From an uncultured Alphaproteobacteria bacterium (GTDB lineage: Bacteria; Pseudomonadota; Alphaproteobacteria; RF32; CAG-239): DNA of 64,000 nucleotides. The stretch covers positions 14-64,013 of the forward strand of contig CABQIK010000002.1 in assembly GCA_902464275.1 (NCBI GenBank), in the 5' to 3' direction. Positions 1 to 64,000 of this stretch are shown here, one piece after another. A model generated the notes under the pieces. It worked only from the letters and a program-made list of their open reading frames with translations. It did not search any database and was not told where the DNA came from. How positions within the stretch are numbered: the first letter of the stretch is position 1; each line of letters opens with the position of its first letter. The position numbers and the translations under genes are program-made.

Positions 1-45
1 AGCTAAAATCTTCTTAAATGCAACAATTTGAGGAGATTTTTTATT
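1..45 (+). promoter_or_regulatory. 3' part of the conserved pilin-family upstream element (truncated by window edge) with GAGGAG Shine-Dalgarno
   Basis: agctaaaatcttcttaaa...tttgaggagatttt matches the 3' half of the ~95-bp element found upstream of all 11 paralogs. Confidence 0.6.
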
Positions 46-711
46 ATGAAATCAGAAAACGGACGTTCAATGGTGGAGATGCTTGGCGTGCTTGCGATTA
101 TCGGGGTTTTGTCGGTCGGGGCGATTGCCGGTTACTCCAAAGCCATGTTCAAGTACAAACTCAATAAACACGCCGAAAGTTTTAACATGCTGTTAAATGA
201 GGCAATAAAACTCTATCCTGATTTACGCCGTCATTATGGTGAAGCAGAACGAGATACAACCGGTTTAAACGGCTTTTTTTATAAGACAGGCTCACTGCCC
301 GATGGCGTAATCTATAATAATACAAATAGCGAAATTACTGACGTTTTTAAAAATAAGTATTATTTACGCTATGCTACGGGAAAACGTGCAGACGGCTCTT
401 TTTATCCTTATTATTACATAGAAACATGGTTTAACCGTACCGGCAATAAAATGACTGACCGTGACCGCGAAATTTGCCGCAACTTTGCGCTTGTCGCCAA
501 AGAAAATGCCTCTGATATTCACACATTTGAGGTTCGCTCAATTTCATCTGAAGCCATGGATTACACTGACAGCACTTTATACGGCGATATTTCCGGCAAC
601 ACGACAAATCTGTTACGCAATGCTTCGGTTGTCCAAATAGATAAAATGTGCGACTCTTGCGATTCATCAATAGGTTGCGCCATGGTTCTTTATATCACCA
701 TTGAATACTAA
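46..711 (+). CDS. type IV pilin-like protein, paralog 1 (prepilin N-terminal cleavage/methylation domain)
   Basis: ATG at 46 lies 9 nt after GAGGAG; the track start at 28 is a TTG read-through of the SD. N-terminus MKSENG|RSMVEMLGVLAIIGVLSVGAIAGYSKAMFKYKLNK has Gly-1, Glu+5 and a ~20-aa hydrophobic helix. C-terminus has EICRN..AKEN and a Cys cluster. Confidence 0.8.
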   Translation: MKSENGRSMVEMLGVLAIIGVLSVGAIAGYSKAMFKYKLNKHAESFNMLLNEAIKLYPDLRRHYGEAERDTTGLNGFFYKTGSLPDGVIYNNTNSEITDVFKNKYYLRYATGKRADGSFYPYYYIETWFNRTGNKMTDRDREICRNFALVAKENASDIHTFEVRSISSEAMDYTDSTLYGDISGNTTNLLRNASVVQIDKMCDSCDSSIGCAMVLYITIEY

Positions 712-742
712 CTGATTTTGCTAAATTTACAACTTATGCAGG

Positions 743-1005
743 GTGCAAATAATTCCACTCCTGAGGAGGGGGGGCGGCGATAGCCGACAGGGTGGTTAAA
801 TATAAGGTTGGAAAGTAGGTTCAATTTACGTTTTTTATACTCTAAAACAAACATTTATCCTGTTGTGAAATAATAATATAACCACCCCGCCTTCGGCACC
901 CTTCCATAGAGGGGAATTTTAAAAGGCCGGCATATTCCATAGAGGGGAATTTTAAAAGACCGGTATGCTCCATAGAAGTGGAATTTTAAATTGCGGATTT
1001 AAATA
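743..1005. mobile_element. MITE-like non-coding element inserted upstream of pilin paralog 2. It has ~20-bp imperfect terminal inverted repeats, is flanked by direct repeats of acaacttatgca, and contains an internal 33-bp x3 tandem
   Basis: Left end aaaattccactcctgaggagg; right-end motif cc(a/t)ccatagaggggaatttt is the reverse complement. A homologous copy lies at 46095-46285. GC-rich stem segments (ggcggcg, ggggtggtt/aaccacccc) are unlike surrounding intergenic DNA. Confidence 0.5.
904..996. repeat. tandem repeat, 33-bp unit x ~2.8 (ccatagaggggaattttaaaaggccggcatatt)
   Basis: Three consecutive near-identical units read directly. Single-copy versions of the same motif occur upstream of paralogs 7, 8 and 9. 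Confidence 0.85.
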
Positions 1006-1098
1006 CAACTTATGCACAGCACAGACTCGTAAATATTGCAAAAAAAAAACGCGAGCTAAAATCTTCTCAAAACTAACTTTTTGAGGAGATTTTAGCTC
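1006..1098 (+). promoter_or_regulatory. conserved pilin-family upstream element: candidate -35 TTGCAA, A10 spacer tract, -10 TAAAAT, GAGGAG SD
   Basis: acaacttatgcacagcacagactcgtaaatattgcaaaaaaaaaacgcgagctaaaatcttc... is near-identical at all 11 loci. Confidence 0.6.
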
Positions 1099-1734
1099 AT
1101 GAATATACAATCGGGTCGGTCTATGGTGGAGATGTTAGGAGTTTTAGCGATAATAGGAGTCCTGTCCGTCGGGGCAATTGCCGGATATAGCAAGGCGATG
1201 ATGAAGTATAAACTCAATAAATATTCAGAACAAATGAACACTGTGATAAATGCCATTGCCCGCAATGCGCATAGTTTTGATAATATTTACTCGCAAAACG
1301 GCTCCTCAACTTCGTTAACGCCATATTTTGTAAAAATGGGTGAAATTCCAACCGAAATGGTAACATCTAACCCAGAATATCTTCGTGATATTTTCGGTAT
1401 GCGCTGGGTGATTGCGATGTCATCAGACAGTAAAAACATATTGCTCTCAAGCTATAATACTCCAAGTACCAAATCAGCCGACGAATTGGAAAGATGCCGC
1501 ACCTTTATTATGCTTGCCAAAGAAAATTCCGGTAATATTTCATATCTTAACACCGCTAGCGGTCATGGTACGTCATCGGCAAAATCAGCTTATCTATACG
1601 GTGATAATCTCTGCACTCCTGACCGCAAATGCTTAAAAAATGTAACTTTAGATAATATTTACGAAATTTGCACAGCGCAAGCCGGCGCAACTTCAGCCGT
1701 TGAAACTGCCATTTGGTGGCTAATCAGAGGTTAA
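1099..1734 (+). CDS. type IV pilin-like protein, paralog 2
   Basis: MNIQSG|RSMVEMLGVLAIIGVLSVGAIAGYSKAMMKYKLNK. Subfamily with QMNTVINA..KMGEIPTEMV..NILLSSY..AKEN..LYGD..C..DRKCLKN. Confidence 0.8.
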   Translation: MNIQSGRSMVEMLGVLAIIGVLSVGAIAGYSKAMMKYKLNKYSEQMNTVINAIARNAHSFDNIYSQNGSSTSLTPYFVKMGEIPTEMVTSNPEYLRDIFGMRWVIAMSSDSKNILLSSYNTPSTKSADELERCRTFIMLAKENSGNISYLNTASGHGTSSAKSAYLYGDNLCTPDRKCLKNVTLDNIYEICTAQAGATSAVETAIWWLIRG

Positions 1735-2189
1735 TCGCGGCCGTCAAAAATAGCCTGAAAAGCATAAGCGTACGGATCCGGCGCCGCATATTTTTGTTGG
1801 TCGGCATCATTAAGCGCCCGCACCCCGTCAGAGCTGCGCAGGGTTTCGGCTTTTTCGCTCATAACCGTTTGCAGATAGCGGCTAACATCGGTAAACACGC
1901 ATTTAATAACCACCAAACTTCCGTCAGGTTTTTGCGCCGGTTGATTGGTTTTTGAGTTGCGCACCACATACGGTTTAATTACTTCCGTATCGCCGCTGCC
2001 GCCAATGCCTTTGGCAAATTTACGGAATTTATGTTCATCGTCGCAAGGCGTTATTTGCTTAATTTCCGCAAGATAAAAGGCCATCGCCTGTTTTTCAAGC
2101 GCGGTAGCATTTTCATCGGCAAGACGGCTTTGGCAATGCTCTATGGCCGCACTTAATTTTTTAGCTTCATAACTCTGCCCGTTTTCCAT
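1731..2189 (-). CDS. hypothetical protein
   Basis: 152-aa ORF with no recognised motif. Its stop overlaps the stop of paralog 2 (convergent). Confidence 0.4.
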   Translation of the reverse strand: MENGQSYEAKKLSAAIEHCQSRLADENATALEKQAMAFYLAEIKQITPCDDEHKFRKFAKGIGGSGDTEVIKPYVVRNSKTNQPAQKPDGSLVVIKCVFTDVSRYLQTVMSEKAETLRSSDGVRALNDADQQKYAAPDPYAYAFQAIFDGRD

Positions 2190-2235
2190 ATTTAAGCCTC
2201 CATAAACAAAAAACCTGCATGCGCAGGTTTTAAAA

Positions 2236-2457
2236 TTAATCTTTGTGGCGGAAAGTAATGCGCCCTTTGGTTAAGTCATAAGGGGTCATTTCAATATCTA
2301 CTTTATCGCCAACCATCACGCGGATTCTGAATTTACGCATTTTGCCGGCGGTATGCGCCAAAATTTCAACTCCGTTTTCAAGTTTAACACGGAACATGGC
2401 GTTCGGCAGTTTTTCAATCACTTCACCGGTTAATTCCAAAAGTTCTTCTTTACTCAT
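2236..2457 (-). CDS. infA: translation initiation factor IF-1
   Basis: 72-aa S1-like protein: [46 protein letters not shown]. Confidence 0.9.
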
Positions 2458-2508
2458 AAAAAATCCTTTACATATAAGTTCAATTTGTTTCGGTATACCC
2501 TTTATTTT

Positions 2509-4176
2509 TTAATTTTGCAATTTTTTTCTTTTAGATTTTGGAAATTTTAGCAAAAAAGTTGTACCTTGATTAATTTCGCTGCTGACGCTGATTTCGCCTT
2601 TAAACTTTTCAACCAACGATTTGACAATGGCAAGCCCCAGCCCCGTGCCCTGATGGCGGCTGCTGCGCCCTTCGGAATAAAACGGTTCAAAAATATGCTG
2701 AAATTTATCTTTGGCAATGCCGACGCCGGTATCTTTTACCTCCACCGCCACGCTGTTTTTGTCTTTTGAGGTTTTAATACTTAAAGTGCCGCCCGAAGGC
2801 ATGGCCTTTAAGGCATTTTGCGATAAATTAAGGATAATCATCTTAAAATCTGCCTCACTGCCTAAAATATTATTTTCAGCGCTGTTAAAATCTGCTTCTA
2901 CCGTAACTCCGTTGCGTTTTGCCTCATAATCAAGCAGCGAGAGTACCTCTTCAATGCTCGGGCGAATATCAAAAACTTCTTGCTCATCAGTACTGTAATG
3001 AGCCAATTTGAGCAAACGCTCCGGAATCTCAATGCTGCTTACTATTTGGTTATAAATCATATTAAGATATTTTTTTTCTTTTGAACCTTCAGGTAAATCT
3101 TTAAATGATGTTTCCAATAAGCCCTCTAAAATCATACGCACAGAGCCTAAATTATTTTTCATTTCATGCGCGACGGAAGTTGCCAAAAAGCCGAGCGAGG
3201 CAATTTTTTGTTCATGTGAAAAACGAATATCGTCACTTAAATCGCGGATAGATTCCACAATATAAAAATCATCAGGCAACGCTGTGCTTTTAACCTTTAG
3301 GGGCGCCGCATTAATTGAAAGCGGCCTATCGCTAGCGGTTTGAATAATGCTGATGCTCTTTGAACCGGCGTGTTTAATTTCACGCAATGGGCAAGTAAAC
3401 ATACCAAGCGGACAAGGCTCGTTATATCCGCAGGCTTCATAACATTTAACATTTTCATCAGTGTTTTGAGTTTTAAACTGCTTAAAATAAGCTTTGTTAG
3501 CCAACACCACATTATAATTATGGTCTATCACCCTTATACCGTCAGGAATGGCATCAATCAATAACTGCAAAAATGTTTCAGTATTTTTAATGGCGGTAAT
3601 GTTGCTTTCAATATTATCAATCATGGTGTTAAAGGTTTTGGCGAGCGTGTCAAACTCATCAAAAAATATTTGCTTTTTGCCAAGCAGAATCCGGTGCGAA
3701 AAATCACCGCCGGAAACGAGTTTGCTGGCATCTGTCAGGCGCTTAATCGGCACAATTACCCATTTTTGCAGCAAAAAGCCCAAAATCATGATTGACAGAA
3801 ACGAGAGCAACGAGCTGACGGCAATTATTTTGGCGCCTTCAGTGAAAGCTTTGGTGCGCTCGTCATAATTTTTTTGCAAATCCTGATTAAGTTTTTGCTC
3901 GCGCGAAAGTTCTTCCTGTTTTTGCCCCAAGTCGCCGCTTACAACCGCTTCACTCTCATGGGATAGCGTAACATTGGCGCGGTTAAGCTCACGGCGCAAG
4001 GCAATATTTTCATACAACAGCTCCATAACGTACTGATTGCGCAAAAAGATAGAGTTTTTATCTTCCTGATATTTTTTGCTGTATATGTTCAAAAACATTG
4101 AAAAGAACAGCCCGGCCATAAAAATAAAAAATACAAAAAACGTATAAAAAATTTTTTTATTTAAACTGAAATACAT
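2509..4176 (-). CDS. sensor histidine kinase (TM - HAMP - Cys-rich PAS-like - HisKA - HATPase_c)
   Basis: H-box HEMKNNLGSV and G2 box GTGLGLAIVKSLVE. PAS-like region carries CYEACGYNEPCPLGMFTCP. No response regulator adjacent. Confidence 0.7.
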   Translation of the reverse strand: MYFSLNKKIFYTFFVFFIFMAGLFFSMFLNIYSKKYQEDKNSIFLRNQYVMELLYENIALRRELNRANVTLSHESEAVVSGDLGQKQEELSREQKLNQDLQKNYDERTKAFTEGAKIIAVSSLLSFLSIMILGFLLQKWVIVPIKRLTDASKLVSGGDFSHRILLGKKQIFFDEFDTLAKTFNTMIDNIESNITAIKNTETFLQLLIDAIPDGIRVIDHNYNVVLANKAYFKQFKTQNTDENVKCYEACGYNEPCPLGMFTCPLREIKHAGSKSISIIQTASDRPLSINAAPLKVKSTALPDDFYIVESIRDLSDDIRFSHEQKIASLGFLATSVAHEMKNNLGSVRMILEGLLETSFKDLPEGSKEKKYLNMIYNQIVSSIEIPERLLKLAHYSTDEQEVFDIRPSIEEVLSLLDYEAKRNGVTVEADFNSAENNILGSEADFKMIILNLSQNALKAMPSGGTLSIKTSKDKNSVAVEVKDTGVGIAKDKFQHIFEPFYSEGRSSRHQGTGLGLAIVKSLVEKFKGEISVSSEINQGTTFLLKFPKSKRKKLQN

Positions 4177-4187
4177 ACCGTTCCCTC

Positions 4188-4910
4188 TTATTTAAAAATT
4201 TGCAAAAACTGTTCTTTATCATTAATCATTAAATACGGATTGCACTGCTTTTCAAGCCCTAACGTAATCGGCTTATCGGGGGTTTTTGCAGTCAGGCGCG
4301 AATATGCCGACGCCAAATATTTTTCCAGAGCCGGAGTTTGCCCGCGCGCCATAGCCATACGCAGAGCTCCCGCCGTATATTCATGTCCGGCATAAAAGGC
4401 AACGTCATCAGGCAGAGCTTTAATTTTTTGCAGGCTGTTCCACATTTGCTCGGGAGTGCCTTCAAAAATTCCGCCGATGCACAAATTAAACAAAACATCG
4501 CCGGTAAATAAAACCTTGTCATCGGGAAAATACCACAAAATGTGTCCGAGCGTATGTCCGGGAGCGGCAATTACCCGCGCTTTGCTTTGCCCTAAAAAAA
4601 ATTCATCGCCGTCTTTAAGAGCTATATCAAGGTCAGCGATAAGTTTTTTTTCAGCCTCGGGGCCGACAATTTTTAAACCGTACCGTTTTTTAAGTTCGGC
4701 ATTGCCGCCAACGTGGTCAAAATGGTGGTGAGTGGTTAAAATGTATGACGGATTAAGCTTTAAGGCCTCGCACATAATTTTTACCGGTTCCGCCTCGGAA
4801 GCATCAACCACCGCCGTTGTTCCGGTGGCTTCATCGGTGATAATATAAGCGTAATTATCCATAACTCCGGCGCGGCACAAAACCGGCTTAATCTTTAAAC
4901 TCATATTCAT
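4188..4910 (-). CDS. gloB: hydroxyacylglutathione hydrolase (glyoxalase II, MBL fold)
   Basis: THHHFDHVGG metal-binding motif; ~240 aa. Confidence 0.75.
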   Translation of the reverse strand: MNMSLKIKPVLCRAGVMDNYAYIITDEATGTTAVVDASEAEPVKIMCEALKLNPSYILTTHHHFDHVGGNAELKKRYGLKIVGPEAEKKLIADLDIALKDGDEFFLGQSKARVIAAPGHTLGHILWYFPDDKVLFTGDVLFNLCIGGIFEGTPEQMWNSLQKIKALPDDVAFYAGHEYTAGALRMAMARGQTPALEKYLASAYSRLTAKTPDKPITLGLEKQCNPYLMINDKEQFLQIFK

Positions 4911-5817
4911 TCTCCAACGTGGCTTCGTCTAAATAAAAAAAGCGGTAGTAAGTTACAACGTAATCAAGCAAACCGGCATAATTTTGCAAATTGCTGTTTA
5001 AGATAAACGTCCAATCCATGCGCTTGCCGTAAACCACGCTGCCGCGGCGGCGCGATTCCGCCCGCGAGTTCCAAAACTGCTCAAAATTAATGTTAGAATT
5101 GGCTTTAATCGCAAAAGCGCGCATACTGCTTTCAAGCGACGGGTAAATGGTGTAACGGTACGAATTGTCATCTTCACCGATTGGAATTAAGCCCTTATCG
5201 GTATACCAATCGCGAGCTTTGTACAGGTTGTTGCCCAAAACCGCAAGGCGCGATGTTCCCCAATCGGTGGCAACGGCGGCAATGCTCACCAAAATTGAGG
5301 GCGGCACCACATCAACGCGCCGGATTAACTCGTTTAATATCAGCGTATAACGGCGAGTATCCTTAAACGGAGTGCTCACATCGTATTTTTTTGCCATTTT
5401 TTCAAGATAGTACATATCGGTTTTTTGAAAATCGCGGTCAGCCTCAAAAGCCTCCTGCAACGCCATTAAATTTTCGCGCTCTTCCAAAAATTCTTGGTTA
5501 ATTTTGAGCGCAAGCGGCATTAAAATTTGGATAAAAAGGCGGTTGCGCACGGTGGCGTCTTCCATAGAGGCAAAATCAGCCGGAATGTTTTTTACAAAAA
5601 TGCGCGGATATTCGTTTCCGGCCGGATTGATATATTCATCATACTGCAAATACGCAAACATTTTTTGCAGCTCGTCAGTAGTAAAATCAGCCATATAAAC
5701 GCCGCTTTCGGTAATGTTCATTTTGGCATCGGTATCAGCGGCGGTTTTAGGTTCAGCGGCAAAGGCAAAAGCCGAAATCAGGCAACAAATTATTAAGGTT
5801 AAAAATTGTTTTATCAT
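4888..5817 (-). CDS. secreted glucosaminidase-domain protein (Bax/FlgJ-like)
   Basis: Signal peptide MIKQFLTLIICCLISAFAFA. ATDWGTSRLAVLGNNLYKAR resembles the FlgJ-type glucosaminidase motif. Start chosen at the second ATG, which has an AAGG RBS. Confidence 0.45.
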   Translation of the reverse strand: MIKQFLTLIICCLISAFAFAAEPKTAADTDAKMNITESGVYMADFTTDELQKMFAYLQYDEYINPAGNEYPRIFVKNIPADFASMEDATVRNRLFIQILMPLALKINQEFLEERENLMALQEAFEADRDFQKTDMYYLEKMAKKYDVSTPFKDTRRYTLILNELIRRVDVVPPSILVSIAAVATDWGTSRLAVLGNNLYKARDWYTDKGLIPIGEDDNSYRYTIYPSLESSMRAFAIKANSNINFEQFWNSRAESRRRGSVVYGKRMDWTFILNSNLQNYAGLLDYVVTYYRFFYLDEATLENEYEFKD

Positions 5818-5842
5818 GTGCTTACCTTTGCGCAAATATTAA

Positions 5843-6388
5843 TCACTCATCTTCCGAAAAAGGACGAACTTCCGTAACTTCAGGAATATAATTTTTTAAG
5901 ATTTTTTCAACCCCGTCTTTAAGCGTGCGCATGGCATACGGACAACCGGCGCATTTTCCGGTCAGTTCCACATACAGCACTCCGCCCGCAAATTTTTTAA
6001 TTGCAATATCGCCGCCGTCTTTGTTTAAGGCCGGACGAATACGCGCCGCCACCAATCCTGAAATTTTTTTCATTAAATTATCGGGGCTTTCAGGCTCGGA
6101 CAAAGCCACTACCGCATCGGCGCCAGTGGCAACAAAATCTAATATCTCGGCCATAATTTGCGGAGATAAATCGTCCCAAGAAGAGGCCTCGGTTTTAACC
6201 ACTGAGACCATATCGGGAGCAATTAAAACGCTTTCAACTCCGCCTAAGTCAAAAATTGCTTCGGCCAAAGGCGACTTGCGGAGCGCTTTGGCATCGGCAA
6301 ATTCAGAATCGGAGGATACGGCAAGTTTTTGCTCGGGATAAAAATTTTTAACGTTCGGATTGTTGGTTGCTTCCGTTTTAATTATCAT
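5843..6388 (-). CDS. nfu: NifU/Nfu-family Fe-S cluster assembly protein
   Basis: C-terminal NifU domain with CAGCPYA motif and an N-terminal Nfu_N-like domain. Confidence 0.7.
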   Translation of the reverse strand: MIIKTEATNNPNVKNFYPEQKLAVSSDSEFADAKALRKSPLAEAIFDLGGVESVLIAPDMVSVVKTEASSWDDLSPQIMAEILDFVATGADAVVALSEPESPDNLMKKISGLVAARIRPALNKDGGDIAIKKFAGGVLYVELTGKCAGCPYAMRTLKDGVEKILKNYIPEVTEVRPFSEDE

Positions 6389-7394
6389 TTTTGTTTCCTA
6401 AACGAATGTTTTGCAAAGCTGAGGCGATTATGTTTAATTGATAACGTATTTTAGCCGCATAGCCGTTAAGTATCAGCAAATGATTAGGCGCAAACACGCT
6501 GTCAGGCTCACCGTTGCGAACAACGCTCGGGCTAAGCGCCAAAGCGTCTTCAAAGGTTTTGGTTAAAATTGTCCAATTTTCATACTGTTCGGCAAGTAAA
6601 ATTTGCGCTTTAAAGTCAGCGGCCATAGCTTTTAACACCACATAATAAGCGTACATCTGCCCCTGAGCATTATAAAACACATCATCGGCGGCATTATCAA
6701 ACCAATCGGTGGAGTGTTCACGCACTTCCGTTTCAAGCTTGTTCATAACGCGGCCGGTATCGCGGTTAATAACGGCAAGCAGCTTTTGCAAAAGTTCATC
6801 GGAAGACCCGAGCGGCTGCAGCTCTTGCTCATTAAAGCGCTGCAAAGCTTTGCGGGCTTTGCGATATTGCGCGCCCGAAGACGGCGCCAACGAAAGATTT
6901 TCAGTTTTAGAAAGCAACCAAACATCAGCCGGATATTTAAGCAATTCCGCCGCTTTGGCAAGCTCTGAAGAGCTGTATCCGCGCGATAAAACCATCGTGG
7001 TATTTTTTAATGATTTTATAATCCCGCGCTGAAACTGCGGCATATTGTCAAGCACGTATCCCGGAAAAATAATCGGCAAATTAGGGGTCCACAAGTGGTC
7101 ATCAACTTCACGGCTGATAAGATTGGCAACCGAATCGGCAACCGCCAAACCCTTTTCAGGCATGGCAACTTCGGCCAGCGGAGTTTTGTTAATGTTATCG
7201 GTTGCCCAACTGCCGATTATATAATAAAGCACCAAAACCGCCGGTAAAATAATGGCGATTGATTTCCACGAGCGCTTAATAAAATCCCAAAATTCCGCCA
7301 CACGCTCAGCCGTAATCGGGTTAAGCCTGCCGATAACTTCTAAAGCCTCAGCCAAGCGGAGTTTAACGGTTTTCCATTGCTGTTTGTTTGGCAT
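6378..7394 (-). CDS. hypothetical membrane-anchored protein (DUF2333-like?)
   Basis: 338 aa with a single N-terminal TM helix. No catalytic motif recognised. Confidence 0.35.
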   Translation of the reverse strand: MPNKQQWKTVKLRLAEALEVIGRLNPITAERVAEFWDFIKRSWKSIAIILPAVLVLYYIIGSWATDNINKTPLAEVAMPEKGLAVADSVANLISREVDDHLWTPNLPIIFPGYVLDNMPQFQRGIIKSLKNTTMVLSRGYSSSELAKAAELLKYPADVWLLSKTENLSLAPSSGAQYRKARKALQRFNEQELQPLGSSDELLQKLLAVINRDTGRVMNKLETEVREHSTDWFDNAADDVFYNAQGQMYAYYVVLKAMAADFKAQILLAEQYENWTILTKTFEDALALSPSVVRNGEPDSVFAPNHLLILNGYAAKIRYQLNIIASALQNIRLGNKNDN

Positions 7395-8967
7395 TATGCC
7401 CCCTTTTGTAAAAAAGTTTCAAAATTTCAGAAATATCCAGCACTTTAGTTATTTTAGCCATAATCAAAAAAGTTGCAAGCCCGAAAATGCCGAAGACGCC
7501 CAATAAGCACAATTTTAACATGGTACCGAGCCGCAACCAGTTGCCGATAATCAGGTTAACACCAAGTTCGGCGGCATAAACCATCAGCCCCATAAAAACA
7601 GAGCAAAACGCAATTTTAAGTATTTTAACGCAAAGCTCGGGCGAAAGTTGCCAAAACCCGCGCTTTTTAAGGCCGCGCAGATATTGCGCAAGCGATACAA
7701 ACGCCGCCACGGTGGTGGCAGTGGCAATACCGACATGGCCGAAAGGCCTCATCAACAGCAAGCAGGCAATTAAGTTAGTTAAAAACACTACCGCGCTGTA
7801 CTTTACCGGAGTTACCGTATCGCCGCGGGCAAAAAAGTTTGGCATTAAGGCTTTTACAAGCACATAGCACGGCAGTCCGACCGAATATGCCCGCACCGCC
7901 ATAGCGGTCATGGCGGTATCTTCTGCATTGAATTTTCCGTGTTCAAACAAAATGTTAATAACCGGAGCGGCCAAAACAATCATCATCACCGCGGCCGGAA
8001 ATGAGAGCAAGGCTCCATACTCAACCGCCTTGTTCTGCGACTGCTCGCTTCCTTTGCGGTCGCCCGCTTTTAACTGCTTGGACAGAATCGGCAACAAAGC
8101 CACGCTGATGGCGGCGCCGACCACTCCCAAAGGAAGTTGCTGCAAGCGGTTAGCATAATACAACCATGAAATGGCACCGGTGCCGACCAATGATACCAAA
8201 ATGGTATCAACCACCATGTTTATCTGGTAAATTCCGGCACCGACCACTCCCGGAGCAATGCGCTTAAACAAGGTTTTAATTTCCGAATCGCGCATTATTT
8301 TACCCATTGCCAAATACGGAGTTATGCGCACATTTTGTTTATGCAAAAAATAAGAAAGCCACAAAATTTCAAGGAAACCGGCAAAAGTAATGCCGACGGC
8401 AAAACCATGCGCCGGAGTTATACTGAAAGGAACAAACACAAAAGCCGCCGCAATCATGCCTAAATTTAAGATTATCGGCGCCGCGGCGGGAGCGGCAAAT
8501 TTTTCAAGCGAGTTTAAAATTCCGGCCTGAAACGAAACCACGGATATAAACAACAAAAACGGAAATGTTATGCGGCATAATGAAACAGCAAGTTCGGTTT
8601 TACCGGCGTCTCCGGCAAAGCCTGGAGCCAAAACATGCACCACAGCCGGCATAAAAACCTCAAACAACAGCACAAAAACAGCCAAAAAGAACACTAAAAG
8701 CGAAATGGCGCGCGAGGCAAAATACATAGATTTTTTTTGCCCGTCAGAGACAAGCTTTTGCGAAAACAGCGGCACAAACGCACTGGTAAAAGCCCCTTCC
8801 GCAAACAAACTTCTGAACAAGTTAGGTAATTTAAACGCAACAAAAAACGCGTCAGAAACCGCGCCGGCGCCAAGCATGTTAGCGAGCACCATATCACGCA
8901 AAAAGCCGGTAATTCGGCTGACAAAAGTAAAACCGCCAAAGGTGGCAACAGATTTAAATAAAGACAT
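7363..8967 (-). CDS. murJ: lipid II flippase MurJ (MviN)
   Basis: MSLFKSVATFGGFTFVSRITGFLRDMVLANMLGAG...; polytopic. Start taken at the MSLFKS Met (purine-rich RBS) rather than the track start at 9024. Confidence 0.85.
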   Translation of the reverse strand: MSLFKSVATFGGFTFVSRITGFLRDMVLANMLGAGAVSDAFFVAFKLPNLFRSLFAEGAFTSAFVPLFSQKLVSDGQKKSMYFASRAISLLVFFLAVFVLLFEVFMPAVVHVLAPGFAGDAGKTELAVSLCRITFPFLLFISVVSFQAGILNSLEKFAAPAAAPIILNLGMIAAAFVFVPFSITPAHGFAVGITFAGFLEILWLSYFLHKQNVRITPYLAMGKIMRDSEIKTLFKRIAPGVVGAGIYQINMVVDTILVSLVGTGAISWLYYANRLQQLPLGVVGAAISVALLPILSKQLKAGDRKGSEQSQNKAVEYGALLSFPAAVMMIVLAAPVINILFEHGKFNAEDTAMTAMAVRAYSVGLPCYVLVKALMPNFFARGDTVTPVKYSAVVFLTNLIACLLLMRPFGHVGIATATTVAAFVSLAQYLRGLKKRGFWQLSPELCVKILKIAFCSVFMGLMVYAAELGVNLIIGNWLRLGTMLKLCLLGVFGIFGLATFLIMAKITKVLDISEILKLFYKRGHNAKQTAMENR

Positions 8968-9074
8968 TTCCGCCCCTTTAATTATAAACACGCTTAATGT
9001 AGCTGAAAAAGTTTGCCTTTGCACTAATTTTTTACATGACCTGTGAATTTATTAAAAAACTTGTTGAAAAATAC

Positions 9075-9104
9075 TTGACAAAACCAAAAAACTATGCTTA
9101 AGAT
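9075..9104 (+). promoter_or_regulatory. sigma70-type promoter (TTGACA-N17/18-TAAGAT) upstream of a small ORF
   Basis: Consensus -35 TTGACA at 9075-9080. Confidence 0.45.
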
Positions 9105-9134
9105 AGACAAAACGTTCCACGAAAGGATAAAAAA

Positions 9135-9305
9135 ATGAGTAAAGCAACTATACAGGCAAAATTCCACGGAAAGCGCATTGCTCAGCCTTATTTTAAACAC
9201 GGCAAACCCACCAAACAACTGTTGAGGTTGAGAGCTTCGCTTGACATGGAAAAGTCTGAAAATAACAATACCGCTGTTCAGATGAAAGAGCAGCAAACTC
9301 GTTAA
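9135..9305 (+). CDS. candidate small basic protein (56 aa), unannotated in the ORF track
   Basis: MSKATIQAKFHGKRIAQPYFKHGKPTKQLLRLRASLDMEKSENNNTAVQMKEQQTR. AGGA RBS, promoter upstream and terminator hairpin downstream. Confidence 0.35.
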   Translation: MSKATIQAKFHGKRIAQPYFKHGKPTKQLLRLRASLDMEKSENNNTAVQMKEQQTR

Positions 9306-9340
9306 TCCCTAAAAAAATGTGTTTTATAATATCAGAAAAA

Positions 9341-9362
9341 CTGCCGTACAGGCAGTTTTTTT
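9341..9362. terminator. rho-independent terminator (ctgccgtacaggcag + T7), bidirectional with rlmH
   Basis: 5-bp GC stem, 5-nt loop, then a T-run. Confidence 0.5.
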
Positions 9363-9367
9363 GTGGC

Positions 9368-9808
9368 TTATTCACGGTGATAAGGATGGCCGCTGATAAT
9401 GGTTTGCATACGATATATCTGTTCGGTTAAAACCGCGCGCATTAACATGTGAGGCAAAGTCAGTTTACCGAATGAAAGCACCATATCGGCACGCTTGCGG
9501 GTTGTTTCAAGATGTCCGTCGGCGCCGCCGATTAAAAAGCAAATATCGGAACAACCAGCCGACATCCAGTTTTCAACCTTGCGGGCAAGCTCCGTGCTTT
9601 TAATATTTTCGCCGCGTTCATCTAACACCACTGCTTTAGCCCCGTGCGGAATTGAAGATGTTAAAAACTCCGCCTCATCCGCTTGGTTGGAATTGTCTTT
9701 TTCTTTAATGATAATATCCCATGAAGAGCGTTTAACGTATTCGGCAATCAGCATAGCTTCAGGCGAATTTTTTTTGCATTTTCCGATGGCTAAAATATGA
9801 ACTTTCAT
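9368..9808 (-). CDS. rlmH: 23S rRNA (pseudouridine1915-N3)-methyltransferase RlmH
   Basis: SPOUT family of ~146 aa ending in the GHPYHRE motif. Confidence 0.85.
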   Translation of the reverse strand: MKVHILAIGKCKKNSPEAMLIAEYVKRSSWDIIIKEKDNSNQADEAEFLTSSIPHGAKAVVLDERGENIKSTELARKVENWMSAGCSDICFLIGGADGHLETTRKRADMVLSFGKLTLPHMLMRAVLTEQIYRMQTIISGHPYHRE

Positions 9809-9942
9809 CTGTTTCTCCCTTAAAAACGCTTTAATGTAACATTTTTGTTTTGCTCTGACAAGCGCTTAATTCAGATATTGCAATACCGCGGGTTTTATGT
9901 TATGATAATAACAGTTGATGCAAAGTACCAAACGAGATTGCC

Positions 9943-11367
9943 ATGTCTAAAGAATCTTTGAAAAAATTTTTACGAGCCAAAAGCACATCCTTATCGGTGG
10001 TTTTGGTTATGGCAACCGCGGCCAATGCCTCTGCTCAAGTTTCAAAAGAGCAAAAGCAAGAAATAAAAAACAATATAGAATCTTTTATAAAGGGCGAAAA
10101 GAAAGAAGTTGTTATTCCGATTGATGAAAACCGGCGCTTTATGTATTTGCAAGGCGGCAAAGGCAACAACGAATGCTACGTGATTGCCGATGATAAAACG
10201 CTCGGAAGCAACGGCGTTATCTCGTATGATGAACGAAGCACCAAAGAAGCCCAAAAAGAATATAAAGATTTTCAGAAAGAAGCTTTTAAAAACGCCCCCG
10301 AAAATGAAACAAAAATCATTACTCCCCAAGATTTTATTGATGATTATAACCAAAACAACGGGCATATCACGGCGGGAGCTTATTCTGCCGACAATAAAAA
10401 CATTACCGAGATTGTTTATACCGGAACGGCGGAAGAAATTGAAAACGCCGTTAAAAATTTGAACACCAATACGGACAATTCATTATCCGCGCAACAAATT
10501 GCCGAAAAGTACCAAACCAAACTGGTTAACAAAGCCCCGCGCGAGGTTGCCGCCGTTGCGGCGCATGAAAATCAGCACCTTATAAATGACAAAAACAATA
10601 CTTATGCTCCCGGATTAAACGCCGCCGAATACGGAAAATTAAATTGTTGGGACGAATGTTCCGCTAATATGGCCAGTCTGATTTTGGCCAATCATAACTA
10701 TAAAAACGCGTTAGAATCCGGAATGCCGCAAGAAGAAGCTTTAAAAGAATTTGACGTTTGCGGCAAAAGATATGATTTTTATAAAGATGCCGTTGCCAAC
10801 GGGCTTAATCCGGACAGCAAAGAAGCTAAAAAATTGATGGCGCAAGGCACCGTTAAAATGTGGCAGGAAAATCATCAGCAGAATTATGAACAGCAAATTG
10901 CGCAACACATCAACAGCGCTAAAGATACAAATACCGCCGGTTTAATTATCGGCAATGAAAAAGATTACAGAGCACGCGTTAACAAAATGTTTGATTCTTT
11001 TGACGATAACCCCAAGTTAAAAGAGCTGGGGATTAAGGCCGGAAAATTTTCAGAGTATATTCAGGATACGGAAATTCAGCTTTCAGAAAAAAGTATGCAA
11101 ACGGCCAATGAGGTTACCAAGGCCAATACCGGATTCAGCTTGGAAGAAGGCAAACAAATCAGCGACGCGTTACCCGGCAGTCAGAAAAAAGGCCAAAAGA
11201 CAGTTGCCAAAATTTTATCTGACCCTAACAAACTGCTCTCGCTCAGCGGACGAATTGATAACGCGGCTAAAACACAGGCGCAGAGCGAAAGCGCTGATTT
11301 AACTAAAACGCAACAAGCCAATAATTTTACGGGCGGCTTATTTAAGCGGCAACAAAACAACCGATAA
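9943..11367 (+). CDS. secreted K/E/N-rich protein with an HExxH zinc-binding motif (putative metalloprotease-like, possible effector)
   Basis: Signal peptide ...VLVMATAANASAQVS. AAHENQHL gives HENQH. Low-complexity charged sequence. Confidence 0.45.
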   Translation: MSKESLKKFLRAKSTSLSVVLVMATAANASAQVSKEQKQEIKNNIESFIKGEKKEVVIPIDENRRFMYLQGGKGNNECYVIADDKTLGSNGVISYDERSTKEAQKEYKDFQKEAFKNAPENETKIITPQDFIDDYNQNNGHITAGAYSADNKNITEIVYTGTAEEIENAVKNLNTNTDNSLSAQQIAEKYQTKLVNKAPREVAAVAAHENQHLINDKNNTYAPGLNAAEYGKLNCWDECSANMASLILANHNYKNALESGMPQEEALKEFDVCGKRYDFYKDAVANGLNPDSKEAKKLMAQGTVKMWQENHQQNYEQQIAQHINSAKDTNTAGLIIGNEKDYRARVNKMFDSFDDNPKLKELGIKAGKFSEYIQDTEIQLSEKSMQTANEVTKANTGFSLEEGKQISDALPGSQKKGQKTVAKILSDPNKLLSLSGRIDNAAKTQAQSESADLTKTQQANNFTGGLFKRQQNNR

Positions 11368-11660
11368 ATTTTTCTTCAAACACTTGTTACCATGCAGCCA
11401 TGGAGTGAACACATAGGTTCATGGTATGTAATGCGGACGGGTGATGGTATGCAGGATAATTACGTCGGCTATCCTAAAAAACTAAACACCGTAAGCATAA
11501 ATGACTTTCAGTATGTATGTTCAAAGTCATGCAATGCGGATTATGACTATTGCACCATAAATTTCTGGTTTTATTTTAATAAAATTGATTAGATTAAAAA
11601 AGAAAAAAGAGGAGTTCTTTTATGAAACATCCTCTTTTTACTTTGCATCAAGCCGCCGGT

Positions 11661-12230
11661 TTATACCAAACCACAGTGGCGGCGGATAACGTTAATTCTT
11701 TCAGACCCCTTTGGCGAGAAGTAGTCGGCAAGGTCAGTGAATTTCACATTGCCCAGGTACCTCAATGGGTAATACTTCTCTTTCGGGTTGTGGAGAACTT
11801 TGCCGGTAACCTCTTCCAGATGATCAACCAGATCAATCACGAACGGTCTGTCAAGCAAGGTGCTCTCTATACCGGAAGTACGCAACTCTGAAACTTTGGC
11901 GCCGGAAGCCTGAGAGAAGTAGTCCAGAATATCGTCCGGCTGATAGTCGCCGGCGAGGTCAAACAACCACTGGCGAATCGTAGGACGCGGAAACAGCAGT
12001 CTTCTGGTTTGTTCCAACTTGTACCGACGACCGATAACATCTTTGAAATGGGCGACAAGCTCAGGATTCAGAAGCGTCAGCGGCGTGTCTAAAACCGCTA
12101 AACGGTACTGTTCAACATTGCCTTCAGAGAATAAGCGCTCATACATATCCTTAAAGGCTCCATCCTTCATCCGCAGTTTTCTGCAGATATAGCTCTCAGA
12201 GAGAACTACATTCATTTCTTGTTTATTCAT
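11661..12230 (-). CDS. hypothetical protein (compositionally slightly GC-richer than neighbours)
   Basis: 189-aa ORF with no RBS. It overlaps an 89-aa plus-strand ORF (11622-11891) that has a strong AGAGGAG RBS, so the coding strand is unresolved. Confidence 0.3.
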   Translation of the reverse strand: MNKQEMNVVLSESYICRKLRMKDGAFKDMYERLFSEGNVEQYRLAVLDTPLTLLNPELVAHFKDVIGRRYKLEQTRRLLFPRPTIRQWLFDLAGDYQPDDILDYFSQASGAKVSELRTSGIESTLLDRPFVIDLVDHLEEVTGKVLHNPKEKYYPLRYLGNVKFTDLADYFSPKGSERINVIRRHCGLV

Positions 12231-12308
12231 AATTAAAAAAAAATTTGGTTTAGGTTATTAACCTAACACAGCCGCGAGCAGTAATCAAGTTATTTTTTTG
12301 ACAAAATG

Positions 12309-13139
12309 TTATAAATTTTGCGCTATGAGCAGATATTGTTCGGGAGTGATATTTTCAGCCCGCGCGGTTAATTCCACCCCGGCAGCGCGGCAGGCATTTT
12401 CAATACCGACAACTGACTTTAAGCTTTGGCGCACCATTTTTCGGCGCTGCCCGAAAGCGGCGGCAGTCAGCGTTTCAACCTTATTTAGCAATTCAGCCGA
12501 TGGAATTGCGGCAAGCGGACGAAACAACAGCACGCTTGACCAAATTTTGGGCGCCGGAACAAAGCATTCCGGATTTAAATCAAGCAACTTGCTGATACGG
12601 CAAATAAGCTGCGCCAAAACGGAAATGCGACCATAACTTTTGGTGCCGGTATCTGCCATAATCCGCTCCGCAACTTCTTTTTGAAACATTAAAGTTAAGG
12701 CTTCATAAGCCCGCATATTTTTAAGCCATCCGGTCAATAACGGCACGGAAATATTATACGGCAAATTGCTGATAACCTGCCGCGGCGCCTGCTCCATAGC
12801 GGCAAAGTTTAAGGTTAAGGCATCGGCGTTTATAATTTCAAGCGGAACTTTAAGCGAATCGCGCAAGTCTTCCATAATTTTAATACAGCGCTCGTCCATT
12901 TCCACCACGGTTAATTTTAAGGGGTTATTGCTCAAAATTGCGCGGGTTAACCCTCCCGGGCCGGGACCGACTTCAAACACATAGCGGGAGCTAAAATCTT
13001 TTAAGCCCTGTTTTTCAAGCGAAAGGCGGATAATTTTATCGGTAATGTTGGCATTAAGCAAAAAATTTTGTCCTAATGATTTTTTAGCCATTAAGCCGTA
13101 CTGCTCAACCGTTTCCTTTAATGAAAGCGCAAATTCCAT
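12309..13139 (-). CDS. rsmA: 16S rRNA (adenine1518/1519-N6)-dimethyltransferase RsmA/KsgA
   Basis: LGQNFLLNANI and VFEVGPGPGGLTRAIL SAM-binding motifs. Confidence 0.9.
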   Translation of the reverse strand: MEFALSLKETVEQYGLMAKKSLGQNFLLNANITDKIIRLSLEKQGLKDFSSRYVFEVGPGPGGLTRAILSNNPLKLTVVEMDERCIKIMEDLRDSLKVPLEIINADALTLNFAAMEQAPRQVISNLPYNISVPLLTGWLKNMRAYEALTLMFQKEVAERIMADTGTKSYGRISVLAQLICRISKLLDLNPECFVPAPKIWSSVLLFRPLAAIPSAELLNKVETLTAAAFGQRRKMVRQSLKSVVGIENACRAAGVELTARAENITPEQYLLIAQNL

Positions 13140-13157
13140 AACCGTCTCGCTTTTAGT

Positions 13158-14303
13158 TTAATCTTTGCGGTTAATAATAGCGCGGTTGCGCAAATCACGC
13201 AGATATTTAGTGGCAACTTCATCAGTCTTTTTATTTTCAAGCATGGCTTTTACTTCTGCTTCAGTTACCTCCGGCACTTTGTCAATCCCGGGGCGATAAA
13301 CTTTTTCAAGGCGCAAGATATAATAATCTGTACCAAGTAAAATCGGGGCTGAAATATTACCCTCTTTCATTTTTAACAGCGCTTTTTCCAAGGGTTCCGC
13401 CAACTGCCCTTTGTTAACCCAACCAAGTCTGCCGCCGTTCGGAGCGCTCGGGCTTTGCGAAAACTGCATAGCATACAGCTCAAACCGCGGGTCATGGCGC
13501 AAGTTTTCAACCAAATCAGAAATATGCGCCGCCTGCTTTTGCGGAATAACAATTTCAGAGACCATAAACTTTTGGATTTTTATGTCTTTGGCAACCGCTT
13601 CCATGGCGCTGTTAATTTCAGAATGCGAAATATTAACTTCTTGCGCCGCTTTACGCTGAACCAAGCGCGTCCATGCCATTTCTGCCTTCATCTGCGAGCG
13701 GAAAACACTCTCTTTAACCTCAGCCTGAGCCAACATTGCTTTAAGTTTGGCAACTGAAACGTTGTTGGCTTTGGCAAAATTTTCCATGCCTTTATCCAAA
13801 TCGGCTTCCGTAATTTTAACGCCGTTTTTTTCCGCCTCTTGCAGTTTAATTTTTTCATCCACCGCCGACTGCAGTACTTTGCCGATTATCATATCTTTGG
13901 TTTGATTATTAACCGGAATTTGCGTGGTGGCAACAAAGGCATTTACCCTATCCTGCATATCGCGACTGGTAATAATTTCGCCATTGACTTCCGCAAAAAT
14001 TTTTAAGCCGTTGCCAAACAAATTAACCGGTCGCAAGGCTTTGCGGCGTTCTTCTTCCATTTGGCGCATTTGCTCCTCGCGGCGAGCCTCTTCCTCTTGG
14101 CGCATGTGCTCTTCATAAGCTTGTCGGCGTCTGATTTCTTCTTCACGGCGCGCCATAGCCTCTTGCGGATTTTGCGCCCTGAACATCACCGACGAGCCCT
14201 GCGCGCTGCGCGCCGCCGCGTCCATAGCCTCAATATCCGCCTGCTCTGCCATAGCGTTAAAGCTAAATAAAACCGCCGCCGAAACAATTAGCAATCGCAA
14301 CAT
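13158..14303 (-). CDS. surA: SurA-like periplasmic chaperone/peptidyl-prolyl isomerase (parvulin domain) with an E/R-rich coiled-coil insert
   Basis: Parvulin-like C-terminal half and a SurA_N-like segment. Start at MLRLLIVSAAVLFSFNAMA with a perfect AAGGAG SD. Sits in the lptD-surA-rsmA neighbourhood. Confidence 0.75.
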   Translation of the reverse strand: MLRLLIVSAAVLFSFNAMAEQADIEAMDAAARSAQGSSVMFRAQNPQEAMARREEEIRRRQAYEEHMRQEEEARREEQMRQMEEERRKALRPVNLFGNGLKIFAEVNGEIITSRDMQDRVNAFVATTQIPVNNQTKDMIIGKVLQSAVDEKIKLQEAEKNGVKITEADLDKGMENFAKANNVSVAKLKAMLAQAEVKESVFRSQMKAEMAWTRLVQRKAAQEVNISHSEINSAMEAVAKDIKIQKFMVSEIVIPQKQAAHISDLVENLRHDPRFELYAMQFSQSPSAPNGGRLGWVNKGQLAEPLEKALLKMKEGNISAPILLGTDYYILRLEKVYRPGIDKVPEVTEAEVKAMLENKKTDEVATKYLRDLRNRAIINRKD

Positions 14304-14319
14304 AAATTTTCTCCTTATA

Positions 14320-16599
14320 CTAGGCGCCCAAGCCGCCCAAAGTTTTAAGATAAAAAGTAAAATTAAATTCATAACCGTCATCTAATTCAGGGTTGTTTGA
14401 ATTAGAGCGTTTAACCGTGGTTATAAACATAAAGCACTCGTCCTCATAAATCAAGTTGCCGCCATGTTCCAACGAACCGCGGCGACTGTCAGCTAAATCT
14501 TGACGATTGTATACGCTCACCGACCAGTCACGCGTTAAAGCCGCCTTTACGGAAGTATACAGTTCTTTACGTTCTTTAAAGTACTCTGATGAATTTTGAT
14601 TTTCCTGCAGGTAAATATATGAGGCGTATAAGCTCAGCATACTGTTGCCGAGCCGCGCACCCAACTCGCTGTACTGAATTTTTAGGTCGTCTTTATCTAG
14701 GCGGAAACGATAGTCCAAGTCTAAATATTGCGACGGCGCGGCATAAATGCGTCCGACATAATCGGTAAAATGCCCCTCGTTATCAATATTGCCTGTAAAA
14801 CTGCTATGATCACTGAACTGATAGCTTTGCGCAATAAAGGCGGAGGTGCGCCCCATAATATTTCCGTACGAGCTCCAGTTAAAACCGTAACTGACGCGGC
14901 TGCCGGTATCGTTGCGGTCATAACCGGAATAACGGTCTAAACTTAAAATGTTGGTATCGTCAAGCTCAACGTCTTCACTGTCTTCATTAGGAATTTTATC
15001 GGGCATATTACCGCCATTAGGCGCCAACACACCAACAACAATCGGCTCTAAAATTTGGCGGGTGTTTTCAGTTGCCTTTACAAACGGAAGCCGCCACTCA
15101 ACCCCGACCTGCGGGAATGTGCGGATTACTTCGCCGCTATAGGCATTATCACGGCTTGCAGCCTGATATTTATCAACATAGTACAAATCTGATTTTAACG
15201 ATGCCTGAATCTTATAGCGCTCGCCGAAAGAGCTTGTCCACGGCAGCACCCACGCGTTAATCATAGATAAGCGCTGAGTTTGAGTATCTTCTTCATGATA
15301 AACTGAAGCCATGCTAAAATTATTTTTCCAGTATGCTCCCAACGAGTTTACATCACTGATATTTTCATAATCGGCAACCGGAGCCACAAACGGGCGATTA
15401 TACTTGCGGCGCTCATACTCATCATTATTGCTGCGACGCAAATCATAACTGATTAACTTGTAATAATAAGCTTCAATCGCGGCGTAATCACGATTGTTAA
15501 AATATTGCAAGCGAGCATTAGACATTAACCACGCGTCATCATCGTGCTCCAAATCAAGCTCTTTTAAATAAAGCGTATCTGACGTGTAATTCAAGTTAGT
15601 ATCGGCAACCCAATAATCATTAATTTCGTAGCGACCATAAGCAAATAGGTTGCCGCGGTTTTCAGGACGCGCATCATTATTATCGCGCAAATAACTGCCC
15701 GACATATCAACGTAACCTTTATTAAAATATTGCCGGTATTGACCGCCCCAAACCACATCTTTATCGGTGGTAAAAATCGGGGAAAACAAAACATCGGTAT
15801 GCGGATTGATGTCCCAAAAATAATTTACCTGCAAAGTTCCGCCCAAATAATTGCTACTGCCGATGTTAGGTACTAAAAAACCGGAACGCCGCTTTACCGT
15901 AGGGTCAGGATGTGAAAAGAACGGAGTGTAAAATACCGGAACGCCCTTAAACTCAAGCAACGCATCATTATAGTTAATATCTTTAGACTCGGCATCATGG
16001 GTAACTTTGCGAGCCTTAATCTGCCAAAGCGGATTTTCAGAACCCTCACAAAAATCACACGGCGTATACACGGCTTTGCGCATTACCTTATTATTATTTT
16101 CTTTTTTATGAAAGTGCTCTGCCCATAATTTACTCTCGTCTTGCAAAACGGCTTTAATTTTGTTCATTTCGGCGCGAGTCATTTTGTTGGAAAGCTCAAC
16201 ATTATCGGCATAAACCACATTGCCGTTTTGCTCTTCAAGCCGAACATTACCCACCGCTTGCAGGCTGTCGGTTGACTGCCGGTAAATAAGCTTGTCGGCA
16301 TAAAGAGTTAAGCCCTCGCGCTTGACCACCACATCGCCGATAGCCTGCACCACTTTGTTTTTGTCATCATTAATCAGTTCATCGGCGTTAAAATAAATAT
16401 TGGGCTCTTCATCAGATTTTTGCGGAGCCAAATCAGTCAAATTTAACGGTTCGGTTTTAACAAACGGTTTAACGCTTGCTTTTTTAAGAACTTCGCCTGC
16501 TACCGGCGTTTTTTCGTCATTATCGGCAACGGAAGCAGCCGCGTTAAACGCGGCGCAACATAAACAGAGCAAAAATATTTTTTTAACAGAACTTTTCAT
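14320..16599 (-). CDS. lptD: LPS-assembly outer-membrane protein LptD
   Basis: 759 aa with a signal peptide and an OstA-like N-terminus followed by a large beta-barrel. Conserved position upstream of surA. Confidence 0.85.
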   Translation of the reverse strand: MKSSVKKIFLLCLCCAAFNAAASVADNDEKTPVAGEVLKKASVKPFVKTEPLNLTDLAPQKSDEEPNIYFNADELINDDKNKVVQAIGDVVVKREGLTLYADKLIYRQSTDSLQAVGNVRLEEQNGNVVYADNVELSNKMTRAEMNKIKAVLQDESKLWAEHFHKKENNNKVMRKAVYTPCDFCEGSENPLWQIKARKVTHDAESKDINYNDALLEFKGVPVFYTPFFSHPDPTVKRRSGFLVPNIGSSNYLGGTLQVNYFWDINPHTDVLFSPIFTTDKDVVWGGQYRQYFNKGYVDMSGSYLRDNNDARPENRGNLFAYGRYEINDYWVADTNLNYTSDTLYLKELDLEHDDDAWLMSNARLQYFNNRDYAAIEAYYYKLISYDLRRSNNDEYERRKYNRPFVAPVADYENISDVNSLGAYWKNNFSMASVYHEEDTQTQRLSMINAWVLPWTSSFGERYKIQASLKSDLYYVDKYQAASRDNAYSGEVIRTFPQVGVEWRLPFVKATENTRQILEPIVVGVLAPNGGNMPDKIPNEDSEDVELDDTNILSLDRYSGYDRNDTGSRVSYGFNWSSYGNIMGRTSAFIAQSYQFSDHSSFTGNIDNEGHFTDYVGRIYAAPSQYLDLDYRFRLDKDDLKIQYSELGARLGNSMLSLYASYIYLQENQNSSEYFKERKELYTSVKAALTRDWSVSVYNRQDLADSRRGSLEHGGNLIYEDECFMFITTVKRSNSNNPELDDGYEFNFTFYLKTLGGLGA

Positions 16600-17744
16600 T
16601 AAACATCAGCCTCAAATTGTGGTTTGCGTTTACGGGCAAAAGTATACGGCGAATAAAAGAACAGCAAATATAAACACACGGCAAACGGCAACAGACAGTT
16701 AGCATACAATACCGGCACAAAATAAAGCGAGCGCCCGGCCAAGTTGGTCAAAATAAGGTCATTGCCCTGAATTAAAATCATAAACAAAACCGAAAACGAG
16801 ATAATTTTGGTTTGTCCGCGGCGGTTAAAAGCTCCGATTAAAAGCCCCGTGCAGCCAAGCAAAGCAAACAGCAGATTATACCACGGAGTAATAACGCGGC
16901 GATGCCCCTCAACAATATATTTACGCTTTAAGTCATCGGTTAACGAGGAATCTTTATCTGCCGAAAGCAGTTCTTTTAATGATTTTTCACGCACTGACGC
17001 CGATCTTAGCTTTTTGTCATCAACCGCGCCCATATCAACCGAATAGCGGTCAAACTTTAATGATGAAAATTGACTGCCGTCACGATTAACTTCTTGCCGC
17101 ATGCCCTTAATTAAAATAATGCGCGGACTGGTGGCGGTGTACACAATGCGCCCGTGCTCCGCCGACAATGTTACGCGGCTTTGCGGGTTGCTTTCATCAT
17201 TTAACAAAATGCCCGACACGGAGCCGTCCGGCTCATGTTTGGAGATAAACACCGTCATGCCGTTTTGCAGAGTGGTAAATTCGCCTTCGCGGAACATTAA
17301 GTGCGAAACGTTGTTTTTAATTTCCCATTCCAAATTACGAAACGTGTTTTCAGCCTCGGGGATGGCGCTGTTTTGCACATAAAAGCCGAACAATGAAAGC
17401 AGCAAGCCCATATAAACCGCAGCCTTGGCATTGTTCCACGGACTGATGCCGGCCGCCTGCATAATTACCAACTCACGGTCAGCCTGCATGCGGTTATAAA
17501 CAAACATTACCGCGGCAAACAAAGCTATCGGCGACAAAATGGAAAACAAGCGCGGCATTAATAAGGAAGTGAGCTCAACAAACAAATAAAGCGGCAGGCC
17601 TTTATTGGTAACCATTTCCACAAACCTTAACGACTGTGTCAGCCACAGCATGGAAAGCAATGAAAATGACACCAGCAAAAAGCCGGTTAAAATTTGCTTT
17701 AAAATGTACAGGTTCAATTTTTTCATAAACGAGAGTATAAACAC
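16599..17744 (-). CDS. lptG: LPS export ABC permease LptG (YjgP/YjgQ family)
   Basis: Six-TM permease with a periplasmic insert, immediately upstream of lptD as in alphaproteobacteria. Confidence 0.75.
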   Translation of the reverse strand: MFILSFMKKLNLYILKQILTGFLLVSFSLLSMLWLTQSLRFVEMVTNKGLPLYLFVELTSLLMPRLFSILSPIALFAAVMFVYNRMQADRELVIMQAAGISPWNNAKAAVYMGLLLSLFGFYVQNSAIPEAENTFRNLEWEIKNNVSHLMFREGEFTTLQNGMTVFISKHEPDGSVSGILLNDESNPQSRVTLSAEHGRIVYTATSPRIILIKGMRQEVNRDGSQFSSLKFDRYSVDMGAVDDKKLRSASVREKSLKELLSADKDSSLTDDLKRKYIVEGHRRVITPWYNLLFALLGCTGLLIGAFNRRGQTKIISFSVLFMILIQGNDLILTNLAGRSLYFVPVLYANCLLPFAVCLYLLFFYSPYTFARKRKPQFEADV

Positions 17745-17833
17745 ATATTTAAAATAAAAAAACTACAATTTTACGATACTTCACAAAAAAATACGGCAAA
17801 ATTGCAGTTTTTTAATGCTTGGAGTTAAAAAAA

Positions 17834-18406
17834 TTATTTTCCGCCTTTGGATACAACCACCATTGCCTCACGCAAAATACGGCCGTTGATTAAATAGCCG
17901 GTTTGCAACTCGGCAATAACGGTGCCGGCAGGTTTGTCGGCGTCTTCAACTTCTTGCACAACACGATGATAGTTAGGGTCAAAAACCGTACCCATGGCGC
18001 GCATCGGCTCAATACCGAATTTGGCAAACACGTGATTTAACTCATTTTGAGTAAGCTCAACCCCCTTTAACAGCGCCGTAAAATCAGCATTACCGTTATC
18101 TTCGGCGGCAGCTAACGCGCGTTGCAAATTATCGGCCACGCCGAGTAAATCTTTGGCAAAGGACGAAACTGCGTACTTGTTGTTTTTTTCAATTTCAGCG
18201 GCGCAGCGCTTTTTAACGTTTTCCGAATCGGCCAAAGCTCGTAAAAAATCTTCTTTCAATTTTTGATTTTCAGCTTTAACAAGAGCAAGTTCATCAGCTT
18301 CTTCAGAACATTTTTCGGCATCAGGTTCGGTTTCAGGGGCATTTTCAAGCTCTTCGGCTAAATCAGCATCTTGATTTTTATCGGTAAATCCGTGTTCTTT
18401 TTTCAT
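17834..18406 (-). CDS. grpE: nucleotide exchange factor GrpE
   Basis: Acidic N-terminus, coiled coil and C-terminal GrpE fold (...FAKFGIEPMRAMGTVFDPNYH..). Confidence 0.85.
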   Translation of the reverse strand: MKKEHGFTDKNQDADLAEELENAPETEPDAEKCSEEADELALVKAENQKLKEDFLRALADSENVKKRCAAEIEKNNKYAVSSFAKDLLGVADNLQRALAAAEDNGNADFTALLKGVELTQNELNHVFAKFGIEPMRAMGTVFDPNYHRVVQEVEDADKPAGTVIAELQTGYLINGRILREAMVVVSKGGK

Positions 18407-18558
18407 TTAATCCTCTTTGAAATAAAAGACATTATTCTTATATAATATGAACTTAGTGACTAAACATTCACAAGTCAAGAGATTAAGTATTTTTTATGTT
18501 GTTCTTTCAAATAAAATGATTATACTAACGGCTATATTATTTATATACGAGAGCGATA

Positions 18559-20586
18559 ATGAATACAACTACACAAACACACAATGACGGTTTTTTACAT
18601 GAGGGGTTTAATCGGAAAAAAGCGCTAAACGTTTTTCAGACTACCCGCGACGCTTATTTGGCCGAAGTGCAAAAAGCGGCTAAAAATCAGTGCATAGGTA
18701 AAAATAATTGGCCGCAGATTAATGAGATAAGCGCTTGGATGATGTCGGCCGAAACCGCAACTTTTATGAAGTGGGGCGGTTTGGGTATGGTTGCCTCAGA
18801 ATTACCCGAAAGCTTTAACGCCACCTTCGGTAAACACAACCATCATATTTCAATTATCACTCCGATGTATATCGGCAACACCGGCAAAAAATGCGCTTCG
18901 TTTGACGGCAAAACCTACTGCGGAGCCGAAGGCCGTTCCGTTGCCGCCGAAAAAGTTATTACCTTAAAAGTGCCGTTTATCAGCACTCGCAAAAACTTAA
19001 CCGTTTATAATGTGGCGGTTTACAAAGCCTCATTTAACAATGTTAATTATATGTTTTTGCACAATGAGCACTTTTTTTCCATTAATCCGCACAAAACCAA
19101 CCCGTCGGCACAAGACGGCTGTTATGTGTTAAATGAGCATGGGGTTAATGAAGTTGAGCGTTTTGCTTTTTTTTCAAAAGCCGTTTATATGCTGCTTAAA
19201 GAATGTGTCAGCTCGGTAAAAAGCGCTTTGCCCTGCCCCAATATTTTAATTGCCAATGACTGGCACAGCGGAGCTTTGGCCGGATTATGCAAATACAGCT
19301 CCATTATGGAAGTACGCGATAAAAGCATGACGGAAGAAGTTGCCGCGCGGATTCAGAACACGCCGATTATTCATATTGCGCACCACTTGGGCTATCAGGG
19401 ATGGGATTATCCGAACACCGCCAAAATTTTGAACTCGCTTTACGAGCACAACGCGCAGGCGGTTTTCAAAAATGCCAAAGCAATCAAAAACTCTAACCCG
19501 CGCACGCCGAATACGCTGATTGTTTATGACTGCTACAATCAGGCGTCGGGCAGTTTTCATTTGGCTGACCGCGTGGTTACCGTTTCAAAAAATTATATGG
19601 AAGAAGTTTCAAAAGAACTGGGCTTCGGGCTTGATTTTCGCGATATTTTGAAAATCAGAAAAAACCATCGCACCTTTTTCGGCATTGTCAACGGGTATGA
19701 TAAAAAACTGATTTCGCCGAACAGCAAAAAAATTGAGCACATTAACGAGTATTTCCAAAACTTTAAGTTTAAGGTTTATGATGAAAACTCAGTAAAAGAA
19801 AAATTAAGCAATAAAAAAGAGTGCATTAAGCTTCTTGCCAAAATCGCCACCGATGAGGCGTACAAGCAAAAAGTTATTCCGCTGATTGATATTTATCAGT
19901 TTGAAAATATTGCTAATTTAGCGCAAAAAGCTGAAAAGATTCCGTTTGTTTGCGCAACCAGCCGTTTGGTGGAGCAAAAAGGCTACGATATTGTCGCCAA
20001 AGCAATTATTCAGCTTGCAACCGAAAAAGCGGATACCAAGCAGGAATGGCCGATATTTGTTTTGGGCGGCGCCGGCGATTTAGAGCAATACAAAATGCTT
20101 CAAAACCTTAAAAACGCAGTTAAAAAGATTTGTCCGAAGGCTGCGGAGCGAATTTTTGTATTCCGCGGATATCGTGATGAATTTGCTTATGCGTTGCAAC
20201 TTGCGGCTGACTTTTATTTAATGCCGTCGCGTTTTGAGCCTTGCGGTTTAACCCAAATGGAAGCCATGGCTAAAGGAAGCCTGCCGATTGCAACTTCTAC
20301 CGGCGGTTTGGTTGATACCATTAATGATGGTGAAGATGGTTTCAGAACGGAAGTATTTTTTGCCGACGGAGTTAAAGTTTACGGGTCTAACTTAAAAGCG
20401 CAAAAATTCAAGAACAATGAAAACGCCTATGCAGATACCTTGCTCAAAGCGTTAAGATGCTTTTATTTTACGCCGAATGTTATGCACATGATGACTGAAA
20501 ACGCCATGAAAAAAGATTTTGGTTGGTCGGTGCCGAACGGCTCGGTTTATAAATATTACAAGCTTTTCAAAACCGGAAGTCTATAA
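18559..20586 (+). CDS. GT5-family glycogen/starch-synthase-like glycosyltransferase (divergent, 675 aa)
   Basis: N-terminal KWGGLGMV (the K-x-GGL motif) and C-terminal RFEPCGLTQMEAMAKGSLPIATSTGGLVDTI, close to GlgA PSRFEPCGLTQ...TGGLADTV. Confidence 0.6.
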   Translation: MNTTTQTHNDGFLHEGFNRKKALNVFQTTRDAYLAEVQKAAKNQCIGKNNWPQINEISAWMMSAETATFMKWGGLGMVASELPESFNATFGKHNHHISIITPMYIGNTGKKCASFDGKTYCGAEGRSVAAEKVITLKVPFISTRKNLTVYNVAVYKASFNNVNYMFLHNEHFFSINPHKTNPSAQDGCYVLNEHGVNEVERFAFFSKAVYMLLKECVSSVKSALPCPNILIANDWHSGALAGLCKYSSIMEVRDKSMTEEVAARIQNTPIIHIAHHLGYQGWDYPNTAKILNSLYEHNAQAVFKNAKAIKNSNPRTPNTLIVYDCYNQASGSFHLADRVVTVSKNYMEEVSKELGFGLDFRDILKIRKNHRTFFGIVNGYDKKLISPNSKKIEHINEYFQNFKFKVYDENSVKEKLSNKKECIKLLAKIATDEAYKQKVIPLIDIYQFENIANLAQKAEKIPFVCATSRLVEQKGYDIVAKAIIQLATEKADTKQEWPIFVLGGAGDLEQYKMLQNLKNAVKKICPKAAERIFVFRGYRDEFAYALQLAADFYLMPSRFEPCGLTQMEAMAKGSLPIATSTGGLVDTINDGEDGFRTEVFFADGVKVYGSNLKAQKFKNNENAYADTLLKALRCFYFTPNVMHMMTENAMKKDFGWSVPNGSVYKYYKLFKTGSL

Positions 20587-20615
20587 GCTTTATACATTAT
20601 TCGCATCATGACTTT

Positions 20616-20648
20616 ATGAAAATCTGCAATGCTATTGCAGATTTTCAT
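20616..20648. repeat. perfect 15-bp inverted repeat with a 3-nt loop (atgaaaatctgcaat gct attgcagattttcat)
   Basis: Read directly; no flanking T-run on either strand. Confidence 0.8.
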
Positions 20649-20686
20649 AAAATGGTGTTTGTTTTACATTGCATCGTATATTTATA

Positions 20687-20779
20687 CAACTTATACACAG
20701 CACGGACTCGTAAATATTGCAAAAAAAAAACGCGAGCTAAAATCTTCTTAAATTTAACAATTTGAGGAGATTTTAGCTC
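20687..20779 (+). promoter_or_regulatory. conserved pilin-family upstream element (TTGCAA 20717-22, A10 20721-30, TAAAAT 20738-43, GAGGAG 20764-69)
   Basis: Same element as at the other paralogs. Confidence 0.6.
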
Positions 20780-21400
20780 ATGAATACACAATCTGGACGT
20801 TCTATGGTGGAAATGCTTGGCGTTCTTGCCATTATCGGGGTTTTGTCTGTCGGGGCGATTGCCGGTTATTCTAAAGCCATGTTCAAGTACAAACTAAATC
20901 AGCACGCAGAGGCGGTTAATATGCTGATTAACAACGCTTTGCAAATTAAAGACAAATTGGCATACGAAGCAAACACACTCACGGCATACGGTGATATTTT
21001 CAAAAAATTAAACTTACTTCCCGACGGCATAGAATACATTTCCAATGATTATTTACAAGATAAATGGTTTAAAGATAATATTTATATATATCATCACAAC
21101 TCAAACCAAAACAACCATGGAGCTATACGCTTCGGTTTTCTGCCAACATCGCAAGGCGCGGAAATTTGCCGCAATATTATAATCGCGGCTAAAGAAAATG
21201 CAGCCAACTTATGGCGAACCGTAACTTATATAAATACTGATGACGGCAGTATGAACAATTCTCCGCAAGGAGATTTGTATGGCGACGCTTACTGTACAAA
21301 CGGCGTAAATTGTTTGCGAGATTTAAACTTAAACAAAATCAGCCATTTGTGCAATACCTGCAATGGAACTAACTGTATGTTATTTATAACTTATAAATAA
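20780..21400 (+). CDS. type IV pilin-like protein, paralog 3
   Basis: MNTQSG|RSMVEMLGVLAIIGVL... Subfamily B: NMLINNAL..LLPDGIEYIS..IYHH..SQGAEICRNI.IAAKENAANLW..LYGD.YC....NCLRDLNLNKI..LCN.CN. Confidence 0.8.
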   Translation: MNTQSGRSMVEMLGVLAIIGVLSVGAIAGYSKAMFKYKLNQHAEAVNMLINNALQIKDKLAYEANTLTAYGDIFKKLNLLPDGIEYISNDYLQDKWFKDNIYIYHHNSNQNNHGAIRFGFLPTSQGAEICRNIIIAAKENAANLWRTVTYINTDDGSMNNSPQGDLYGDAYCTNGVNCLRDLNLNKISHLCNTCNGTNCMLFITYK

Positions 21401-21401
21401 A

Positions 21402-22706
21402 TTATTCCACTTTGCCGCAAATAACCGGTGATAAGATTTTTTCCGCCCCGATTTTGATTAAGCGTTTAAGCTCAAAGGCGGCGCGGTTAAATTCTTCTTC
21501 CGTTTCGGCATGAATAAGCGCGAGCGGAGTTTTGGCGTCAACATAATCGCCGATTTGGCAAAACTCACTAAAGCCGGTGACGTAATCAAGCTTTTGATCC
21601 GGATGGACTCTGCCGCCTTTTAAGCCGACCAACAGCATACCGATGTCGCGAACCGACATTTGTTCAACATAACCTTCCGTATCAGCAAACACCGGACGAA
21701 TAATATCTGCCCGCGGCAAATAAGAATCCGGATTTTCGGCAAAATCAGCCGGCCCGCCAAACGCATAAACCATCTGCTCAAATTTTTCCAGAGCGCGGCC
21801 GGAAGATAAAGCTTTTGCAATTTTAACTTCGGCCTCCGGCTTGTTTTGGCATAATCCGCAAGAGGTAAGCAACTCTGAACACAAAGCTTTAGTAACCTTA
21901 TCTAAGCGAGCCTCAGGATTTTTGTTTTGCAGATATTCCACCGCCTCACGAACTTCCAAAGCATTACCGACCGTACGCCCCAAAACCTGATTCATATCGG
22001 TGATAACCGCCGTGGTTTTGGTACCGGCGCCATTTGCCACTTCAACAATAGAGCGCGCCAAATTTTCAGCGTCTTGCAGAGTTTCCATAAACGCGCCGCT
22101 GCCGCATTTTAAGTCCATTACCAAAAACTGCAAACCGGCGGCAAGTTTTTTAGATAAAATTGAAGCGGTAATCAGCGGAATTGATTCCACCGTGCCGCAC
22201 ACATCGCGAATGGCGTAAATCTTTTTATCGGCCGGAGCCAAATTGCCGGTTTGCCCGATAATGGCGCAACCGATTTCAGACACGGTTTTAACAAACACGT
22301 CTTCAGAGGCGGACGTATTATAACCGGGGATAGAATCCAACTTGTCTAAGGTTCCGCCGGTATGCCCCAAGCCGCGGCCGGCAATCATCGGCACATAACC
22401 GCCGCAAGCCGCCAAAATCGGCGCCAACATCAGGCTGACTTTATCGCCGACACCACCGGTTGAGTGCTTGTCAATCACCGGCCCGTCAACATGCCAATGC
22501 AAAACATCGCCCGAATCACGCATGGCAAGCGTTAAGGCAACGGTTTCTTCTTTATCAAGCCCGTTTAAAAACATTGCCATACTTAAAGACGCCATTTGGC
22601 TGTCGGCAATTTCGCCTTTTACCAAACCGTCAACAAAAAACTTAATTTCCTCTGCCGTAAGTTTTTGCTTATTGCGTTTTTTGCGAATAATTTCTTGCGG
22701 AAACAT
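21402..22706 (-). CDS. deoA: thymidine/pyrimidine-nucleoside phosphorylase
   Basis: 434 aa with a glycosyltransferase family 3 fold and STGGVGDKVS motif. Confidence 0.85.
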   Translation of the reverse strand: MFPQEIIRKKRNKQKLTAEEIKFFVDGLVKGEIADSQMASLSMAMFLNGLDKEETVALTLAMRDSGDVLHWHVDGPVIDKHSTGGVGDKVSLMLAPILAACGGYVPMIAGRGLGHTGGTLDKLDSIPGYNTSASEDVFVKTVSEIGCAIIGQTGNLAPADKKIYAIRDVCGTVESIPLITASILSKKLAAGLQFLVMDLKCGSGAFMETLQDAENLARSIVEVANGAGTKTTAVITDMNQVLGRTVGNALEVREAVEYLQNKNPEARLDKVTKALCSELLTSCGLCQNKPEAEVKIAKALSSGRALEKFEQMVYAFGGPADFAENPDSYLPRADIIRPVFADTEGYVEQMSVRDIGMLLVGLKGGRVHPDQKLDYVTGFSEFCQIGDYVDAKTPLALIHAETEEEFNRAAFELKRLIKIGAEKILSPVICGKVE

Positions 22707-22707
22707 G

Positions 22708-23511
22708 CTATTTTTCCTCCATGTATGATTGTAATAAACGAGCTAATTTTTTTGAGGCTTCATCGGCTTGCGCCAAAGTTTCGGCATGGCTTTGAACCGT
22801 TGCCTGCAAGCCGGTTCCCAAATTGGTAATAACCGAAATACCGACCACTTTAATTCCGGCATAAACGGCGGCAATAACTTCAGGCACGGTAGACATACCC
22901 ACCGCATCGGCGCCCAAAATACCAAACGCTTTTACCTCGGCCGGAGTTTCAAAATTGGGTCCTAAAACCATTAAATAAACTCCTTCATGGAGCTTTATGT
23001 CCTCACGCGCGGCAACGGCTTTAATTTTAGCTGATTGAGCTTTGTTATAAGCCTCGCTCATATCCGGAAAACGCGGGCCGATACTGTCATCATTGGCGCC
23101 GACCAACGGATTGCGGCCACTGAAATTGATATGGTCGGTTATCAGCATTAAGCTTCCGGCCGGCATATCGGGGCGCAATGAGCCGGCGGCATTGGTCACA
23201 ATTAAGTTTTTAATGCCGACGGCGGCAAAAGCTGCCATCACATTTTTAATCAGCACCGGCTCATAGCCTTCATACAAATGAAAACGCCCCTGCATGCAGG
23301 CAATAGTTTTACCGGCAATTTCGCCGACTACAAGTTTGCCGGCATGACCTTTAACCGCGCTTGCCGGAAACCCGAGTTCTTTATAAGCAATTTCGGTTTT
23401 ATTTTGCAAAGAATCGGCTAAACCGCCAAGACCTGAGCCTAAAATAAGCAAAGTTTCAGGCTTTTTTTCAGCCAAACAGCGACGTAAATTTTTAACATAA
23501 TCAGCCATCAT
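22708..23511 (-). CDS. purine nucleoside phosphorylase (trimeric PNP/MTAP family)
   Basis: ILGSGLGGLAD ... GHAGKLVVGEI ... RFHLYEGY. Confidence 0.8.
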   Translation of the reverse strand: MMADYVKNLRRCLAEKKPETLLILGSGLGGLADSLQNKTEIAYKELGFPASAVKGHAGKLVVGEIAGKTIACMQGRFHLYEGYEPVLIKNVMAAFAAVGIKNLIVTNAAGSLRPDMPAGSLMLITDHINFSGRNPLVGANDDSIGPRFPDMSEAYNKAQSAKIKAVAAREDIKLHEGVYLMVLGPNFETPAEVKAFGILGADAVGMSTVPEVIAAVYAGIKVVGISVITNLGTGLQATVQSHAETLAQADEASKKLARLLQSYMEEK

Positions 23512-23928
23512 TTATTTCAAGCTCCCCTCGTTAAATGAAACCGGCAGTAACTCAGCAATTTTGAGCGACTTTTTAATACCGGTTAAATCTGCCAAATGGA
23601 CGGTGGTTTCAGCATTGCCGAACTCAAAAATACGCTGCAGACACGCGCCGCACGGCGAAACCAACGAATCGCCGCCCGCAACCACCACAATATCTTTAAT
23701 TAAGCGTCCGCCGTCGGCGTTCATGGCGGCAATCGCGCCGGCCTCGGCGCAAGTTCCGCACGGGTATGAAATGTTTTCAACGTTGCAGCCGGCATAGGTT
23801 TTGCCGTTAGCGCATAAAATTGCCGCGCCGACCGCAAAATGCGAATAATGAGCATAAGCATTTTTACGAGCGTTTAATGCTTGAGAAAAAAGCAAAGATA
23901 ATTGTGACATTTTAAATTCCTTAATCAA
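23512..23928 (-). CDS. cdd: cytidine deaminase
   Basis: Zinc motifs CAEAGAI and SPCGACLQ. Confidence 0.85.
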   Translation of the reverse strand: MIKEFKMSQLSLLFSQALNARKNAYAHYSHFAVGAAILCANGKTYAGCNVENISYPCGTCAEAGAIAAMNADGGRLIKDIVVVAGGDSLVSPCGACLQRIFEFGNAETTVHLADLTGIKKSLKIAELLPVSFNEGSLK

Positions 23929-24014
23929 AAATTAGTTGATTTATGATACGGATATTATACATTATTCCTATATTTGGCAAAGACTTTTTATGTTTGTTAC
24001 AGGAGATTTGTAAA

Positions 24015-27000
24015 GTGCTGAAAAAATTGTTTATCGGATTGATAGTGGTTATCGCTTTGATTATCGGCGGAATCTCGGCCTATATATCAACTATTGACTG
24101 GAATCAACATAAAGAAAAAATTGCCTCCCGATTTGAAAATATTACCGGTAAAAAAATTGTTTTTGCCGGCGATGTATCGCTTTCATTATTTCCGTCACCG
24201 TATTTAAGCGCCAAGGACATAAAAATTTATAACTCGGCAACCGATACCGCTCATCCTTTGGCCGTGATTCAAGAAATGATTACCGATTTAAGTTTGGTAC
24301 CGTTGTTGCAAGGCAAGTTTGTGGTTGACAATATGTCGCTCCGCAACCCGAACATTTTAATGGAGTTTGATGAAAACGGCAAATTTAACTGGGAATCGGA
24401 AATTAATGACCCTGACAGCGCCTCATTTGACAATGTTGACATTGCTTTTAACAGCGTTGTGCTGAAAGATGCTTCCGTGCAAATTATTAACCCCGGACTT
24501 AACCTTGATATGACATTGCAAAACTTAAACGCCGATATTACCGCCCAAAGTTTGCGCGGCCCGTATCGTGTGGACGGTAATTTTGTAAAAAACAATAATC
24601 CGGCCGGTTTTGCTTTAACCTTCGGCACTTTGTCGGAAAGTTTTGCCACCTCATTAAATTTGGTATTAACCCACCCTTCAAGCGAAAGTTATGCCCGATT
24701 TGACGGCTCTATGCTGCCGAGCAACAACGAAATTAAGGGTAATTTTATTGTTGAAGCCAAAAAACCTTCTGATTTTATTAATGAACTCAGCGGACAAAAC
24801 ATTTTACCGTCTGATTTTAATTATCCGCTTGCTTTTTCAATAGAAGTCAGCACCAACAAGCAACAAATTGACCTTTCAAGCTTTATTTTGAAATACGGCG
24901 ACAATACCGCCGGCGCCGGTAATGTTTTAATTCCGCTTGCCCCGCAAGACGGAAACGACAAACCCAAAATTGAACTCGGTTTTGAAATGACCGACCTTGA
25001 CTTGGAACCGATTGTTGCCGTTATTAAAGGTCAACTTAAAAAATATCAGAATATGCAAAACAAATTTGCACCGGCATTTGACTTTGATTTAATTGCCGAT
25101 GTTAAGGCTGTGCGGTGTCTTTATAACAATCAGTTTGCGCAAGACTTTAATTTACAGGCAGACTTAATCAATAACTCATTAACAATTAAAAACCTGTCGG
25201 CAATTTTGCCCGGCAATACCGATTTCAGAACCGAAGGCTCCGTTTTTGAAAACGAAAAAAATCTTTCATACGATTTTAAGGTAAAAACCATGAGCCAAGA
25301 CTTTTTAAAATTGTTAAACTGGCTTAAAATTGAGATTAAACCTTATTCAGACATGGCTTATCGCAATGCTTTGATTGACTTTGGCTTATCGGGTAACTTA
25401 AAGCAAATTAAAGTTTCGCCTCTGATGGTAAATTTGGATAAAATAAGCGCGGAAGGCGTTGTGGGTATTATTAATGATTCACGCACCAAGCTTTTTGTGA
25501 TTGCGGAAAGCGAATCGGCTGATTTAGACAATTATTTACCGCCGATTTCAGATGATGAAAAACAACTCGCTGTTGACGATAAAATTAAACTTATGCTCAA
25601 TAAGTTAAAATTTTTGAATGATTATGACGTGCATTTTGAAGGCAAATTCGGATGGCTGATTTATAACAAACTTAAATTTGAAAACGTAGAGCTTAATCTT
25701 GATTCCGAAAACAGCATTGTTAAAATTAATAATTTGAATATCGGTCAGGCGGCGGCATCTGACTTAAATTTAAGCGGTCAACTTTCAGGCTTAGGCGTCA
25801 GCCCCACCTTTAACAACATTAAATACACTTTTAATTCATCTGATTTTGCCGAGTTCCGAAAAGTTTTCGGCGTGCCGGTACCGCAGATGCCATTAATTAC
25901 GCAAGCTAAAAAAATTAAGTCAAAAGGTATTTTTACCGGCAACATGAACGACATTAACATTAAAACCGTTACTAATCTTGACCGCTTTAACTCGGTTTAT
26001 GCCGGAAAAATTTTCAGCTATCAGAACAAACCTAATTTTAAGGGTAAACTTAAATTCAAAACATCGGATTTTACACGTTTTGTGCAACAGACCGGTTTTA
26101 ATTATAACCCTAAAAACATGCCGGCAAACATTTTTACGTTTTTGGGCGATGTTCAGGGCTCGGCCGATAACTGGAAAGCAACCGGCATTGACGCATTTGT
26201 CGGCACCGATAATTTTAAAGGCGATATTGCGGTTAACTCAGCAGCGGAACGCAGCGTTATAACCGCTGACATCACCGCCAACAAATTTGAATTTGATCGC
26301 TTTTTTTACAATCCGACCGGCACAGGTTCTAAAATCAGCAAACCGATTATTGCCGCCAACAACAGCTCATTTTTTGCCAAACCAGAGCTTGAAACGGCCG
26401 AAATTAATTACGGTTGGCTGAAAGGCTTTGACTTAAACGGCAAATTTAAAATCGGCACTTTAAGCTACAACACGCAATCGGTTAAAAATTTTGACACCGC
26501 GTTAAGTTTGCATAACGGCAATATAAAAGCGGAAAGATTCAGCTTTAACCAAAACGGCGGCGAAATCAGCGGCGCTTTTGAAATTGACACTTCCAAAACT
26601 CCGGTAATTAAAGGTTCGGCTGATTTCAAAAACTTTAGCATTACCAATGCGGGCGGCAGCAAATATGCCTTTATCGGCGGCGATTTACGCGCTAAGGCTG
26701 AGTTTGAAGCTCCGGCAACTTCAGTGGCGGAAGCGTTTAATCAGCTTAATGCCAAAATATCGGTTGATGTTGACAACGCCGTATTTAAGGGTTGGGACAT
26801 GGAATTTATTGAAGATGATTTAAGCACCCGCACCCGCTCCGACAAACTTTTTGACATGCTGTTTTCTAATTTGCAAAAAGGCGAATCGCGGTTTGAAGTT
26901 GTCGGCGCCGAAATTAATATTGTAAACGGGAACTACTCGTTTAAAGACGCGCTGATGGCTTCAGGCTTGGTTACCATTGATGTTAACGGGCAAGGAAACT

Positions 27001-28301
27001 TAAAAAGTTGGAACACCAACACCACATTTAAGGCCACTTTTGAGCGTCTGCGCGATAAAATTGTGCCGATTGAATTTAAGTGGTCCGGGCAAATTGACAA
27101 TCCGCGTTTGGTGGTTGACGGCTCATCGCTTATTAACAAATATAACGCCTATTGGGAACAAGTTGCCAAACAAAAACGCAAAGAGGAAGAGGCGCGCATT
27201 AAAGCTCTTAACACTAAAATGGCAACAACGCAAAAACGTGTTTCAGAAGTTAAGACGCTGATTGATAATGAGATTTTGCCGCGTATTGAAAAATACAAGC
27301 CTTTAAGCAGCAACTCAGATATTAAAAACCAATACAACAGTCATCAAATGCTGGTGGTTGACATAAACAATCAGCTTGAAATGATGCAGGAAAAGCAGCG
27401 CAAAACCTTTACCGATGATGATATTATGCAAATGGACGCCAGGTTAGAATCGTTTATGCCGCAACTTGAAAAAATGCCGCAACAACTTGATGAAACTTTT
27501 GCGTACGATCTTAAAATTCATTCGGGAGCCGAATATAATAACGTTATTAACATTTATGATAACGCCCAAACCAAAGCGGTTAATTATCAGCAAGCCCTTA
27601 ACTCGTATGTGTTGCGCTTGTTGCAGCTTAATTCATTGATTGTTTTGGACCGCGACCCGCATGTTACCGACCATAAGTCGCATATTGAAGACTCTTTGCG
27701 CAAGTTGGAAGATTTGCACAAAGAGGCTAATGATTTGCGCCAACAGATTGAAAAAGCCGAAGAGCTTAACGAGCTTGATAAGCTTTACAGAGCAATGAAA
27801 GTAATTTCGGAAAAAAGCAACGCAGAATTAAATGTTTTAAATACCAACATGGAAGAGCTGTTTGACTATGCACAAAAACTGGTGCGCGCGGAAGAAGGCG
27901 CAAATTCTGCCCATGAAGACGAGCAAAACTCCGCAGAATCTGAAGAAGAAAACATTGATGATATTGAGGCAAATATTGAAGAAACAGACGCGGATACGCC
28001 GCTTGTTGAAACCAAACCGGAACCCGCGGCCGAACCGCAAAAGCCTTTATTAAGAGAAATTATTGAAAACCAAACGGAAGAAAACAGCGAAAATCAGGTT
28101 AGCGAATCGGCTAATATTCAAAACAAACCGATTGTTTCATATCGTTCAAAGTTGGCGCCGTCCGGTGTTATTACCCGCGGAAAACAAGTGATGGAAGTTA
28201 AACAAAACAAACTCGGCGAGCAAAACTCTTCGGCTCCGCTTTTAAAACCGCTGACCGAAGACAAACCTCTCAGCGGAGGCACTATAAAAACCAAATATTA
28301 A
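24015..28301 (+). CDS. AsmA-family giant protein (N-terminal TM anchor, AsmA/TamB-like beta-rich body, C-terminal coiled-coil and acidic tail)
   Basis: GTG start at 24015 lies 8 nt after AGGAGA; the track start at 23943 is probably spurious. Repetitive DLNGKFK-type beta segments typical of AsmA/TamB. C-terminal EDEQNSAESEEENIDDIEANIEE. Confidence 0.6.
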   Translation: MLKKLFIGLIVVIALIIGGISAYISTIDWNQHKEKIASRFENITGKKIVFAGDVSLSLFPSPYLSAKDIKIYNSATDTAHPLAVIQEMITDLSLVPLLQGKFVVDNMSLRNPNILMEFDENGKFNWESEINDPDSASFDNVDIAFNSVVLKDASVQIINPGLNLDMTLQNLNADITAQSLRGPYRVDGNFVKNNNPAGFALTFGTLSESFATSLNLVLTHPSSESYARFDGSMLPSNNEIKGNFIVEAKKPSDFINELSGQNILPSDFNYPLAFSIEVSTNKQQIDLSSFILKYGDNTAGAGNVLIPLAPQDGNDKPKIELGFEMTDLDLEPIVAVIKGQLKKYQNMQNKFAPAFDFDLIADVKAVRCLYNNQFAQDFNLQADLINNSLTIKNLSAILPGNTDFRTEGSVFENEKNLSYDFKVKTMSQDFLKLLNWLKIEIKPYSDMAYRNALIDFGLSGNLKQIKVSPLMVNLDKISAEGVVGIINDSRTKLFVIAESESADLDNYLPPISDDEKQLAVDDKIKLMLNKLKFLNDYDVHFEGKFGWLIYNKLKFENVELNLDSENSIVKINNLNIGQAAASDLNLSGQLSGLGVSPTFNNIKYTFNSSDFAEFRKVFGVPVPQMPLITQAKKIKSKGIFTGNMNDINIKTVTNLDRFNSVYAGKIFSYQNKPNFKGKLKFKTSDFTRFVQQTGFNYNPKNMPANIFTFLGDVQGSADNWKATGIDAFVGTDNFKGDIAVNSAAERSVITADITANKFEFDRFFYNPTGTGSKISKPIIAANNSSFFAKPELETAEINYGWLKGFDLNGKFKIGTLSYNTQSVKNFDTALSLHNGNIKAERFSFNQNGGEISGAFEIDTSKTPVIKGSADFKNFSITNAGGSKYAFIGGDLRAKAEFEAPATSVAEAFNQLNAKISVDVDNAVFKGWDMEFIEDDLSTRTRSDKLFDMLFSNLQKGESRFEVVGAEINIVNGNYSFKDALMASGLVTIDVNGQGNLKSWNTNTTFKATFERLRDKIVPIEFKWSGQIDNPRLVVDGSSLINKYNAYWEQVAKQKRKEEEARIKALNTKMATTQKRVSEVKTLIDNEILPRIEKYKPLSSNSDIKNQYNSHQMLVVDINNQLEMMQEKQRKTFTDDDIMQMDARLESFMPQLEKMPQQLDETFAYDLKIHSGAEYNNVINIYDNAQTKAVNYQQALNSYVLRLLQLNSLIVLDRDPHVTDHKSHIEDSLRKLEDLHKEANDLRQQIEKAEELNELDKLYRAMKVISEKSNAELNVLNTNMEELFDYAQKLVRAEEGANSAHEDEQNSAESEEENIDDIEANIEETDADTPLVETKPEPAAEPQKPLLREIIENQTEENSENQVSESANIQNKPIVSYRSKLAPSGVITRGKQVMEVKQNKLGEQNSSAPLLKPLTEDKPLSGGTIKTKY

Positions 28302-28310
28302 AATTAAAAT

Positions 28311-28337
28311 ACCGGATTTACTTCCGGTATTTTTTTT
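28311..28337 (+). terminator. rho-independent terminator after the AsmA-family gene
   Basis: accggatttacttccggt hairpin followed by a T8 run. Confidence 0.6.
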
Positions 28338-28428
28338 GAGTTGATATTTTGCAAAATGGCGGTTGCTTTATAAAAAATATATGATATATTTTAGTACATA
28401 ATATTAACCTAATTATTCGGAGTATGAA

Positions 28429-29319
28429 ATGTTTTGCAAACCTGAAGTTTGTATTCTTCCAGTTGCAGGTTTATCAACCCGCAACCTTCCCGCAACCAAA
28501 GTTTTACACAAAGGTTTTTTAACCTTAAATAACCTGCCGATTATTCAATACGCGGTTGAATGTTGTCGTGAAATCGGCGTTAAAGAGATTATTTTTATTT
28601 ACAGTGACCAATCTTGCAAATATCTGTTTGAAAAATATTTTGCCCCCTACCCCTGGCTTGAAGAGCATTTGGCTAAAAAGGGCAAAACGGATTTACTTAA
28701 AGCCATGCAAGACATTATTCCGGAAGGAATGAAGTTTTCATTTGCCGAGCAAAAAGAACCTTTAGGCAACGGACACGCTATTTTAATGGCCAAAGAGTTA
28801 GTCGGCAAACGCGACTTTATTGTTATGTGGCCTGATGATATTTACATCAACTTCCACGGTGAAGGAATTTTAAAACAACTCTGCGACATTTATGAAAAAA
28901 CCGGCGGCGTGGTTGAAAACATTATGGAATTTCCGCGTGAAGAAATGACCAGATACGGCGCTTTGGTCGGCGCGGTGCGCGAAGGCAGAACCGTTCATGC
29001 CCGCGGCTTGGTTGAAAAACCGAAACTTGAAGAAGTTCCGTCTAACTATGCCAGCATGGGGCCATACATTTTGCCGAATGTGGTAATGGATATTTTACCG
29101 GAAGTTAAAAACGGCTCCAACGGCGAAATTAATTTGACCGATGCCATTAATTTGGCGGTTGAACGCGGCGAACCGCTGACCGGCGTTTTGTGCAGCGGCT
29201 TGCGTTTTGACTGCGGCACCAATGACGAGTTGGCAAAATCTAACTTAAAACTTTCATTGATGTGCAACCCCAAATTGCGCGCTTACGCCAAAGAGCTGCT
29301 TGATACTATTTTGGTTTAA
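28429..29319 (+). CDS. galU: UTP--glucose-1-phosphate uridylyltransferase
   Basis: LPVAGLSTRNLPATKVLHKGFL..PIIQYAVEC... matches the GalU N-terminal nucleotide-binding region. Confidence 0.75.
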   Translation: MFCKPEVCILPVAGLSTRNLPATKVLHKGFLTLNNLPIIQYAVECCREIGVKEIIFIYSDQSCKYLFEKYFAPYPWLEEHLAKKGKTDLLKAMQDIIPEGMKFSFAEQKEPLGNGHAILMAKELVGKRDFIVMWPDDIYINFHGEGILKQLCDIYEKTGGVVENIMEFPREEMTRYGALVGAVREGRTVHARGLVEKPKLEEVPSNYASMGPYILPNVVMDILPEVKNGSNGEINLTDAINLAVERGEPLTGVLCSGLRFDCGTNDELAKSNLKLSLMCNPKLRAYAKELLDTILV

Positions 29320-29344
29320 TTTAAGGCGTTTGACTTAAATTCAG

Positions 29345-29376
29345 CCCGCCGATTTTATACCGGCGGGTTTTATTTT
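29345..29376 (+). terminator. rho-independent terminator after galU
   Basis: cccgccg-attttatac-cggcggg followed by a T-rich run. Confidence 0.6.
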
Positions 29377-29379
29377 GCG

Positions 29380-29470
29380 CAACTTATGCACAGCGCGGAC
29401 TCGTAAATATTGCAAAAAAAAAACGCGAGCTAAAATCTTCTCAAAATTAACTTTTGAGGAGATTTTAGCT
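29380..29470 (+). promoter_or_regulatory. conserved pilin-family upstream element
   Basis: caacttatgcacagcgcggactcgtaaatattgcaAAAAAAAAAAcgcgagctaaaatcttc...gaggag. Confidence 0.6.
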
Positions 29471-30112
29471 ATGAAATCAGAAAATGGTCGTTCTATGGTG
29501 GAAATGCTCGGCGTATTAGCAATTATCGGCGTTCTGTCCGTTGGGGCGATTGCCGGTTATTCTAAAGCCATGTTCAAGTACAAGCTTAACAAACATGCGG
29601 AACAGATGAATACGCTGATTAATGCCGTGGCGCGCAATGTGCACAACTTTAATAATATCGGCGGTAGCACAACCATAGTGCCGTATCTTGTCAAAATGGG
29701 TGAAATTCCGACTGAAATGGTAAAAACAAACGTCAATAATTTTGTATATGATATTTTCGGGCAAGCTTGGCTGATTTTCATCGCCAGTGATGCTCAAAAC
29801 ATTTTGCTTTCATCATATTCAACTAAAGGCGCATCATCACTTACCGCCAAATCAGCCGACAATTTGGAAATTTGCAAAAACATATTGCTCGCCGCCAAAG
29901 AAAATCATGACAGTATTGTAAGAGTTTATTCAGTCAGCAACCATAATACCAGTGATGAAAAACAAAAAACACTATACGGTGATACTCTTTGTAATACAGA
30001 TCGCACTTGCTTAAAAGATGTGAGTTTAAATGACATTTATGATTTTTGCACTAAACATTACGGCATAAACTCCGCATCAGGCACAGAACTTGCCATAACT
30101 TGGCAACGGTAA
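29471..30112 (+). CDS. type IV pilin-like protein, paralog 4
   Basis: MKSENG|RSMVEM...; subfamily A (QMNTLINAVARNVH..KMGEIPTEMVKTNVNNFVYDIFGQ..). The track N-terminal extension is rejected. Confidence 0.8.
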   Translation: MKSENGRSMVEMLGVLAIIGVLSVGAIAGYSKAMFKYKLNKHAEQMNTLINAVARNVHNFNNIGGSTTIVPYLVKMGEIPTEMVKTNVNNFVYDIFGQAWLIFIASDAQNILLSSYSTKGASSLTAKSADNLEICKNILLAAKENHDSIVRVYSVSNHNTSDEKQKTLYGDTLCNTDRTCLKDVSLNDIYDFCTKHYGINSASGTELAITWQR

Positions 30113-30121
30113 TTAACCGGA

Positions 30122-30415
30122 TTATAATTTAACTAAATCAGGCTTTATACGTTCATAAAAACTCGGCTCTGTTTGGTGATAATCGGTAAAATTAACAATA
30201 TACGGCAAACGGCTTTCATCAAACTTATATTTAAGTTCTTGCAGTTGTTCAGGTTTAACGGCGTGATTCCCCTTAATTAAAATATCTAAATCTGAAACCG
30301 CGCTATAATTGCCTTTAACACGCGAGCCGTAAGCAAAAAAATTATATTCCGGTTTATAGGCGCTTAAAATATCTGCAATAATTTTTGCTTCTGCCGGTAA
30401 AACTCCCGCTATCAT
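30122..30415 (-). CDS. minimal nucleotidyltransferase (MNT / HI0073-like) antitoxin
   Basis: YGSRVKGNYSAVSDLDILI is the GS...DxD pol-beta NTase motif; 97 aa. Confidence 0.7.
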   Translation of the reverse strand: MIAGVLPAEAKIIADILSAYKPEYNFFAYGSRVKGNYSAVSDLDILIKGNHAVKPEQLQELKYKFDESRLPYIVNFTDYHQTEPSFYERIKPDLVKL

Positions 30416-30831
30416 TACACTAAAACCTTATCAAACGAGTTTATTAAAAAATTAACATCAGCAATGAATGCCGGCAAAACAGGCAATAAATCGCGCGCCT
30501 TTTCAATGTTGTATTCATGCGAGGTATTATTGCGTTGAGCATAGTAATTTTTCCAGTTTTCCCAATCAGGAATCATGGCATAGCCCTGCATAAGCCGGAA
30601 AATATTATTAACGGTTAATTCTTTATCTTCTTTGGCATACTCAAGTTTTAAATAACGCCGCATAAGCTTTAATGACGTTTCAAGCGTATACTCAAAGCGT
30701 TTTACACACGAATCGGCAACAATACCGGCCATTAAAGCATCAGACTGTTCGCGAGTGTATACCTGCCAACTTTCTTGCAATGTGGCTATGGCATTTCGTA
30801 AAATATTAATATCAAATTCGGACTTATTCAT
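30415..30831 (-). CDS. HEPN-domain protein (HI0074-like NTase substrate-binding; HepT-like toxin)
   Basis: RNNTSHEY is an R-x4-H-x-Y HEPN motif. 138 aa, overlaps the MNT gene by 1 nt. Confidence 0.7.
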   Translation of the reverse strand: MNKSEFDINILRNAIATLQESWQVYTREQSDALMAGIVADSCVKRFEYTLETSLKLMRRYLKLEYAKEDKELTVNNIFRLMQGYAMIPDWENWKNYYAQRNNTSHEYNIEKARDLLPVLPAFIADVNFLINSFDKVLV

Positions 30832-30897
30832 TAAACACCTCTGTTAAATCAGAGTTTACAAAATATATTTTACAGTTGCAAGCAAAAATCCCGAATA

Positions 30898-30989
30898 CAA
30901 CTTATGCACAGCGAAGACTCGTAAATATTGCAAAAAAAAAACGGGAGATAATATTATTTTAAAAGTAACATTTTGAGGAGATTTTTATC
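30898..30989 (+). promoter_or_regulatory. conserved pilin-family upstream element (variant with cgggagataatatt after the A10 tract)
   Basis: caacttatgcacagcgaagactcgtaaatattgcaAAAAAAAAAAcgggag...gaggag. Confidence 0.55.
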
Positions 30990-31649
30990 ATGAAATCAGA
31001 AAATGGCAGAAGTATGGTGGAAATGCTTGGCGTTCTTGCTATCATCGGGGTGCTGAGCGTTGGGGCGATTGCCGGTTACAGCAAAGCCATGTTCAAATAC
31101 AAACTTAACAAACACGCTGAGCAAATGAACACGCTGATTAATGCGGTTGCGCGCAACGTGCATAGCTTTGATAATCTGCACAGTAACGGCTCGCCAAACG
31201 TTCTAACCCCTATTTTTATAAAAATGGGTGAAATTCCAACTGAAATGGTGAAAACAAATGTCAATAATTTTGTGTATGACATTTTCGGACAGCAATGGCA
31301 GATATTTATATCTTCAACCGATACAACCATGTTTTTAACCTCGTGGCTTGAAAACGGTTCGTCATTTTTATCTTCGTCTTCACCTGACGGCTTAGCAATC
31401 TGCCAGAATATTTTGATTGCCGCTAAAGAAAATTCAGATAGCATAAATAGAATCGCGGCAACTTCAGCTAACTCAGATTCCGATATTCAAAACGATGATG
31501 CAACCTCTCATTATTTATACGGAGATAACTATTGTTCTGCTAATAGAAGATGCCTTAAAAACTTAACATTAGATGATATTTACACAACTTGTTCAGATCA
31601 TGTAAAAGGCGGTAAAGCGGCGTTTCAACTTATGTGGAGACGCAATTAA
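30990..31649 (+). CDS. type IV pilin-like protein, paralog 5
   Basis: MKSENG|RSMVEM...; subfamily A. The first 90 aa are nearly identical to paralog 4, then diverge. Confidence 0.8.
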   Translation: MKSENGRSMVEMLGVLAIIGVLSVGAIAGYSKAMFKYKLNKHAEQMNTLINAVARNVHSFDNLHSNGSPNVLTPIFIKMGEIPTEMVKTNVNNFVYDIFGQQWQIFISSTDTTMFLTSWLENGSSFLSSSSPDGLAICQNILIAAKENSDSINRIAATSANSDSDIQNDDATSHYLYGDNYCSANRRCLKNLTLDDIYTTCSDHVKGGKAAFQLMWRRN

Positions 31650-31663
31650 CCGCAGACAAAAAC

Positions 31664-31696
31664 CCCTGAAACGATTAAGTTTCAGGGGTTTTATTT
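31664..31696. terminator. bidirectional rho-independent terminator
   Basis: cccctgaaac-gattaa-gtttcagggg followed by TTTTATTT; A-rich on the other side. Confidence 0.6.
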
Positions 31697-31707
31697 GCAT
31701 TAAAAAA

Positions 31708-32469
31708 TTACAAAATTACATATTCAATACGGTTGTAACCGGCTGAAATTACGTTAATTTTGAATCCGTTAATTTCAATATTCTGCGAATCAAACGGGAA
31801 AGTGTATTCTTCCGCAATCGGCTCTTCGCCGAAGGTGGTGAAGGTAAACTTCATAACACCATCGTCAATGCCGTTGTAGCGCAATTCATAACCTGATAAA
31901 ACTTCAGTATTTTCAGCGCGGGTATTTACCACCGGCGTAAAGACAACATCTTCCGGTTCAACAAAGAACTGAATATCTAAGATTGCCAAACGACCGTCAA
32001 CGATGCGTCCGATGTGATTATAAACACTGCCATCGCCGTCAATTAACAAAATGTCACCGGCTTTGTTTTGACGAACCAACAAATACGGTTCACCTTTTAA
32101 GTAAACTTCGCCAAATGCCTCATAATTGCTCTTCTTTTTAATAAAGAGCGGAGTGTAACTTGAGCTTAAAACCGCATCTTTGTTTACGGTTAAAACTTCA
32201 GAGGCGTAAAAATCAGTGCGGCGGGTTTTGCTAAAGAGCATAACATCGTTTAATTTGGTAACCAAAACCTGATTACGCTCAATTTTATCTTCAGTAACGG
32301 TTTTGCTTTCAGTTAAATATTCTTCGCCTTGTTTAGAATCGTAATAAAAAATCTTTTCAGTCTGCCATACCTGAAAATATTTATTACGTCCGCTGAAAAT
32401 ATCCATATCTCCGGCGTAAACACAAGCCGCGAGCATAGAAACCGATAACATAGCTAAAATTTTTTTCAT
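31708..32469 (-). CDS. hypothetical lipoprotein
   Basis: Start at MKKILAMLSVSMLAACVYAG (lipobox LAAC); the track start further upstream is rejected. Confidence 0.5.
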   Translation of the reverse strand: MKKILAMLSVSMLAACVYAGDMDIFSGRNKYFQVWQTEKIFYYDSKQGEEYLTESKTVTEDKIERNQVLVTKLNDVMLFSKTRRTDFYASEVLTVNKDAVLSSSYTPLFIKKKSNYEAFGEVYLKGEPYLLVRQNKAGDILLIDGDGSVYNHIGRIVDGRLAILDIQFFVEPEDVVFTPVVNTRAENTEVLSGYELRYNGIDDGVMKFTFTTFGEEPIAEEYTFPFDSQNIEINGFKINVISAGYNRIEYVIL

Positions 32470-32558
32470 AGGAATAATCTCTTTTTTAGTGTTTAAACAT
32501 CTGCATAAATGTAATATAACTTGATTTAGTAAATAAAATGATAACAAACGGAGAAAAT

Positions 32559-33440
32559 ATGAATAACAAATTTTCAAGCTGTGTTTTGGTTAAATTTGCG
32601 CCGCAAAGCACCACTCCGCCTGAACTTGCCGACTTTTTAGACGAATATTTCGGGGTGACCGCCTGCAACTATGCCGATGACGGCACGGAAGAATATGTGG
32701 GCTACGCCGACACCTCTTTTTCAGCTGATGATTTAATTTCAGCAGCTCATGCGCAAAATATCAGCTTGCCGCCTTTTACCACTGAAAAGCTTGAAAATAA
32801 AAACTGGCTGACCGCCAATGTAATTAAATTCGCTCCGTTTGAAGCGGCGGATTTTTGCATTTACGGCGTGCATGAGCCGCAAGCGCCTGCAACCGACAAA
32901 CTTCCCATTAAAATTTACGCTGCCACCGCGTTTGGCTCCTCACACCAAACCACCCGCTGTTGCCTGCAGGCTATCAGCGACTTAAATGCCCTGCACGCGC
33001 CGCATCAAAAAATTTTAGACATCGGCACCGGTTCCGGTATTTTATCACTTGCCTGCGCCAAGCTTTGGGCTAAAGACAATCCGCAAATTGTGGCCGGGGA
33101 TATTGATATTGAAGCCGTTAATGTTACCGCGCAAAACGCCTTTGACAACAATTTGGAACAATTTTTACAAGTTACGCAAAGCGATGGTTATCAGGCGGAG
33201 CTGATTACGCAAAACGCTCCGTACGATATTATCATGGCTAACATTTTAGCCCGTCCCTTAATTGAAATGGCGCCCGATTTAGCTGAAAACTTAAAGCAAG
33301 GCGGCTATTGCATTTTATCCGGATTTGTGGAAGACCAAACCGACTGGGTGGTATCCGCTCATCAAAAAGAAGGACTATCACTCGTCAAAACCTACCAAAT
33401 TGACAACTGGCGCGCCGTTATTATGGAGAAACAAGCATGA
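32559..33440 (+). CDS. prmA: ribosomal protein L11 methyltransferase
   Basis: ILDIGTGSGILSLACAKL SAM motif and PrmA-like overall layout. GGAG RBS 5 nt before the ATG at 32559. Confidence 0.7.
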   Translation: MNNKFSSCVLVKFAPQSTTPPELADFLDEYFGVTACNYADDGTEEYVGYADTSFSADDLISAAHAQNISLPPFTTEKLENKNWLTANVIKFAPFEAADFCIYGVHEPQAPATDKLPIKIYAATAFGSSHQTTRCCLQAISDLNALHAPHQKILDIGTGSGILSLACAKLWAKDNPQIVAGDIDIEAVNVTAQNAFDNNLEQFLQVTQSDGYQAELITQNAPYDIIMANILARPLIEMAPDLAENLKQGGYCILSGFVEDQTDWVVSAHQKEGLSLVKTYQIDNWRAVIMEKQA

Positions 33441-35116
33441 AATTATCTGACTTGCAACAACAATTAAAGCAAAACAAAATACCGGCTTATTTACTCACCC
33501 GCAATAATATGTTTTGGGGCGAAGATGTTTTGCCGTCTGAAAATAAGATTATGGAATTAAGCGGTTTTACCGGTTCTGCCGCCATTATGCTGATAACGCC
33601 TGAAAACGCATGGTTGTTAGTTGACAGCAGATATTCCATTCAGGCGCGGAAAGAGACGGACGCCTCGCAAATCACGGTGGTTGACAGCACCGACGGGCTT
33701 AATGACGTGCTCAATTTGTGTAAACAAAACAATATTGACAAGCTCGCGTATAATCCGTGGTGTCTGCCGGTTTCCGCAGTTAATTTTATTAAACGGGCTT
33801 CCTTACTTACATTAATTGCCGAGCCTGATTTAATCTGCGGAATTTTAAGCGATGAACCGGTAAACGTATTTATTCATGATGTTAAATATTGCGGAAAAAC
33901 AGCTGAAGAAAAATGCCATGAGGTTGCCAACGCTTTTAGCGATTCTGCCGACGCTATGCTGATTTGCAATCCGGCGCAAGTTTCATGGCTGCTTAACTTA
34001 CGCTCGCACACTCTGCCCGACACGCCGATTTTGCGCGCTTTTGCGCTTTTGCACCGTGACGGCAGCGCGTTTGCTTACGCTGATAACTGCACTTTTAGCG
34101 GCATTAAACCAGTTGCGGAATTATTTACTGATTTACAGCAACTTGCCGGTAAAAAAGTTGCCGTTGACCTTCATACCACTCCGCAATATGTTTTTGATAA
34201 GCTGCATAATATTAAAACTGTTCAGCTGCAATCCAATCCGTTGCTTGAATTGAAACTTAACAAAAACCCCACTGAATTGGAAGGTTTTCGCAATGCGCAT
34301 ATTCGTGACGGAATTGCCGTAACCAAATTTTTATATTGGCTTGAACAAAATCGGCACGGGCTGCACGAACTTGACGTTGTGGAAAAATTAAAACAATTCC
34401 GGCAAAAGCAAAACTTATTTTTTTCCGACAGTTTCGGCACTATTGCCGCAAGCGCTGCCAATGCCGCGATTGTGCATTATCAACCGAACGGCACACACAA
34501 CGCTCAGTTAAACAACAATTCTGTTTTGTTGCTTGACAGCGGCGCCCAATATTTTGACGGCACTACCGACGTTACTCGCACCATTGCGCTCGGCACCCCG
34601 CCGGAAGAAATTAAAACAGCCTTCACCGAAGTTCTGAAAGCTCACATTGCTTTGGCAAGCGCTGTTTTTCCCGCAAACACGCCGGCTTCGGCGCTTGACG
34701 CCGTTTGCCGTTTGCCGCTGTGGAAATCCGGCAAAGATTATCGTCACGGCACCGGACACAGCGTCGGACACTTTTCTGATGTGCACGAGTCACCGTTCGG
34801 GCTTAGCCCGCGCTGCCATATGCCGATAAAAGAAAATTATATTACATCAATTGAACCGGGGGTTTATTTTGAGGGCAAATTCGGTATCCGAATTGAAAAC
34901 TTAGCCTATGCCGCAAAAGCGGAATACGAAGGATTTTTACAATTCAAAAACCTAACCTTAATACCTATTGATAAACGCCTGATTAATCCATATATGTTAA
35001 GCGTAGGGGAACAGAGCTGGCTTAATAGTTACCACCGACAAGTGCTTAGCTGTTTGGCTCCTTATATGAATGCTGCTGAAAAAGAGTGGCTTTGCAAAGC
35101 TTGTTCCCCTCTTTGA
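33437..35116 (+). CDS. Xaa-Pro aminopeptidase (M24B, three-domain aminopeptidase P type)
   Basis: HGTGHSVGHFSDVHE, GVYFEGKFGIRIEN and the creatinase-like N-terminal domains. Confidence 0.75.
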   Translation: MKLSDLQQQLKQNKIPAYLLTRNNMFWGEDVLPSENKIMELSGFTGSAAIMLITPENAWLLVDSRYSIQARKETDASQITVVDSTDGLNDVLNLCKQNNIDKLAYNPWCLPVSAVNFIKRASLLTLIAEPDLICGILSDEPVNVFIHDVKYCGKTAEEKCHEVANAFSDSADAMLICNPAQVSWLLNLRSHTLPDTPILRAFALLHRDGSAFAYADNCTFSGIKPVAELFTDLQQLAGKKVAVDLHTTPQYVFDKLHNIKTVQLQSNPLLELKLNKNPTELEGFRNAHIRDGIAVTKFLYWLEQNRHGLHELDVVEKLKQFRQKQNLFFSDSFGTIAASAANAAIVHYQPNGTHNAQLNNNSVLLLDSGAQYFDGTTDVTRTIALGTPPEEIKTAFTEVLKAHIALASAVFPANTPASALDAVCRLPLWKSGKDYRHGTGHSVGHFSDVHESPFGLSPRCHMPIKENYITSIEPGVYFEGKFGIRIENLAYAAKAEYEGFLQFKNLTLIPIDKRLINPYMLSVGEQSWLNSYHRQVLSCLAPYMNAAEKEWLCKACSPL

Positions 35117-35146
35117 TTTATAATCAAATCAGTTAAGGAGGCAAAA

Positions 35147-35602
35147 TTGAAAACGTTTTTAACTTTTATTTTTTGCCTCCTTACTTTTTGCGTTCATGCG
35201 CAACCCGCCTTTGAGGGTAATTACCCCGCCAGTCAGCCTCTGGCGGAATATTTTAACGCCGAAACCGGCAACCGCAACAAATCGCTCATTTATATATTTT
35301 ACAACAACGAGGGAATTTGCGACAAATGCGCGCAAACAATTGAGCTTACGGAACAAATTTTTAATCAGTTTTACAACGGCATCTACAATTTATTTGTAAT
35401 AAACTATGCGGAAGACAATGAATACAATTTTGCCACCGCATACCAACTGTATGAGCCGTTAGCGATTGTGTTGGTTAAAATAAATGACGGTGAGCAAATA
35501 GGGTATGAAAAAATAGCCAATCCGCAACAAATGCTGATAATCGGCTATGATTACACTGATTTTTTAACCAAAAAAATCAACAATTTTTTAGGCGAAGATT
35601 AA
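35147..35602 (+). CDS. hypothetical secreted protein (possible thioredoxin-like CxxC: CDKC)
   Basis: Signal peptide MKTFLTFIFCLLTFCVHA; 151 aa. Confidence 0.4.
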   Translation: MKTFLTFIFCLLTFCVHAQPAFEGNYPASQPLAEYFNAETGNRNKSLIYIFYNNEGICDKCAQTIELTEQIFNQFYNGIYNLFVINYAEDNEYNFATAYQLYEPLAIVLVKINDGEQIGYEKIANPQQMLIIGYDYTDFLTKKINNFLGED

Positions 35603-36330
35603 ATTTTTTGCCATTTGATACGCAAACGGGCAAGCTCGCGCCCATCGGTTAATGCTGATACACTGTGGAGCGAAACATTGCCGTCTGTTTGGGTCTTAAC
35701 TTCAACTTCTTCACCTAAGCGGCACTCTTTTTTGAAAGCAATTTCAATCTCCTGCGGGAAATGCTCATCTCTGAATACATGGTCAACCGCTTCGCTTGCC
35801 CACAGAGGATAAACCGCGTTATTAACATGCTTATTAATGTCTATATCATCAAAGCGCACGGCAAAACGGCGAACACAGTCTGCATTTTCAGGTTCCGGCA
35901 ATTTCGGAAAATCAGTTACTAAAGTGCGCTCATTAATAACGGTATATTGAGGCAAATGCTCTTTTAATGAAACCGGACGTTTGCGGGCAAAATCAATCAA
36001 AATCCATTGACTGGAAGCGGCAATAATCATATCGCCCTGCTCGTCATAAACGGCAAAATCGCGCACGGCGCCGATTTTCTTTTCAGCCGAAGGCCAGGTT
36101 ACTATTTTAATATTTTCATGCAAAGTCGGCAGGCGCTTAATTTGCAAATGATAATTTGAACCCACCCACGCCAAACCGTTTTGTAAGCAAAATTCAAGTC
36201 CCAACTGCAAATCGGAAGCGTGCGAGTCGGCCATATCCTGTAAAATATTCATCAAAGTCAAAATTCGCAAATTGCGGTTTTTATCGCATTCATAAGTGCG
36301 AATATTGTATTCTTTGACAAACTTTTCCAT
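35599..36330 (-). CDS. acyl-ACP thioesterase family protein
   Basis: Double hotdog layout with FatA/B-like motifs (YNIRTYECD...). Confidence 0.6.
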   Translation of the reverse strand: MEKFVKEYNIRTYECDKNRNLRILTLMNILQDMADSHASDLQLGLEFCLQNGLAWVGSNYHLQIKRLPTLHENIKIVTWPSAEKKIGAVRDFAVYDEQGDMIIAASSQWILIDFARKRPVSLKEHLPQYTVINERTLVTDFPKLPEPENADCVRRFAVRFDDIDINKHVNNAVYPLWASEAVDHVFRDEHFPQEIEIAFKKECRLGEEVEVKTQTDGNVSLHSVSALTDGRELARLRIKWQKI

Positions 36331-36341
36331 ATTTTACCACC

Positions 36342-36956
36342 TTAAAACAAAGAGATATTTTGTTCTTCCGCATTAACCAACGCAAGCTTAATTTGCTCAA
36401 AGCGCGAGAGCAATTTATTTTTGTAACGCAAGCCGCGAGCCGGAACTTTGGAATGATAAGCCATGGCCGCTTTTTGCCAAGTACCGCGTTTTTGGTACAG
36501 CTTGGTTAAAAATTTGGCGCCGTATTCCATATTTTTATCGGGATTAAAGGCGTCATCAAGGCTTGCAAACGCCTTTTTATGATATTTTAAATTAACCTGC
36601 ATACAGCCGACGTCAATGCTTTCAATGCCTTCAGACTGTAATTGTTTAACTTTGGCAATAGCCGCTTCTTTGGTTTTAAACCGATACCCTTTGCCGTTTA
36701 CGTTAATGGTCCACGGCCATGAAACAAAGCGACCTTCATCATAACTCCAGTTGCCGGTTTCAACACTTGAAATTGTCTGCAACAAATGATCTTTAATATC
36801 GTATTTTTCTTCCATACGCGCAGCCGAAAGCGAACACAACTCCGAAACATCTGTCTCAATCGGCATAGATGCGTCTGTTTTATATTCTTTTTGAGCTTTA
36901 AGAGGGTGCACGATAACTAAAGAAATAACCAATAAAAAAAGTATTCTTCTCAGCAC
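36342..36956 (-). CDS. lytic transglycosylase (SLT domain), secreted
   Basis: Signal peptide; ...IDVGCMQVNLKYH.. SLT catalytic region. Confidence 0.7.
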   Translation of the reverse strand: MLRRILFLLVISLVIVHPLKAQKEYKTDASMPIETDVSELCSLSAARMEEKYDIKDHLLQTISSVETGNWSYDEGRFVSWPWTINVNGKGYRFKTKEAAIAKVKQLQSEGIESIDVGCMQVNLKYHKKAFASLDDAFNPDKNMEYGAKFLTKLYQKRGTWQKAAMAYHSKVPARGLRYKNKLLSRFEQIKLALVNAEEQNISLF

Positions 36957-37142
36957 GATAAAAAGTTATCCTATATTTCCCTTTATAAGCAAAAAGCTTC
37001 CCTCCTTTAAAGATTTCCGCTTTACAAACTGCCTAAACAAACGGCAGAAGACTTATAACAGGGCGTTAACCAAAACATTAACTTTGCGTTAAATAAAGTT
37101 TAACGAAAAATTAAATTTTGTTGTTAGATAACACATCTGTTT

Positions 37143-38024
37143 TTAAAAATCCAGTATTTTTTTTGCAAGTGCACAGACGCAAGCGGTTACATCGGCGCTA
37201 ACGCGTTGAAAATCAGCATTTTTAGTCAGCGTTTTTTCATCGGCATAAAGCCCGCGATTAAGCTCTAATTGCAAAGTATAGATTTTTTTGCGCGGCTGAC
37301 AATAATTAAAAGTTGTGAACGCGCCGGAGTATGGAATATTTACGGTCCCCATATAACCTTTTTCTTTAAGTTGCCGCTGTAAAAATTCGGTATACTGCGG
37401 CGGGCAGCTTTGCGAGAATAAATCTCCGAGGCAAAAGTCGGTTTGCGGACTGTCAGGGATGATATTGCAGATTTTTGACGGCATGGAATGATAATCTAAA
37501 AGCAGGCAAAAACCAAATTTTTTAACGCATTTATTTATTAAGTATTGCAGGCGCTTGTGATAAACATCATATACATTTTTTATCCGCTCTTGCACTTCCT
37601 GATATGAGAGTAACCCTTCATAAATAGGGTTACCGGAAGCGTCTATACGGTGAATAAGCCCCAAGCCAAAGCGGCAGCGATTGTTTTCAATGGCGATTTT
37701 ATCGGCGGGATAATCATAAAACATTTTGGCGTCAAGCTCAATTTTATCGCGGTTGGCATCAATAAACGCGCGGGCAATTTGCATGCTTAATACCGGAATA
37801 CCAAGCGTAGCCAACGGAGCTGCCAATTCATCGGCAAATAAATCTTCATTAGTGCGGAGCTCGGCAACTGACAAAGGCGTATGCGCCAAAAATTCCGGCG
37901 GAAAAAGCGTGCCGGCATGCGGCACGGATACCACCATCGGATATTGAATATTTTCAACTCCGAGTTCATTGTAAATTTTTAATTTTTTATAATCAACGCT
38001 AAATTCGCAATATTTTTCAGGCAC
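37143..38024 (-). CDS. N-formylglutamate amidohydrolase family protein
   Basis: FGase-like ~290 aa with a metal-binding His/Asp pattern. Confidence 0.5.
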   Translation of the reverse strand: MPEKYCEFSVDYKKLKIYNELGVENIQYPMVVSVPHAGTLFPPEFLAHTPLSVAELRTNEDLFADELAAPLATLGIPVLSMQIARAFIDANRDKIELDAKMFYDYPADKIAIENNRCRFGLGLIHRIDASGNPIYEGLLSYQEVQERIKNVYDVYHKRLQYLINKCVKKFGFCLLLDYHSMPSKICNIIPDSPQTDFCLGDLFSQSCPPQYTEFLQRQLKEKGYMGTVNIPYSGAFTTFNYCQPRKKIYTLQLELNRGLYADEKTLTKNADFQRVSADVTACVCALAKKILDF

Positions 38025-38126
38025 GACAAATTCCTTTCATGGAAGGATTTTATCATACAAACCTTAAATTTTTATAAAAAATATCTTGCCAAAGGTAATA
38101 TGATATGCTAGTTAAAATATGTTTTC

Positions 38127-38203
38127 GGGTGTGTAGCTCAGGTGGTTAGAGCGTTACGTTGACATCGTAGAGGTCGCAGGTTCGAGTCCTGCCACTCCCA
38201 CCA
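38127..38203 (+). tRNA. tRNA-Val (anticodon GAC)
   Basis: Cloverleaf folded by hand: acceptor GGGTGTG/CACTCCC, D-arm GCTC-AGGTGGTTA-GAGC, anticodon arm TTACG-TTGACAT-CGTAG, T-arm GCAGG-TTCGAGT-CCTGC, then A-CCA. Confidence 0.9.
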
Positions 38204-38550
38204 ATAAATAAGTCCCCTTCACGGGGATTTTTTATTGGTGAAAACAGAAAGAACCTGCGACCTCGTTAGAGGCTTGAGGATAAAAACAGCCGAAGTAACG
38301 GCTGTTTTTACCGCAAAAGGCGTAGTTTTGTTTGCGAGCCAGGAAAGCGGCAGCGACCGCAGCGAGCCAACAAAACAAGTGACCGACGCGCAGTTAGTGA
38401 AAGCTTTTACAAAAATAAGCTTGCGGAGAATGCGGCTAATGTGCAGCAAGTTTTTTTCTGCGGTATACTAAACCGCTACATAAAGAAAAAACTTGCTAGC
38501 AGGAGCCCATTATACGCAGGCGTAAAAGCTTGAACTTACTAAGCTAGACA
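38204..38550. mobile_element. small non-coding tRNA-associated element bounded by 81/82-nt direct repeats (38178-38258 and 38551-38632) that comprise the tRNA-Val 3' end plus its downstream hairpin
   Basis: The second copy of aggttcgagtcctgccactcccaccaataaataagtcccct(t)tacggggatttttt(t)attggtgaaaacagaaagaacctgc is read directly. The internal segment gaggataaaaa-hairpin-ttttt...gaccgcagcgag... is ~70% similar to the tRNA-Thr-linked 275-bp unit. Confidence 0.55.
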
Positions 38551-38652
38551 AGGTTCGAGTCCTGCCACTCCCACCAATAAATAAGTCCCCTTTACGGGGA
38601 TTTTTTTATTGGTGAAAACAGAAAGAACCTGCAATACCGTGGCTTTTGTAAA

Positions 38653-39690
38653 CTAAGGCTGTAAAACCTCCCAATAGCCGCCTTTGTCCGGACCTATGCG
38701 GCGAATTTTTTCTTCTTTTTTCAATTTTTCTAAATTCCATTTAACACCGTCAGGCGTAAGTCCGACAAGATTGGCTAGCTCTTTGCGGGTAGCTTTAGGA
38801 TTATTTGCCAGTATTTGTAAAATTTTCTGGGTAGTTCCAATAATGTTTTTCTGGGTAGTTTTCTGGGGAGTACCATCTGTTATCTGCATTGTTCGGTTAT
38901 CAAGCCGTGTATTTTCACCCAACAACAAATTTCCAAAAAAATTATTTAAGTATTCAAAGGTATAAAAAATATCTTTATTTAAATTTTGATAGTTAGCACG
39001 CACAAGAGCATTGCGGAAATATTTGGCATGAGCTTCAAACATATCATTATTGGTTGCAAAACCCAGTGTATATAAATATTTTATAATAAATACTGCCGTG
39101 GTACGGGTGTTACCTTCGCCAAACGGATGAATTTGCCATATCCCGGAAGTAAATTTTGCAAGGTGCTCCACTTTTTCACGCTTTGACAATCCTTTATAAT
39201 TAAACTTTTTTTCTTGTGCAAAATCATAATCAAGAGTTTCCATAATACTGTCAGCGCGGCCGTAAATAACGGTATCGCCATTTAATATCGGTTCTTTTTT
39301 GGTAATGTCGTATGTTCTGATTTTGCCGGCAATTTCTTTAGCAAAAATGCCTGTAAACAGCACTTTGTGAATAGATATTAATTCAGCCGGACTAAATGAA
39401 AAAGTATGCGTGCTTAAAAGTTTGGCAATACGCGCCGAAACCTCATCAGCCTCTTTTTCATTATGTTCTTGTACTGTTTTTGCCGGATTTTCTTGATAAT
39501 ATCTGCTGACTTGTTTTCCGGCTTCATCAATAGAAATTTTTCCCTCAATATTATCTTTGGCAATTTTTATCAGATATTGAGAAGGTATCAAATTGTCAAC
39601 CTGTTGCAAACCGATTGCAATACTCCAATTTTCGGCTTTTTTATATTTTTCCGGCTCGCCTTGTTTTTTGTATTCTTCAAAATGTTCCAT
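38653..39690 (-). CDS. fic: Fic/DOC family protein with a C-terminal winged HTH
   Basis: HPFGEGNTRTTAVFI matches the Fic core HPFx(D/E)GNGR motif. C-terminal ...TRKELANLVGLTPDGVKWNLEKLKKEEKIRR. Confidence 0.8.
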   Translation of the reverse strand: MEHFEEYKKQGEPEKYKKAENWSIAIGLQQVDNLIPSQYLIKIAKDNIEGKISIDEAGKQVSRYYQENPAKTVQEHNEKEADEVSARIAKLLSTHTFSFSPAELISIHKVLFTGIFAKEIAGKIRTYDITKKEPILNGDTVIYGRADSIMETLDYDFAQEKKFNYKGLSKREKVEHLAKFTSGIWQIHPFGEGNTRTTAVFIIKYLYTLGFATNNDMFEAHAKYFRNALVRANYQNLNKDIFYTFEYLNNFFGNLLLGENTRLDNRTMQITDGTPQKTTQKNIIGTTQKILQILANNPKATRKELANLVGLTPDGVKWNLEKLKKEEKIRRIGPDKGGYWEVLQP

Positions 39691-39787
39691 AATGCCTCCG
39701 ACAAAGATGTATAAAGTATAGCAAATATATGATAAAAATCAAGCGACAAACGATGCGGGCAGTTGTTAAATAATTTCAGACCAAATA

Positions 39788-39880
39788 CAACTTATGCACA
39801 GTGCAGACTCGTAAATATTGCAAAAAAAAAACGCGAGCTAAAATCTTCTCAAAACTAACAATTTGAGGAGATTTTTTATT
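39788..39880 (+). promoter_or_regulatory. conserved pilin-family upstream element
   Basis: caacttatgcacagtgcagactcgtaaatattgcaAAAAAAAAAAcgcgagctaaaatcttc...gaggag. Confidence 0.6.
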
Positions 39881-40507
39881 ATGAAATCAGAAAATGGTCG
39901 GTCTATGGTGGAAATGCTCGGAGTTCTGGCTATTATCGGGGTGTTGTCGGTCGGCGCTATTGCCGGTTACTCCAAGGCAATGTTTAAGTATAAATTAAAT
40001 AAGCAAGCGGAAGGGTTTAACCTGCTGTTAAATAACGCTTTGCAACTTGAAGGAAGCTTGAATTTTACCCCCGATGCCGTAACTTATTACGGTGATTTAT
40101 TTAAAAAGCTTAACCTGATACCGGACGGTTTTAAGTATGAATCAAATTTTAGATTAAAAGACATGTTCAATAATGATATTTGGATTTATCATCATGACAA
40201 TTTAAATGGTAACGATTTACATTTCAGCGCTATCGGATATAAATTTCAACCCTCCTCGCAAGGCGCCGAGCTCTGCCGCAACATTGTGATAACCGCTAAA
40301 GAAAACGCAGCCGATTTATACGCGCTGACCACCACAAAATATAATAATGACGGAAGCTATAATCCGTCACAGGGAACTTTATACGGCGATAAGTTTTGCG
40401 ATGCCTCCGACAAACCCTGCATGCGCAATTTGACTTTAGATAAAATAGCCGGACTTTGCCATATATGTAACGAACAAACTTGCGACTTATATATAGAATG
40501 GCAATAA
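39881..40507 (+). CDS. type IV pilin-like protein, paralog 6
   Basis: MKSENG|RSMVEM...; subfamily B (..LIPDGFKY..IYHH..SSQGAELCRNIVITAKENAADLY..LYGDKFC....PCMRNLTLDKI..LCHICN). Confidence 0.8.
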   Translation: MKSENGRSMVEMLGVLAIIGVLSVGAIAGYSKAMFKYKLNKQAEGFNLLLNNALQLEGSLNFTPDAVTYYGDLFKKLNLIPDGFKYESNFRLKDMFNNDIWIYHHDNLNGNDLHFSAIGYKFQPSSQGAELCRNIVITAKENAADLYALTTTKYNNDGSYNPSQGTLYGDKFCDASDKPCMRNLTLDKIAGLCHICNEQTCDLYIEWQ

Positions 40508-40542
40508 ACTTATTTTAACTTTTCAGGCTTATAATTAAGCTT

Positions 40543-41484
40543 ATGAAAAGTGAAATTATATATAATACCGACTCCGAACTGCACACCACCATTGTAAATT
40601 GGCTTTTGTGGCTTAAAAACGAGCGCCGCTATTCTGAGCATACCATAGACGCTTATGCCCGCGATATGGCGTGTTTTGTTAATTTTTTTGCAAGCGAAAA
40701 TGCGGTAAATATTGACTTTTTGCGCAATATGCAGGTGCATGACTTCAGGCGCTTTATCGGCTTCAGAGCCACTCATTACATTGAAAAATCATCACAATCA
40801 CGCGAGCTTTCCGCGGTTAAAAACTTTTTTAAGTGGCTGGATAAAAACCATATCTTGAAAAATTCCGCCATCAGCGTAATCAGCAATCCGCGTCTGCCAA
40901 AGGTTTTACCCAAAGCGCTTGATGTTACTGACGCGCAAGACTTGCTACAACAGGTAAAATCTTTTGCCAAAGACGATTGGCAAGGTTTGCGCGACCAAGC
41001 CATTTTGATTTTGCTATACGGCTGCGGATTGCGTATTTCAGAGGCGTTATCCTTAAACGTTGGCGACATAAACGCCAACAGTGAATTTTTGCGCATAAAA
41101 GGAAAAGGCAACAAAGAAAGACTTGTTCCTTTGTTGCCCATAATCACTGAAGCCGTAAACGCCTATACCACTGCCGCGCCATATAATTTTAAGCACGGCG
41201 AGGCTTTGTTTGTCGGCGCTCGCGGTGAACGTTTAAGTCCGCGGATTATTCAACGACAGTTGCAAAAGATTCGGGCGTATATGGGCCTTCCTGATACTGT
41301 GACGCCCCATGCTCTGCGACATTCTTATGCAACTCATTTATTAGCTGAGGGAACCGACCTGCGCTCCATTCAGGAGTTATTGGGTCATGCGTCCCTAACC
41401 ACAACCCAACGCTATACCGATGTTCAGACCGAAACCTTAAAACGTGAATACGATAAGGCGTATAGTCCTGAAACAGATAAATAA
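40543..41484 (+). CDS. tyrosine site-specific recombinase (XerC/XerD family)
   Basis: C-terminal catalytic region HALRHSYATHLLAEGTDLRSIQELLGHASLTTTQRYTDV with the R..HxxR..Y pattern. Confidence 0.8.
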   Translation: MKSEIIYNTDSELHTTIVNWLLWLKNERRYSEHTIDAYARDMACFVNFFASENAVNIDFLRNMQVHDFRRFIGFRATHYIEKSSQSRELSAVKNFFKWLDKNHILKNSAISVISNPRLPKVLPKALDVTDAQDLLQQVKSFAKDDWQGLRDQAILILLYGCGLRISEALSLNVGDINANSEFLRIKGKGNKERLVPLLPIITEAVNAYTTAAPYNFKHGEALFVGARGERLSPRIIQRQLQKIRAYMGLPDTVTPHALRHSYATHLLAEGTDLRSIQELLGHASLTTTQRYTDVQTETLKREYDKAYSPETDK

Positions 41485-41535
41485 AAAAGAGGCACAACAT
41501 CCGCGTACCTCTTTTTAAACTTTTATCTGAAAAGA

Positions 41536-41703
41536 TTACTTCAACTTCTTTTCTACGAACTCTTCGTGTTTTTTAGACTTTTTATCATATTTTTTCAAGA
41601 CTAATTTTTCCGGATGAGTTCTCGGATTCTTTTCAGCAAGATAAAATGTACCGGTACCGGCACTGCTTTCTAATTTTACTTTTACTTTTACTGCTTTTGC
41701 CAT
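41536..41703 (-). CDS. rpmG: 50S ribosomal protein L33 (55 aa; missed by the 60-aa ORF cut-off)
   Basis: Translated by hand: MAKAVKVKVKLESSAGTGTFYLAEKNPRTHPEKLVLKKYDKKSKKHEEFVEKKLK, matching the L33 pattern ...STAGTG.FY...KN.R..PEKL.L.KYD. Confidence 0.8.
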   Translation of the reverse strand: MAKAVKVKVKLESSAGTGTFYLAEKNPRTHPEKLVLKKYDKKSKKHEEFVEKKLK

Positions 41704-41788
41704 TTTTTTACTCTTAATTTAAGGTTATAAATCAAAACATTTAGGCGTAATATACATTTTTTGCCGCCGTTGTCAACAATAATTTTTA

Positions 41789-42859
41789 TCACATTTCATT
41801 TTTTATGTAATCAGCGGCAATAATAACATCAGATTCCTGATTAAATCGGTCTTCTTTTTGGCAAGTTGCATCGTTCAAGCTCAGCGCTCGTTTTAAACCG
41901 CCTGTACAAACCGCCGGATTTAAGCCGACCTCATTAATTTGCCCGCCGGACGGAGTAAAAAAGTATGATTTAGTTAAAGCCATGGCGCGCCCCTCGCCCA
42001 TTTTTACCACATTTTGCACCGTTCCTTTGCCATACGTTTGAGTGCCGATTAACATCGCGCGGTTTTGCTCGCTTAATGCCGCCGCCAAAACTTCCGCCGC
42101 GGAAGCGGTAAAGCCATCAACCAACACCGCCAACGGTTTATTGTGCCAAACATCGCCGGCGGTTGCGGTGTAATACTGCGGATTCTGTCCGTTTTCAGCG
42201 GCGGTATACGTTACAATGCCTTCATCTAACAGCATGTCGGCAATTTTTAACGCTTCATTCAGCACGCCGCCGTGATTGCCGCGTAAATCCAAAATAAGCC
42301 CTTGGCAATTATCGCAATCGGCCAAAGCTTTGGCAACCTCATCGCTGACACCGTTTTGAAACGATACAATTTTAATGAGCAAAATATTGTTGCCGACTTT
42401 GCGGACGGCAAAATTGCGCTTTACCGCAAGCTGTTTTTCATCATCAAAGCCGCCAAAATAGTGCGAGTAGCCGTCAAGCCCCGCAAATACTTCTTGCGCA
42501 AAGCGGTCAGGCATTTCATAATCATAAAGTTCAACATCAGGCGAAAGCTTTATGGCCATATTAATAATTTTGCGGCTTAAATCCGCCCATTGCGCCGCGG
42601 CCGCATCTGCGGGCGGAAGCGCAAAAACGCCTTTGCGCTGTTGATTATAATATAAATAAAGTGTTTCATCCGTGGCTTTAAGCGCAAAGCCGGCATCGGT
42701 TTTGTTTAAGGCTTTGAGCCCCTTAAAAGTAATATTGCGGTTACTGATATTGTTAATGTAATCAGCCTGCAAAGTGTCATAAACCTTGCCGATAACATCG
42801 GCTTTGGCAGGCAGATTCAGCAACAGCAAAACAAACAGCAAGCAAACAATTTTGTACAT
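41789..42859 (-). CDS. ctpA: carboxy-terminal processing protease (S41)
   Basis: LILDLRGNHGG ... TASAAEVLA. Signal peptide from MYKIVCLLFVLLLLNLPAKA; the track N-terminal extension is rejected. Confidence 0.75.
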   Translation of the reverse strand: MYKIVCLLFVLLLLNLPAKADVIGKVYDTLQADYINNISNRNITFKGLKALNKTDAGFALKATDETLYLYYNQQRKGVFALPPADAAAAQWADLSRKIINMAIKLSPDVELYDYEMPDRFAQEVFAGLDGYSHYFGGFDDEKQLAVKRNFAVRKVGNNILLIKIVSFQNGVSDEVAKALADCDNCQGLILDLRGNHGGVLNEALKIADMLLDEGIVTYTAAENGQNPQYYTATAGDVWHNKPLAVLVDGFTASAAEVLAAALSEQNRAMLIGTQTYGKGTVQNVVKMGEGRAMALTKSYFFTPSGGQINEVGLNPAVCTGGLKRALSLNDATCQKEDRFNQESDVIIAADYIKNEM

Positions 42860-42869
42860 AAGCGCGCCT

Positions 42870-43664
42870 TTACAAATCAAGTTCCGTAACAAGCGGAGTG
42901 TGGTCCGAAGGCTTTTCAGCCATGCGCAGGCTTTTATCAACGTTTACGCTTTTAAGCTTATCAGCCAAACCAGGCGATAAAAACTGATAGTCTATGCGCA
43001 TACCTAAATCCTGCTCATACGATTTGGCTCCGTAATCCCAAAAAGTGTAGCCGTTTTGCAACGGATACAGCGTGCGGAACGCATCATAAAAGCCTAAATA
43101 TTTTAAGGCGGTTAAGCGTTTGCGAACTTCAGGACGATACAGAGCATTGTTAACAAAAAGTTCCGGATTATAAACATCATCAGGGGTTAAAATCACATTA
43201 AAATCGCCACCCAAAACCACATTTTGATGCCGTTTAAGCAAGTTGGCGGCATGACGATACAGCGAATCCATAAATTTAAGTTTATATTCAAAGCGGCTGT
43301 TGTCATCGGGGGCGTTATACGGCGGATTGCCGTTAGGCAAATATATGCTTGCCGCTCTGATTTCAGCGTTTTGCGACTTAACCGTAACTTCTAAATAACG
43401 GGCGGCATCATCGGCAAAATCCGGCAGCCCTTCTTGCACGGTTTGAATTTTATGTTTGCTTAACACGGCCACGCCGTTATAACTTTTTTGCCCCAAAACT
43501 TTGGCATTGTAGCCCACGGCATTAATTTCAAAAAACGGAAAAGCGTTATATTCGCACTTAATTTCTTGCAGCATAACAATGTCAGGCGCCTTTGTTTGCA
43601 GCCATTTTATAAATTGCGGCAAACGGGCATTGATTGAATTGATATTAAAGGTGGCAATACGCAT
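42870..43664 (-). CDS. xthA: exodeoxyribonuclease III
   Basis: MRIATFNINSI..., EEP fold, ~264 aa. Confidence 0.85.
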   Translation of the reverse strand: MRIATFNINSINARLPQFIKWLQTKAPDIVMLQEIKCEYNAFPFFEINAVGYNAKVLGQKSYNGVAVLSKHKIQTVQEGLPDFADDAARYLEVTVKSQNAEIRAASIYLPNGNPPYNAPDDNSRFEYKLKFMDSLYRHAANLLKRHQNVVLGGDFNVILTPDDVYNPELFVNNALYRPEVRKRLTALKYLGFYDAFRTLYPLQNGYTFWDYGAKSYEQDLGMRIDYQFLSPGLADKLKSVNVDKSLRMAEKPSDHTPLVTELDL

Positions 43665-43810
43665 AATTTGTTCCGGTTAAAGGTTATTGATAAGCTGATT
43701 TTAGCTAAAAATAACATTAATGCAAGCCCGATGTTAAAGGATTATAAAGTTTTTAATTTTATGATTGGGCTAAAGTTTTTGATTACCGCAAAATTATAAA
43801 AGGTGTAAAA

Positions 43811-44752
43811 ATGTTTAAGGAATTTTCCAATAACGAAAAAGAAGACGATTATTTAAGCGAATTTCGGCAAAAAGTTGCCACTCAGCAGCAAGAAGACATT
43901 GCCGAAAGACAATCGGAACTGCAGCGTTCGCGCAACGGATTTATCGGCACATTGGCCGGAATTGTTTTAGCGGGTGTGGTCAGTTGGGTTTTGCTTTTAC
44001 CGCGCTTTGCCGACAATAACCCATCTGAAATTCCGGTTATACGCCGTCCGATTACGCCGGTAAAAATTCAGCCTAACGAGCCGGGTGGAATGGAAATTTT
44101 AGATCAAGACAAATCGGTTTATAATCTGGTTGAAAAGAAAGAAATTGCGCCGGAAAAAATTGAGAGCATTTTACCCGAGCCGGAAGCTCCCAAAATGCCG
44201 ACCATTGTGCCGGAGCCCGAGAAACCGGCGGTTGCGGAAGAAGCTAAACCGGTAGTGGTTGATATGCCGGAAGAAAAAACCGATACTCTGCCGATTAAAC
44301 CGCTTAATGAGCATATTGAAGCGGCAAGCTCAACTTCAGGCAAAAAAATAAACATTCCCGAAAAGCTGCCGGAAATTAAAGTTGAAATTAAAAAAGCCGA
44401 ACCCGCGGCAGAAGTTAAAGCTGATGTTAAGCCTGCGGCAAAAGCGGAATCTAAGCCGGAAGAAAAGGCCGCTGCCAAGCCTGAGGCAGCAAAAGCCGTA
44501 ACAAGCGGAGCATGGCAAGTGCAACTGATTGCCTCCGCAAGCCAAAAAGCGGCGGAGGATACATGGAAAATTTTATCCGCAAAATATGATGTGCTTAAAA
44601 ATCTGCCGCATGAGATTGACGCCTCCCGCAACGATGCCAGAGCCATGTTATACCGCCTGCGCGTCGGAGCGTTTGCCGATAAAGCAGGAGCCGAAAAGGT
44701 TTGCAATGAAATTAAACAAGCCGGCGGCAGCTGTTTGGTAAAACAAAAGTAG
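43811..44752 (+). CDS. SPOR-domain protein with a TM anchor and a Pro/Glu/Lys-rich linker
   Basis: C-terminal SGAWQVQLIASASQKAAEDTWKIL...YRLRVGAFADKAGAEKVCNEIK is a SPOR fold signature. Confidence 0.7.
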   Translation: MFKEFSNNEKEDDYLSEFRQKVATQQQEDIAERQSELQRSRNGFIGTLAGIVLAGVVSWVLLLPRFADNNPSEIPVIRRPITPVKIQPNEPGGMEILDQDKSVYNLVEKKEIAPEKIESILPEPEAPKMPTIVPEPEKPAVAEEAKPVVVDMPEEKTDTLPIKPLNEHIEAASSTSGKKINIPEKLPEIKVEIKKAEPAAEVKADVKPAAKAESKPEEKAAAKPEAAKAVTSGAWQVQLIASASQKAAEDTWKILSAKYDVLKNLPHEIDASRNDARAMLYRLRVGAFADKAGAEKVCNEIKQAGGSCLVKQK

Positions 44753-44759
44753 GCGCATT

Positions 44760-45821
44760 ATGGAAAAACCGATTCTTGCCGCCATTTTGTCGGTCAGCGG
44801 CACCAAATTAACCGATGATGAAAAGTTTTTGCTTGAAAAAGCAAACCCGCTCGGGGTGTCATTGTTCGGGCGCAACATTGCAAGCAAAGAGCAACTTATA
44901 AGCCTTAATAACGAAATTAAATCAGTTATCGGGCGCGGCGATGCGCTGATTGCGCTTGATGAAGAAGGCGGCCGGGTTAACCGCTTAAAATCTTTGGGGT
45001 ATGATTACGCATGGGCTAAAAGTTTGGGCGATTCCGGCTCAGAGCAAATTGCCAAATTGCACTGCAAAATTATTGCTGAAGATATGCTTATGCTCGGCGC
45101 TAACTTAAACTTTGCGCCGGTGTTAGATGTGGAGTATGAGCAGACAACCATTGCCCTTAAAGGACGCTGTTTAAGCTCTGACGAGCACAAGGTGGCCAAA
45201 CTGGGGCGGGTTATGTGGCAAACTTATGCCGAATCGGGAGTTTGTCCTTGTCTGAAACATCTTCCGGGGCACGGACGCGCCGCCAACGACCCGCATTTGC
45301 AACTGCCGGCCATCACCTGCTCTTTGACTGAAATGGAAAAAGATTTTTATCCGTTTATTAAAAATAATGACTGCCCGATGGCTATGACGGCGCATATTTT
45401 GGTAACCGAATTTGATGAGCGCGCTCCGATAACTTTTTCAAAGCGCGGAATTAATGAAATTATACGCTCGCGAATCGGATTTAACGGATTTTTACTTTCA
45501 GACGCACTTGAAATGAAGGCGCTTAAAGGTAATATTACAGAACGCGCCGTTAGCGCGTGGAATGCCGGTTGCGATGCTGTATGCTATTGTAACGGCGATA
45601 TTAATTCTTTGCAAGAAATATGCCAAAACGGCCGATTTTTAAGCGACATTGCGCTTGAGAGGTTTAATAATGTAAAAAATGTTTTGCAAAAAGCAAAAAA
45701 ATCAATACAATTAACTCAAGAGCGTGAAAGTTACGGTGAGTTTTTGCGCTTGCACAACGCTGAAGAAATTAATTATGATGCAACCGAAATACTGCATCAG
45801 ATGCAACAAGGAGAAAAATAA
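44760..45821 (+). CDS. nagZ: beta-N-acetylhexosaminidase (GH3)
   Basis: KHLPGHGRA catalytic region; ~350 aa; follows the SPOR gene as in many alphaproteobacteria. Confidence 0.8.
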   Translation: MEKPILAAILSVSGTKLTDDEKFLLEKANPLGVSLFGRNIASKEQLISLNNEIKSVIGRGDALIALDEEGGRVNRLKSLGYDYAWAKSLGDSGSEQIAKLHCKIIAEDMLMLGANLNFAPVLDVEYEQTTIALKGRCLSSDEHKVAKLGRVMWQTYAESGVCPCLKHLPGHGRAANDPHLQLPAITCSLTEMEKDFYPFIKNNDCPMAMTAHILVTEFDERAPITFSKRGINEIIRSRIGFNGFLLSDALEMKALKGNITERAVSAWNAGCDAVCYCNGDINSLQEICQNGRFLSDIALERFNNVKNVLQKAKKSIQLTQERESYGEFLRLHNAEEINYDATEILHQMQQGEK

Positions 45822-46012
45822 TGTTTTTTGGTTTTTGGAGTTGGGTTTTGGTGTTTATTGCAGTGGCTGCAATTTTTTCAGCTGACAGACTGCCTGAATT
45901 AAAAGAGTTTTTTAAAGAATTTACCGAGACCGTTAAAACCGGCACTAAAAACGGTGTGCAAAAGGTTAAAGAAAAAGCCGAAAAGGCTAAAAAGAACAAA
46001 GAAAATAAATAA
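45821..46012 (+). CDS. tatA: TatA/E-like small membrane protein (Sec-independent translocase subunit), tentative
   Basis: 63 aa: N-terminal TM helix, then an amphipathic lysine-rich tail (..IFSADRLPELKEFFKEF..). Position after nagZ fits the conserved nagZ-(scpAB)-tatA neighbourhood. Confidence 0.4.
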   Translation: MFFGFWSWVLVFIAVAAIFSADRLPELKEFFKEFTETVKTGTKNGVQKVKEKAEKAKKNKENK

Positions 46013-46035
46013 TTTGTTTGTTTTATAAAAATTTG

Positions 46036-46070
46036 CCCCGCATGGTATTATTCACGCGGGGTTTTATTTT
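46036..46070 (+). terminator. rho-independent terminator
   Basis: ccccgcatggtattattcacgcgggg followed by TTTTATTTT. Confidence 0.55.
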
Positions 46071-46094
46071 ACACAATTTATGTACATCTGTAAA

Positions 46095-46285
46095 AATTCC
46101 ACTCCTGAGGAGGGGGGCGGCGCTAGCCGACGGGGTGGTGAAAATATAAGGTTAAAAATTATACTTAATTTACGGTTTTTTGTAATATAAAACAAATATT
46201 TAATACGCTGTTAAACAGTGCAATAACCACCCCGCCTTCGGCACCCCTCCATAGAGGGGAATTTTTTATAGTGCCAATTTACATA
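46095..46285. mobile_element. second copy of the MITE-like element (aattccactcctgaggagg ... ccatagaggggaattttttatagtgccaatttacat) immediately upstream of the paralog 7 promoter
   Basis: ~75-80% identical to 751-1005. Flanked by a degenerate acaatttatgtaca (46069-46083) and an exact acaacttatacaca (46286-). Confidence 0.5.
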
Positions 46286-46378
46286 CAACTTATACACACC
46301 CCAGACTCGTAAATATTGCAAAAAAAAAACGCGAGCTAAAATCTTCTTAAATTTAACTTTTTGAGGAGATTTCAGCTC
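46286..46378 (+). promoter_or_regulatory. conserved pilin-family upstream element
   Basis: caacttatacacaccccagactcgtaaatattgcaAAAAAAAAAAcgcgagctaaaatcttc...gaggag. Confidence 0.6.
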
Positions 46379-46990
46379 ATGTATACACAATCTGGACGGT
46401 CTATGGTGGAGATGATCGGCGTTTTAGCTATTATCGGGGTGCTGTCGGTCGGGGCTATCAGCGGATATAGCAAAGCCATGATGAAGTATAAAATGAATCA
46501 AGCCGTTGACGGATATAACCATTTAATCGCCACGGTTATTGAAAAAATAGCGCAGGATAACAGCACGTTTGAAGCAGATTCAAATAACACCCTTTGGTAT
46601 ACGTCCATTTTTGCCAAAGCCGGTTGGCTGCCGGATTATTTTAAACCACTAAACGATACTCCTCAATATGCGCTTGATAAATCCCGCAATCTGGTCTGGA
46701 TTTTTAAAAATAAAAAGAAAGAACTAGGAATCGGAGTTGAAATCAGCCACCAAAAAGAACTCTGCACAACTTTATTTAACTTAGCCAAAGAATGGAAAGG
46801 CGACTTAGCCCGCTGCGGGAGTGAAAACAACAACGGCAGCGTTATATATGGGCAATTTTTTGGTGATAAAAACTGCACTGATGAGGTTAAATGTTTGGCA
46901 AACATTACCGTTAATGATATTAACACCGCTTGCTCGCCATGTGAAACGCAAGATTGCCGATTTTACTTTATTACCAACGCCATGCAATAA
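46379..46990 (+). CDS. type IV pilin-like protein, paralog 7 (divergent, 7 Cys)
   Basis: MYTQSG|RSMVEMIGVLAIIGVLSVGAISGYSKAMMKYKMNQ. The C-terminal C..C..C scaffold is retained. Confidence 0.75.
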   Translation: MYTQSGRSMVEMIGVLAIIGVLSVGAISGYSKAMMKYKMNQAVDGYNHLIATVIEKIAQDNSTFEADSNNTLWYTSIFAKAGWLPDYFKPLNDTPQYALDKSRNLVWIFKNKKKELGIGVEISHQKELCTTLFNLAKEWKGDLARCGSENNNGSVIYGQFFGDKNCTDEVKCLANITVNDINTACSPCETQDCRFYFITNAMQ

Positions 46991-46994
46991 ATTA

Positions 46995-47030
46995 AAAGCG
47001 GAGAATTTGCTCTCCGCTTTTGTTTTTATT
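46995..47030. terminator. bidirectional terminator hairpin (aaagcggagaatttgctctccgcttt + TGTTTTTATT) overlapping the rsfS stop
   Basis: 10-bp stem, 6-nt loop and a T-run. Confidence 0.6.
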
Positions 47031-47367
47031 TGCGCTTGTTAGCGGCTGACTGCCACATTTTTTCAAGACTGTAAAAATCGCGCACTTCCGGCTTAAAGAT
47101 ATGCACAATCACGTCAAAGGCATCAATCAAAACCCAATCGGCTTTGTCCTCACCTTCCATTGAAGAGGTAAAACCGGCTTTCTTTAAGTTTTCATGCACT
47201 TTTTCAGCCAATGAGGCAACATGGCGCTGCGAGGTGCCGCTTGCTATTACCATGTATTCGGCGATTGAGGTTTTGCCTTTTAAATCAAGCACTACCACAT
47301 CTTCAGCCTTATTGTCATATAAGGTTGTTTTAACAATTTCTAAAATTTTATCTTCTTGTTTTTCCAC
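47026..47367 (-). CDS. rsfS: ribosomal silencing factor RsfS (Iojap)
   Basis: DVVVLDLKGKTSIAEYMVIASGTSQRHV. Confidence 0.85.
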   Translation of the reverse strand: MEKQEDKILEIVKTTLYDNKAEDVVVLDLKGKTSIAEYMVIASGTSQRHVASLAEKVHENLKKAGFTSSMEGEDKADWVLIDAFDVIVHIFKPEVRDFYSLEKMWQSAANKRK

Positions 47368-47383
47368 GATATTAACTCCAATT

Positions 47384-48436
<1,053 letters not shown>

Positions 48437-48525
48437 CTAAAAGCCTGTTTACAATTTAATCAAACCGTTTAACCGTAAAACAAAGGGGGTGAACTTTCAC
48501 CCCCTCCGCCTGAATTGTGTTCATC

Positions 48526-48777
48526 TTATTCGTTAACAACAGAAACGAACACTTTATCTTCTTTTTTCTTGAACTCAACTTTACCTTCAGCTACGGCAAA
48601 AATGGTGTGGTCTTTACCCATATCAACATTTGAGCCTGCATGATACTTAGTTCCGCGCTGACGGATAATGATGTTTCCAGGAATAACAGCTTCGCCGCCA
48701 AACTTTTTAACGCCTAAACGACGTCCAATAGAATCGCGTCCGTTTGATGAGCTACCGCCTGACTTCTTATGTGCCAT
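48526..48777 (-). CDS. rpmA: 50S ribosomal protein L27
   Basis: [26 protein letters not shown]. Confidence 0.9.
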
Positions 48778-48798
48778 CTTATATCTCCTTAACTCTTA

Positions 48799-49101
48799 TT
48801 ATTTACCGCAAATATCGGTAATTTTAACCAATGTAACAAACTGTCTGTGACCGTTTTTACGGCGATAGTTGTGTCTTCTTTTCTTTTTAAAGATAATAAC
48901 TTTAGCGTCTTTAGCCTGTTTAACAACCAAAGCTTTAACGCTTGCGCCTGAAACCAACGGAGTGCCGACAGTTTCATCTAAAGCTAAAACTTCGTTAAAA
49001 ATTACTTCTTTACCTTCTTCACCGGCGATTTTTTCAATTTTTACAACATCACCTGTTGCAACTTTGTATTGTTTTCCGCCTGTTTTAATTACTGCGTACA
49101 T
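48799..49101 (-). CDS. rplU: 50S ribosomal protein L21
   Basis: MYAVIKTGGKQYKV... Confidence 0.9.
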   Translation of the reverse strand: MYAVIKTGGKQYKVATGDVVKIEKIAGEEGKEVIFNEVLALDETVGTPLVSGASVKALVVKQAKDAKVIIFKKKRRHNYRRKNGHRQFVTLVKITDICGK

Positions 49102-49206
49102 TTTTATTCACCTAATTTTGTTTGATTTAAACATAAAACGTTGTCTTGCAATATACATAACTTTTTGTCGGTGTCAATAATAATTTCTGATATTTTTAAA
49201 TAAAGT

Positions 49207-49686
49207 TTAGCTTTTTGTTAATCTTTTAAGCATTCGGTGGAGTTCCGGACGCATAAATTTACCCTGCCAAACCCCTCTTTTTGCTTTTTTAGCCTCAGAT
49301 TCTTCAGTTTTGAACATCTCATGCCGATAAGTTACCGCCCATCCTGATTTTACCATTTCGGCGTTTAAGTTCAACTTGCCTAAATAACAAACGCTTAATG
49401 TGCGGTTATAGCGGTCGGTCCCGTGGCTTTTACATTTTATCTTTTGATGTTGCTTTTTGCCTGTTGCTATCATCTTTTTCATGTATTCAGAGGCTTTTTC
49501 ACCGCATTTATACTTTTTGCCGGAAGCTTTTTTGCACCACTGGTCATATTCGGGCGAATCAATCCCGACCAAACGAATTTTTACGCCGTCAACTATCAGA
49601 CTGTCACCGTCAACCGCCTTATAATCCGCCCTTGCCGGCAAATTAAGCGCGCATAAAAAAGCCGCAAGCAAACCTATAAATTTCAT
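49207..49686 (-). CDS. secreted thermonuclease (SNase-like)
   Basis: Signal peptide; VDGDSLIVDG..IRLVGIDSPE.. is the SNase core. Confidence 0.7.
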   Translation of the reverse strand: MKFIGLLAAFLCALNLPARADYKAVDGDSLIVDGVKIRLVGIDSPEYDQWCKKASGKKYKCGEKASEYMKKMIATGKKQHQKIKCKSHGTDRYNRTLSVCYLGKLNLNAEMVKSGWAVTYRHEMFKTEESEAKKAKRGVWQGKFMRPELHRMLKRLTKS

Positions 49687-49817
49687 ATTTCACCTCTTGA
49701 GACCAAGAGTATAGATATTTATAATTTTTTCGCAAGCTTAAATTTTATTTACGATTCTTTCATATTATTAGGTTATTTTAACAAATAAAATAGGTTAATT
49801 GTTTAAGGAATTGTACC

Positions 49818-51107
49818 GTGTTTAAGAAAATAACTTTGAGTATGCCCACCATTGCATCGCTGTTTGCCGTTGCCGCCTGCAACAGCCCATACAGCGGAGT
49901 TCAAAGAGCCGAAGTTTGGCAACCGCATATCAATATGCCGAGTTCAGTAGTTGTTTGCCGCTCCAAGCAATGCGCTCCGGCTAAAATTTCAATGTCAAAA
50001 GAATACATTTACAACTCGTTAATGCACCTTTTGGATAATAACGCGCAAAACAAAGCATTAATTTGCACGGCCGACCCGTCAAGCCACGTTTGCACCGAAA
50101 ATTATATCACGTTGCCGATTACGGTCGGCGTTACTCCGGCTAACATGTACATTGACGATGTTAAAATTACCGATGTTTCGGCATCGCTTGGCAATAAATC
50201 ATTAAATTTGGTGCTTAATTATAATGTTACTTACAACGGACAGCACCCGACCTGCAAACCTGCCGAAACTTTGGTGTATGTTAAAAATTCCAGCAATATC
50301 ATTTTAGAAGACGCCGGATATTCATGCAAAATGACCACCATCGGCAACACCACGATTAAAACCTTATTCGCCATTGATTATATTGACTTAGATTACGGTT
50401 ATATCGGCGGTTATTATTCAGTCGGCTTATCAGGCCCCGCATACGGCGGCGGTTCCGGCTATATGCTGCTGCGCCTGCCGAAAGACGCTTATCCTTTAGC
50501 TCCGATTTTGGCCGGTGGAAATGCCGCGGCTCCGGAAACAGCTGCAAAGCCTGCGGCAAAAGAGCCAAGCGCTGATAAAAAGCCTGAAGCACAAGCTCCG
50601 GTTTCTAAAACGCAAGTTCCGGTTACCAAAACACAAACCTCCACAACCACGGCACAAGTTCCGGGCAAAAAATGGGCTCCTGCCGACACATATCAAGACC
50701 CGGTTACGGGTGAAGTGGTGTTTGAACCGGTACGCGACCCGATGCGCATTAACCCGAAGGCCGTTCAACCCATAGACGAACCGGAAAAAACAGAAATGTT
50801 CAGCGGGGTTAAAGTGTTCCCGATTATAAAGAAAAAAGCTCCGGAAGTTATTGAGGTGGAAGCTCAGCCCAAAGATGAAAATGCCAAAGCTGAAAACGCC
50901 AAAGGCGGAACCTTAAAAGATTCCATGAAAAAAGCCGAAGCTGCCGCAACGGATAAAACCGCGGCAAAAGCCCAAACCGTCAAGAACGATAAGCCGGTTA
51001 ATAACACTAAGCCGGCTAAAACAAATACCACAATTAAGGACGCTACACCCGCCAAAGCGGATACAGGTGCCAAGGCTGAAGCAACAACAAAAGCTGATAA
51101 AAAATAA
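49818..51107 (+). CDS. hypothetical lipoprotein with a C-terminal Pro/Ala/Lys/Thr-rich disordered tail
   Basis: Lipobox LFAVAAC. The last ~180 aa are low-complexity PAK/T repeats. Confidence 0.5.
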   Translation: MFKKITLSMPTIASLFAVAACNSPYSGVQRAEVWQPHINMPSSVVVCRSKQCAPAKISMSKEYIYNSLMHLLDNNAQNKALICTADPSSHVCTENYITLPITVGVTPANMYIDDVKITDVSASLGNKSLNLVLNYNVTYNGQHPTCKPAETLVYVKNSSNIILEDAGYSCKMTTIGNTTIKTLFAIDYIDLDYGYIGGYYSVGLSGPAYGGGSGYMLLRLPKDAYPLAPILAGGNAAAPETAAKPAAKEPSADKKPEAQAPVSKTQVPVTKTQTSTTTAQVPGKKWAPADTYQDPVTGEVVFEPVRDPMRINPKAVQPIDEPEKTEMFSGVKVFPIIKKKAPEVIEVEAQPKDENAKAENAKGGTLKDSMKKAEAAATDKTAAKAQTVKNDKPVNNTKPAKTNTTIKDATPAKADTGAKAEATTKADKK

Positions 51108-51127
51108 TAACATTAACAGCACTTTTA

Positions 51128-51156
51128 AGCTCACCGCCAAACGGTGAGCTTTTTTA
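51128..51156 (+). terminator. rho-independent terminator
   Basis: agctcaccg-ccaaa-cggtgagct followed by a T6 run. Confidence 0.65.
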
Positions 51157-51402
51157 TACTTATATTAAAAATGAGAAATTCATATCTCAAAAACAGCTTA
51201 TTTTTCTATTTTTGAGAAACGCATATCTCAAAAATGGTTGACTTTTGTAAAATGAGCATGTGCTTTAGAGCCAAATACTGTTTATGTTTCGGTTCCTGCA
51301 AATAAAAACAAACTATTAATGTGTTGCAAAACAGTGCAATAACCACCCCGCCTTCAGCACCCCTCCTCGGGATGGGAATTTTTTATAGTGCCAATTTACA
51401 TA

Positions 51403-51493
51403 CAACTTATACACACCCCGGACTCGTAAATATTGCAAAAAAAAAACGCGAGCTAAAATCTTCTTAAAAGTAACTTTTGAGGAGATTTTAGCT
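51403..51493 (+). promoter_or_regulatory. conserved pilin-family upstream element, preceded at 51305-51402 by the right half of the MITE-like element
   Basis: ...accaccccgccttcagcacccctcctcgggatgggaattttttatagtgccaatttacat | acaacttatacacaccccggactcgtaaatattgcaA10... Confidence 0.6.
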
Positions 51494-52147
51494 ATGAAAT
51501 CAGAAAATGGTCGTTCTATGGTGGAAATGCTCGGGGTATTGGCGATAATCGGAGTGCTGAGTGTCGGGGCGATTAGCGGATATAGCAAAGCCATGTTTAA
51601 GTACAAACTCAATAAACATACGGAACAAATGAACACAGTGATAAACGCAGTTGCCCGCCATGCGCACAGCTTTGATAATATCCAACACAGAGATTCTTTA
51701 ATTCCATATTTTATTAAAATGGGCGAAATTCCAACTGAAATGGTGAGCACAAACGATGGTTACTACATCTTTGACGTTTTCAGACAGGCATGGTATATAC
51801 GTATTGAAGGCGGCGCTATAGTTTTAGCCTCAATGTATGATGTCGGTTCATCATTTTTATCCTCATTTTTATCCTCAAACTCTCCTGAAAATCTGGCAAT
51901 ATGTCAAAATACGTTAAACATCGCCAAAGAAAACGCGGATAACATAGATACTATTGTGATATACACGGCTAACTCCGGTTCCGCTAATAATAAATTTGAG
52001 TATATATTGGGTGATAAACTTTGTACCGCTGAATATATGCAATACGACAAATGTTTGAAAAACTTAACCTTAAATGATGTTCATACTCTCTGCACCGAAC
52101 AGTTAAAAAACGGCTATGGGTTATTCCAGTTATCATGGGAACAATAG
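51494..52147 (+). CDS. type IV pilin-like protein, paralog 8
   Basis: MKSENG|RSMVEM...AISGY; subfamily A. Confidence 0.8.
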   Translation: MKSENGRSMVEMLGVLAIIGVLSVGAISGYSKAMFKYKLNKHTEQMNTVINAVARHAHSFDNIQHRDSLIPYFIKMGEIPTEMVSTNDGYYIFDVFRQAWYIRIEGGAIVLASMYDVGSSFLSSFLSSNSPENLAICQNTLNIAKENADNIDTIVIYTANSGSANNKFEYILGDKLCTAEYMQYDKCLKNLTLNDVHTLCTEQLKNGYGLFQLSWEQ

Positions 52148-52277
52148 TAATAACATTTGAGCGCTATTATTTTTCAACAAAAACAAACAATTAATGCGCT
52201 GATAGATAGTAATGAGACCACCCCGCCTTCGGCACCCCTCCTCGGGATGGGAATTTTTTATAGTGCCAATTTACATA

Positions 52278-52368
52278 CAACTTATACACACCCCAGACTC
52301 GTAAATATTGCAAAAAAAAACGCGAGCTAAAATCTTCTTAAATTAACAATTTTAGGAGATTTTTTATT
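52278..52368 (+). promoter_or_regulatory. conserved pilin-family upstream element, the only copy with an A9 instead of an A10 tract (52312-52320). Preceded at 52181-52277 by the right half of the MITE-like element
   Basis: The A-run was counted directly in all 11 copies: ten are A10, this one is A9. Confidence 0.6.
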
Positions 52369-53019
52369 ATGAAATCAGAAAATGGACGTTCAATGGTAGA
52401 AATGCTTGGCGTGCTCGCGATAATCGGCGTTCTGTCGGTCGGGGCGATTGCGGGGTACAGCAAGGCGATGTTCAAATATAAACTCAACAAACAAGCAGAA
52501 AGTTTCAATATGCTATTGAACACTGCCATACAAATACAACCTGATTTAGACCGCACGCATAATACCGGAGCACTTGGCGGCAACCGTTTGCTTTATCAAG
52601 CAGGGCTTATCCCTGACGGCATGAGTTATAAAAATGGTATAATTTATGATATATTTAATCACGAAATTATCAGTAATTATGTAACCAGCATGGTGCCTGG
52701 TGAAAATCATTATACCGAATATAAATTAATATATGACATTGGATACGGCTCTGAACAAAGCATAGAAATCTGCCGCAATATGCTTAATGTTGCTAAAGAA
52801 AATGCCGCTGATTTACCGTTCATAAAATTACGTTACGCCAAAACTTCCACGGACTCTGACGTTAGTGAAAACCGCATTTACGGTGATAAAGGGTGCACAG
52901 GCGACAATATTTGTTTGCGCAATATGGGAGTAAAACAAGCTGACGACTTTTGTTCCCCTTGCACTTCTGAAAATTACTGCGCTATTCTGTTTTCTATATA
53001 CTTTAAGGACTTGCTTTAA
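52369..53019 (+). CDS. type IV pilin-like protein, paralog 9
   Basis: MKSENG|RSMVEM.... Its variable region starts AESFNMLLN like paralog 1, then diverges. 6 Cys. Confidence 0.8.
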   Translation: MKSENGRSMVEMLGVLAIIGVLSVGAIAGYSKAMFKYKLNKQAESFNMLLNTAIQIQPDLDRTHNTGALGGNRLLYQAGLIPDGMSYKNGIIYDIFNHEIISNYVTSMVPGENHYTEYKLIYDIGYGSEQSIEICRNMLNVAKENAADLPFIKLRYAKTSTDSDVSENRIYGDKGCTGDNICLRNMGVKQADDFCSPCTSENYCAILFSIYFKDLL

Positions 53020-53034
53020 TGAGTGACGTGAAGC

Positions 53035-53143
53035 AAAACCCTGCGGATAGCGAGGCAGATGCACAGTAACATTTTTTTGCCGTGTACGAATAGTTACATA
53101 AGAAAAAAAGTTACAAGCAGATGCCCGCTAGACGCAGGGTTTT
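53035..53143. repeat. ~109-bp nested palindromic intergenic element (RPE-like): outer IR aaaaccctgcg / cgcagggtttt, inner IR cagtaac / gttac
   Basis: Read directly. Shares cctgcgga.a..g.g.cagatgc and a terminal acgcagg with the in-frame leader insertion of paralog 11. Confidence 0.6.
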
Positions 53144-53145
53144 AT

Positions 53146-53649
53146 TTAGTCTTCAAATTTTTCAGCCCGCAACACCACTCCTCCGTCAACACCGGTGATT
53201 TTTACTTTATCGCCTTTTTTAAGAGGTTCGTTGATTTCAACAAGCCAAACGGTGTCGCCGACTTTGGCTTTGGAGCGGCCATCGGTAACATCTTCGGTTA
53301 AGTTGTAAACCTTGCCGATGTAATTACCCGCCATATCGTTAAGATATTTATATTTTTCAGGCACTTTGGTTTTGTTGATAATTTTGGCGTAAACAAACCA
53401 ACCGATACCGGCAAAAACGGCGGAAATAAGCGCAAACCAAACTAAGGTTTCGGTTGCGGTAAGCGTGCAAAAAGTTACCACCGCTCCCATAACAAAAGCG
53501 GCAAAGCCAAACCAGATTAAATAAGTTCCGGGAACGAAAAACTCTAACAAAACAAATATTAAGCCGAGTGTAAACCAGCCCAAATACGTCATTTTGGCAA
53601 TATATTCAAAAAGTTCCATTTTGTTTTCCTTGCTATATGATATGTTCAC
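53146..53649 (-). CDS. NfeD-family membrane protein (OB-fold C-terminus)
   Basis: Three TM helices followed by a GDKVKITGVDGGVVLRAEK beta-domain. Partner of the upstream SPFH gene. Confidence 0.7.
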   Translation of the reverse strand: MNISYSKENKMELFEYIAKMTYLGWFTLGLIFVLLEFFVPGTYLIWFGFAAFVMGAVVTFCTLTATETLVWFALISAVFAGIGWFVYAKIINKTKVPEKYKYLNDMAGNYIGKVYNLTEDVTDGRSKAKVGDTVWLVEINEPLKKGDKVKITGVDGGVVLRAEKFED

Positions 53650-53683
53650 GACCGCGCAAAAACGCGGCCGTGAATTTTACGGA

Positions 53684-54595
53684 TTATTTTTTCTTGTTAA
53701 CAACAACTTCTTTGGCAATTTCAGCAATGCCGGCAAGCGATGAGGCCACATTGGTAACATCGGTCGGCAACATCAAAAGCTTTTGGTTAGGTGAAGTTAC
53801 AATGCCTTGCAAAGCCTCAATGTATTTTTGACCCAAAAAGTAATTCAGGGCTTGCGGATTGCCGTCATGAATGGCTTTTGAAACCATTTCAGTAGCGTTA
53901 GCTTCAGCCTGAGCCAAGCGCTCGCGAGCTTCCGCCTCGCGAAAAGCGGCTTCTTTTTGCGCCTCAGCGGCTAAAATAACGGCTTGTTTTTCACCTTCGG
54001 CTTTTAAGATTTCAGACTGGCGGATACCCTCAGCCTCAAGCACACTGGCGCGTTTGTCACGCTCGGCCTTCATTTGGCGAGCCATAGAATCAATTAAGTC
54101 TGCCGGAGGCTGAATGTCTTTAATTTCAACACGGGTAACTTTAACGCCCCACGGAACAGTGGCTTCATCAACAACGGAAAGCAGTTGGTGATTAATGGTA
54201 TCGCGTTGCGAAAGCAGCTCATCCATTTCCATGCTGCCCATTACCGTACGGATATTGGTCATAATCAAATTTAAAATCGCGGCGTCCAAATTTTTAACCT
54301 GATAAGCGGCATTAACCGCGTTTTGAATTTGGAAAAAGAGCACGCCGTCAACTCTGACCATAGCGTTATCTTTAGTAATTACATCTTGCGACGGAACATC
54401 TAAAACCTGCTCCATGCGGTTTACTTTAGCCCCGATTTTTTCTACAATCGGCAACATTAAATGAAAACCAGGCTCCATAGTACGGGTAAAGCGTCCGAAG
54501 CTTTCAACCGTGTACTCATAACCTTGGCGAACAATAACCACCGATGAAATTAAAACCAACAGCACAACAACTAATAAAACTATCGCTAATTCCAT
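53684..54595 (-). CDS. SPFH/band-7 (stomatin-like) protein
   Basis: N-terminal TM helix, SPFH core (..[11 protein letters not shown]..) and a coiled-coil C-terminus. Confidence 0.8.
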
Positions 54596-54738
54596 AGCAC
54601 AAACTCCTTGTTTAACAAATTAAAACTAAAGATATTTTGACAGCGAATATCCGTTTTAGCAAGACGATTTAAGCAGTTATTTACAGCTATTTACGCAAAA
54701 CCCTGTTAACAATTATGATATTTTTTGCGCATAGAATC

Positions 54739-54766
54739 TTGACAAAAAAATCAAATTGCATATAAT
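54739..54766 (+). promoter_or_regulatory. near-consensus sigma70 promoter TTGACA-N16-TATAAT
   Basis: cTTGACAaaaaaatcaaattgcaTATAATagcg, ~35 nt upstream of the ATG at 54802. Confidence 0.6.
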
Positions 54767-54801
54767 AGCGCTGTCGTTGAACATTTACAAAGGAGTTCTA
54801 A

Positions 54802-55107
54802 ATGAATGAAAACGATGTAAATGCCTCTACTTTCAAAAGAGTGTCAGAAAAGCTGCACGCAAAAAATTCGCAAAATACAAGCTCCAATGACACTTTCGCT
54901 ACGGCTATCAAATGGTATTCGGAAAATTTGATTAACCAAGGTGTAGAAAAAGGCATTATGCCGGCTGCAAGGAAAGACGAGCTGATAGAAGCTACAATCA
55001 ACAGCTTTAAAGTTATTTGCAGCGGCACAAACAATGCTGCCAAAGAGCACATTCAAAATGATTACAGTGCTTATTTACAAAAAATGAAAAACGGCAGAGT
55101 CGCATAA
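54802..55107 (+). CDS. hypothetical small protein (101 aa)
   Basis: AGGAG RBS (caaaggagttctaaATG). Followed by the hairpin terminator at 55129-55155. Confidence 0.5.
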   Translation: MNENDVNASTFKRVSEKLHAKNSQNTSSNDTFATAIKWYSENLINQGVEKGIMPAARKDELIEATINSFKVICSGTNNAAKEHIQNDYSAYLQKMKNGRVA

Positions 55108-55128
55108 AATGCGTATTTCCGATAGAAA

Positions 55129-55155
55129 GGCACCCGTGCACGGATGCCTTTTTTA
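55129..55155 (+). terminator. rho-independent terminator (ggcacccgtg/cacggatgcc + T7)
   Basis: Hairpin followed by a T-run. Overlaps the track's upstream start of the next ORF, which supports the 55201 start. Confidence 0.55.
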
Positions 55156-55200
55156 TATAAAGGCAAAAATGTTTTCGGCACACATATTTACGGAGATAAA

Positions 55201-56565
55201 ATGATGGATATTAAAATTAACGCCTGCTTAAATAAAGGCGAAGTTGTAAGCCCTAACAAAGAAGGCGTTTTGGTAGTTGATACAGGCGCGCTGCCTATCT
55301 CTGCTTTTGAAGGAATGACCAATCAGGATGAAATTGTTAAAAAATCAATTTCATTGGGGCATGTTGACCACCATACCATTGATATGTTGCCGGCAATGGC
55401 CAAACAGCCTAAAAAATGCGCCACTCGGATGGTTGTTGATTACTTTGACGATATTTTAAAATATTGTCGGGAGCACAATGTTAAAGAAATTCAAATTCAT
55501 AAAGATTCCGACATGGACGCCATAACCGCCGCGTACCTTTTGCAAAAAGGATTACAAAACGGCAAGCTGCCTAAATGCGCCGAACAAATGGCCACTATTG
55601 TTAACAAGGTTGATTATGCCGAATATAACCTGCCGATTGATAAATATATCAGCAGTTTTCCGGGGTGCATAACGGCAATTTACGGAGCAAGCGGCGCTGA
55701 AAAAGCCGCGGACATAAAGTCAAGGCAAGCTTGGGGAGAATTTGCGCAATTAGATAACAATATATTGCCTGAAGTTTTTAAGGTTTATGATATTTTAGCC
55801 GAAAGGATGGAAAAGAATATTCCGTTTGATTTGAACAAACTGGATATTAAAGCTTTTATTGAAAATCATCCCGAGACTGATGAAGCAACCAAAAAGCATT
55901 TAAATGACGGGCTTGAACAAACCAAACAGTCACAATTACAATTTGAAAAAGATATTGAAACCGCGAAAATCGTTAAATTTAACTTTCATAATCCGGAAAC
56001 GCAGCGCACAGAGGAAGGGCAAATTGTGATTGTGGAAAGCAAAGCGCCGCTCACCACCACCAATTTGGGATACGCGCGTTTCGGTAAAAATACGGTTATG
56101 GCGGTTTTTGCCGGCGAGCCCCGCAAAAACGGCGACTTTTTTGACATCGGCATTGCGCCCGAATCGGCTGATATTATGGGCGGGGTTATGAAAGACATTG
56201 CTTTTGAAATAAATAAGTCAGAAGCAGCGGAAAGGTTAAAAGCTCAAAAAGAATTGCAGACTTTGGAGCAACTGCCCACGCTGAATGATGAGCAGAAAAG
56301 TTTATTGGAAAAACATCAAAAGATGTTTGCGGAATTAAAAGCCCTGAAAGATGAAGGCAAAGAAAGACCGGGGCATCCGGGAGGCGATTTGCCGGGGATT
56401 GATAATATTGACCCGACTCCGGTTGTGGCGCGCAACACGTTGGTTCCGGCCTCACACCACACGCTTATGACCGCTGAAAAATTCAAAAAAGCAATGACAA
56501 ATTACGCCGCTAAAACTAAAATGAATATAGCTGCCCTATCTAATAATGCGGGACGTGACGAATAA
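55201..56565 (+). CDS. hypothetical protein (455 aa) with a coiled-coil C-terminus; possible effector
   Basis: GGAG RBS 5 nt before the ATG at 55201. His/Asp clusters (GHVDHH, HKDSDMDA) are present but in the wrong order for a canonical DHH phosphoesterase. Confidence 0.45.
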   Translation: MMDIKINACLNKGEVVSPNKEGVLVVDTGALPISAFEGMTNQDEIVKKSISLGHVDHHTIDMLPAMAKQPKKCATRMVVDYFDDILKYCREHNVKEIQIHKDSDMDAITAAYLLQKGLQNGKLPKCAEQMATIVNKVDYAEYNLPIDKYISSFPGCITAIYGASGAEKAADIKSRQAWGEFAQLDNNILPEVFKVYDILAERMEKNIPFDLNKLDIKAFIENHPETDEATKKHLNDGLEQTKQSQLQFEKDIETAKIVKFNFHNPETQRTEEGQIVIVESKAPLTTTNLGYARFGKNTVMAVFAGEPRKNGDFFDIGIAPESADIMGGVMKDIAFEINKSEAAERLKAQKELQTLEQLPTLNDEQKSLLEKHQKMFAELKALKDEGKERPGHPGGDLPGIDNIDPTPVVARNTLVPASHHTLMTAEKFKKAMTNYAAKTKMNIAALSNNAGRDE

Positions 56566-56592
56566 TCGGCATGTTATTTTGCAGGGGCGCGT

Positions 56593-57399
56593 ATGGTCAA
56601 TGTATCAGTCATAATTCCGGTTTACAACTGCCAAAAGTTTTTGAAGCACTCTGTTCAATCGGTTTTGAACCAAACATACAAAAATTGGGAGCTCATAATT
56701 GTTGATGACGCCTCAACCGACGGTTCATTGTCTGAGGCTCGGCGCTTGGCTGAAGACAATCCGAAAATAAAGGTTTTTGCGCTGCCTGAAAATAAAGGAG
56801 TCAGCGCTTGCCGCAATTTTGCCATAAGTAAAGCGCAAGGACGTTATTTGGCATTTTTGGATTCTGACGACTTGTGGGCAAAAAACAAGTTAGCCGCGCA
56901 ATTAATGTTTATGCAGCAAAAAAAGGCGGCGCTGTCACATACGGCTTATTCATTTATTGATGAAAAAGGCCGCGTTATGGAAGCCGGCAAGGTTGAAGTT
57001 GATGAATGTATCAATTTGCCGACCTACATGAAAACCACTCAAATCGGGATGTCTACGGTAATGATTGACCGCCAAAAAATCGGCGCGGTGCATTTTCCGA
57101 ATGACCGCGAATTGTGTGAAGACGCGCGCACATGGATGCACTTTTTACGAAAAGGCCAACAATTTTACGGCTTAAACATTGTTTCAACATTATACAGAGT
57201 GCGAAAAAATCAGCTGAGCAAAAACAAAGCCAAAATGGCGCAATGCACGCTGAAAAGATATTGGAACGAGCGCAATCTGCCTGCGTATAAAAGGCTGTAC
57301 TATTTTGTAAATTACGCGTGCAACGGATTTTTAAAACGCATGCGGCCGACTAAAATCAGCCCTGAAATTATTGCGCAATTTAACTGCAATCAACGATAA
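56593..57399 (+). CDS. family 2 glycosyltransferase
   Basis: VSVIIPVYNCQKFLKHSVQSVLNQTYKNWELIIVDDASTDGS (GT-A DxD region). Confidence 0.8.
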   Translation: MVNVSVIIPVYNCQKFLKHSVQSVLNQTYKNWELIIVDDASTDGSLSEARRLAEDNPKIKVFALPENKGVSACRNFAISKAQGRYLAFLDSDDLWAKNKLAAQLMFMQQKKAALSHTAYSFIDEKGRVMEAGKVEVDECINLPTYMKTTQIGMSTVMIDRQKIGAVHFPNDRELCEDARTWMHFLRKGQQFYGLNIVSTLYRVRKNQLSKNKAKMAQCTLKRYWNERNLPAYKRLYYFVNYACNGFLKRMRPTKISPEIIAQFNCNQR

Positions 57400-57418
57400 A
57401 GAGCTTAAAGATATTTGC

Positions 57419-58186
57419 TTAAACAAGCAAAACCATGCCGTCATACGCCAAACGCCAGTTTTCAGGCACAAGCGCGGATAGCGTATTATAGTCAACCCTT
57501 GCCGATAAATGGGTTAACACCACCTGCTCCGGTTTTAAGATATTAACATAGTGTTTTATTTTAGCAATATTGCTGTGACCGTTGTTAAGCTCATATTCGC
57601 CGTTATTGCACTCGGCCAACAACATTTTAAGCCCTTGCATACGTTCTAAAGCTTTTGGGGGCAAACTTTCCCAATCGGTAACATACGCAACATCGCCAAA
57701 CCTGAAAGCGGAACTGTGTAAATTATGATGCGGCACGCAAAAAGTTTCAAATTCAACCCCGCCGATATTAACTTTTCCGAAATCAGGCAATATATTCCAC
57801 TGAAGGCGCACGCTATCAGGCTCCGCGCCGCTGAACAAATAAGCATAACTTTTTTGCAGTTCGCTCATGGTTTCAGCGCTTGCAAAAACCGGCAAGACAT
57901 GGTTTAAGATTTTACAGGCTCGCGGCAATTCAGGCACGCCGCCGATATGGTCATAATGGCAGTGAGTTAACAAAACCGCGTCAATATTTTGCACATTGTT
58001 ACGATTGATTTGCAATCTGAAATCAGGTCCGACATCAATTAAAAAATTTTTACCTTGAAACTCAAATAAAACGCAAGCGCGGGTACGCTCATTTTTAGGA
58101 TTATGCGGGTCAGCCAAATTCCACTGATTAAAACACATCGGGCAACCATAAGCCGAACCGGAACCGAGGATAGTAATTTTCATCAT
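57419..58186 (-). CDS. MBL-fold metallo-hydrolase (PhnP/RNase Z-like)
   Basis: THCHYDHIGG motif. Start at MMKITILGSGSAYGCP; the track's upstream extension is rejected. Confidence 0.65.
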   Translation of the reverse strand: MMKITILGSGSAYGCPMCFNQWNLADPHNPKNERTRACVLFEFQGKNFLIDVGPDFRLQINRNNVQNIDAVLLTHCHYDHIGGVPELPRACKILNHVLPVFASAETMSELQKSYAYLFSGAEPDSVRLQWNILPDFGKVNIGGVEFETFCVPHHNLHSSAFRFGDVAYVTDWESLPPKALERMQGLKMLLAECNNGEYELNNGHSNIAKIKHYVNILKPEQVVLTHLSARVDYNTLSALVPENWRLAYDGMVLLV

Positions 58187-58309
58187 AAGCACTCCATTTT
58201 TCAGACGCCGTATCAGGATATAGCATGACAGTATGCTTCTGTCCAGATAAAAAATTGTAGTCATTGTTGTTATAAACGGCACAAACAAATTTGACTCTTG
58301 CCGGAAAAT

Positions 58310-58324
58310 GTTCTATGTTTGTTC
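58310..58324 (+). promoter_or_regulatory. alphaproteobacterial-type LexA box GTTC-N7-GTTC, abutting the polymerase start codon
   Basis: gttctatgtttgttc at 58310-58324; the ATG is at 58326. Confidence 0.55.
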
Positions 58325-58325
58325 T

Positions 58326-59507
58326 ATGAAGAGAATAATAGCGTTAATTGACTGCGATTGCTTTTTTGTTTCATGCGAACGGGTGGACAATCCTGATTTG
58401 CAAAACAAACCGGTGTGCGTTATGACCGGCGGCGACCGAGGCATTATTGTTTCGCGTTCCATTGAGGCCAAAGCTTTAGGCATTAAAATGGGCGCGCCGT
58501 ATTTTAAGGTTAAAGTTGAGCAGCCGGAGGCAATATGTCTGCCCGCCCGTCACTATCTTTATCGCCAGATTTCCGAAAAAGTGATGAACGTTATCCGCTC
58601 TTTTACTCCTGATGTGGAAGTTGTATCGGTTGATGAGGCTTTTACCGACCTTACCGGACTTAATAAAGTGCACCGCTCCACCTACACACAGCTGATTACG
58701 GATATCCGCACCGCTGTATTAAAACAAACCGGAATTCCGGTTTCAATCGGGCTTTGCTCATCAAAAACTTTGGCTAAACTTGCGAGCGATAAAGCTAAAA
58801 AATGCGGCGGAATTTATGTAATAAGGCCGGAAACAGAGGCTATTTTACAAAAAGTCGGTAATGATTTTATTGATACGGTAAGCGGCATCGGGCGTGAAAA
58901 CACCAAACATCTGCGCTTGAATAACATCGTGACCATTAAAGATTTTGTCAGCAAAGACGATGCCTGGCTGCGCAAAGCTTTCGGCATTAACGGCGTTAGC
59001 TTAAAGCATGAGCTTTTAGGAGAAACGGTTTCTGCTGTAAATTCTAAACCGGAACCGCCGCAATCAATTCAAGACACCAAAGCATTTGCGGATTTTTCAT
59101 GCAACTTAGAGTTTTTACATTCCACCTTAGCGGCGCATATTCATAACTCTTCAAAAAAACTGCGAATGTGGAACGGATATTGCGCTCATATTTCCGTTAT
59201 GCTGCGCACTAAAGATTTTGCGGTTTTTGAAGCCGATGAAAAATTGCAAAAGCCTACCAATTCAGAAAAAACCTTGCGCGACGCCGCCCACCGCATTTTA
59301 GACCGACTTTTCAGGCGCGGCGTTATTTATCGAGCAAGCGGAGTTACTTTAGGTGATTTAAGCTTTGGCAAAAAACAACAATTTTCATTGTTTGACAATT
59401 TAGAGCCGGAAGACGATAAACTGTCGCATATTATAGATTCGTTAGAAGAAAAATTCGGCTCCGGAATAATTAAAATCGGCGCACCTGACAAAAAAGCAGA
59501 AAAATAA
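58326..59507 (+). CDS. Y-family DNA polymerase (UmuC-like)
   Basis: MKRIIALIDCDCFFVSCERVDNPDLQNKPVCVMTGGDRGIIVSRSIEAKALGIKMGAPYFK, compare UmuC ...GCVIARNAEAKALGVKMGDPWFK. Start at the ATG following the LexA box. Confidence 0.75.
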   Translation: MKRIIALIDCDCFFVSCERVDNPDLQNKPVCVMTGGDRGIIVSRSIEAKALGIKMGAPYFKVKVEQPEAICLPARHYLYRQISEKVMNVIRSFTPDVEVVSVDEAFTDLTGLNKVHRSTYTQLITDIRTAVLKQTGIPVSIGLCSSKTLAKLASDKAKKCGGIYVIRPETEAILQKVGNDFIDTVSGIGRENTKHLRLNNIVTIKDFVSKDDAWLRKAFGINGVSLKHELLGETVSAVNSKPEPPQSIQDTKAFADFSCNLEFLHSTLAAHIHNSSKKLRMWNGYCAHISVMLRTKDFAVFEADEKLQKPTNSEKTLRDAAHRILDRLFRRGVIYRASGVTLGDLSFGKKQQFSLFDNLEPEDDKLSHIIDSLEEKFGSGIIKIGAPDKKAEK

Positions 59508-59534
59508 TTATATATTCTTTTAAGGAGATATATA

Positions 59535-60032
59535 ATGCCGGTTTTCGTTAATGATAAAATGCAAAATAACTATGTATATGAGCGGGTTTCACCAGAAGGC
59601 AAAAATTTTGCCCCTGATTTTAAGCCTGAACTTTCACCGATACAAATGCTTGCTATGGGGGTGTTTGAAGGGCATTACTTAAATGATTGCCTATATGAAT
59701 TTCCTGAAAATTGGTTTACAGGTGCGCGATTGTCATTAAATAAACCGGATATAAATTGCAACTGTTTTCAAATAAAATCACGTCTTTCCTTGCAGGAATG
59801 GCGGCGCAAAGGTTGGATATTATATCCTGATCCGCGCGGTTGGTTTCAGTGGTATTGCCGATATTATAGCGGCAGACGTATTCCTGAAATTGATATTGTG
59901 CAAATAAATCGCTGGAAGGCGTTTCGGCGGCATTTGGCACAAATTGAGCATAATTGCGCGCAATTTGACTTTGAATGTCGCCCCAAACAACGCCAGGCTT
60001 TATTGCAGTGGGCATACAATCCGCTGTTTTAA
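59535..60032 (+). CDS. hypothetical Trp/Cys-rich protein, probably co-transcribed with the Y-family polymerase
   Basis: AAGGAG RBS 7 nt before the ATG; 165 aa; no recognised motif. Confidence 0.45.
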   Translation: MPVFVNDKMQNNYVYERVSPEGKNFAPDFKPELSPIQMLAMGVFEGHYLNDCLYEFPENWFTGARLSLNKPDINCNCFQIKSRLSLQEWRRKGWILYPDPRGWFQWYCRYYSGRRIPEIDIVQINRWKAFRRHLAQIEHNCAQFDFECRPKQRQALLQWAYNPLF

Positions 60033-60038
60033 TCAATA

Positions 60039-60130
60039 CAACTTATGCACAGCACGGACTCGTAAATATTGCAAAAAAAAAACGCGGAGTAAAATCTTCT
60101 TAAATTAACTGTTTTGAGGAGATTTTTAAT
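60039..60130 (+). promoter_or_regulatory. conserved pilin-family upstream element (variant: cgcggagtaaaatc)
   Basis: caacttatgcacagcacggactcgtaaatattgcaA10cgcggagtaaaatcttc...gaggag. Confidence 0.55.
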
Positions 60131-60886
60131 ATGAAATCACATTTTAGCCGCTTTTTACACATCACATCGTCATATTCGGGCTTGACCCGAATATCCAGGT
60201 GGAAAAAATTTGCTACTTGGTTTGACCTGGACACTCCGGTCAAGCCCGATAATGACAGCTTGTGTGCTGGTCGGTCTATGGTGGAAATGCTTGGCGTTCT
60301 GGCAATTATCGGAGTCTTATCCGTCGGGGCGATTGCCGGATACAGTAAAGCGATGTTTAAGTACAAATTAAATCAGCATGCACAAGCGGTTAATATGTTG
60401 ATAAATAATGCGCTTTCAATTAAAGATCAATTACAACATAAACTTAACGCGACCACATATTACGGAACCCTGTTGCACAAAATGAATCTGTTACCCGACG
60501 GTATAGAATATATTTCTGATACCACATTAAAAGAAAAGTATTTCAATAGCAATATTATGGTTTATTATATGCATAAGGAAGGTTTTGAAGACTTTGGCGG
60601 AATAGAGTTTAGCTTCAATCCCACAGCACAAGGTGCGGAAGTTTGCCGCAACATTGCATTTGCCGCCAAAGAAAATGCCGCTAATTTATGGGAGCTTGAA
60701 ACATATAAATATTTTAATGACACAACTTCAGGTGACGGTAAATTCATCGGGCATATATACGGTGATTCCTATTGTACAGAAGAAAAAAGCTGCCTGCGTG
60801 ATTTGGACTTAAACAAAATAGAAAAATTGTGCAACGATTGCAATGAAAAACGTTGCATGTTGTATGTTTTGTGGGAAAACCGCTAA
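60131..60886 (+). CDS. type IV pilin-like protein, paralog 10, with a ~123-bp in-frame palindromic insertion in the leader (leader 47 aa instead of 6)
   Basis: MKS[HFSRFLHITSSYSGLTRISRWKKFATWFDLDTPVKPDNDSLCA]G|RSMVEM.... Insertion bounded by the 11-bp IR cgggcttgacc (60177-87) / ggtcaagcccg (60238-48), with an inner IR tccaggt / acctgga. The mature part is subfamily B. Confidence 0.65.
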   Translation: MKSHFSRFLHITSSYSGLTRISRWKKFATWFDLDTPVKPDNDSLCAGRSMVEMLGVLAIIGVLSVGAIAGYSKAMFKYKLNQHAQAVNMLINNALSIKDQLQHKLNATTYYGTLLHKMNLLPDGIEYISDTTLKEKYFNSNIMVYYMHKEGFEDFGGIEFSFNPTAQGAEVCRNIAFAAKENAANLWELETYKYFNDTTSGDGKFIGHIYGDSYCTEEKSCLRDLDLNKIEKLCNDCNEKRCMLYVLWENR

Positions 60887-60889
60887 ATA

Positions 60890-60979
60890 CAACTTATGCA
60901 CAGCACGGACTCGTAAATATTGCAAAAAAAAAACGCGGAGTAAAATCTTCTCAAAACTAACTTTTTGAGGAGATTTTTT
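60890..60979 (+). promoter_or_regulatory. conserved pilin-family upstream element, starting 3 nt after the stop of paralog 10
   Basis: caacttatgcacagcacggactcgtaaatattgcaA10cgcggagtaaaatcttc...gaggag. Confidence 0.55.
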
Positions 60980-61687
60980 ATGTTTATTCTAAAAAATAAT
61001 CCAAGCCTGCGGAGAATGAGTCAGATGCGACGGAATTTTGGAGCGACTTGTACACAAAAAGGTACACGAGCGAGAAAATCCCTAGTAGATGACCATTATA
61101 CGCAGGCCCTAGGGCGGTCTATGGTGGAAATGCTGGGAGTTCTTGCCATTATCGGGGTACTGTCGGTTGGGGCGATTGCCGGATATAGTAAGGCGATGAT
61201 GAAGTATAAATTAAATAAGCAATCAGAGCAATTAACTCAAATTCTGTTTTCATTAGAACATTACCGCGAAATGCTTGGCCGCGACCGCAACAATATTGCA
61301 ACAAACACTTCTATAATCACTTTGCTCACCAAACTGAACGCCATTCCGCTTGAAATGATTAGACCGAATGATAATTTACAAATTTACGATGTTTTTGGTA
61401 ATCGTGTCAGTATTAGCTATTACGGAAACGGTTATTCTTATAACCTTGCGGTTTATTATCAACCCGACCAATATGATGTTTGCAATAATGTGTTTGAGCT
61501 GATTAAAGCCAATAGCGAAAAACTTTACTCTGTGGGTGTTAAACTAGATCAAACCGGTGATTTTGCTTCTCCGGCGTTATATGGAAAAACTATAAACAAT
61601 ATCAACAAAAGCGATATTTATGATTACTGCGCTTTATGCAAAAGCGGTCCTCGCTGCCGTGTTTCCGCCAATTTCAAATTTGAGTAA
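60980..61687 (+). CDS. type IV pilin-like protein, paralog 11 (divergent), with a ~117-bp in-frame palindromic insertion in the leader
   Basis: M[FILKNNPSLRRMSQMRRNFGATCTQKGTRARKSLVDDHYTQAL]G|RSMVEMLGVLAIIGVL...AGYSKAMMKYKLNK. Insertion has terminal IR gcctgcg (61004-10) / cgcaggc (61101-07). The track N-terminal extension is rejected. Confidence 0.6.
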   Translation: MFILKNNPSLRRMSQMRRNFGATCTQKGTRARKSLVDDHYTQALGRSMVEMLGVLAIIGVLSVGAIAGYSKAMMKYKLNKQSEQLTQILFSLEHYREMLGRDRNNIATNTSIITLLTKLNAIPLEMIRPNDNLQIYDVFGNRVSISYYGNGYSYNLAVYYQPDQYDVCNNVFELIKANSEKLYSVGVKLDQTGDFASPALYGKTINNINKSDIYDYCALCKSGPRCRVSANFKFE

Positions 61688-61757
61688 AAAACAAAACAGA
61701 ACATATTAAATTATCGTAACAATACACAAAGAGCCTTGATTTTTCAAGGCTTTAAAA

Positions 61758-62307
61758 TGGTGCCGGTTATGTGACTTGAACACACGACCCACGCTATTTA
61801 GAATGCGGCGAGGATAAAAATTGCTCCGGTGGAGCAATTTTTGACGCAGCGGGATAGTTTGTCGCCAAGGCGGCAAGCGACAGCGCAGGAGCCGCGGCGT
61901 TACAAACAGACTGACCGCAGCGAGTTAGCGATTGACCGCAGGGCAGAGCTTACGAGCCAGAGCTAGCAACGCAAAAATCCCCGTTGCTTTAGCGGCGGGG
62001 ATTTTTACTTAAAAGGTATCTCTTAAAAAAACTGGTGCCGGTTATGTGACTTGAACACACGACCCACGCCATTTAGAATGCGGCGAGGATAAAAATTGCT
62101 CCGGTGGAGCAATTTTTGACGCAGCGGGATAGTTTGTCGCCAAGGCGGCAAGCGACAGCGCAGGAGCCGCGGCGTTACAAACAGACTGACCGCAGCGAGT
62201 TAGCGATTGACCGCAGGGCAGAGCTTACGAGCCAGAGCTAGCAACGCAAAAATCCCCGTTGCTTTAGCGGCGGGGATTTTTACTTAAAAGGTATCTCTTA
62301 AAAAAAC
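61758..62307. repeat. tandem direct repeat, 275-bp unit x2 (61758-62032, 62033-62307). Each unit begins with a 38-nt exact copy, plus ~15 nt degenerate, of the 3' half of the adjacent tRNA-Thr
   Basis: Period measured from tggtgccgg at 61758, 62033 and 62308. Units differ by only a few substitutions. The non-coding body carries two hairpin+T-run structures (ttgctccggtggagcaa+ttttt; aaaatccccg...cggggatttt). Confidence 0.85.
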
Positions 62308-62383
<76 letters not shown>

Positions 62384-62521
62384 GCTGTTCTTAAATTACA
62401 TAAACCGACCTAAAAATCAAGTATTATTTTTGTACAAAAATTTTATCTTTTGTACAAAGTTCTTTACTTCAGGCATAAACAGCGGTATAGTATGCCCAAT
62501 AACAAACAAATTTTGTAAATT

Positions 62522-63148
62522 ATGAAAAAAATAAAAGTATTCTCCTCCGCTTTGGAGATACGCCCTGCCAGTACCATTTTCGGTACGGAATTTCAGGCTG
62601 TAAAGCTCAGTTTTGAGCAGGCAATGGCTTTCAACTCGGGATTTCACTCATTTGAGCACATGTTGGGAACCTATGGAAAATCAAAGGTTTTAAGGCTTGG
62701 CGAACAATATGACGGTTATGTGGCCGTATATTACAACAAATGGCAACAAGACGTAATAAGGTTGCGCGGCGCAGTTGTGCATTTTTCAGAATCTGAGATT
62801 CTCAACATGATGCCTTCAGCCTTGCGTGATGCCGCACTCAAAAATGCCGCCTACAAAGTTGTTTACAACACTGCCGGCGGAGAGCAAGTTCAGGGAGCTG
62901 CGCTATATGTGTGGACATTCAGCGGCTGTAACTTTGCCAGGCATATTCACGCCCTGCAAACGGAAAGAAAGATGTCGCTTTCTATCTGTCCTGACGTCTT
63001 AGACGCGAGCATCAAGAACAAAATTTTCCAGTCACTGACCGCCGATGAGGCCGTCAGCATTACGGAAGATGAAGATGATGTTTTGCTAAGCTATCTCGGT
63101 AAACCTTTTTACATGAAGTTCATTGTTGAAGTTCCCGATGAGGAATAA
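62522..63148 (+). CDS. hypothetical protein (208 aa, acidic C-terminus)
   Basis: Long ORF followed by the terminator at 63169-63204; no recognised domain. Confidence 0.45.
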   Translation: MKKIKVFSSALEIRPASTIFGTEFQAVKLSFEQAMAFNSGFHSFEHMLGTYGKSKVLRLGEQYDGYVAVYYNKWQQDVIRLRGAVVHFSESEILNMMPSALRDAALKNAAYKVVYNTAGGEQVQGAALYVWTFSGCNFARHIHALQTERKMSLSICPDVLDASIKNKIFQSLTADEAVSITEDEDDVLLSYLGKPFYMKFIVEVPDEE

Positions 63149-63168
63149 AGCAAAACCGCCTTGATGCA

Positions 63169-63204
63169 AAACCCCGCTAACATATTATTTAGCGGGGTTT
63201 TTAC
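63169..63204. terminator. bidirectional rho-independent terminator (aaaccccgct...agcggggttt + T-run)
   Basis: 10-bp stem hairpin between convergent genes. Confidence 0.6.
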
Positions 63205-63222
63205 TGTAAGCCGTATAAATTA

Positions 63223-63924
63223 TCAGCGCGAATGATTATTTTTTAATGACAATGCCAAAGCGCCGGTTTGGTACTGATTAATCAGAGTTTGTAATTTTTT
63301 AGCTCCAAATTTTTCAGCATAACTGTATACCCTGTCCGTAAAATATGATTTAGGCTGATTTTCAATACCAAAAATTTTACTTTCTAAAATTTGCTGCGCT
63401 CGTTGCACATCTTCTGAAGGCACACGCTTTTCCGTTTGCGCATAAAGCTTGGCAAAAGCTTGCGCAAAATTGTTAATTGACGGCAACACCGGTAAAAATT
63501 TGCGCTCTGCAAAAACATCTGCCGCCGCTGACAACATTTTATCATCGGCTTTAGCATAATTTACGTTTTGCAAATTGATGTTTTTATCGCTGAACATAGC
63601 AAACAATTCAGGGCTTTTAAGTGCCAAAGCTTTGCTGCTCCATGTGCTTTCTGCGCGGTTTAAGGCTTCGCTTTGATTTTTGTTAAAAGGCCATTTTTCC
63701 CACTTGCCAATACTTTCAGGGTCATCCGGTTTGCGGATAGGCATGCCATGCTGCATTGCTGAAAATATATCTTTAACCAGTTGTTCATTATTTTGTGCAA
63801 GCGCATAATCCAACAAAAAATTATTGTGCTTATCAACGGCAAACAACACATTTTGCGGAACTTTGGCGGCATCAAAATCGCCGGATTCAATTTGCTTGCA
63901 ACAATCGGCAAAAGCGGTTTGCAT
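63223..63924 (-). CDS. hypothetical protein (233 aa)
   Basis: Long ORF with no recognised domain. Confidence 0.4.
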   Translation of the reverse strand: MQTAFADCCKQIESGDFDAAKVPQNVLFAVDKHNNFLLDYALAQNNEQLVKDIFSAMQHGMPIRKPDDPESIGKWEKWPFNKNQSEALNRAESTWSSKALALKSPELFAMFSDKNINLQNVNYAKADDKMLSAAADVFAERKFLPVLPSINNFAQAFAKLYAQTEKRVPSEDVQRAQQILESKIFGIENQPKSYFTDRVYSYAEKFGAKKLQTLINQYQTGALALSLKNNHSR

Positions 63925-64000
63925 ATCGTTTATATAATTTTGATATTTGTTGGCATATACTGCGCCGGCATTGGTAACCTGCGTGGCAAGCTCTTGTTTT

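Follow-up and report, generated by a model that had tools for sequence, protein, structure and literature searches.

In Mycoplasma hyorhinis, the vlp genes form a multigene family of surface lipoproteins with highly conserved 5′ regions, and in each gene a poly-A tract separates the −35 from the −10, which permits independent switching. These tracts contain about 17–20 A and are widely variable, the genes are clustered and switching has been demonstrated. The genes studied here resemble this system in their conserved 5′ regions and in having poly-A in the promoter spacer of a probable surface-protein multigene family, although the tracts are shorter and the paralogs are dispersed singly. In the transposase genes of IS10 and IS50, fold-back inhibition acts on outside read-through transcripts, which alone fold and are silenced. 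Here too, the ribosome-binding site has its complement 5′ of the transcript's own predicted start, but this is deduced from geometry only, and covariation is weak.

In Bordetella pertussis and B. bronchiseptica, the fim2, fim3 and fimX promoters contain a 'fim box' and a 'C-stretch'; tract length varies among strains and affects transcript level, and the spacing between promoter parts matters (PMC1891110). Both systems comprise paralogous fimbrial or pilus subunit genes with a common conserved promoter element. However, the Bordetella tract is poly-C, whereas here it is poly-A and shorter (mode 10 or 12) with a much narrower length distribution; a BvgA site lies upstream in Bordetella, as opposed to a TTGC box and a DnaA-box-like site; and 3–4 copies compare with tens per genome here. 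For nspA of Neisseria meningitidis, a promoter poly-A of 5A or 6A sets low or high expression of the surface protein, and these alleles segregate among strains (PMC6389960). One-base poly-A promoter alleles among strains are common to both cases, those of nspA being 'rheostat alleles', but in nspA only one gene is concerned, its tract is short and its promoter layout is unlike that of the cassette described here. DnaA, for which a box consensus is established, also binds such boxes at other chromosomal sites, where it sometimes serves as a transcription factor (PMC4447404). The left block here is an exact TTATNCACA box, as in DnaA-regulated promoters with boxes outside oriC, but it occurs once per promoter, with no cluster. 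We know of no description of a DnaA box that recurs ahead of dozens of surface-protein paralogs.

We describe an element of about 95 nt from a lineage of uncultured gut Alphaproteobacteria. We read it as a promoter-plus-leader cassette common to a very large type-IV-pilin-like gene family, an explanation that, taken as a whole, we consider evenly poised between right and wrong.

The pilin-like genes and their upstream element

The window, the whole 64-kb stretch of DNA analysed, contains 11 open reading frames with a common N-terminus, G|RSMVEMLGVLAIIGVLSVGAIAGYSKAM, all on the + strand. They form a type-IV-pilin-like family and are scattered singly among housekeeping genes. Upstream of the genes, the 23-mer CTCGTAAATATTGCAAAAAAAAA occurs 10 times, on the + strand every time, with none expected from shuffles. 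The initial annotation held that all 11 paralogs are preceded by the element, and this is true of ten complete copies; paralog 0 shows only the final 45 nt because the window begins inside its element, and the visible part consists of the linker end, the −10 TAAAAT (4–9), the leader and the Shine–Dalgarno sequence (SD). The features are as follows; each gene begins at its ATG.

1–45 (+), element of paralog 0, partial; nhmmer match 2–43 to model positions 58–99
46–711 (+), pilin-like paralog 0, 221 aa
882–916, terminator-like module, further copy
1005–1098 (+), element of paralog 1, complete; DnaA-box-like TTATGCACA 1010–1018; GACTCGTAAATATTGC 1024–1039; A10 1040–1049; linker CGCGAGC; −10 TAAAAT 1057–1062; SD GAGGAG 1083–1088
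1099–1734 (+), pilin-like paralog 1, 211 aa
20686–20779 (+), element of paralog 2, complete; TTATACACA 20691–20699; A10 20721–20730; −10 20738–20743
20780–21400 (+), pilin-like paralog 2, 206 aa
29379–29470 (+), element of paralog 3, complete; TTATGCACA 29384–29392; A10 29414–29423; −10 TAAAAT 29431–29436
29471–30112 (+), pilin-like paralog 3, 213 aa
30897–30989 (+), element of paralog 4, complete, most divergent copy; A10 30932–30941; linker CGGGAGA; −10 TAATAT 30949–30954
30990–31649 (+), pilin-like paralog 4, 219 aa, same sequence as database protein P0001
39787–39880 (+), element of paralog 5, complete; A10 39822–39831; −10 39839–39844
39881–40507 (+), pilin-like paralog 5, 208 aa
46227–46268 (+), terminator-like repeated module CCACCCCGCCTTCGGCACCCCTCCATAGAGGGGAATTTTTT, just 5′ of an element
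46285–46378 (+), element of paralog 6, complete; A10 46320–46329; −10 46337–46342
46379–46990 (+), pilin-like paralog 6, 203 aa
51343–51378, terminator-like module, further copy
51402–51493 (+), element of paralog 7, complete; TTATACACA 51407–51415; A10 51437–51446; −10 51454–51459
51494–52147 (+), pilin-like paralog 7, 217 aa
52218–52253, terminator-like module, further copy
52277–52368 (+), element of paralog 8, complete; TTATACACA 52282–52290; A9 52312–52320; −10 52328–52333; SD weakened to TAGGAG
52369–53019 (+), pilin-like paralog 8, 216 aa
60038–60130 (+), element of paralog 9, complete; A10 60073–60082; linker CGCGGAG; −10 60090–60095
60131–60886 (+), pilin-like paralog 9, 251 aa, leader of 46 residues
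60889–60979 (+), element of paralog 10, complete; A10 60924–60933; linker CGCGGAG; −10 60941–60946
60980–61687 (+), pilin-like paralog 10, 235 aa, different type of leader (44 residues, MFILKNN...)

From 5′ to 3′, the element consists of TTATNCACA, 5 variable nt, GACTCGTAAATATTGC, poly-A, CGCGAGC, TAAAAT and a short leader. Promoter coordinates assume that transcription starts at the first A, 7 nt past TAAAAT. On this assumption, TTATNCACA would lie at −59 to −51 and the conserved box GACTCGTAAATATTGC, with its −35-like TTGC at the 3′ end, at −45 to −30; the poly-A tract and a 7-nt linker would then lead to the −10 hexamer TAAAAT, and an unstructured leader of about 35 nt would carry the SD GAGGAG.

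Conservation and promoter-like layout of the element

We surveyed about 190 unique copies of the element from 12 related gut metagenome-assembled genomes (MAGs) and several metagenomes. The element is much more strongly conserved than synonymous sites: across all 45 paralog pairs in the window, same-residue codons differed in 48% of cases, whereas the 97-nt stretch 5′ of the genes differed by 13% per site. For the genes at ATG 29471 and 39881 (numbered 4 and 6 in the initial annotation), the first 45 codons, described there as 100% identical in protein, agree at 43 of 45; the synonymous codons contain 24 nucleotide differences, close to the roughly 22 reported, and the upstream differences, given as about 8, come to about 9 in the element proper and to 13 of 97 columns when flank and gaps are included. 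Seven of ten window copies have the same 39-nt core (GACTCG to TAAAAT), which is also unchanged in MAGs with housekeeping DNA 86–94% identical to that of the window, and the element blocks persist even at about 70% housekeeping identity; this upholds the proposal of purifying selection on the upstream DNA. The 5-nt stretch between TTATNCACA and GACTCGTAAATATTGC is freely variable.

Several comparative observations support TAAAAT as the −10. In 165 copies the hexamer was TAAAAT, TAGAAT, TAATAT, TATGAT, TATAAT or TACAAT, with T1, A2 and T6 kept without exception, so that variation is confined to TAnnAT. In non-pilin genes the resemblance to the cassette ends with this hexamer and the sequences then diverge, and a C/T-A step follows 6–8 nt 3′ of it in all clades. 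The sequence GCTAAAAT agrees at 7 of 8 positions with the Caulobacter RpoD −10 consensus, GCtANAWC (PMC13004042, PMC8144410).

As proposed, the A-tract separates a conserved TTGC box from the −10 and sets how far apart they lie. A −10-like hexamer was present 4–8 nt past the A-tract in 180 copies; in 136 of these (about 75%) the distance from TTGC to TA was 17 nt, reached through A10 with a 7-nt linker (116 copies), A12 with 5 nt (18) or A9 with 8 nt (2 of 2). The 17-nt distance is under stabilizing selection, and the A-tract is the spacer that fixes it. In the reading TTGCAA-N15-TAAAAT, selection keeps a 15-nt spacer, yet this spacer is the least common among promoter-like sites: TTGnnn-Nx-TAnnnT occurs 50 times at x = 15, the rarest class, versus 157 times at x = 17 in the intergenic DNA of these genomes. 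Because of this rarity, and because a standard sigma-70 scan did not call the site at the element, TTGC may be part of an activator site and not a true −35.

The TTATNCACA block, which we recognized post hoc as fitting the DnaA-box consensus exactly, its sole variable base lying at the degenerate N position, has 11 matches in the window (2.5 expected), of which ten lie within elements. This box is perfect in 130 of 160 copies and has one mismatch in 22, with N being G, A or C, and from clade to clade its position relative to TTGC shifts by 2 nt. DnaA or another factor may act at the element.

The element of paralog 1 contains an inverted repeat, GAGCTAAAATCTTCTCAAAA / TTTTGAGGAGATTTTAGCTC, extending from the −10 to the start codon. 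Taken with the −10, the pyrimidine run just 5′ of the predicted start mirrors the SD region, so transcripts reading in from upstream would fold a 14–20-bp hairpin that hides the SD, and transcripts from the cassette's own promoter would escape it. Calculated folding energies were −14 to −29.5 kcal/mol for RNA from upstream of the linker and 0 to −2.7 kcal/mol from the predicted start. Of the cells, 86% pair, versus at most 63% in slid controls; covariation is weak, with a single truly compensatory pair, and about 40% of copies leave the outer stem unpaired. From this geometry the hairpin may insulate the genes from read-in transcription.

A-tract length among copies and strains

In the survey copies, with lengths taken from the assembly consensus, the A-tract ranged narrowly and unimodally from 8 to 12 nt, with A10 making up 77%; the class with a 7-nt linker comprised 2 A8, 26 A9, 124 A10, 7 A11 and 2 A12 copies. 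The A9 reported at 52312–52320 is present, and A10 occurs in nine visible window copies, not in ten. The only other homopolymer of at least 9 nt in the 64 kb is an A9 at 12235–12243. At orthologous loci from other samples, 10 of 67 observations were off-modal and 6 of 12 loci were polymorphic, with flanks otherwise identical, versus 1 of 76 varying observations for control homopolymers of 7–8 nt (Fisher p = 0.003). Orthologs of paralog 5 in other samples have A9 (L212) or A8 (L004), two orthologs of paralog 6 (L196 and L197) have A9, and five orthologs of paralog 8 from other samples have A10 instead of the A9 of the window.

As a homopolymer, the spacer changes by one base sufficiently often for ±1 alleles to segregate among conspecific strains. 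The conserved spacing suggests that tract length affects transcription, and slippage alleles of a shared promoter constrained in this way would probably alter expression. Changes of ±1 would most likely weaken or otherwise alter a single promoter, and the outcome would be copy-specific, heritable expression differences. Since the A-tract fixes a conserved spacing and varies between strains, it may tune each gene separately. We hold it most likely that the tract is a 'rheostat allele', not a rapid switch.

Competing accounts of the element

Each paralog might instead, as the initial annotation suggested, be phase-variable: a contingency locus in which frequent, reversible slippage of the A-tract would turn its promoter on and off inside a population; if true, a pilus-like surface structure would vary combinatorially or antigenically. 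We regard this as plausible but less likely than not. The family is large, its C-terminal domain is diversifying and its products are probably surface-exposed. A homopolymer spacer is kept in every clade and across hundreds of copies, though any 10–12 nt would give equal spacing, and homopolymers of such length are otherwise almost absent; yet its length distribution is strongly unimodal, with the mode kept in 85% of orthologous observations. With the spacing under functional constraint, a change in length would be expected to have an effect, and half of the orthologous loci vary between identical flanks, but this indel polymorphism does not exceed the roughly 0.16 substitutions expected per 10 nt at a strain divergence of 1.6%, and the lengths are consensus values only. 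Bordetella offers a precedent for homopolymer length affecting the transcription of fimbrial paralogs, although its tracts range more widely, from 10 to 15 for fim2 and from 13 to 18 for fim3 (PMC1891110).

The inverted repeat could also belong to a transcript that starts 5′ of the A-tract, from the ACAACTT...CTCGTAAAT region, for example with an ECF-type sigma factor. The A-tract, TAAAAT and the repeat would then lie within a 5′ leader of about 75 nt, and control would be translational: the hairpin would sequester the SD and either act as an RNA switch or thermometer or be opened by a protein. This account, which we consider improbable, draws on the pairing excess over slid controls and on a 20-bp repeat that spans TAAAAT and the SD and whose RNA fold is highly stable (−28 to −29.5 kcal/mol; z near −10), but the weak covariation and the often broken outer stem speak against it, and Rfam contained no matching family. 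ECF promoters can be of the type GGAACTT-N16-TC, which ACAACTT-N16-CGTAAA of the window loosely resembles; however, what other clades conserve is neither 'AAC' nor 'CGT' but TTATCCACA and GACTCTTTAAAATTGC. The upstream half is conserved, variable and conserved in turn, resembling a −35, spacer and −10, yet TTATCCACA and GACTCTTTAAAATTGC lie at a distance that varies by 2 nt from clade to clade and by 1–4 nt in some copies, and inspection of the sequence found no canonical sigma-70 pair upstream. The divergence of non-pilin genes after TAnnAT is the behavior of a promoter, not of a leader, and the variation within TAnnAT suits a −10 hexamer. A further account starts from gene conversion, which does occur over the element and the N-terminal codons: between two strains 98.4% identical overall, 33 differences cluster in 29388–29605, covering the paralog 3 element and first 45 codons, and the coding differences are all synonymous. 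This contradicts the earlier statement that the paralogs are old and not products of recent gene conversion. Frequent conversion alone could keep the copies of one genome alike, and conservation might then mainly reflect concerted evolution, with the element as a recombination or cassette-exchange substrate or a mobile-cassette boundary and the A-tract without regulatory meaning of its own. We give this little credence. Identical proteins sit behind differing element variants and upstream flanks, and another sample has a P6-type gene at the P8 position with the upstream half of P8, although some such cases of different context may be assembly chimeras at the repeat. The left boundary of the element is sharp, and some loci have duplicated left ends flanking an inserted repeat; but within-genome conversion cannot explain the same blocks across genomes at about 70% housekeeping identity, and it leaves unexplained the constant 17-nt distance from three combinations of tract and linker. 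The central 5-nt segment, moreover, stays free to vary, and the adjoining N-terminal codons are converted too, yet they are highly diverged at synonymous sites.

As regards the proteins, the AF2 model of paralog 4 has an N-terminal helix of 54 residues and an alpha/beta head, and the leader of paralog 9 originated in an in-frame palindromic insertion of about 135 nt at about 60140–60269.

A shared cassette upstream of the pilin-like genes

The ~95-nt element is best read as a promoter-plus-leader cassette shared by a very large pilin-like family. Within the window, which has a G+C content of 42%, this family comprises 11 ORFs of 203-251 aa on the + strand that have the common N terminus G|RSMVEMLGVLAIIGVLSVGAIAGYSKAM(F/M)KYKLN and are dispersed singly between housekeeping genes. 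The neighbouring genes encode histidine kinase, MurJ, KsgA, SurA, LptD, LptF/G, GrpE and glycogen synthase, as well as thymidine phosphorylase, AsmA, PrmA, aminopeptidase, Fic and XerC/D.

Start codons of the pilin-like paralogs in the window
46, + strand, ATG of P0
1099, + strand, ATG of P1
20780, + strand, ATG of P2
29471, + strand, ATG of P3
30990, + strand, ATG of P4
39881, + strand, ATG of P5
46379, + strand, ATG of P6
51494, + strand, ATG of P7
52369, + strand, ATG of P8
60131, + strand, ATG of P9
60980, + strand, ATG of P10

By eye, the N terminus is prepilin-like, with the motif G|RSMVE placing Gly at -1 and Glu at +5. Pfam N_methyl matched 6/7 paralogs at 12.6-16.7 bits, under its cut-off of 21.2, and TIGR02532 scored 13.4-15, under its cut-off of 16.3. 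In one metagenome source a homolog carries the name 'pseudopilin PulG'. AlphaFold (AF2) predicts, at pLDDT 82, an N-terminal helix of 54 residues and an alpha/beta head, and a Foldseek search of this model against the PDB returned no match at E < 0.1, its sole pilin matches being weak ones to the minor pilin CofB. Because the profile scores fall below cut-off and no PDB neighbour is significant, we refer to the predicted proteins as type-IV-pilin-like. More than 7,800 database clusters match the family, nearly all of them unnamed and one titled 'MAG: ... Alphaproteobacteria bacterium'. A genome scan for the family found at least 586 stretches, and the upstream element occurs at no fewer than 47 loci in the single metagenome ERZ1034928. 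A literature search on this lineage and pili found no relevant report.

In the upstream alignment, similarity begins abruptly at ACAACTTAT, ~97 nt ahead of the ATG; a variable stretch of 10 nt comes next and leads into an almost invariant block. The 23-mer CTCGTAAATATTGCAAAAAAAAA occurs 10 times, exclusively on the + strand, against 0 occurrences expected, and a 39-nt core is identical in 7/10 window copies. The initial annotation had placed the element before all 11 paralogs, which is correct for the 10 complete copies, the element of the first paralog being cut by the window start; it had also counted ten A10 tracts, but A10 is present in nine copies, and the A9 at 52312-52320 is as reported. 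In the pair that it had compared (genes 29471 and 39881), the first 45 codons are identical in protein at 43/45 positions rather than at all of them, 24 nucleotide differences fall in synonymous codons (~22 reported), and the upstream DNA differs at ~9-13 positions, depending on the flank counted, rather than at ~8. These are small corrections, and the observation as a whole, that the element is more conserved than synonymous sites, was confirmed: across all paralog pairs, 48% of same-residue codons differ, versus 13% per site upstream.

To these copies we added the elements before the same proteins in other samples, those of relatives in 12 MAGs and those found by a pattern scan of metagenome contigs, three sources that together gave ~190 unique element copies.

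Housekeeping identity of related MAGs to the window
JAJWCP, 89-95%, syntenic stretches
CALETM, 91%, syntenic stretch
CAVBCV, 86%, 10.4-kb syntenic stretch
CALXZJ, CALXZI and SUUV, about 70-72%

In the JAJWCP, CALETM and CAVBCV group the core does not change, and in the distant group (CALXZJ, CALXZI and SUUV) the element reads ...TTATCC(A/C)CA-N3-GACTCTTTAAAATTGC-A12-CGGTT-TAGAAT.... Blocks are thus retained down to ~70-72% housekeeping identity beside a segment that varies freely, which indicates purifying selection, not homogenization alone, and bears out the earlier proposal that the upstream DNA is itself selected. The cassette also provides a precise sequence handle, GACTCGTAAATATTGC-An-CGCGAGCTAAAAT. 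One of the MAGs that carry the family is titled 'Lachnospiraceae bacterium isolate H07603-L1_cleanbin_000017' (CAVBCV01; related loci L012, L016 and L019, numbered, as are all L loci here, from other samples or MAGs), and its syntenic housekeeping DNA matches the window at 86% identity; this title is almost certainly a taxonomic mislabel.

Two further features of the family were apparent. All 11 paralogs lie on the + strand, and the other ORFs of at least 150 aa are divided into 16 on the + and 28 on the - strand, with a slightly negative + strand GC skew (-0.03); the signal is weak, but the family may run counter to the majority of genes, and possibly head-on to replication. In two paralogs (window 60131-60269 and 60980-61112), leaders of 44-46 residues precede G|RSMVEML, and such long leaders account for the length of 250-290 aa of many database family members. 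The first is a ~135-nt in-frame insertion with a long palindromic fold (-56.7 kcal/mol over 150 nt), which is present or absent between strains at the same locus with identical flanking codons (L004:8991-9752 versus L001:18891-19517). Its features suggest a small palindromic mobile element that entered the cleaved leader in frame and is reminiscent of Rickettsia palindromic elements.

The putative -10 hexamer and its spacing

All copies contain a poly-A tract between the TTGC box and a TAnnAT hexamer whose identity as the -10 element is inferred by comparison. The hexamer that follows the linker is TAAAAT in 129 copies, TAGAAT in 16, TAATAT in 10 and TATGAT in 4, with TATAAT (3), TACAAT (2) and TAAAGT (1) being rarer, and T1, A2 and T6 are kept in all 165 copies, as in a TAnnnT-type sigma-70 -10 element. 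Six to eight nucleotides past the hexamer, all clades have a C/T-A step (for example, TAAAAT-CTTCTC-A, TATGAT-GAGCTC-A and TAGAAT-GACGAGC-A), as is typical around start sites. In related MAGs the cassette also precedes non-pilin genes, including those for Cys-rich secreted proteins, and here the similarity ends just past the hexamer; the regulon is therefore wider than the pilin-like family. Examples are L021:822-900, L083:1385-1470, L131 and L158, whose products are Cys-rich and have signal peptides (MSNKFKMLAV..., MSRNFKFF...). Additionally, GCTAAAAT agrees at 7/8 positions with the Caulobacter RpoD -10 consensus, GCtANAWC (PMC13004042, PMC8144410). Hexamer variation, the cut-off before non-pilin genes, the C/T-A step and the Caulobacter match all support, on comparative grounds, the initial choice of TAAAAT as the -10 element, and we favour this assignment with a putative start ~7 nt downstream.

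The distance from TTGC to the -10 hexamer is 17 nt in 136/180 copies (those with a -10-like hexamer 4-8 nt past the tract), and this distance is reached in three ways.

Combinations of tract and linker
17 nt from A10 and a 7-nt linker: 116 copies
17 nt from A12 and a 5-nt linker: 18 copies
17 nt from A9 and an 8-nt linker: 2/2 copies with this linker
7-nt linker, all tract lengths: A8 2, A9 26, A10 124, A11 7, A12 2
5-nt linker, all tract lengths: A8 2, A9 1, A10 1, A11 5, A12 23, A13 2

Because three combinations of tract and linker give the same 17 nt, selection acts on total spacing and not on tract length itself. In hexamer terms the arrangement is TTGCAA-N15-TAAAAT, as the initial annotation had read it. 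The -10 and the A-tract spacer of that reading are supported, but TTGCAA lies 15 nt upstream rather than at the 16-18 nt of a canonical -35, and a consensus scan does not call the site. In a census of TTGnnn-Nx-TAnnnT in the intergenic DNA of these genomes, which became informative only after ORF masking (the whole-sequence version was uninformative), x=17 gave 157 sites, x=16 gave 110 and x=15 was the rarest at 50. In Caulobacter notation (TTGaCgS / GCtANAWC), the gap of the element is 12 nt, inside the 10-19 range applied in PMC8144410. Two explanations are possible: an unusual geometry of contact with TTGC, or membership of TTGC in an activator site whose distance to the -10 must be constant. 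The latter has been proposed for the Bordetella fim promoters (PMC1891110).

We rejected several other promoter classes. By sequence inspection, if TTGCA were the -12 of a sigma-54 promoter, the nearest GG would be 3 nt too far upstream, and it is unconserved, with 4/10 window copies having AGACTC instead of GGACTC. An ECF-type reading (ACAACTT...CGTAAA) loses its diagnostic AAC and CGT in other clades, and sigma-28, sigma-32 and the CtrA box, inspected by eye against their consensus sequences, gave no consistent match across clades.

Variation of the poly-A spacer and exchange between copies

Tract lengths were compared at 12 loci, with 67 observations, using copies from other samples that encode the identical protein. 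Off-modal tracts (A8, A9 or A11) made up 10/67 observations and 6/12 loci were polymorphic, usually with otherwise identical flanks. Control homopolymers of 7-8 nt varied in 1/76 observations (Fisher p = 0.003), a comparison that is generous to hypervariability, given the shorter length of the controls and the coding location of many of them. The tract is therefore the most length-variable site in these genomes. At a strain divergence of ~1.6%, any 10 nt would be expected to carry ~0.16 substitutions, and the polymorphism of the tract does not exceed this figure; the mode is kept in 85% of orthologous observations, and the distribution of lengths is narrow, with 77% A10. By contrast, the fim2 and fim3 promoters of Bordetella, which are proven switches, have wide ranges, their tracts extending from 10 to 15 and from 13 to 18 among strains (PMC1891110). 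Slippage alleles probably alter promoter strength here, for which the 5A/6A alleles of nspA in Neisseria meningitidis are a precedent (PMC6389960). The length of the poly-A spacer probably matters, for which the constant total spacing is indirect support, and drifts by slippage, with on-off switching, and strict phase variation in the sense of a rapid reversible switch, as a testable hypothesis. The sole homopolymer of at least 9 nt outside the elements is an intergenic A9 at 12235-12243, between two - strand genes.

We group the cassette with those promoters of surface-protein families that contain a homopolymer, as a new example in uncultured gut Alphaproteobacteria that has an architecture of its own: a DnaA-box-like site, a TTGC box and a -10 at a fixed separation of 17 nt, and an anti-SD palindrome that spans the inferred start site. 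Tuning by tract length has so far been documented mainly in pathogens (Bordetella, Neisseria and Mycoplasma). If it operates at these promoters, then widespread uncultured gut Alphaproteobacteria would possess a very large, individually adjustable pilus-like repertoire.

The window and a scaffold from another sample (L174) are 98.4% identical over 20.6 kb, and 33 differences are concentrated within 29388-29605, an interval that takes in the element plus codons 1-45; those in coding sequence are all synonymous, and the remaining gene and flank have 5 differences only. We also found identical proteins behind different element variants and different flanks, some of which are possible assembly chimeras. 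The conversion tract and the variant contexts together identify the conserved 5' module as a recombination substrate. The initial annotation had held that the paralogs are not products of recent gene conversion; given the tract at 29388-29605 this goes too far, but synonymous divergence between paralogs has not been erased, and gene conversion cannot explain conservation between genera. On contig k119_3356 of another sample (L178/L197), the gene next to P7 is of the P6 type, whereas the window (51494-53019) has P8 there; this P6-type gene carries the upstream half of the P8 element, A9 included, which reflects either cassette exchange through recombination within the element or a chimeric assembly. 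Contigs from metagenomes very frequently break off within the element (for example, L005-L009, L094-L100, L176, L179-L181, L192, L205-L207). In assemblies of these organisms the repeat is thus a point of fragmentation and may produce chimeric joins, and this fragmentation probably explains the wrong or extended start calls of many homologs.

The DnaA-like box and the palindromic leader

The left block of the element matches the DnaA-box consensus, TTATNCACA (PMC4447404). In the window it is TTATGCACA or TTATACACA, and in other clades it is TTATCCACA, TTATCCCCA, ATATCCACA or TTATCCACC, the variable base being exactly the degenerate position of the consensus. There is one such box per promoter; 130/160 elements have a perfect box, which makes for a concrete hypothesis about the regulator, and 22 have one mismatch. 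Inside elements lie 10/11 of the TTATNCACA matches in the window, versus 2.5 matches expected, and 163/241 perfect boxes in 1.3 Mb of related loci. Judged by this motif, DnaA is a candidate for the regulatory factor that the initial annotation had sought. The middle box holds GACTC in every window element (for example, at 1024-1028), and this fits GANTC, the motif that CcrM methylates in Alphaproteobacteria. Its frequency in the window is unremarkable (GANTC, 112 versus 129.5 expected) and the site is lost from the element in two clades, making CcrM a lead only. Outside elements, the sole cluster of DnaA boxes in the 1.3 Mb of related loci is at L066:9469-9804, where three perfect boxes lie within 340 nt of intergenic DNA adjoining genes that resemble coaE and dnaQ; the cluster may mark an origin or some other site under DnaA control.

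In the 3' half of the element, GAGCTAAAATCTTCTCAAAA and TTTTGAGGAGATTTTAGCTC form an inverted repeat that spans the -10 and the SD. An RNA begun upstream of the linker is predicted to fold at -14 to -29.5 kcal/mol, and one begun at the inferred start has an unstructured leader (0 to -2.7 kcal/mol). Among 105 distinct leaders, 86% of cells pair, compared with at most 63% in slid controls and 84.7% in the shuffled control, with one truly compensatory pair; the outer stem pairs in 58% of cells. The arrangement suggests a possible device for silencing read-through transcripts. A scan of the window with Rfam 15 found two tRNAs only and nothing at the elements, so that no known RNA family matches at gathering score. 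An intrinsic terminator on the opposite strand (hairpin and T10) is also disfavoured, as the T-run is 11 nt from the stem and that strand has no upstream gene.

We give a low probability to a further combination, in which DnaA, through the exact TTATNCACA box at about -55, would control at least 50 dispersed pilin-like promoters, with the poly-A spacer also setting the output of each and the anti-SD palindrome blinding copies to read-through. Were this so, the variable surface repertoire would be coupled to replication or growth state, DnaA would conversely be titrated by a large sink of high-affinity boxes, and each copy would answer only to its own tract-dependent promoter.

A repeated terminator-like module, CCACCCCGCCTTCGGCACCCCTCCATAGAGGGGAATTTTTT, often lies directly upstream of the element.

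Copies of the terminator-like module in the window
882-916
46227-46261
51343-51378
52218-52253

In related loci this module is found in both orientations, and some copies are flanked on both sides by duplicated ACAACTTATGCACAG..., as if inserted into the element.

Follow-up and report, generated by a model that had tools for sequence, protein, structure and literature searches.

The small non-coding element that precedes several pilin genes in the window (the whole stretch of DNA that was analysed, 64,000 nucleotides in length) is best explained as a non-autonomous, internally deleted derivative of a DUF559 cassette, which has probably spread between paralogous pilin promoter blocks. The parent cassette consists of two inverted ~45-nt GC-rich hairpin modules around a gene for a Vsr-like PD-(D/E)XK DUF559 endonuclease. 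The module present in the window is the same as the one bracketing a DUF559 subfamily across phyla, and its small hairpin is maintained via compensatory changes.

Element copies in the window and architecture of the end module

Two full copies of the element (copy 1, 743–1005; copy 2, 46087–46284) and two right halves are present in the window; 4 of the ~11 pilin paralogs carry the element, the remaining 7 of ~11 being free of it. Copies 1 and 2 are 82% identical over ~180 nt, and the right-half copies share 78–81% identity with the right half of copy 2. With a length of 190–276 bp, the element lies within the size range of miniature inverted-repeat elements of the MITE type (<~500 bp). No ORF was seen on reading copies 1 and 2, and no DUF559 remnant was found in the 64-kb window by six-frame hmmsearch. 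The 21-mers of both ends occur four times each in the window and not once in 100 shuffles, and a scan of the 64 kb with the module profile (nhmmer) returned six matches, with E values from 2e-5 to 6e-12, and no other significant match. An earlier note on this DNA had described a small, non-coding, multi-copy inverted-repeat element, a description borne out by the lack of an ORF and by the six modules detected by profile, and all the features it reported were recovered at or within a few bases of the positions given there.

The layout is most complete in copy 1, in which all features lie on the plus strand except the right module. The left box ACAACTTATGCA (729–740) is a direct repeat that forms the left border of a 276-bp indel relative to the empty allele L120, and is followed by the linker GGGTGCAAAT (741–750) between box and module, for which homologous linkers (gctaata, atataaa, gctatta) are found in related genomes. 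The left module, M, is of the long type (AATTCC, CCACTCC-TGA-GGAGGGG, GGCGGCGATAGCCGAC, AGGGTGGT; 751–796; nhmmer E 6.5e-12) and leads into an AT-rich spacer (797–880), the right ~70 nt of which resemble the DUF559 ORF end of related cassettes. The right module is M inverted and of the short type (ACCACCCC, GCCTTCGGC, A, CCCTTC-CATA-GAGGGG, AATTTT; 881–920, minus strand; E 1.9e-5). A tandem array at 902–990 contains 2.7 repeats of a 33-bp unit made up of the outer hairpin and the linker, with 1–3 units in related genomes, while the right linker ttgcggatttaaat (991–1004) is conserved in element copies and lacking from element-less paralogs. The right box ACAACTTATGCA (1005–1016) opens the conserved upstream block of the pilin gene (1003–1101). 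This box, which is also written ACAACTTATGCACAGC, is the 12-nt repeat at the element borders.

Copy 2 follows the same order, again with only its right module on the minus strand: a degenerate left box (ACAATTTATGTA, 46073–46084), which matches at 9/12 positions, left module M (46095–46139; E 2.7e-10), an AT-rich spacer (46140–46225) that is invariant among 9 strain assemblies, the right module (46226–46265), whose outer hairpin and T-run are terminator-like on the plus strand (46244–46259), and the right box ACAACTTATACA (46285–46296), which starts the pilin upstream block. The flanking repeat, previously given as 13 nt, was found to be 12 nt long and exact in copy 1, while that of copy 2 is imperfect. 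As had been reported, paralogs 8 and 9 carry the right half only, both on the plus strand: one right-half copy (~51301–51381) comprises ~40 nt of spacer and an inverted module at 51342–51380 (E 1.2e-8; 81% identity to the right half of copy 2), and the other (~52176–52256) comprises ~40 nt of spacer and an inverted module at 52217–52255 (E 1.6e-9). The truncated arrangement of the latter recurs in L055, where it separates two tandem pilin genes that apparently correspond to those of the window.

The end module of ~45 nt is composed of AATTCC, a hairpin CCCCTCC/GGAGGGG with a 3–4-nt loop, a second small hairpin and an inward GGGGTGGT, and the right end of the element is the left-end module in inverted orientation. 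As in the terminal inverted repeats of MITEs the two ends resemble each other, and they are merely 64–70% alike because the inner small hairpins differ (left GGCGGCGATAGCCGAC, right GCCGAAGGC); in the clade these read GGCGGCG-NNN-GCCGAC in the long left type and GCC-TTCG-GC in the short right type. The terminal inverted repeats of ~20 bp proposed in the earlier note therefore stand as inverted ends, but not in size or simplicity, since each end is a ~45-nt module with two local hairpins and a GGGGTGGT box.

The folding and covariation analysis suggested in the same note supported structure in these modules. The element folds far more strongly than its shuffles (z −6.0 as DNA and −5.7 as RNA), and the small hairpin covaries in the family: in a gap-free alignment of 48 distinct modules, three of its four pairs have changes on both sides (in 20, 13 and 7 sequences), and 97% of cells are paired, compared with 41–63% in slid-partner controls. 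A perfect small-hairpin stem of at least 4 bp is present in 85–89% of unique sequences and in 29–42% of shuffles, the stems have at least 10 different sequences, and the compensatory variants CCCCTTC/GAAGGGG and CAGTC/GACTG were read in the DNA of Gallionella, Francisella and two other loci. The small-hairpin loops are G-N-A in one orientation and the complement in the other, so that the right module is simply the left one inverted. At either end, the wobble mismatches are biased towards the module strand, whatever the gene sense strand (19 T-G vs 5 C-A), which hints at a two-fold-symmetric role at the DNA level rather than at an mRNA structure.

The DUF559 cassette across phyla

The 21-nt core of the right module was found at at least 104 loci in a scan of one genome per species, and these loci span Bacteroidota, Patescibacteria, Saccharibacteria, Ignavibacteria, Rhodothermales, Proteobacteria and others; four MAGs that share the pilin promoter block are among the core loci listed. 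The window modules conform to the architecture of this family, with profile E values between 6.5e-12 and 1.9e-5 and a core 21-mer that is shared exactly. At six core loci a DUF559 gene (PF04480, Pfam E 5e-28) is directly adjacent to the motif. When ORFs within 2.5 kb of the motif were compared all-vs-all, pilins (in the clade), DUF559 proteins and ABC ATPases were found to recur and nothing else, with no transposase or recombinase recurring near the modules; outside the pilin clade, the DUF559 protein is the sole recurrent neighbour of the motif among the loci listed. The cassette partner with the same ends thus encodes DUF559, a Vsr-like nuclease, and not the transposase expected of the partner of a MITE.

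A protein search retrieved 3283 DUF559 homologues with 60–69% identity across phyla. In 94 of the 118 best homologues (~80%) the protein bears tails that are translations of the modules, in any of three frames, for example NSPPLEGWQAKPDGVV, KFPSxGGV, TTPPLRGTPPxEGN and HPSTGGE. The use of all three frames indicates that the constraint on the module acts on the nucleic acid and not on the protein, and a protein-level constraint was rejected on these grounds. In the reciprocal test, 80 metagenome loci were fetched by protein pattern alone, with a tail-less alignment of the core domain (A2). The GGGGTGGT motif lies within 150 nt upstream of the gene in 74/79 of them (background 0.085 per 165 nt) and ACCACCCC within 150 nt downstream in 70/80 (background 0.051 per 165 nt), and both inverted modules flank the DUF559 gene in 66/79. 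Among distant DUF559 relatives (26–45% identity), both modules were found in 1 of 32. The same architecture was seen on DNA inspection in Gallionella, Francisella and two other loci, and the left module of the window is the same module as that found 5′ of DUF559 genes. The idea of a MITE targeted to pilin promoters needs revising, in that the parent cassette is unrelated to pilins outside this lineage and carries a DUF559 endonuclease gene instead of a transposase gene.

Rfam scans of the window and of 18 loci of other phyla at the gathering threshold, together with a permissive scan of 600–1200, returned nothing but tRNAs and sub-threshold noise, so that no Rfam family matches the modules. 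PADLOC matched no defence-system family, and the closest solved structure to the cassette protein, in which the active-site residues D..VDF..E.DG..H are conserved, is 3HRL. Carriage of the cassette by phages was considered and rejected, as 2.9 million viral contigs contained a single close relative. The searchable literature, where absence is no proof of novelty, yielded no account of the modules or of their association with DUF559.

Within the pilin clade, the cassettes L072, L105 and L110 carry the gene. The order in L072 is a module, 55 nt, an ATG, a module, DUF559, an inverted module, two gene-less doublets and the pilin promoter, while in L105 the cassette is directly followed by the linker, box and promoter block. 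The polarity, with the long type on the left and the short type on the right, is common to the clade cassettes and all gene-less doublets, and the right ~70 nt of the doublet spacer are colinear with the final ~70 nt of the DUF559 reading frame. The spacer profile gave a match of 9.4 bits, above all of 300 shuffles. In pairwise comparison of spacer and gene, z reaches 8.1 in other family members, 2.5 in copy 1 and ~1.0–1.3 in copy 2, and the homology of the window spacers rests partly on transitivity via the family alignment. Judged from these comparisons, the doublets appear to be internal-deletion derivatives, which is well supported for the family and moderately supported for the two window copies individually.

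The modules of the window copies have no DUF559 gene between them, and none turned up in the 64-kb window or, for three of the four related MAGs, in the loci that were fetched; an active partner in this species would therefore be hypothetical. When the empty site of the L110 cassette was sought in the window, its housekeeping flanks had no nucleotide similarity there; orthologous empty sites in the four GTDB MAGs were too divergent, with matches at pilin 5′ ends only.

Pilin promoter blocks, strain alleles and the mode of spread

The ~11 pilin-like paralogs share an upstream block of ~94 nt that starts with the box, and the element-less paralogs have no conservation upstream of the box. The association with pilin promoters pointed out in the earlier note was confirmed in four related MAGs, in which 29 of 36 module cores adjoin a complete promoter block of a pilin gene and the others, two excepted, adjoin a box or sit inside an array. 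Two arrangements are seen: a doublet or right half in the window orientation, 76–112 nt upstream of the block (24 cases, ~17 of them with a left module), and a single short-type module in the opposite orientation between two direct box copies (9 cases). A box lies to the left of ~11/18 doublets, with a conserved 6–10-nt linker before AATTCC, and is missing at 7/18 full copies as well as at the cassettes L110 and L072. The linkers between box and modules are conserved, with 6–10 nt on the left and 3–20 nt on the right. The search for further copies proposed previously thus has a divided outcome, with pilin-adjacent copies in the related MAGs, where ~11/18 full copies have the box on both sides, and copies without pilins or box outside the clade, where no consistent duplication accompanies the modules.

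Same-species strain assemblies, which were found by looking up window proteins in other assemblies, contain copy 2 in identical form in all nine cases. Copy 1 was compared in 10 assemblies and has three alleles, namely the window type, a converted-patch type and an empty type. The patch allele (L117, L118, L119 and L121) has 33 mismatches in the 106 nt of 772–877 (31% divergent) and is identical elsewhere; the patch is a conversion from another copy. In the empty allele L120, found in the one assembly that lacks copy 1, the gap is exactly 728–1003 and the site reads ...AAATTTACAACTTATGCACAGCGCGGACTCG..., so that this is a genuine presence/absence polymorphism, with the 276-bp difference delimited exactly by the flanking 12-nt repeat ACAACTTATGCA. 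L120 and the window differ by five mismatches in the surrounding 2.2 kb, two of which, the SNPs at 1021 and 1023, lie no more than 7 nt from the junction and agree with the element-less paralog at 29380; by our estimate, the chance that two of five mismatches fall in a given 20-nt stretch is ~1e-3. The repeats of copy 1 differ beyond the 12 nt (GGGTGC vs CAGCAC), and the flanks are otherwise as in the empty allele. L249 joins two paralogs, possibly through chimeric assembly at the repeat they share, and was left out.

Taken alone, the L120 allele could reflect gene conversion, a deletion mediated by the repeat or an insertion that duplicated 12 bp. If the element were a true MITE, an enzyme supplied in trans would have inserted it at the box upstream of pilin promoters and generated a target-site duplication of 12–18 bp, as the earlier note had suggested. 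The exact bounding of the indel by the repeat speaks for this possibility, as do the terminal inverted modules, the 29/36 cores adjoining promoter blocks and the box found on both sides of ~11/18 full copies and of most single modules in the four related MAGs, which site-specific insertion would also yield. We nevertheless regard it as unlikely. A duplication of fixed length should abut the inverted-repeat ends, but conserved linkers intervene; 7/18 copies have no left box, nor do the cassettes L110 and L072 have a box, and the repeats of copy 1 diverge immediately beyond 12 nt. Moreover, the two junction SNPs that match the other paralog look like co-conversion, which argues for gain or loss through recombination between paralogous promoter blocks and not through a transposase. 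The right linker, flank and box variants are, in addition, the same in copies 7, 8 and 9, which is expected if element and promoter were duplicated together. Outside the clade there is neither a box nor a consistent duplication at the modules, and no transposase recurs near them. Of the proposal of insertion with target duplication, the repeat as a border of the indel is therefore retained, while spread and loss of the element are better explained by promoter-block recombination than by classical transposition.

For this spread by recombination the following course is proposed. An ancestral cassette would have landed upstream of a pilin promoter and subsequently lost its gene through internal deletion, after which gene duplication and gene conversion may have carried the remnant along with the paralogous promoter blocks or from one of them to another. 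Homology would come from the box repeat on the left and, on the right, from the conserved promoter, leader and 5′ coding region (~250 nt); the same repeats would permit precise loss. The parental cassette itself would, by analogy with homing, most likely be propagated by endonuclease-stimulated copying through host repair; at both ends, the strand that runs into the element would extrude the hairpins as a putative recognition structure. We know of no way in which a lone PD-(D/E)XK nuclease could catalyse insertion.

Regulatory readings, known elements and the cassette in host genes

The suggestion that the element contributes an extra promoter, a structured 5′ leader or a binding platform to the pilin paralogs found no support. 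The element lies upstream of a conserved promoter-like block, related genomes have single modules of opposite orientation at the same place, and 7 of ~11 paralogs do without it. The conserved block contains TTGCAA-N13-GCTAAAAT, which is promoter-like by reading and was not called by the promoter scan, as the scan requires 16–18-nt spacers, and weak promoter-like sites occur at the left junction and in the spacer. A structured RNA that regulates the downstream pilin, such as a long 5′ leader, an sRNA or a riboswitch-like RNA, could account for the strong predicted folding (z ~−5.7), the covariation of the family hairpin, the GC-rich stems within an AT-rich genome and the promoter-like site at the left junction (726–753, 10/12), but is very improbable. 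No curated Rfam model matched by gathering score or in the permissive scan, the modules face either way with respect to pilin genes rather than keeping a fixed orientation, and they also occur as inverted pairs around DUF559 and inside ORFs in all three frames. In addition, the wobble pairs favour the module strand at both ends (19 T-G vs 5 C-A), the element is dispensable, being absent from one allele and from 7 of ~11 paralogs, and the long-range pairing is broken in the converted allele (GGGGCAGT).

Recruitment by the host, in which the element would serve as a terminator, an insulator or a spacer modulating the upstream promoter elements of selected pilin paralogs, is quite improbable. It would agree with the intrinsic-terminator score of the right-module outer hairpin and T-run in copy 2, with the position of 3/4 copies downstream of a same-strand gene and with the invariance of copy 2 across strains; copies 1, 8 and 9, however, have no terminator-like call, the upstream genes have terminators of their own (46036–46061 and 51127–51151), element-less tandem paralogs exist (60131–60886, then 60965), and the element is polymorphic for presence and absence. 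As copy 2 alone scores, a terminator role was rejected. It is extremely improbable that the element is an inverton, that is, an invertible promoter switch giving phase-variable pilin expression. Its inverted repeats surround a ~90-nt AT-rich segment upstream of surface-structure genes, the spacer contains minus-strand promoter-like hexamers (46186–46158, 10/12), and a survey found DUF559 proteins and pilins both to be enriched among predicted programmed-inversion targets (PMC9881135), which for the DUF559 proteins fits their flanking inverted modules. Against such a switch, no inverted orientation was found in the consensus sequences of 9 (copy 2) or 10 (copy 1) assemblies, the variant patch aligns directly at 69% identity and not as the reverse complement, the repeats are imperfect (64–70%), and no recombinase gene recurs nearby. 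A diversity-generating retroelement IMH, a dif/Xer site, a sigma-54 promoter in the box and an intein were dropped on reading as poor fits.

The simplest reading is that the element is selfish or neutral DNA, since it is dispensable, occurs in inverted forms in relatives and varies among strains, and that the host tolerates it because the promoter keeps an intact box next to it. Pilin expression is probably affected little or not at all, and the element could at most act as a weak terminator or insulator, as in copy 2, whose invariance in 9 assemblies would be compatible with a host function. The GC-rich islands before some pilin genes would accordingly be the debris of a mobile element and not regulatory RNA, and the strain data show pilin promoter regions exchanging sequence through gene conversion.

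In its small size, structured inverted ends, occurrence as singles and doublets and possession of a gene-carrying relative, the element behaves like a MITE or a REPIN, but the associated enzyme, DUF559, is neither a transposase nor a RAYT, and the element appears to depart from MITEs also in the lack of a clean duplication. The REP/REPIN and RAYT system of Pseudomonas and E. coli is similar in its short GC-rich hairpin units, single or as inverted doublets, in the inverted pair around a single small nuclease-type gene, in gene-less doublets that outnumber the gene and in hairpins kept by compensatory change; single modules and inverted doublets with covarying hairpins are found here as well. 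However, the gene between the modules encodes a Vsr-like PD-(D/E)XK DUF559 protein (PF04480) and not an IS200-type Y1 transposase, the modules have no GTAG tetranucleotide, many of their copies lie inside genes, and their sequence hardly varies between phyla, in contrast to the species-specific REPs. Bacterial MITEs (Correia/NEMIS of Neisseria, MITEAba12, Nezha) share a length of 100–300 bp, the non-coding, multi-copy nature, terminal inverted repeats, promoter-adjacent positions flanked by direct repeats and a longer gene-carrying relative with the same ends. The present element differs from them in a parent without a recognisable transposase, in a direct repeat of 12–18 bp that has linkers between it and the ends and displays co-conversion, and in a spread that appears tied to paralogous promoter blocks.

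Rickettsia palindromic elements (RPEs) are likewise palindromic and are found in frame inside protein genes at apparently permissive sites, but they have no gene and are confined to one genus, while the copies in the window lie between genes. Homing endonuclease genes, free-standing or borne by introns or inteins and with the Vsr-like I-Bth0305I family among them, resemble the cassette in the small nuclease gene, the high cross-phylum identity, the same position in conserved genes (hsdR, hsdS, Type ISP) and the co-conversion-like signature at one polymorphic site; they have no conserved hairpin inverted repeats around them, and the cassette, unlike intron- or intein-borne homing genes, has no intron or intein features and a putative cleavage specificity. 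The mobile GC clusters and double-hairpin elements of fungal mitochondrial DNA are also GC-rich palindromic hairpins dispersed in AT-rich DNA and sometimes in frame in genes, but are organellar, unrelated in sequence and without an associated nuclease gene.

[quoted passage not shown] The Pro/Gly-rich tails of thousands of predicted DUF559 proteins (NSPPLEGWQAKPDGVV, TTPPLRGTPPxEGN) can be explained as translated hairpin modules, and the module, as a hairpin or cruciform, suggests itself as a candidate substrate of the enzyme. We tentatively propose, at somewhat less than even confidence, that the modules and the DUF559 gene represent an undescribed class of mobile element present in many bacterial phyla, in which a Vsr-like PD-(D/E)XK nuclease with ~45-nt structured inverted ends would occupy sites in restriction-modification genes and shed gene-less modules, the pilin elements being one offshoot. 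Such an element would take fixed positions in hsdR, hsdS, Type ISP, methyltransferase and some housekeeping genes, usually with the frame kept, and might shed single modules and doublets much as RAYT genes shed REPINs. If self-mobile, the cassette would represent a new route of propagation for a PD-(D/E)XK nuclease and a frequent in-frame occupant of restriction-modification genes.

In host genes, the DUF559 frame is open for at least 300 nt on both sides in 32/80 loci. The cassette is found in hsdR at one site in ~20 loci, between ...AVESTLRASG(F/Y) and ESPESYG...GGVVWHTQGSGKS, and its other sites are Type ISP C-terminal domains, hsdS, DNA methyltransferases, a fumC-like gene and a queA-like gene. 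At the cassette position, HsdR homologues without the insert have a hypervariable linker of 10–25 residues, so that survival in permissive loops, as for RPEs, is a sufficient explanation, and splicing of the hsdR cassettes is not indicated. In Gallionella and Francisella, the cassette lies between hsdS and hsdM.

DUF559 cassettes within open reading frames

Among the 80 metagenome loci fetched by protein pattern (L135-L214), 32 show a single open reading frame running through both flanks of the cassette, in which inverted end modules surround the DUF559 (Vsr-like) endonuclease gene. The gene hsdR is a recurrent host (for example, L156, L158 and L189), with the cassette at a constant position; homologs that lack the interruption show a hypervariable linker there. 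Other hosts include Type ISP (for example, L144 and L152), a fumC-like gene (for example, L150/L171) and a queA-like gene (for example, L209). In a public MAG contig, L068, a Nextera adaptor sequence (TCGTCGGCAGCGTCAGATGTGTATAAGAGACAG) stands at the contig start (1-36), and a module is joined directly to it.

Pilin upstream block and exchange among paralogs

A long inverted repeat, GAGCTAAAATCTTCTC...GAGGAGATTTTAGCTC, lies within the conserved block upstream of the pilin genes, at 1046-1098 of the window, and some 10 further pilin paralogs have it at the corresponding place (for example, 46326-46378). One arm covers the -10-like GCTAAAAT, while the other covers the Shine-Dalgarno sequence and the ATG; the repeat may serve as an operator or form a hairpin that blocks translation. 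In the related-genome locus L105, the DUF559 cassette is followed by a box, promoter and leader of pilin type, all complete (4470-4700), and the sole open reading frame driven by this promoter is a non-pilin one of 43 codons, so the pilin promoter block is able to exist without a pilin gene.

Dense mismatch patches in otherwise identical assemblies of the same species indicate that patch gene conversion among paralogs is frequent: one in a pilin 5′ region (window 60-117; 21 differences from L119), and another inside the first element copy (window 772-877; 33 differences from L117, L118, L119 and L121). As a separate observation, one 1720-bp contig (L249, whole contig; one assembly) has the pilin gene of paralog 8 joined without a break to that of paralog 7 and rsfS, and this junction reflects either a rearrangement via the approximately 170-nt shared module/box/promoter repeat or an assembly chimera.

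Other repeats in the window

A 275-bp unit is tandemly duplicated with 99% identity within 61754-62383. An identical 41 nt of tRNA 3′ end begins each unit and likewise begins the tRNA gene next to them (62311-62383, minus strand); this arrangement is reminiscent of attachment sites repeated around an integrated element. Another tRNA, at 38127-38200, has its 3′ end and its terminator-like hairpin repeated 373 nt downstream (copies at 38178-38258 and 38551-38632; whole region 38127-38632). A further short repeat family, with 73-87% identity, is common to the window (38417-38527 and 53037-53138) and the related-genome cassette loci L072 (3388-3497) and L105 (4590-4680), the L105 copy lying just 3′ of the pilin-type promoter that trails the DUF559 cassette.

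Follow-up and report, generated by a model that had tools for sequence, protein, structure and literature searches.

The stretch of DNA that was analysed (the window) has a length of 64,000 nucleotides and holds two tRNA genes, tRNA-Val(GAC) and tRNA-Thr(CGT), both of which were detected with ARAGORN and Rfam. Next to them lie one unit (tRNA-Val) and two units (tRNA-Thr) that contain partial tRNA copies, terminator-like hairpins and a module, which is called M in the following. The features at tRNA-Val are:

38127-38203, + strand: intact tRNA-Val(GAC) (ARAGORN; Rfam tRNA, 65.5 bits)
38178-38258, + strand: direct repeat copy 1, i.e., tRNA positions 52-77, terminator and TGGTGAAAACAGAAAGAACCTGC (repeat search, local alignment)
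38199-38240, no strand assigned: terminator hairpin t, copy 1 (inverted repeat; terminator-like on both strands)
38236-38264, + strand: inverted copy of the 3' part of tRNA-Val, internally deleted (TGGTG...GAACCTGCGACCTC)
38261-38272, + strand: small hairpin CCTC-GTTA-GAGG at the turn from inverted to direct tRNA-like sequence (sequence; MFE fold)
38273-38550, + strand: module M, Val-linked copy (leave-out profile match at 38270-38410, E 3.3e-28), with the 5' end CTTGAGGATAAAAA, hp1 at 38282-38309, P2 at 38322-38379 and P3 at 38398-38550, ending with CTTACTAAGCTAGACA
38380-38397, + strand: invariant single-stranded motif TGACCG..AGTTAG of M
38407-38531, + strand: 125-nt palindromic insert, nested in the P3 loop of M
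38551-38632, + strand: direct repeat copy 2, i.e., partial tRNA-Val (positions 52-77, 38551-38576), second terminator (38572-38614) and TGGTGAAAACAGAAAGAACCTGC

An earlier note on this DNA had described a segment at tRNA-Val that is bounded by direct repeats of the tRNA 3' end plus its terminator, and a repeat search retrieved these repeats with the proposed lengths of 81 and 82 nt at 38178-38258 and 38551-38632. The two copies differ by one mismatch and one 1-nt indel. Local alignment revealed that the first copy runs over 81 nt from tRNA position 52 to 55 nt past the 3' end, and each repeat comprises the last 26 nt of the tRNA, the terminator hairpin and GAAAACAGAAAGAACCTGC, i.e., 19 more bases. 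The unit has a period of 373 nt, and the repeats enclose an interior of 292 nt (38259-38550) instead of the about 350 bp given before. The stem of terminator t reaches into the CCA end of the tRNA and an inverted copy of that end (CACCAAT...ATTGGTG). The inverted tRNA piece had been regarded as a degenerate fragment of the tRNA 3' end, but GAACCTGCGACCTC (38251-38264) is a perfect reverse complement (14 of 14 nt) of tRNA positions 44-57, which represent the variable loop, the 5' strand of the T-stem and the start of the T-loop, and not the 3' end. The architecture with a small hairpin at the turn recurs at other tRNAs. The described motif GAGGATAAAAA-hairpin-TTTTT was located at 38276-38309 and CAGTTAGTGA at 38389-38399; other matches to GAGGATAAAAA in the window (51854-51876 and others) lie inside coding sequence and are unrelated. 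The 125-nt insert in P3 is absent from most family members, including the orthologous copy of a sister species (L065), and was found with 90% identity at the loci L088 (tRNA-Asp) and L080. The single-sequence fold of the Val unit (38236-38640) also contains hp1, P2 and P3 and has a z value of -9.3.

The features at tRNA-Thr are:

61754-62028 and 62029-62303, no strand assigned: two 275-nt tandem units, 99% identical (repeat search)
61758-61794, - strand: partial tRNA-Thr copy (positions 40-76)
61776-61804 and, as second copy, 62051-62079, + strand: sigma-70-like sequence TTGAAC-17-TAGAAT (promoter scan, 9 of 12 matches)
61795-61807: altered anticodon-arm remnant, after the first partial tRNA-Thr copy
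61808-61963, + strand: module M, Thr-linked copy 1 (leave-out profile E 1.5e-20, 61808-61962), with hp1 at 61816-61842, P2 at 61853-61911, the motif at 61912-61928, and P3 and the 3' end at 61929-61963
61973-62006, no strand assigned: terminator-like hairpin between M and the next tRNA-derived piece (inverted repeat)
62033-62069, - strand: second partial tRNA-Thr copy (positions 40-76)
62083-62238, + strand: module M, Thr-linked copy 2 (leave-out profile E 1.5e-20, 62083-62237)
62248-62281, no strand assigned: second terminator-like hairpin, adjoining the intact tRNA-Thr
62308-62383, - strand: intact tRNA-Thr(CGT) (ARAGORN; Rfam, 69.9 bits)

The + strand of each Thr unit opens with the reverse complement of tRNA-Thr positions 40-76, and the direct repeats that contain tRNA sequence have a length of 37 nt at this locus. 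The MFE fold of M copy 1 gave the hairpins hp1, P2 and P3 (z = -4.3). The sigma-70-like sequence is composed of the inverted T-loop and the altered anticodon loop, and it ends 7 nt before the GGAT of M. This abutting promoter-like sequence of the Thr units is suggestive and is not a feature of the family: upstream of the folding strand no family-wide promoter was detected, the observed value was 6.7 versus 6.9 in shuffled sequences.

A similarity of about 70% had been estimated by eye for the Val and Thr segments, and 72% global identity was indeed found over the 5' two-thirds of the module. When the two sequences were aligned formally with one another the similarity was not significant: a strict local alignment merely tied the best of 300 shuffles, and blastn (word size 7) and single-sequence nhmmer gave E values of about 1 or worse. 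In contrast, a family profile was significant. It was built from 42 copies of other genomes, and all Val-type and Thr(CGT)-type copies were excluded. This leave-out profile matched the 64-kb window at three places only, i.e., the Val-linked M and both Thr-linked M copies, showing that the two loci share a homologous module of about 160 nt. Thus, the conserved unit is M alone and not everything that the repeats enclose. The repeats on either side duplicate the local tRNA and its terminator, and therefore they behave as target duplications and not as ends of an element.

A genome scan with the conserved core had also been proposed. It was performed with the pattern GGATAAAAA-N(80-105)-TGACCG-N(4-7)-AGTTAG and one genome per species. 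The scan returned 65 loci, 13 of which were chance matches in unrelated phyla, while 52 were true loci in 31 genomes of uncultured gut Alphaproteobacteria of human, rabbit, sheep, roe deer and chicken; an example of a named carrier is Candidatus Scatocola (order Rhodospirillales). A metagenome scan yielded 27 further true loci, mostly from human gut. Up to seven copies were fetched per genome, and M copies were found beside tRNA genes of at least 18 anticodon types. Together with the profile matches this bears out the proposal of a family of tRNA-linked elements, as opposed to a local duplication.

The length of M is 157-171 nt. The consensus starts with (G)CTCGA-GGATAAAAA, which is followed by hp1, a terminator-like hairpin of the form A5-stem-T5. 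Then ACCGCAAGAGGCG, the long hairpin P2 and the invariant stretch AAGTGACCGAAGCGAGTTAG follow. The end is formed by P3, in which GTTAG is paired with CTTAC over a conserved T-T mismatch, and by CGAGC-NAGA. The first hairpin is 9 nt away from the 5' end and P3 adjoins the 3' end, and the terminal inverted repeat has a length of just 5 bp (GCTCG/CGAGC). The three hairpins covary: RNAalifold predicted 25 pairs, and compensatory double changes were present in 16 of them. In the alignment of 47 sequences 96.5% of the cells were paired, versus 35-54% when the partners were slid by 1-3 columns, and none of 500 shuffles attained the observed values. The wobble pairs were asymmetric, i.e., 27 G-U versus 4 A-C, which indicates that the strand as written is the folding strand, either as RNA or as single-stranded DNA.

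A conserved reading frame is absent from M, and its longest open frames are spread over all six frames. A small protein was thus rejected, because the open frames are scattered and the lengths are not multiples of three. A search against Rfam 15 gave only tRNA at threshold, no credible match for the M copies of the window or for typical M copies (E values up to 10 for the loci of the window and up to 1 for locus L100), and no group I intron signature. In the full-text literature no description of such elements was found; the coverage was incomplete, and an earlier description is not excluded. Taken together, M proved to be a previously uncatalogued, discrete, multi-copy non-coding family with a three-hairpin fold on one strand. 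A separate origin of the Val and Thr segments by local duplication, with a likeness due only to GC-rich, low-complexity chance, is virtually impossible, because the only point in its favour, the pairwise alignment that is not significant alone, is outweighed by the independent profile that matches only three places in 64 kb (E 3e-28 and 1.5e-20), by the common fold backed by covariation and by the dozens of copies in other genomes; the leave-out search refutes this reading.

The surroundings of M were analysed by mapping each neighbouring tRNA onto the M flanks. M copies lie 50-113 nt from the tRNA genes, and a cassette of a typical order was derived. The intact tRNA is followed by the terminator, an inverted and diverged piece from the tRNA 3' part, the 5' strand of a stem as a direct copy, and M. 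On the 3' side of M the direct copy extends from the loop to the CCA end, and often a second terminator is present. An inverted piece was found for 26 of the 48 assessable tRNA genes in the fetched loci, a direct piece for 29, and both for 21. The tRNAs without M carry plain terminators. The intact tRNA gene was always retained beside the cassette, and the flanks of tRNA origin were copied from the local tRNA. The interrupted tRNA copies span only about positions 41-76, 27-77 or 1-52, and ARAGORN calls no tRNA there.

M is housed in a hairpin loop of the partial copy of the neighbouring tRNA, which is the T-loop at the tRNAs for Val, Glu, Asp, Asn, Ser, Thr(TGT), Arg, Lys and Gly, and in the anticodon loop at Pro and Thr(CGT). 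An example for the anticodon loop is locus L115, at which GCTTGCTTTGGG is followed by M and then by CAAGATGCC...CCA. At Val, Glu, Asp, Thr(TGT) and Ser the direct tRNA copy begins at the M 3' end with positions 52-57. M can have either orientation within the tRNA fragment and is reversed at Arg, Lys and Gly; in the case of tRNA-Arg the arrangement is tRNA(48-58), reversed M, tRNA(62-77). At tRNA-Pro the partial copy can also be situated upstream, including the promoter region and positions 1-38. The junctions are variable and were found at tRNA positions 28, 40, 52, 56, 57, 62, 65, 68, 70 and 71-73, and the direct repeats of the various loci have lengths of 10-110 nt. Other small cargos fill the identical architecture at tRNA-Pro. 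Two further ideas were rejected, an RNA guide with M as scaffold and a tRNA-derived guide, because M is followed by sense tRNA sequence at some loci and by antisense tRNA sequence at others, and a rod-like circle, which suits the Val unit, but is at variance with the Thr unit.

Contigs of the same species, which were located via neighbouring proteins, were used to analyze gain and loss. One Val unit was present in five assemblies, and a further assembly had two units; two more assemblies, which contain N gaps, had at least two or three. The number of Thr units was one or two among strains. In one strain tRNA-Val was instead followed by an element that encodes a large serine recombinase, and in another strain foreign DNA takes the place of the 5' part of the Thr-linked M, starting exactly at AGTTAG. 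In related species, which share a neighbouring N-formylglutamate amidohydrolase with 71-73% identity to that of the window, just a simple terminator follows tRNA-Val(GAC), and therefore the Val unit is an insertion. Thus, the cassette is missing from related species and its copy number differs between strains; the copy-number differences rest on metagenome assemblies, some of which have N gaps. Tandem arrays of M were also found at other loci. Truncated copies exist as well, six of which keep the 3' end (they start at the model positions 60, 83, 94, 107, 116 and 125) and one of which keeps the 5' end. The orientation of M was constant among the strains sampled, and an invertible switch was thus rejected.

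Across genomes the M copies cluster mainly by tRNA identity, as seen for Thr(CGT), Ser(CGA), Asn, Glu, Pro(GGG) and Thr(TGT), indicating old, inherited insertions in many cases. At the syntenic Cys-Asn locus the identity is 77-91% for M, versus 50-79% for the flanking proteins. Also compared with the adjacent spacer M is usually better conserved, e.g., 95-99% versus 86-89% at Glu and 80-88% versus 60-69% at Ser. There are also signs of recent activity. In one genome the Val- and Asp-linked M are 97% identical, and their flanks are Val- and Asp-specific. Two rabbit-gut genomes contain at least 13 M copies with 90-98% identity, mostly away from tRNAs, in units of 280-340 nt that end in fossil T-arm-like inverted repeats. 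The former case could also be due to gene conversion rather than to a new insertion.

No transposase, integrase or reverse transcriptase was found within 4-8 kb of any M copy, and none was identified in trans. A parent element was not found in 400 kb of M-flanking DNA, and phmmer with the XerC of the window retrieved XerC orthologues only. The only recurrent neighbour family was a secreted paralogous protein, which is not a mobility enzyme. A plasmid origin was rejected, as there was no plasmid match. A phage origin was rejected as well, because one viral contig and two "phage" records turned out to be bacterial contigs with housekeeping genes. The AT-rich scan pattern GAGGATAAAAA..TTTTT..TAGTTT had 23 matches on viral contigs, all of which were due to chance. 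The strand in M sense was C-rich at 30 of 43 loci; this replication-strand bias is weak, and the loci are not independent. With regard to the earlier proposal of a tRNA-targeting family, the family and the linkage to tRNAs were thus confirmed, but "targeting" still is an inference, given that most copies group by tRNA identity and that no recombinase is nearby.

The explanation that we prefer, and to which we give about an even chance, is that M acts in cis as the core of a non-autonomous mobile element, which invades the loops of tRNAs and is multiplied via its tRNA-derived repeats; the enzyme and the mechanism have not been identified. The steps of this model are inferred from sequence comparisons. 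The folded strand of M, as single-stranded DNA or as RNA, would be recognised by an unidentified trans-acting enzyme, which would insert it in either orientation into exposed conserved loops of tRNA genes. Only insertions that duplicate the tRNA 3' part and the terminator would survive, because in these cases one working tRNA remains. As to the decayed inverted tRNA piece, fold-back or template switching at the terminator hairpin may have left it behind as a by-product; alternatively, it may be one arm of a folded recombination site. The presence of the inverted piece and the variability of the junctions point to the former, i.e., to template switching or fold-back, over a clean site-specific reaction. 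The tRNA-derived direct repeats (10-110 nt) would allow homologous recombination to grow or shrink the array and to loop out circles, which could re-enter the same tRNA in another genome. Such a re-entry would explain that the M lineages mostly track tRNA identity.

Several observations speak against a mobile element. The first is the lack of a transposase, integrase or reverse transcriptase mentioned above. In addition, the variable junction positions do not fit one precise site-specific reaction, and the grouping by tRNA identity as well as the higher conservation of M than of the spacer would be shown likewise by a resident functional element. M could be a functional non-coding RNA or a structural DNA element that is selected at tRNA loci and no longer mobile, which we regard as unlikely, but still to be reckoned with. 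It might have a role in termination or processing, or as a trans-acting small RNA; the family would have arisen from old duplications, and the tRNA-like flanks would only provide a closing stem. Besides the two observations just named, to which the Cys-Asn locus contributes, the strong covariation with its G-U bias on one strand is in agreement with this possibility, as is the sigma-70-like promoter that abuts M in the Thr units. It is, however, at odds with the absence of a family-wide promoter, with the bidirectional terminator-like hairpin with which the folding strand opens, and with the presence of M in both orientations relative to tRNA transcription. Also the absence of M at the same locus in related species, the recent burst of near-identical copies away from tRNAs, and the truncated and tandem copies are not expected for a resident element.

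The next possibility is that the units are decayed integrase-type, i.e., cis-mobilizable, elements with attL and attR at the tRNA, which have lost nearly all cargo and were moved or accreted by the integrase of another element. Tyrosine integrases that target tRNA genes are known to cross over in the T-loop or the anticodon loop, where the junctions of M lie as well, the unit is flanked by direct repeats with the tRNA 3' end, and in another strain the same tRNA-Val hosts a serine-recombinase element. We nevertheless consider this origin improbable, because the interior is devoid of gene remnants and of plasmid or genuine phage similarity, and the occurrence of one module at about 18 tRNAs with locus-specific flanks is beyond the specificity of one integrase. 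Furthermore, both orientations and variable junction positions are found, and a normal att site has no inverted tRNA piece.

Very improbable, in our opinion, is the generation of the units by reverse transcription of an M RNA joined to a tRNA or a precursor tRNA, in which snap-back synthesis would lead to the inverted piece and tRNA homology would mediate the entry. The strand-specific fold would fit an RNA template, the junctions are palindromic and lie in loops that are exposed in the folded tRNA, and the terminator sequence is present within the repeats. The truncated copies nearly all retain the 3' end, with one 3'-truncated copy, but there are only about seven of them, and deletions beside an insertion hot spot would yield the same bias. 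In addition, no reverse transcriptase was seen near M copies, and M occurs in both orientations within the tRNA fragment.

The preferred explanation, M as the core of a non-autonomous element, can be extended. M might be the core of an undescribed class of mobile elements that invades universally conserved tRNA loops via a folded single strand, with a DNA or RNA intermediate, and regenerates the tRNA by a palindromic target duplication. Homology alone could then suffice for such an element to spread from genome to genome, because part of its target travels with it. This extended version is tentative, and we are inclined to doubt it. The other small cargos at tRNA-Pro suggest that the way of insertion is general and not that of one family only, and there is a real chance that the insertion mechanism is new. 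If M is mobile, it would point to an unknown mode of tRNA-hairpin recognition and to a spread between gut bacteria that is carried by homology. If M is instead a resident RNA, it would represent a new and widespread class of structured RNAs in a poorly studied group of Alphaproteobacteria of the human gut. In either case M accounts for partial tRNA copies that would otherwise be taken as ordinary integration scars, and the M units are a variable-number marker for strain typing.

tRNA genes are classic landing sites of integrases, which are guided by protein and specific to one tRNA. Here, a single small folded module occupies loops of about 18 different tRNAs, no recombinase was seen nearby, and the pattern of direct and inverted target duplication fits no standard scheme of transposition or integration. 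A comparison with known systems should start with the cis-mobilizable elements, i.e., integrative elements that have decayed, but still possess attL and attR at a tRNA gene (PMC5704250). The M cassette is similar in being small, gene-less DNA without an own recombinase that forms tandem arrays, and the criterion of direct repeats with the 3' end of the target tRNA is fulfilled at Val, Thr and other loci. In contrast to the cis-mobilizable elements, M has no trace of a parent element, and the criterion of a derivation from an integrative element failed, as no reading frame, plasmid match or genuine phage match was found. The criterion of one fixed crossover and orientation failed as well, because the junctions vary and M is inserted both ways. 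Further differences are the extra inverted tRNA piece and the presence of one folded module at about 18 tRNAs with locus-specific flanks.

Like MITEs and the REP hairpin repeats (REPIN-RAYT, IS200/IS605-derived), M fulfils the criterion of a short, non-coding, multi-copy element. Also the hairpins near both ends, the strand-asymmetric fold and the bursts, as in the rabbit-gut genomes, are shared. The strand-specific subterminal hairpins are compatible with the IS200/IS605 or REP type, but not specific to it. These repeats depend on a trans-acting enzyme, and the same is inferred for M in the proposed model. Unlike them, M has a terminal inverted repeat of 5 bp (GCTCG/CGAGC) and tRNA loops as targets, and neither a parent insertion sequence nor a Y1 transposase was identified in the 8-kb loci around the copies. 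The MITE criterion of a target-site duplication with a fixed length failed, because the duplicated tRNA and terminator sequence amounts to 10-110 nt, and an inverted piece is present in addition.

To our knowledge, integron attC cassettes and CTX-type phages, which use the host Xer, resemble M in the conserved fold of one strand, the lack of an own recombinase and the tandem arrays, and inverted target-like copies could rebuild a duplex site upon folding. In contrast, neither an integron integrase nor a dif-like site was found for M, its target is a tRNA hairpin, and the inverted pieces are specific to the local tRNA and are decaying.

The bacterial rRNA intervening sequences and the archaeal non-canonical tRNA introns are likewise structured inserts of 100-200 nt in a hairpin loop of a stable RNA, with a host stem that closes the insert, at positions 37/38 or in the T-loop. 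Unlike tRNA introns, the tRNA copies interrupted by M are incomplete, i.e., they lack the 5' half or the 3' end, and cannot yield a tRNA. Thus, the criterion of an interruption of an otherwise complete tRNA gene failed at the M loci. We know of no splicing route for such inserts in bacteria. Taken together, what the M cassette most resembles is a cis-mobilizable element or a hairpin-type miniature repeat; yet it fails defining tests of each, because no parent element was found in the flanking DNA, there is no fixed crossover and no fixed target duplication, and its terminal inverted repeat comprises only 5 bp.

The copy of the folded, about 160 nt long non-coding module M that is linked to tRNA-Val carries an additional insertion in its 3' hairpin, P3:

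38407-38531: palindromic insert of 125 nt, nested in P3 of the Val-linked M

This insert was recovered with a 90% match in the tRNA-Asp-linked copy (L088) and in a further locus, L080, and it was absent from the orthologous Val copy of the sister species (L065). The motif GAATGCGGCTAATG lies inside the insert, and the same motif is found upstream of the rabbit-gut copies of M.

The DNA downstream of the Val unit includes the following gene:

38653-39690, reverse strand: protein with a Fic domain and, at the C-terminus, an HTH domain

Its end lies 20 nt past the second direct repeat of the Val unit. The gene is missing from the orthologous position in L065, which makes the flank of tRNA-Val a hot spot of rearrangement. 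In one strain of the species of the window (L008) a different terminator follows the CCA end of tRNA-Val, and then an element that encodes a large serine recombinase of 543 aa and a DUF2924 protein; the M unit was not seen on this contig.

Further protein genes of the window are:

39863-40507; 51494-52147, reverse strand; 60131-60886; 60965-61687: paralogous genes with a prepilin-type N-terminus (GRSMVEMLGVLAIIGVLSVGAIAGYSKAM)
57419-58288, reverse strand: product with precomputed matches to the Anti-Pycsar Apyc1 / metallo-beta-lactamase fold families

Two of the at least four prepilin-type paralogues flank the tRNA loci of the window, and in L065 one paralogue is truncated and directly adjoins the partial tRNA-Val copy. 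The gene at 57419-58288 has a chromosomal context, with a Y-family polymerase gene nearby.

At tRNA-Thr, another contig of the same species (L014, positions 700-1030) has AT-rich DNA and an AAA-ATPase-like gene in place of the 5' part of M. The match to the window restarts exactly at GAGTTAG of the Thr-linked module, which marks this motif as a possible recombination point. Both Thr-linked modules are preceded by a promoter-like sequence:

61776-61804 and 62051-62079, forward strand: sigma-70-like TTGAAC-17-TAGAAT, ending 7 nt before M

It is built from two parts of the partial tRNA-Thr copy, the inverted T-loop and a mutated anticodon loop, and the differences between this copy and the genuine tRNA make for a better -10 box.

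Some carriers of M have doubtful record labels. The M copies of L084 and L093 (CAVBCV01, labelled Lachnospiraceae) are 96% identical to the Thr-linked copy of the window, and these contigs also bear tRNA loci of alphaproteobacterial type; the bin label is probably wrong. Two M-containing "viral" records, L114 (an IMG/VR contig) and L115 (MT837050.1, "Bacteriophage sp."), each carry a tRNA locus and genes of housekeeping type, and look like bacterial contigs that were misfiled.

Downstream of tRNA-Pro(TGG), five loci (L100, L052, L068, L089 and L145) contain short GC-rich cargos that are unrelated to M and are arranged in the M-type architecture, i.e., inverted tRNA piece, small loop, T-stem with TTCGA, cargo, and AATCC...CCA. 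The insertion scheme may thus be broader than the M family alone.
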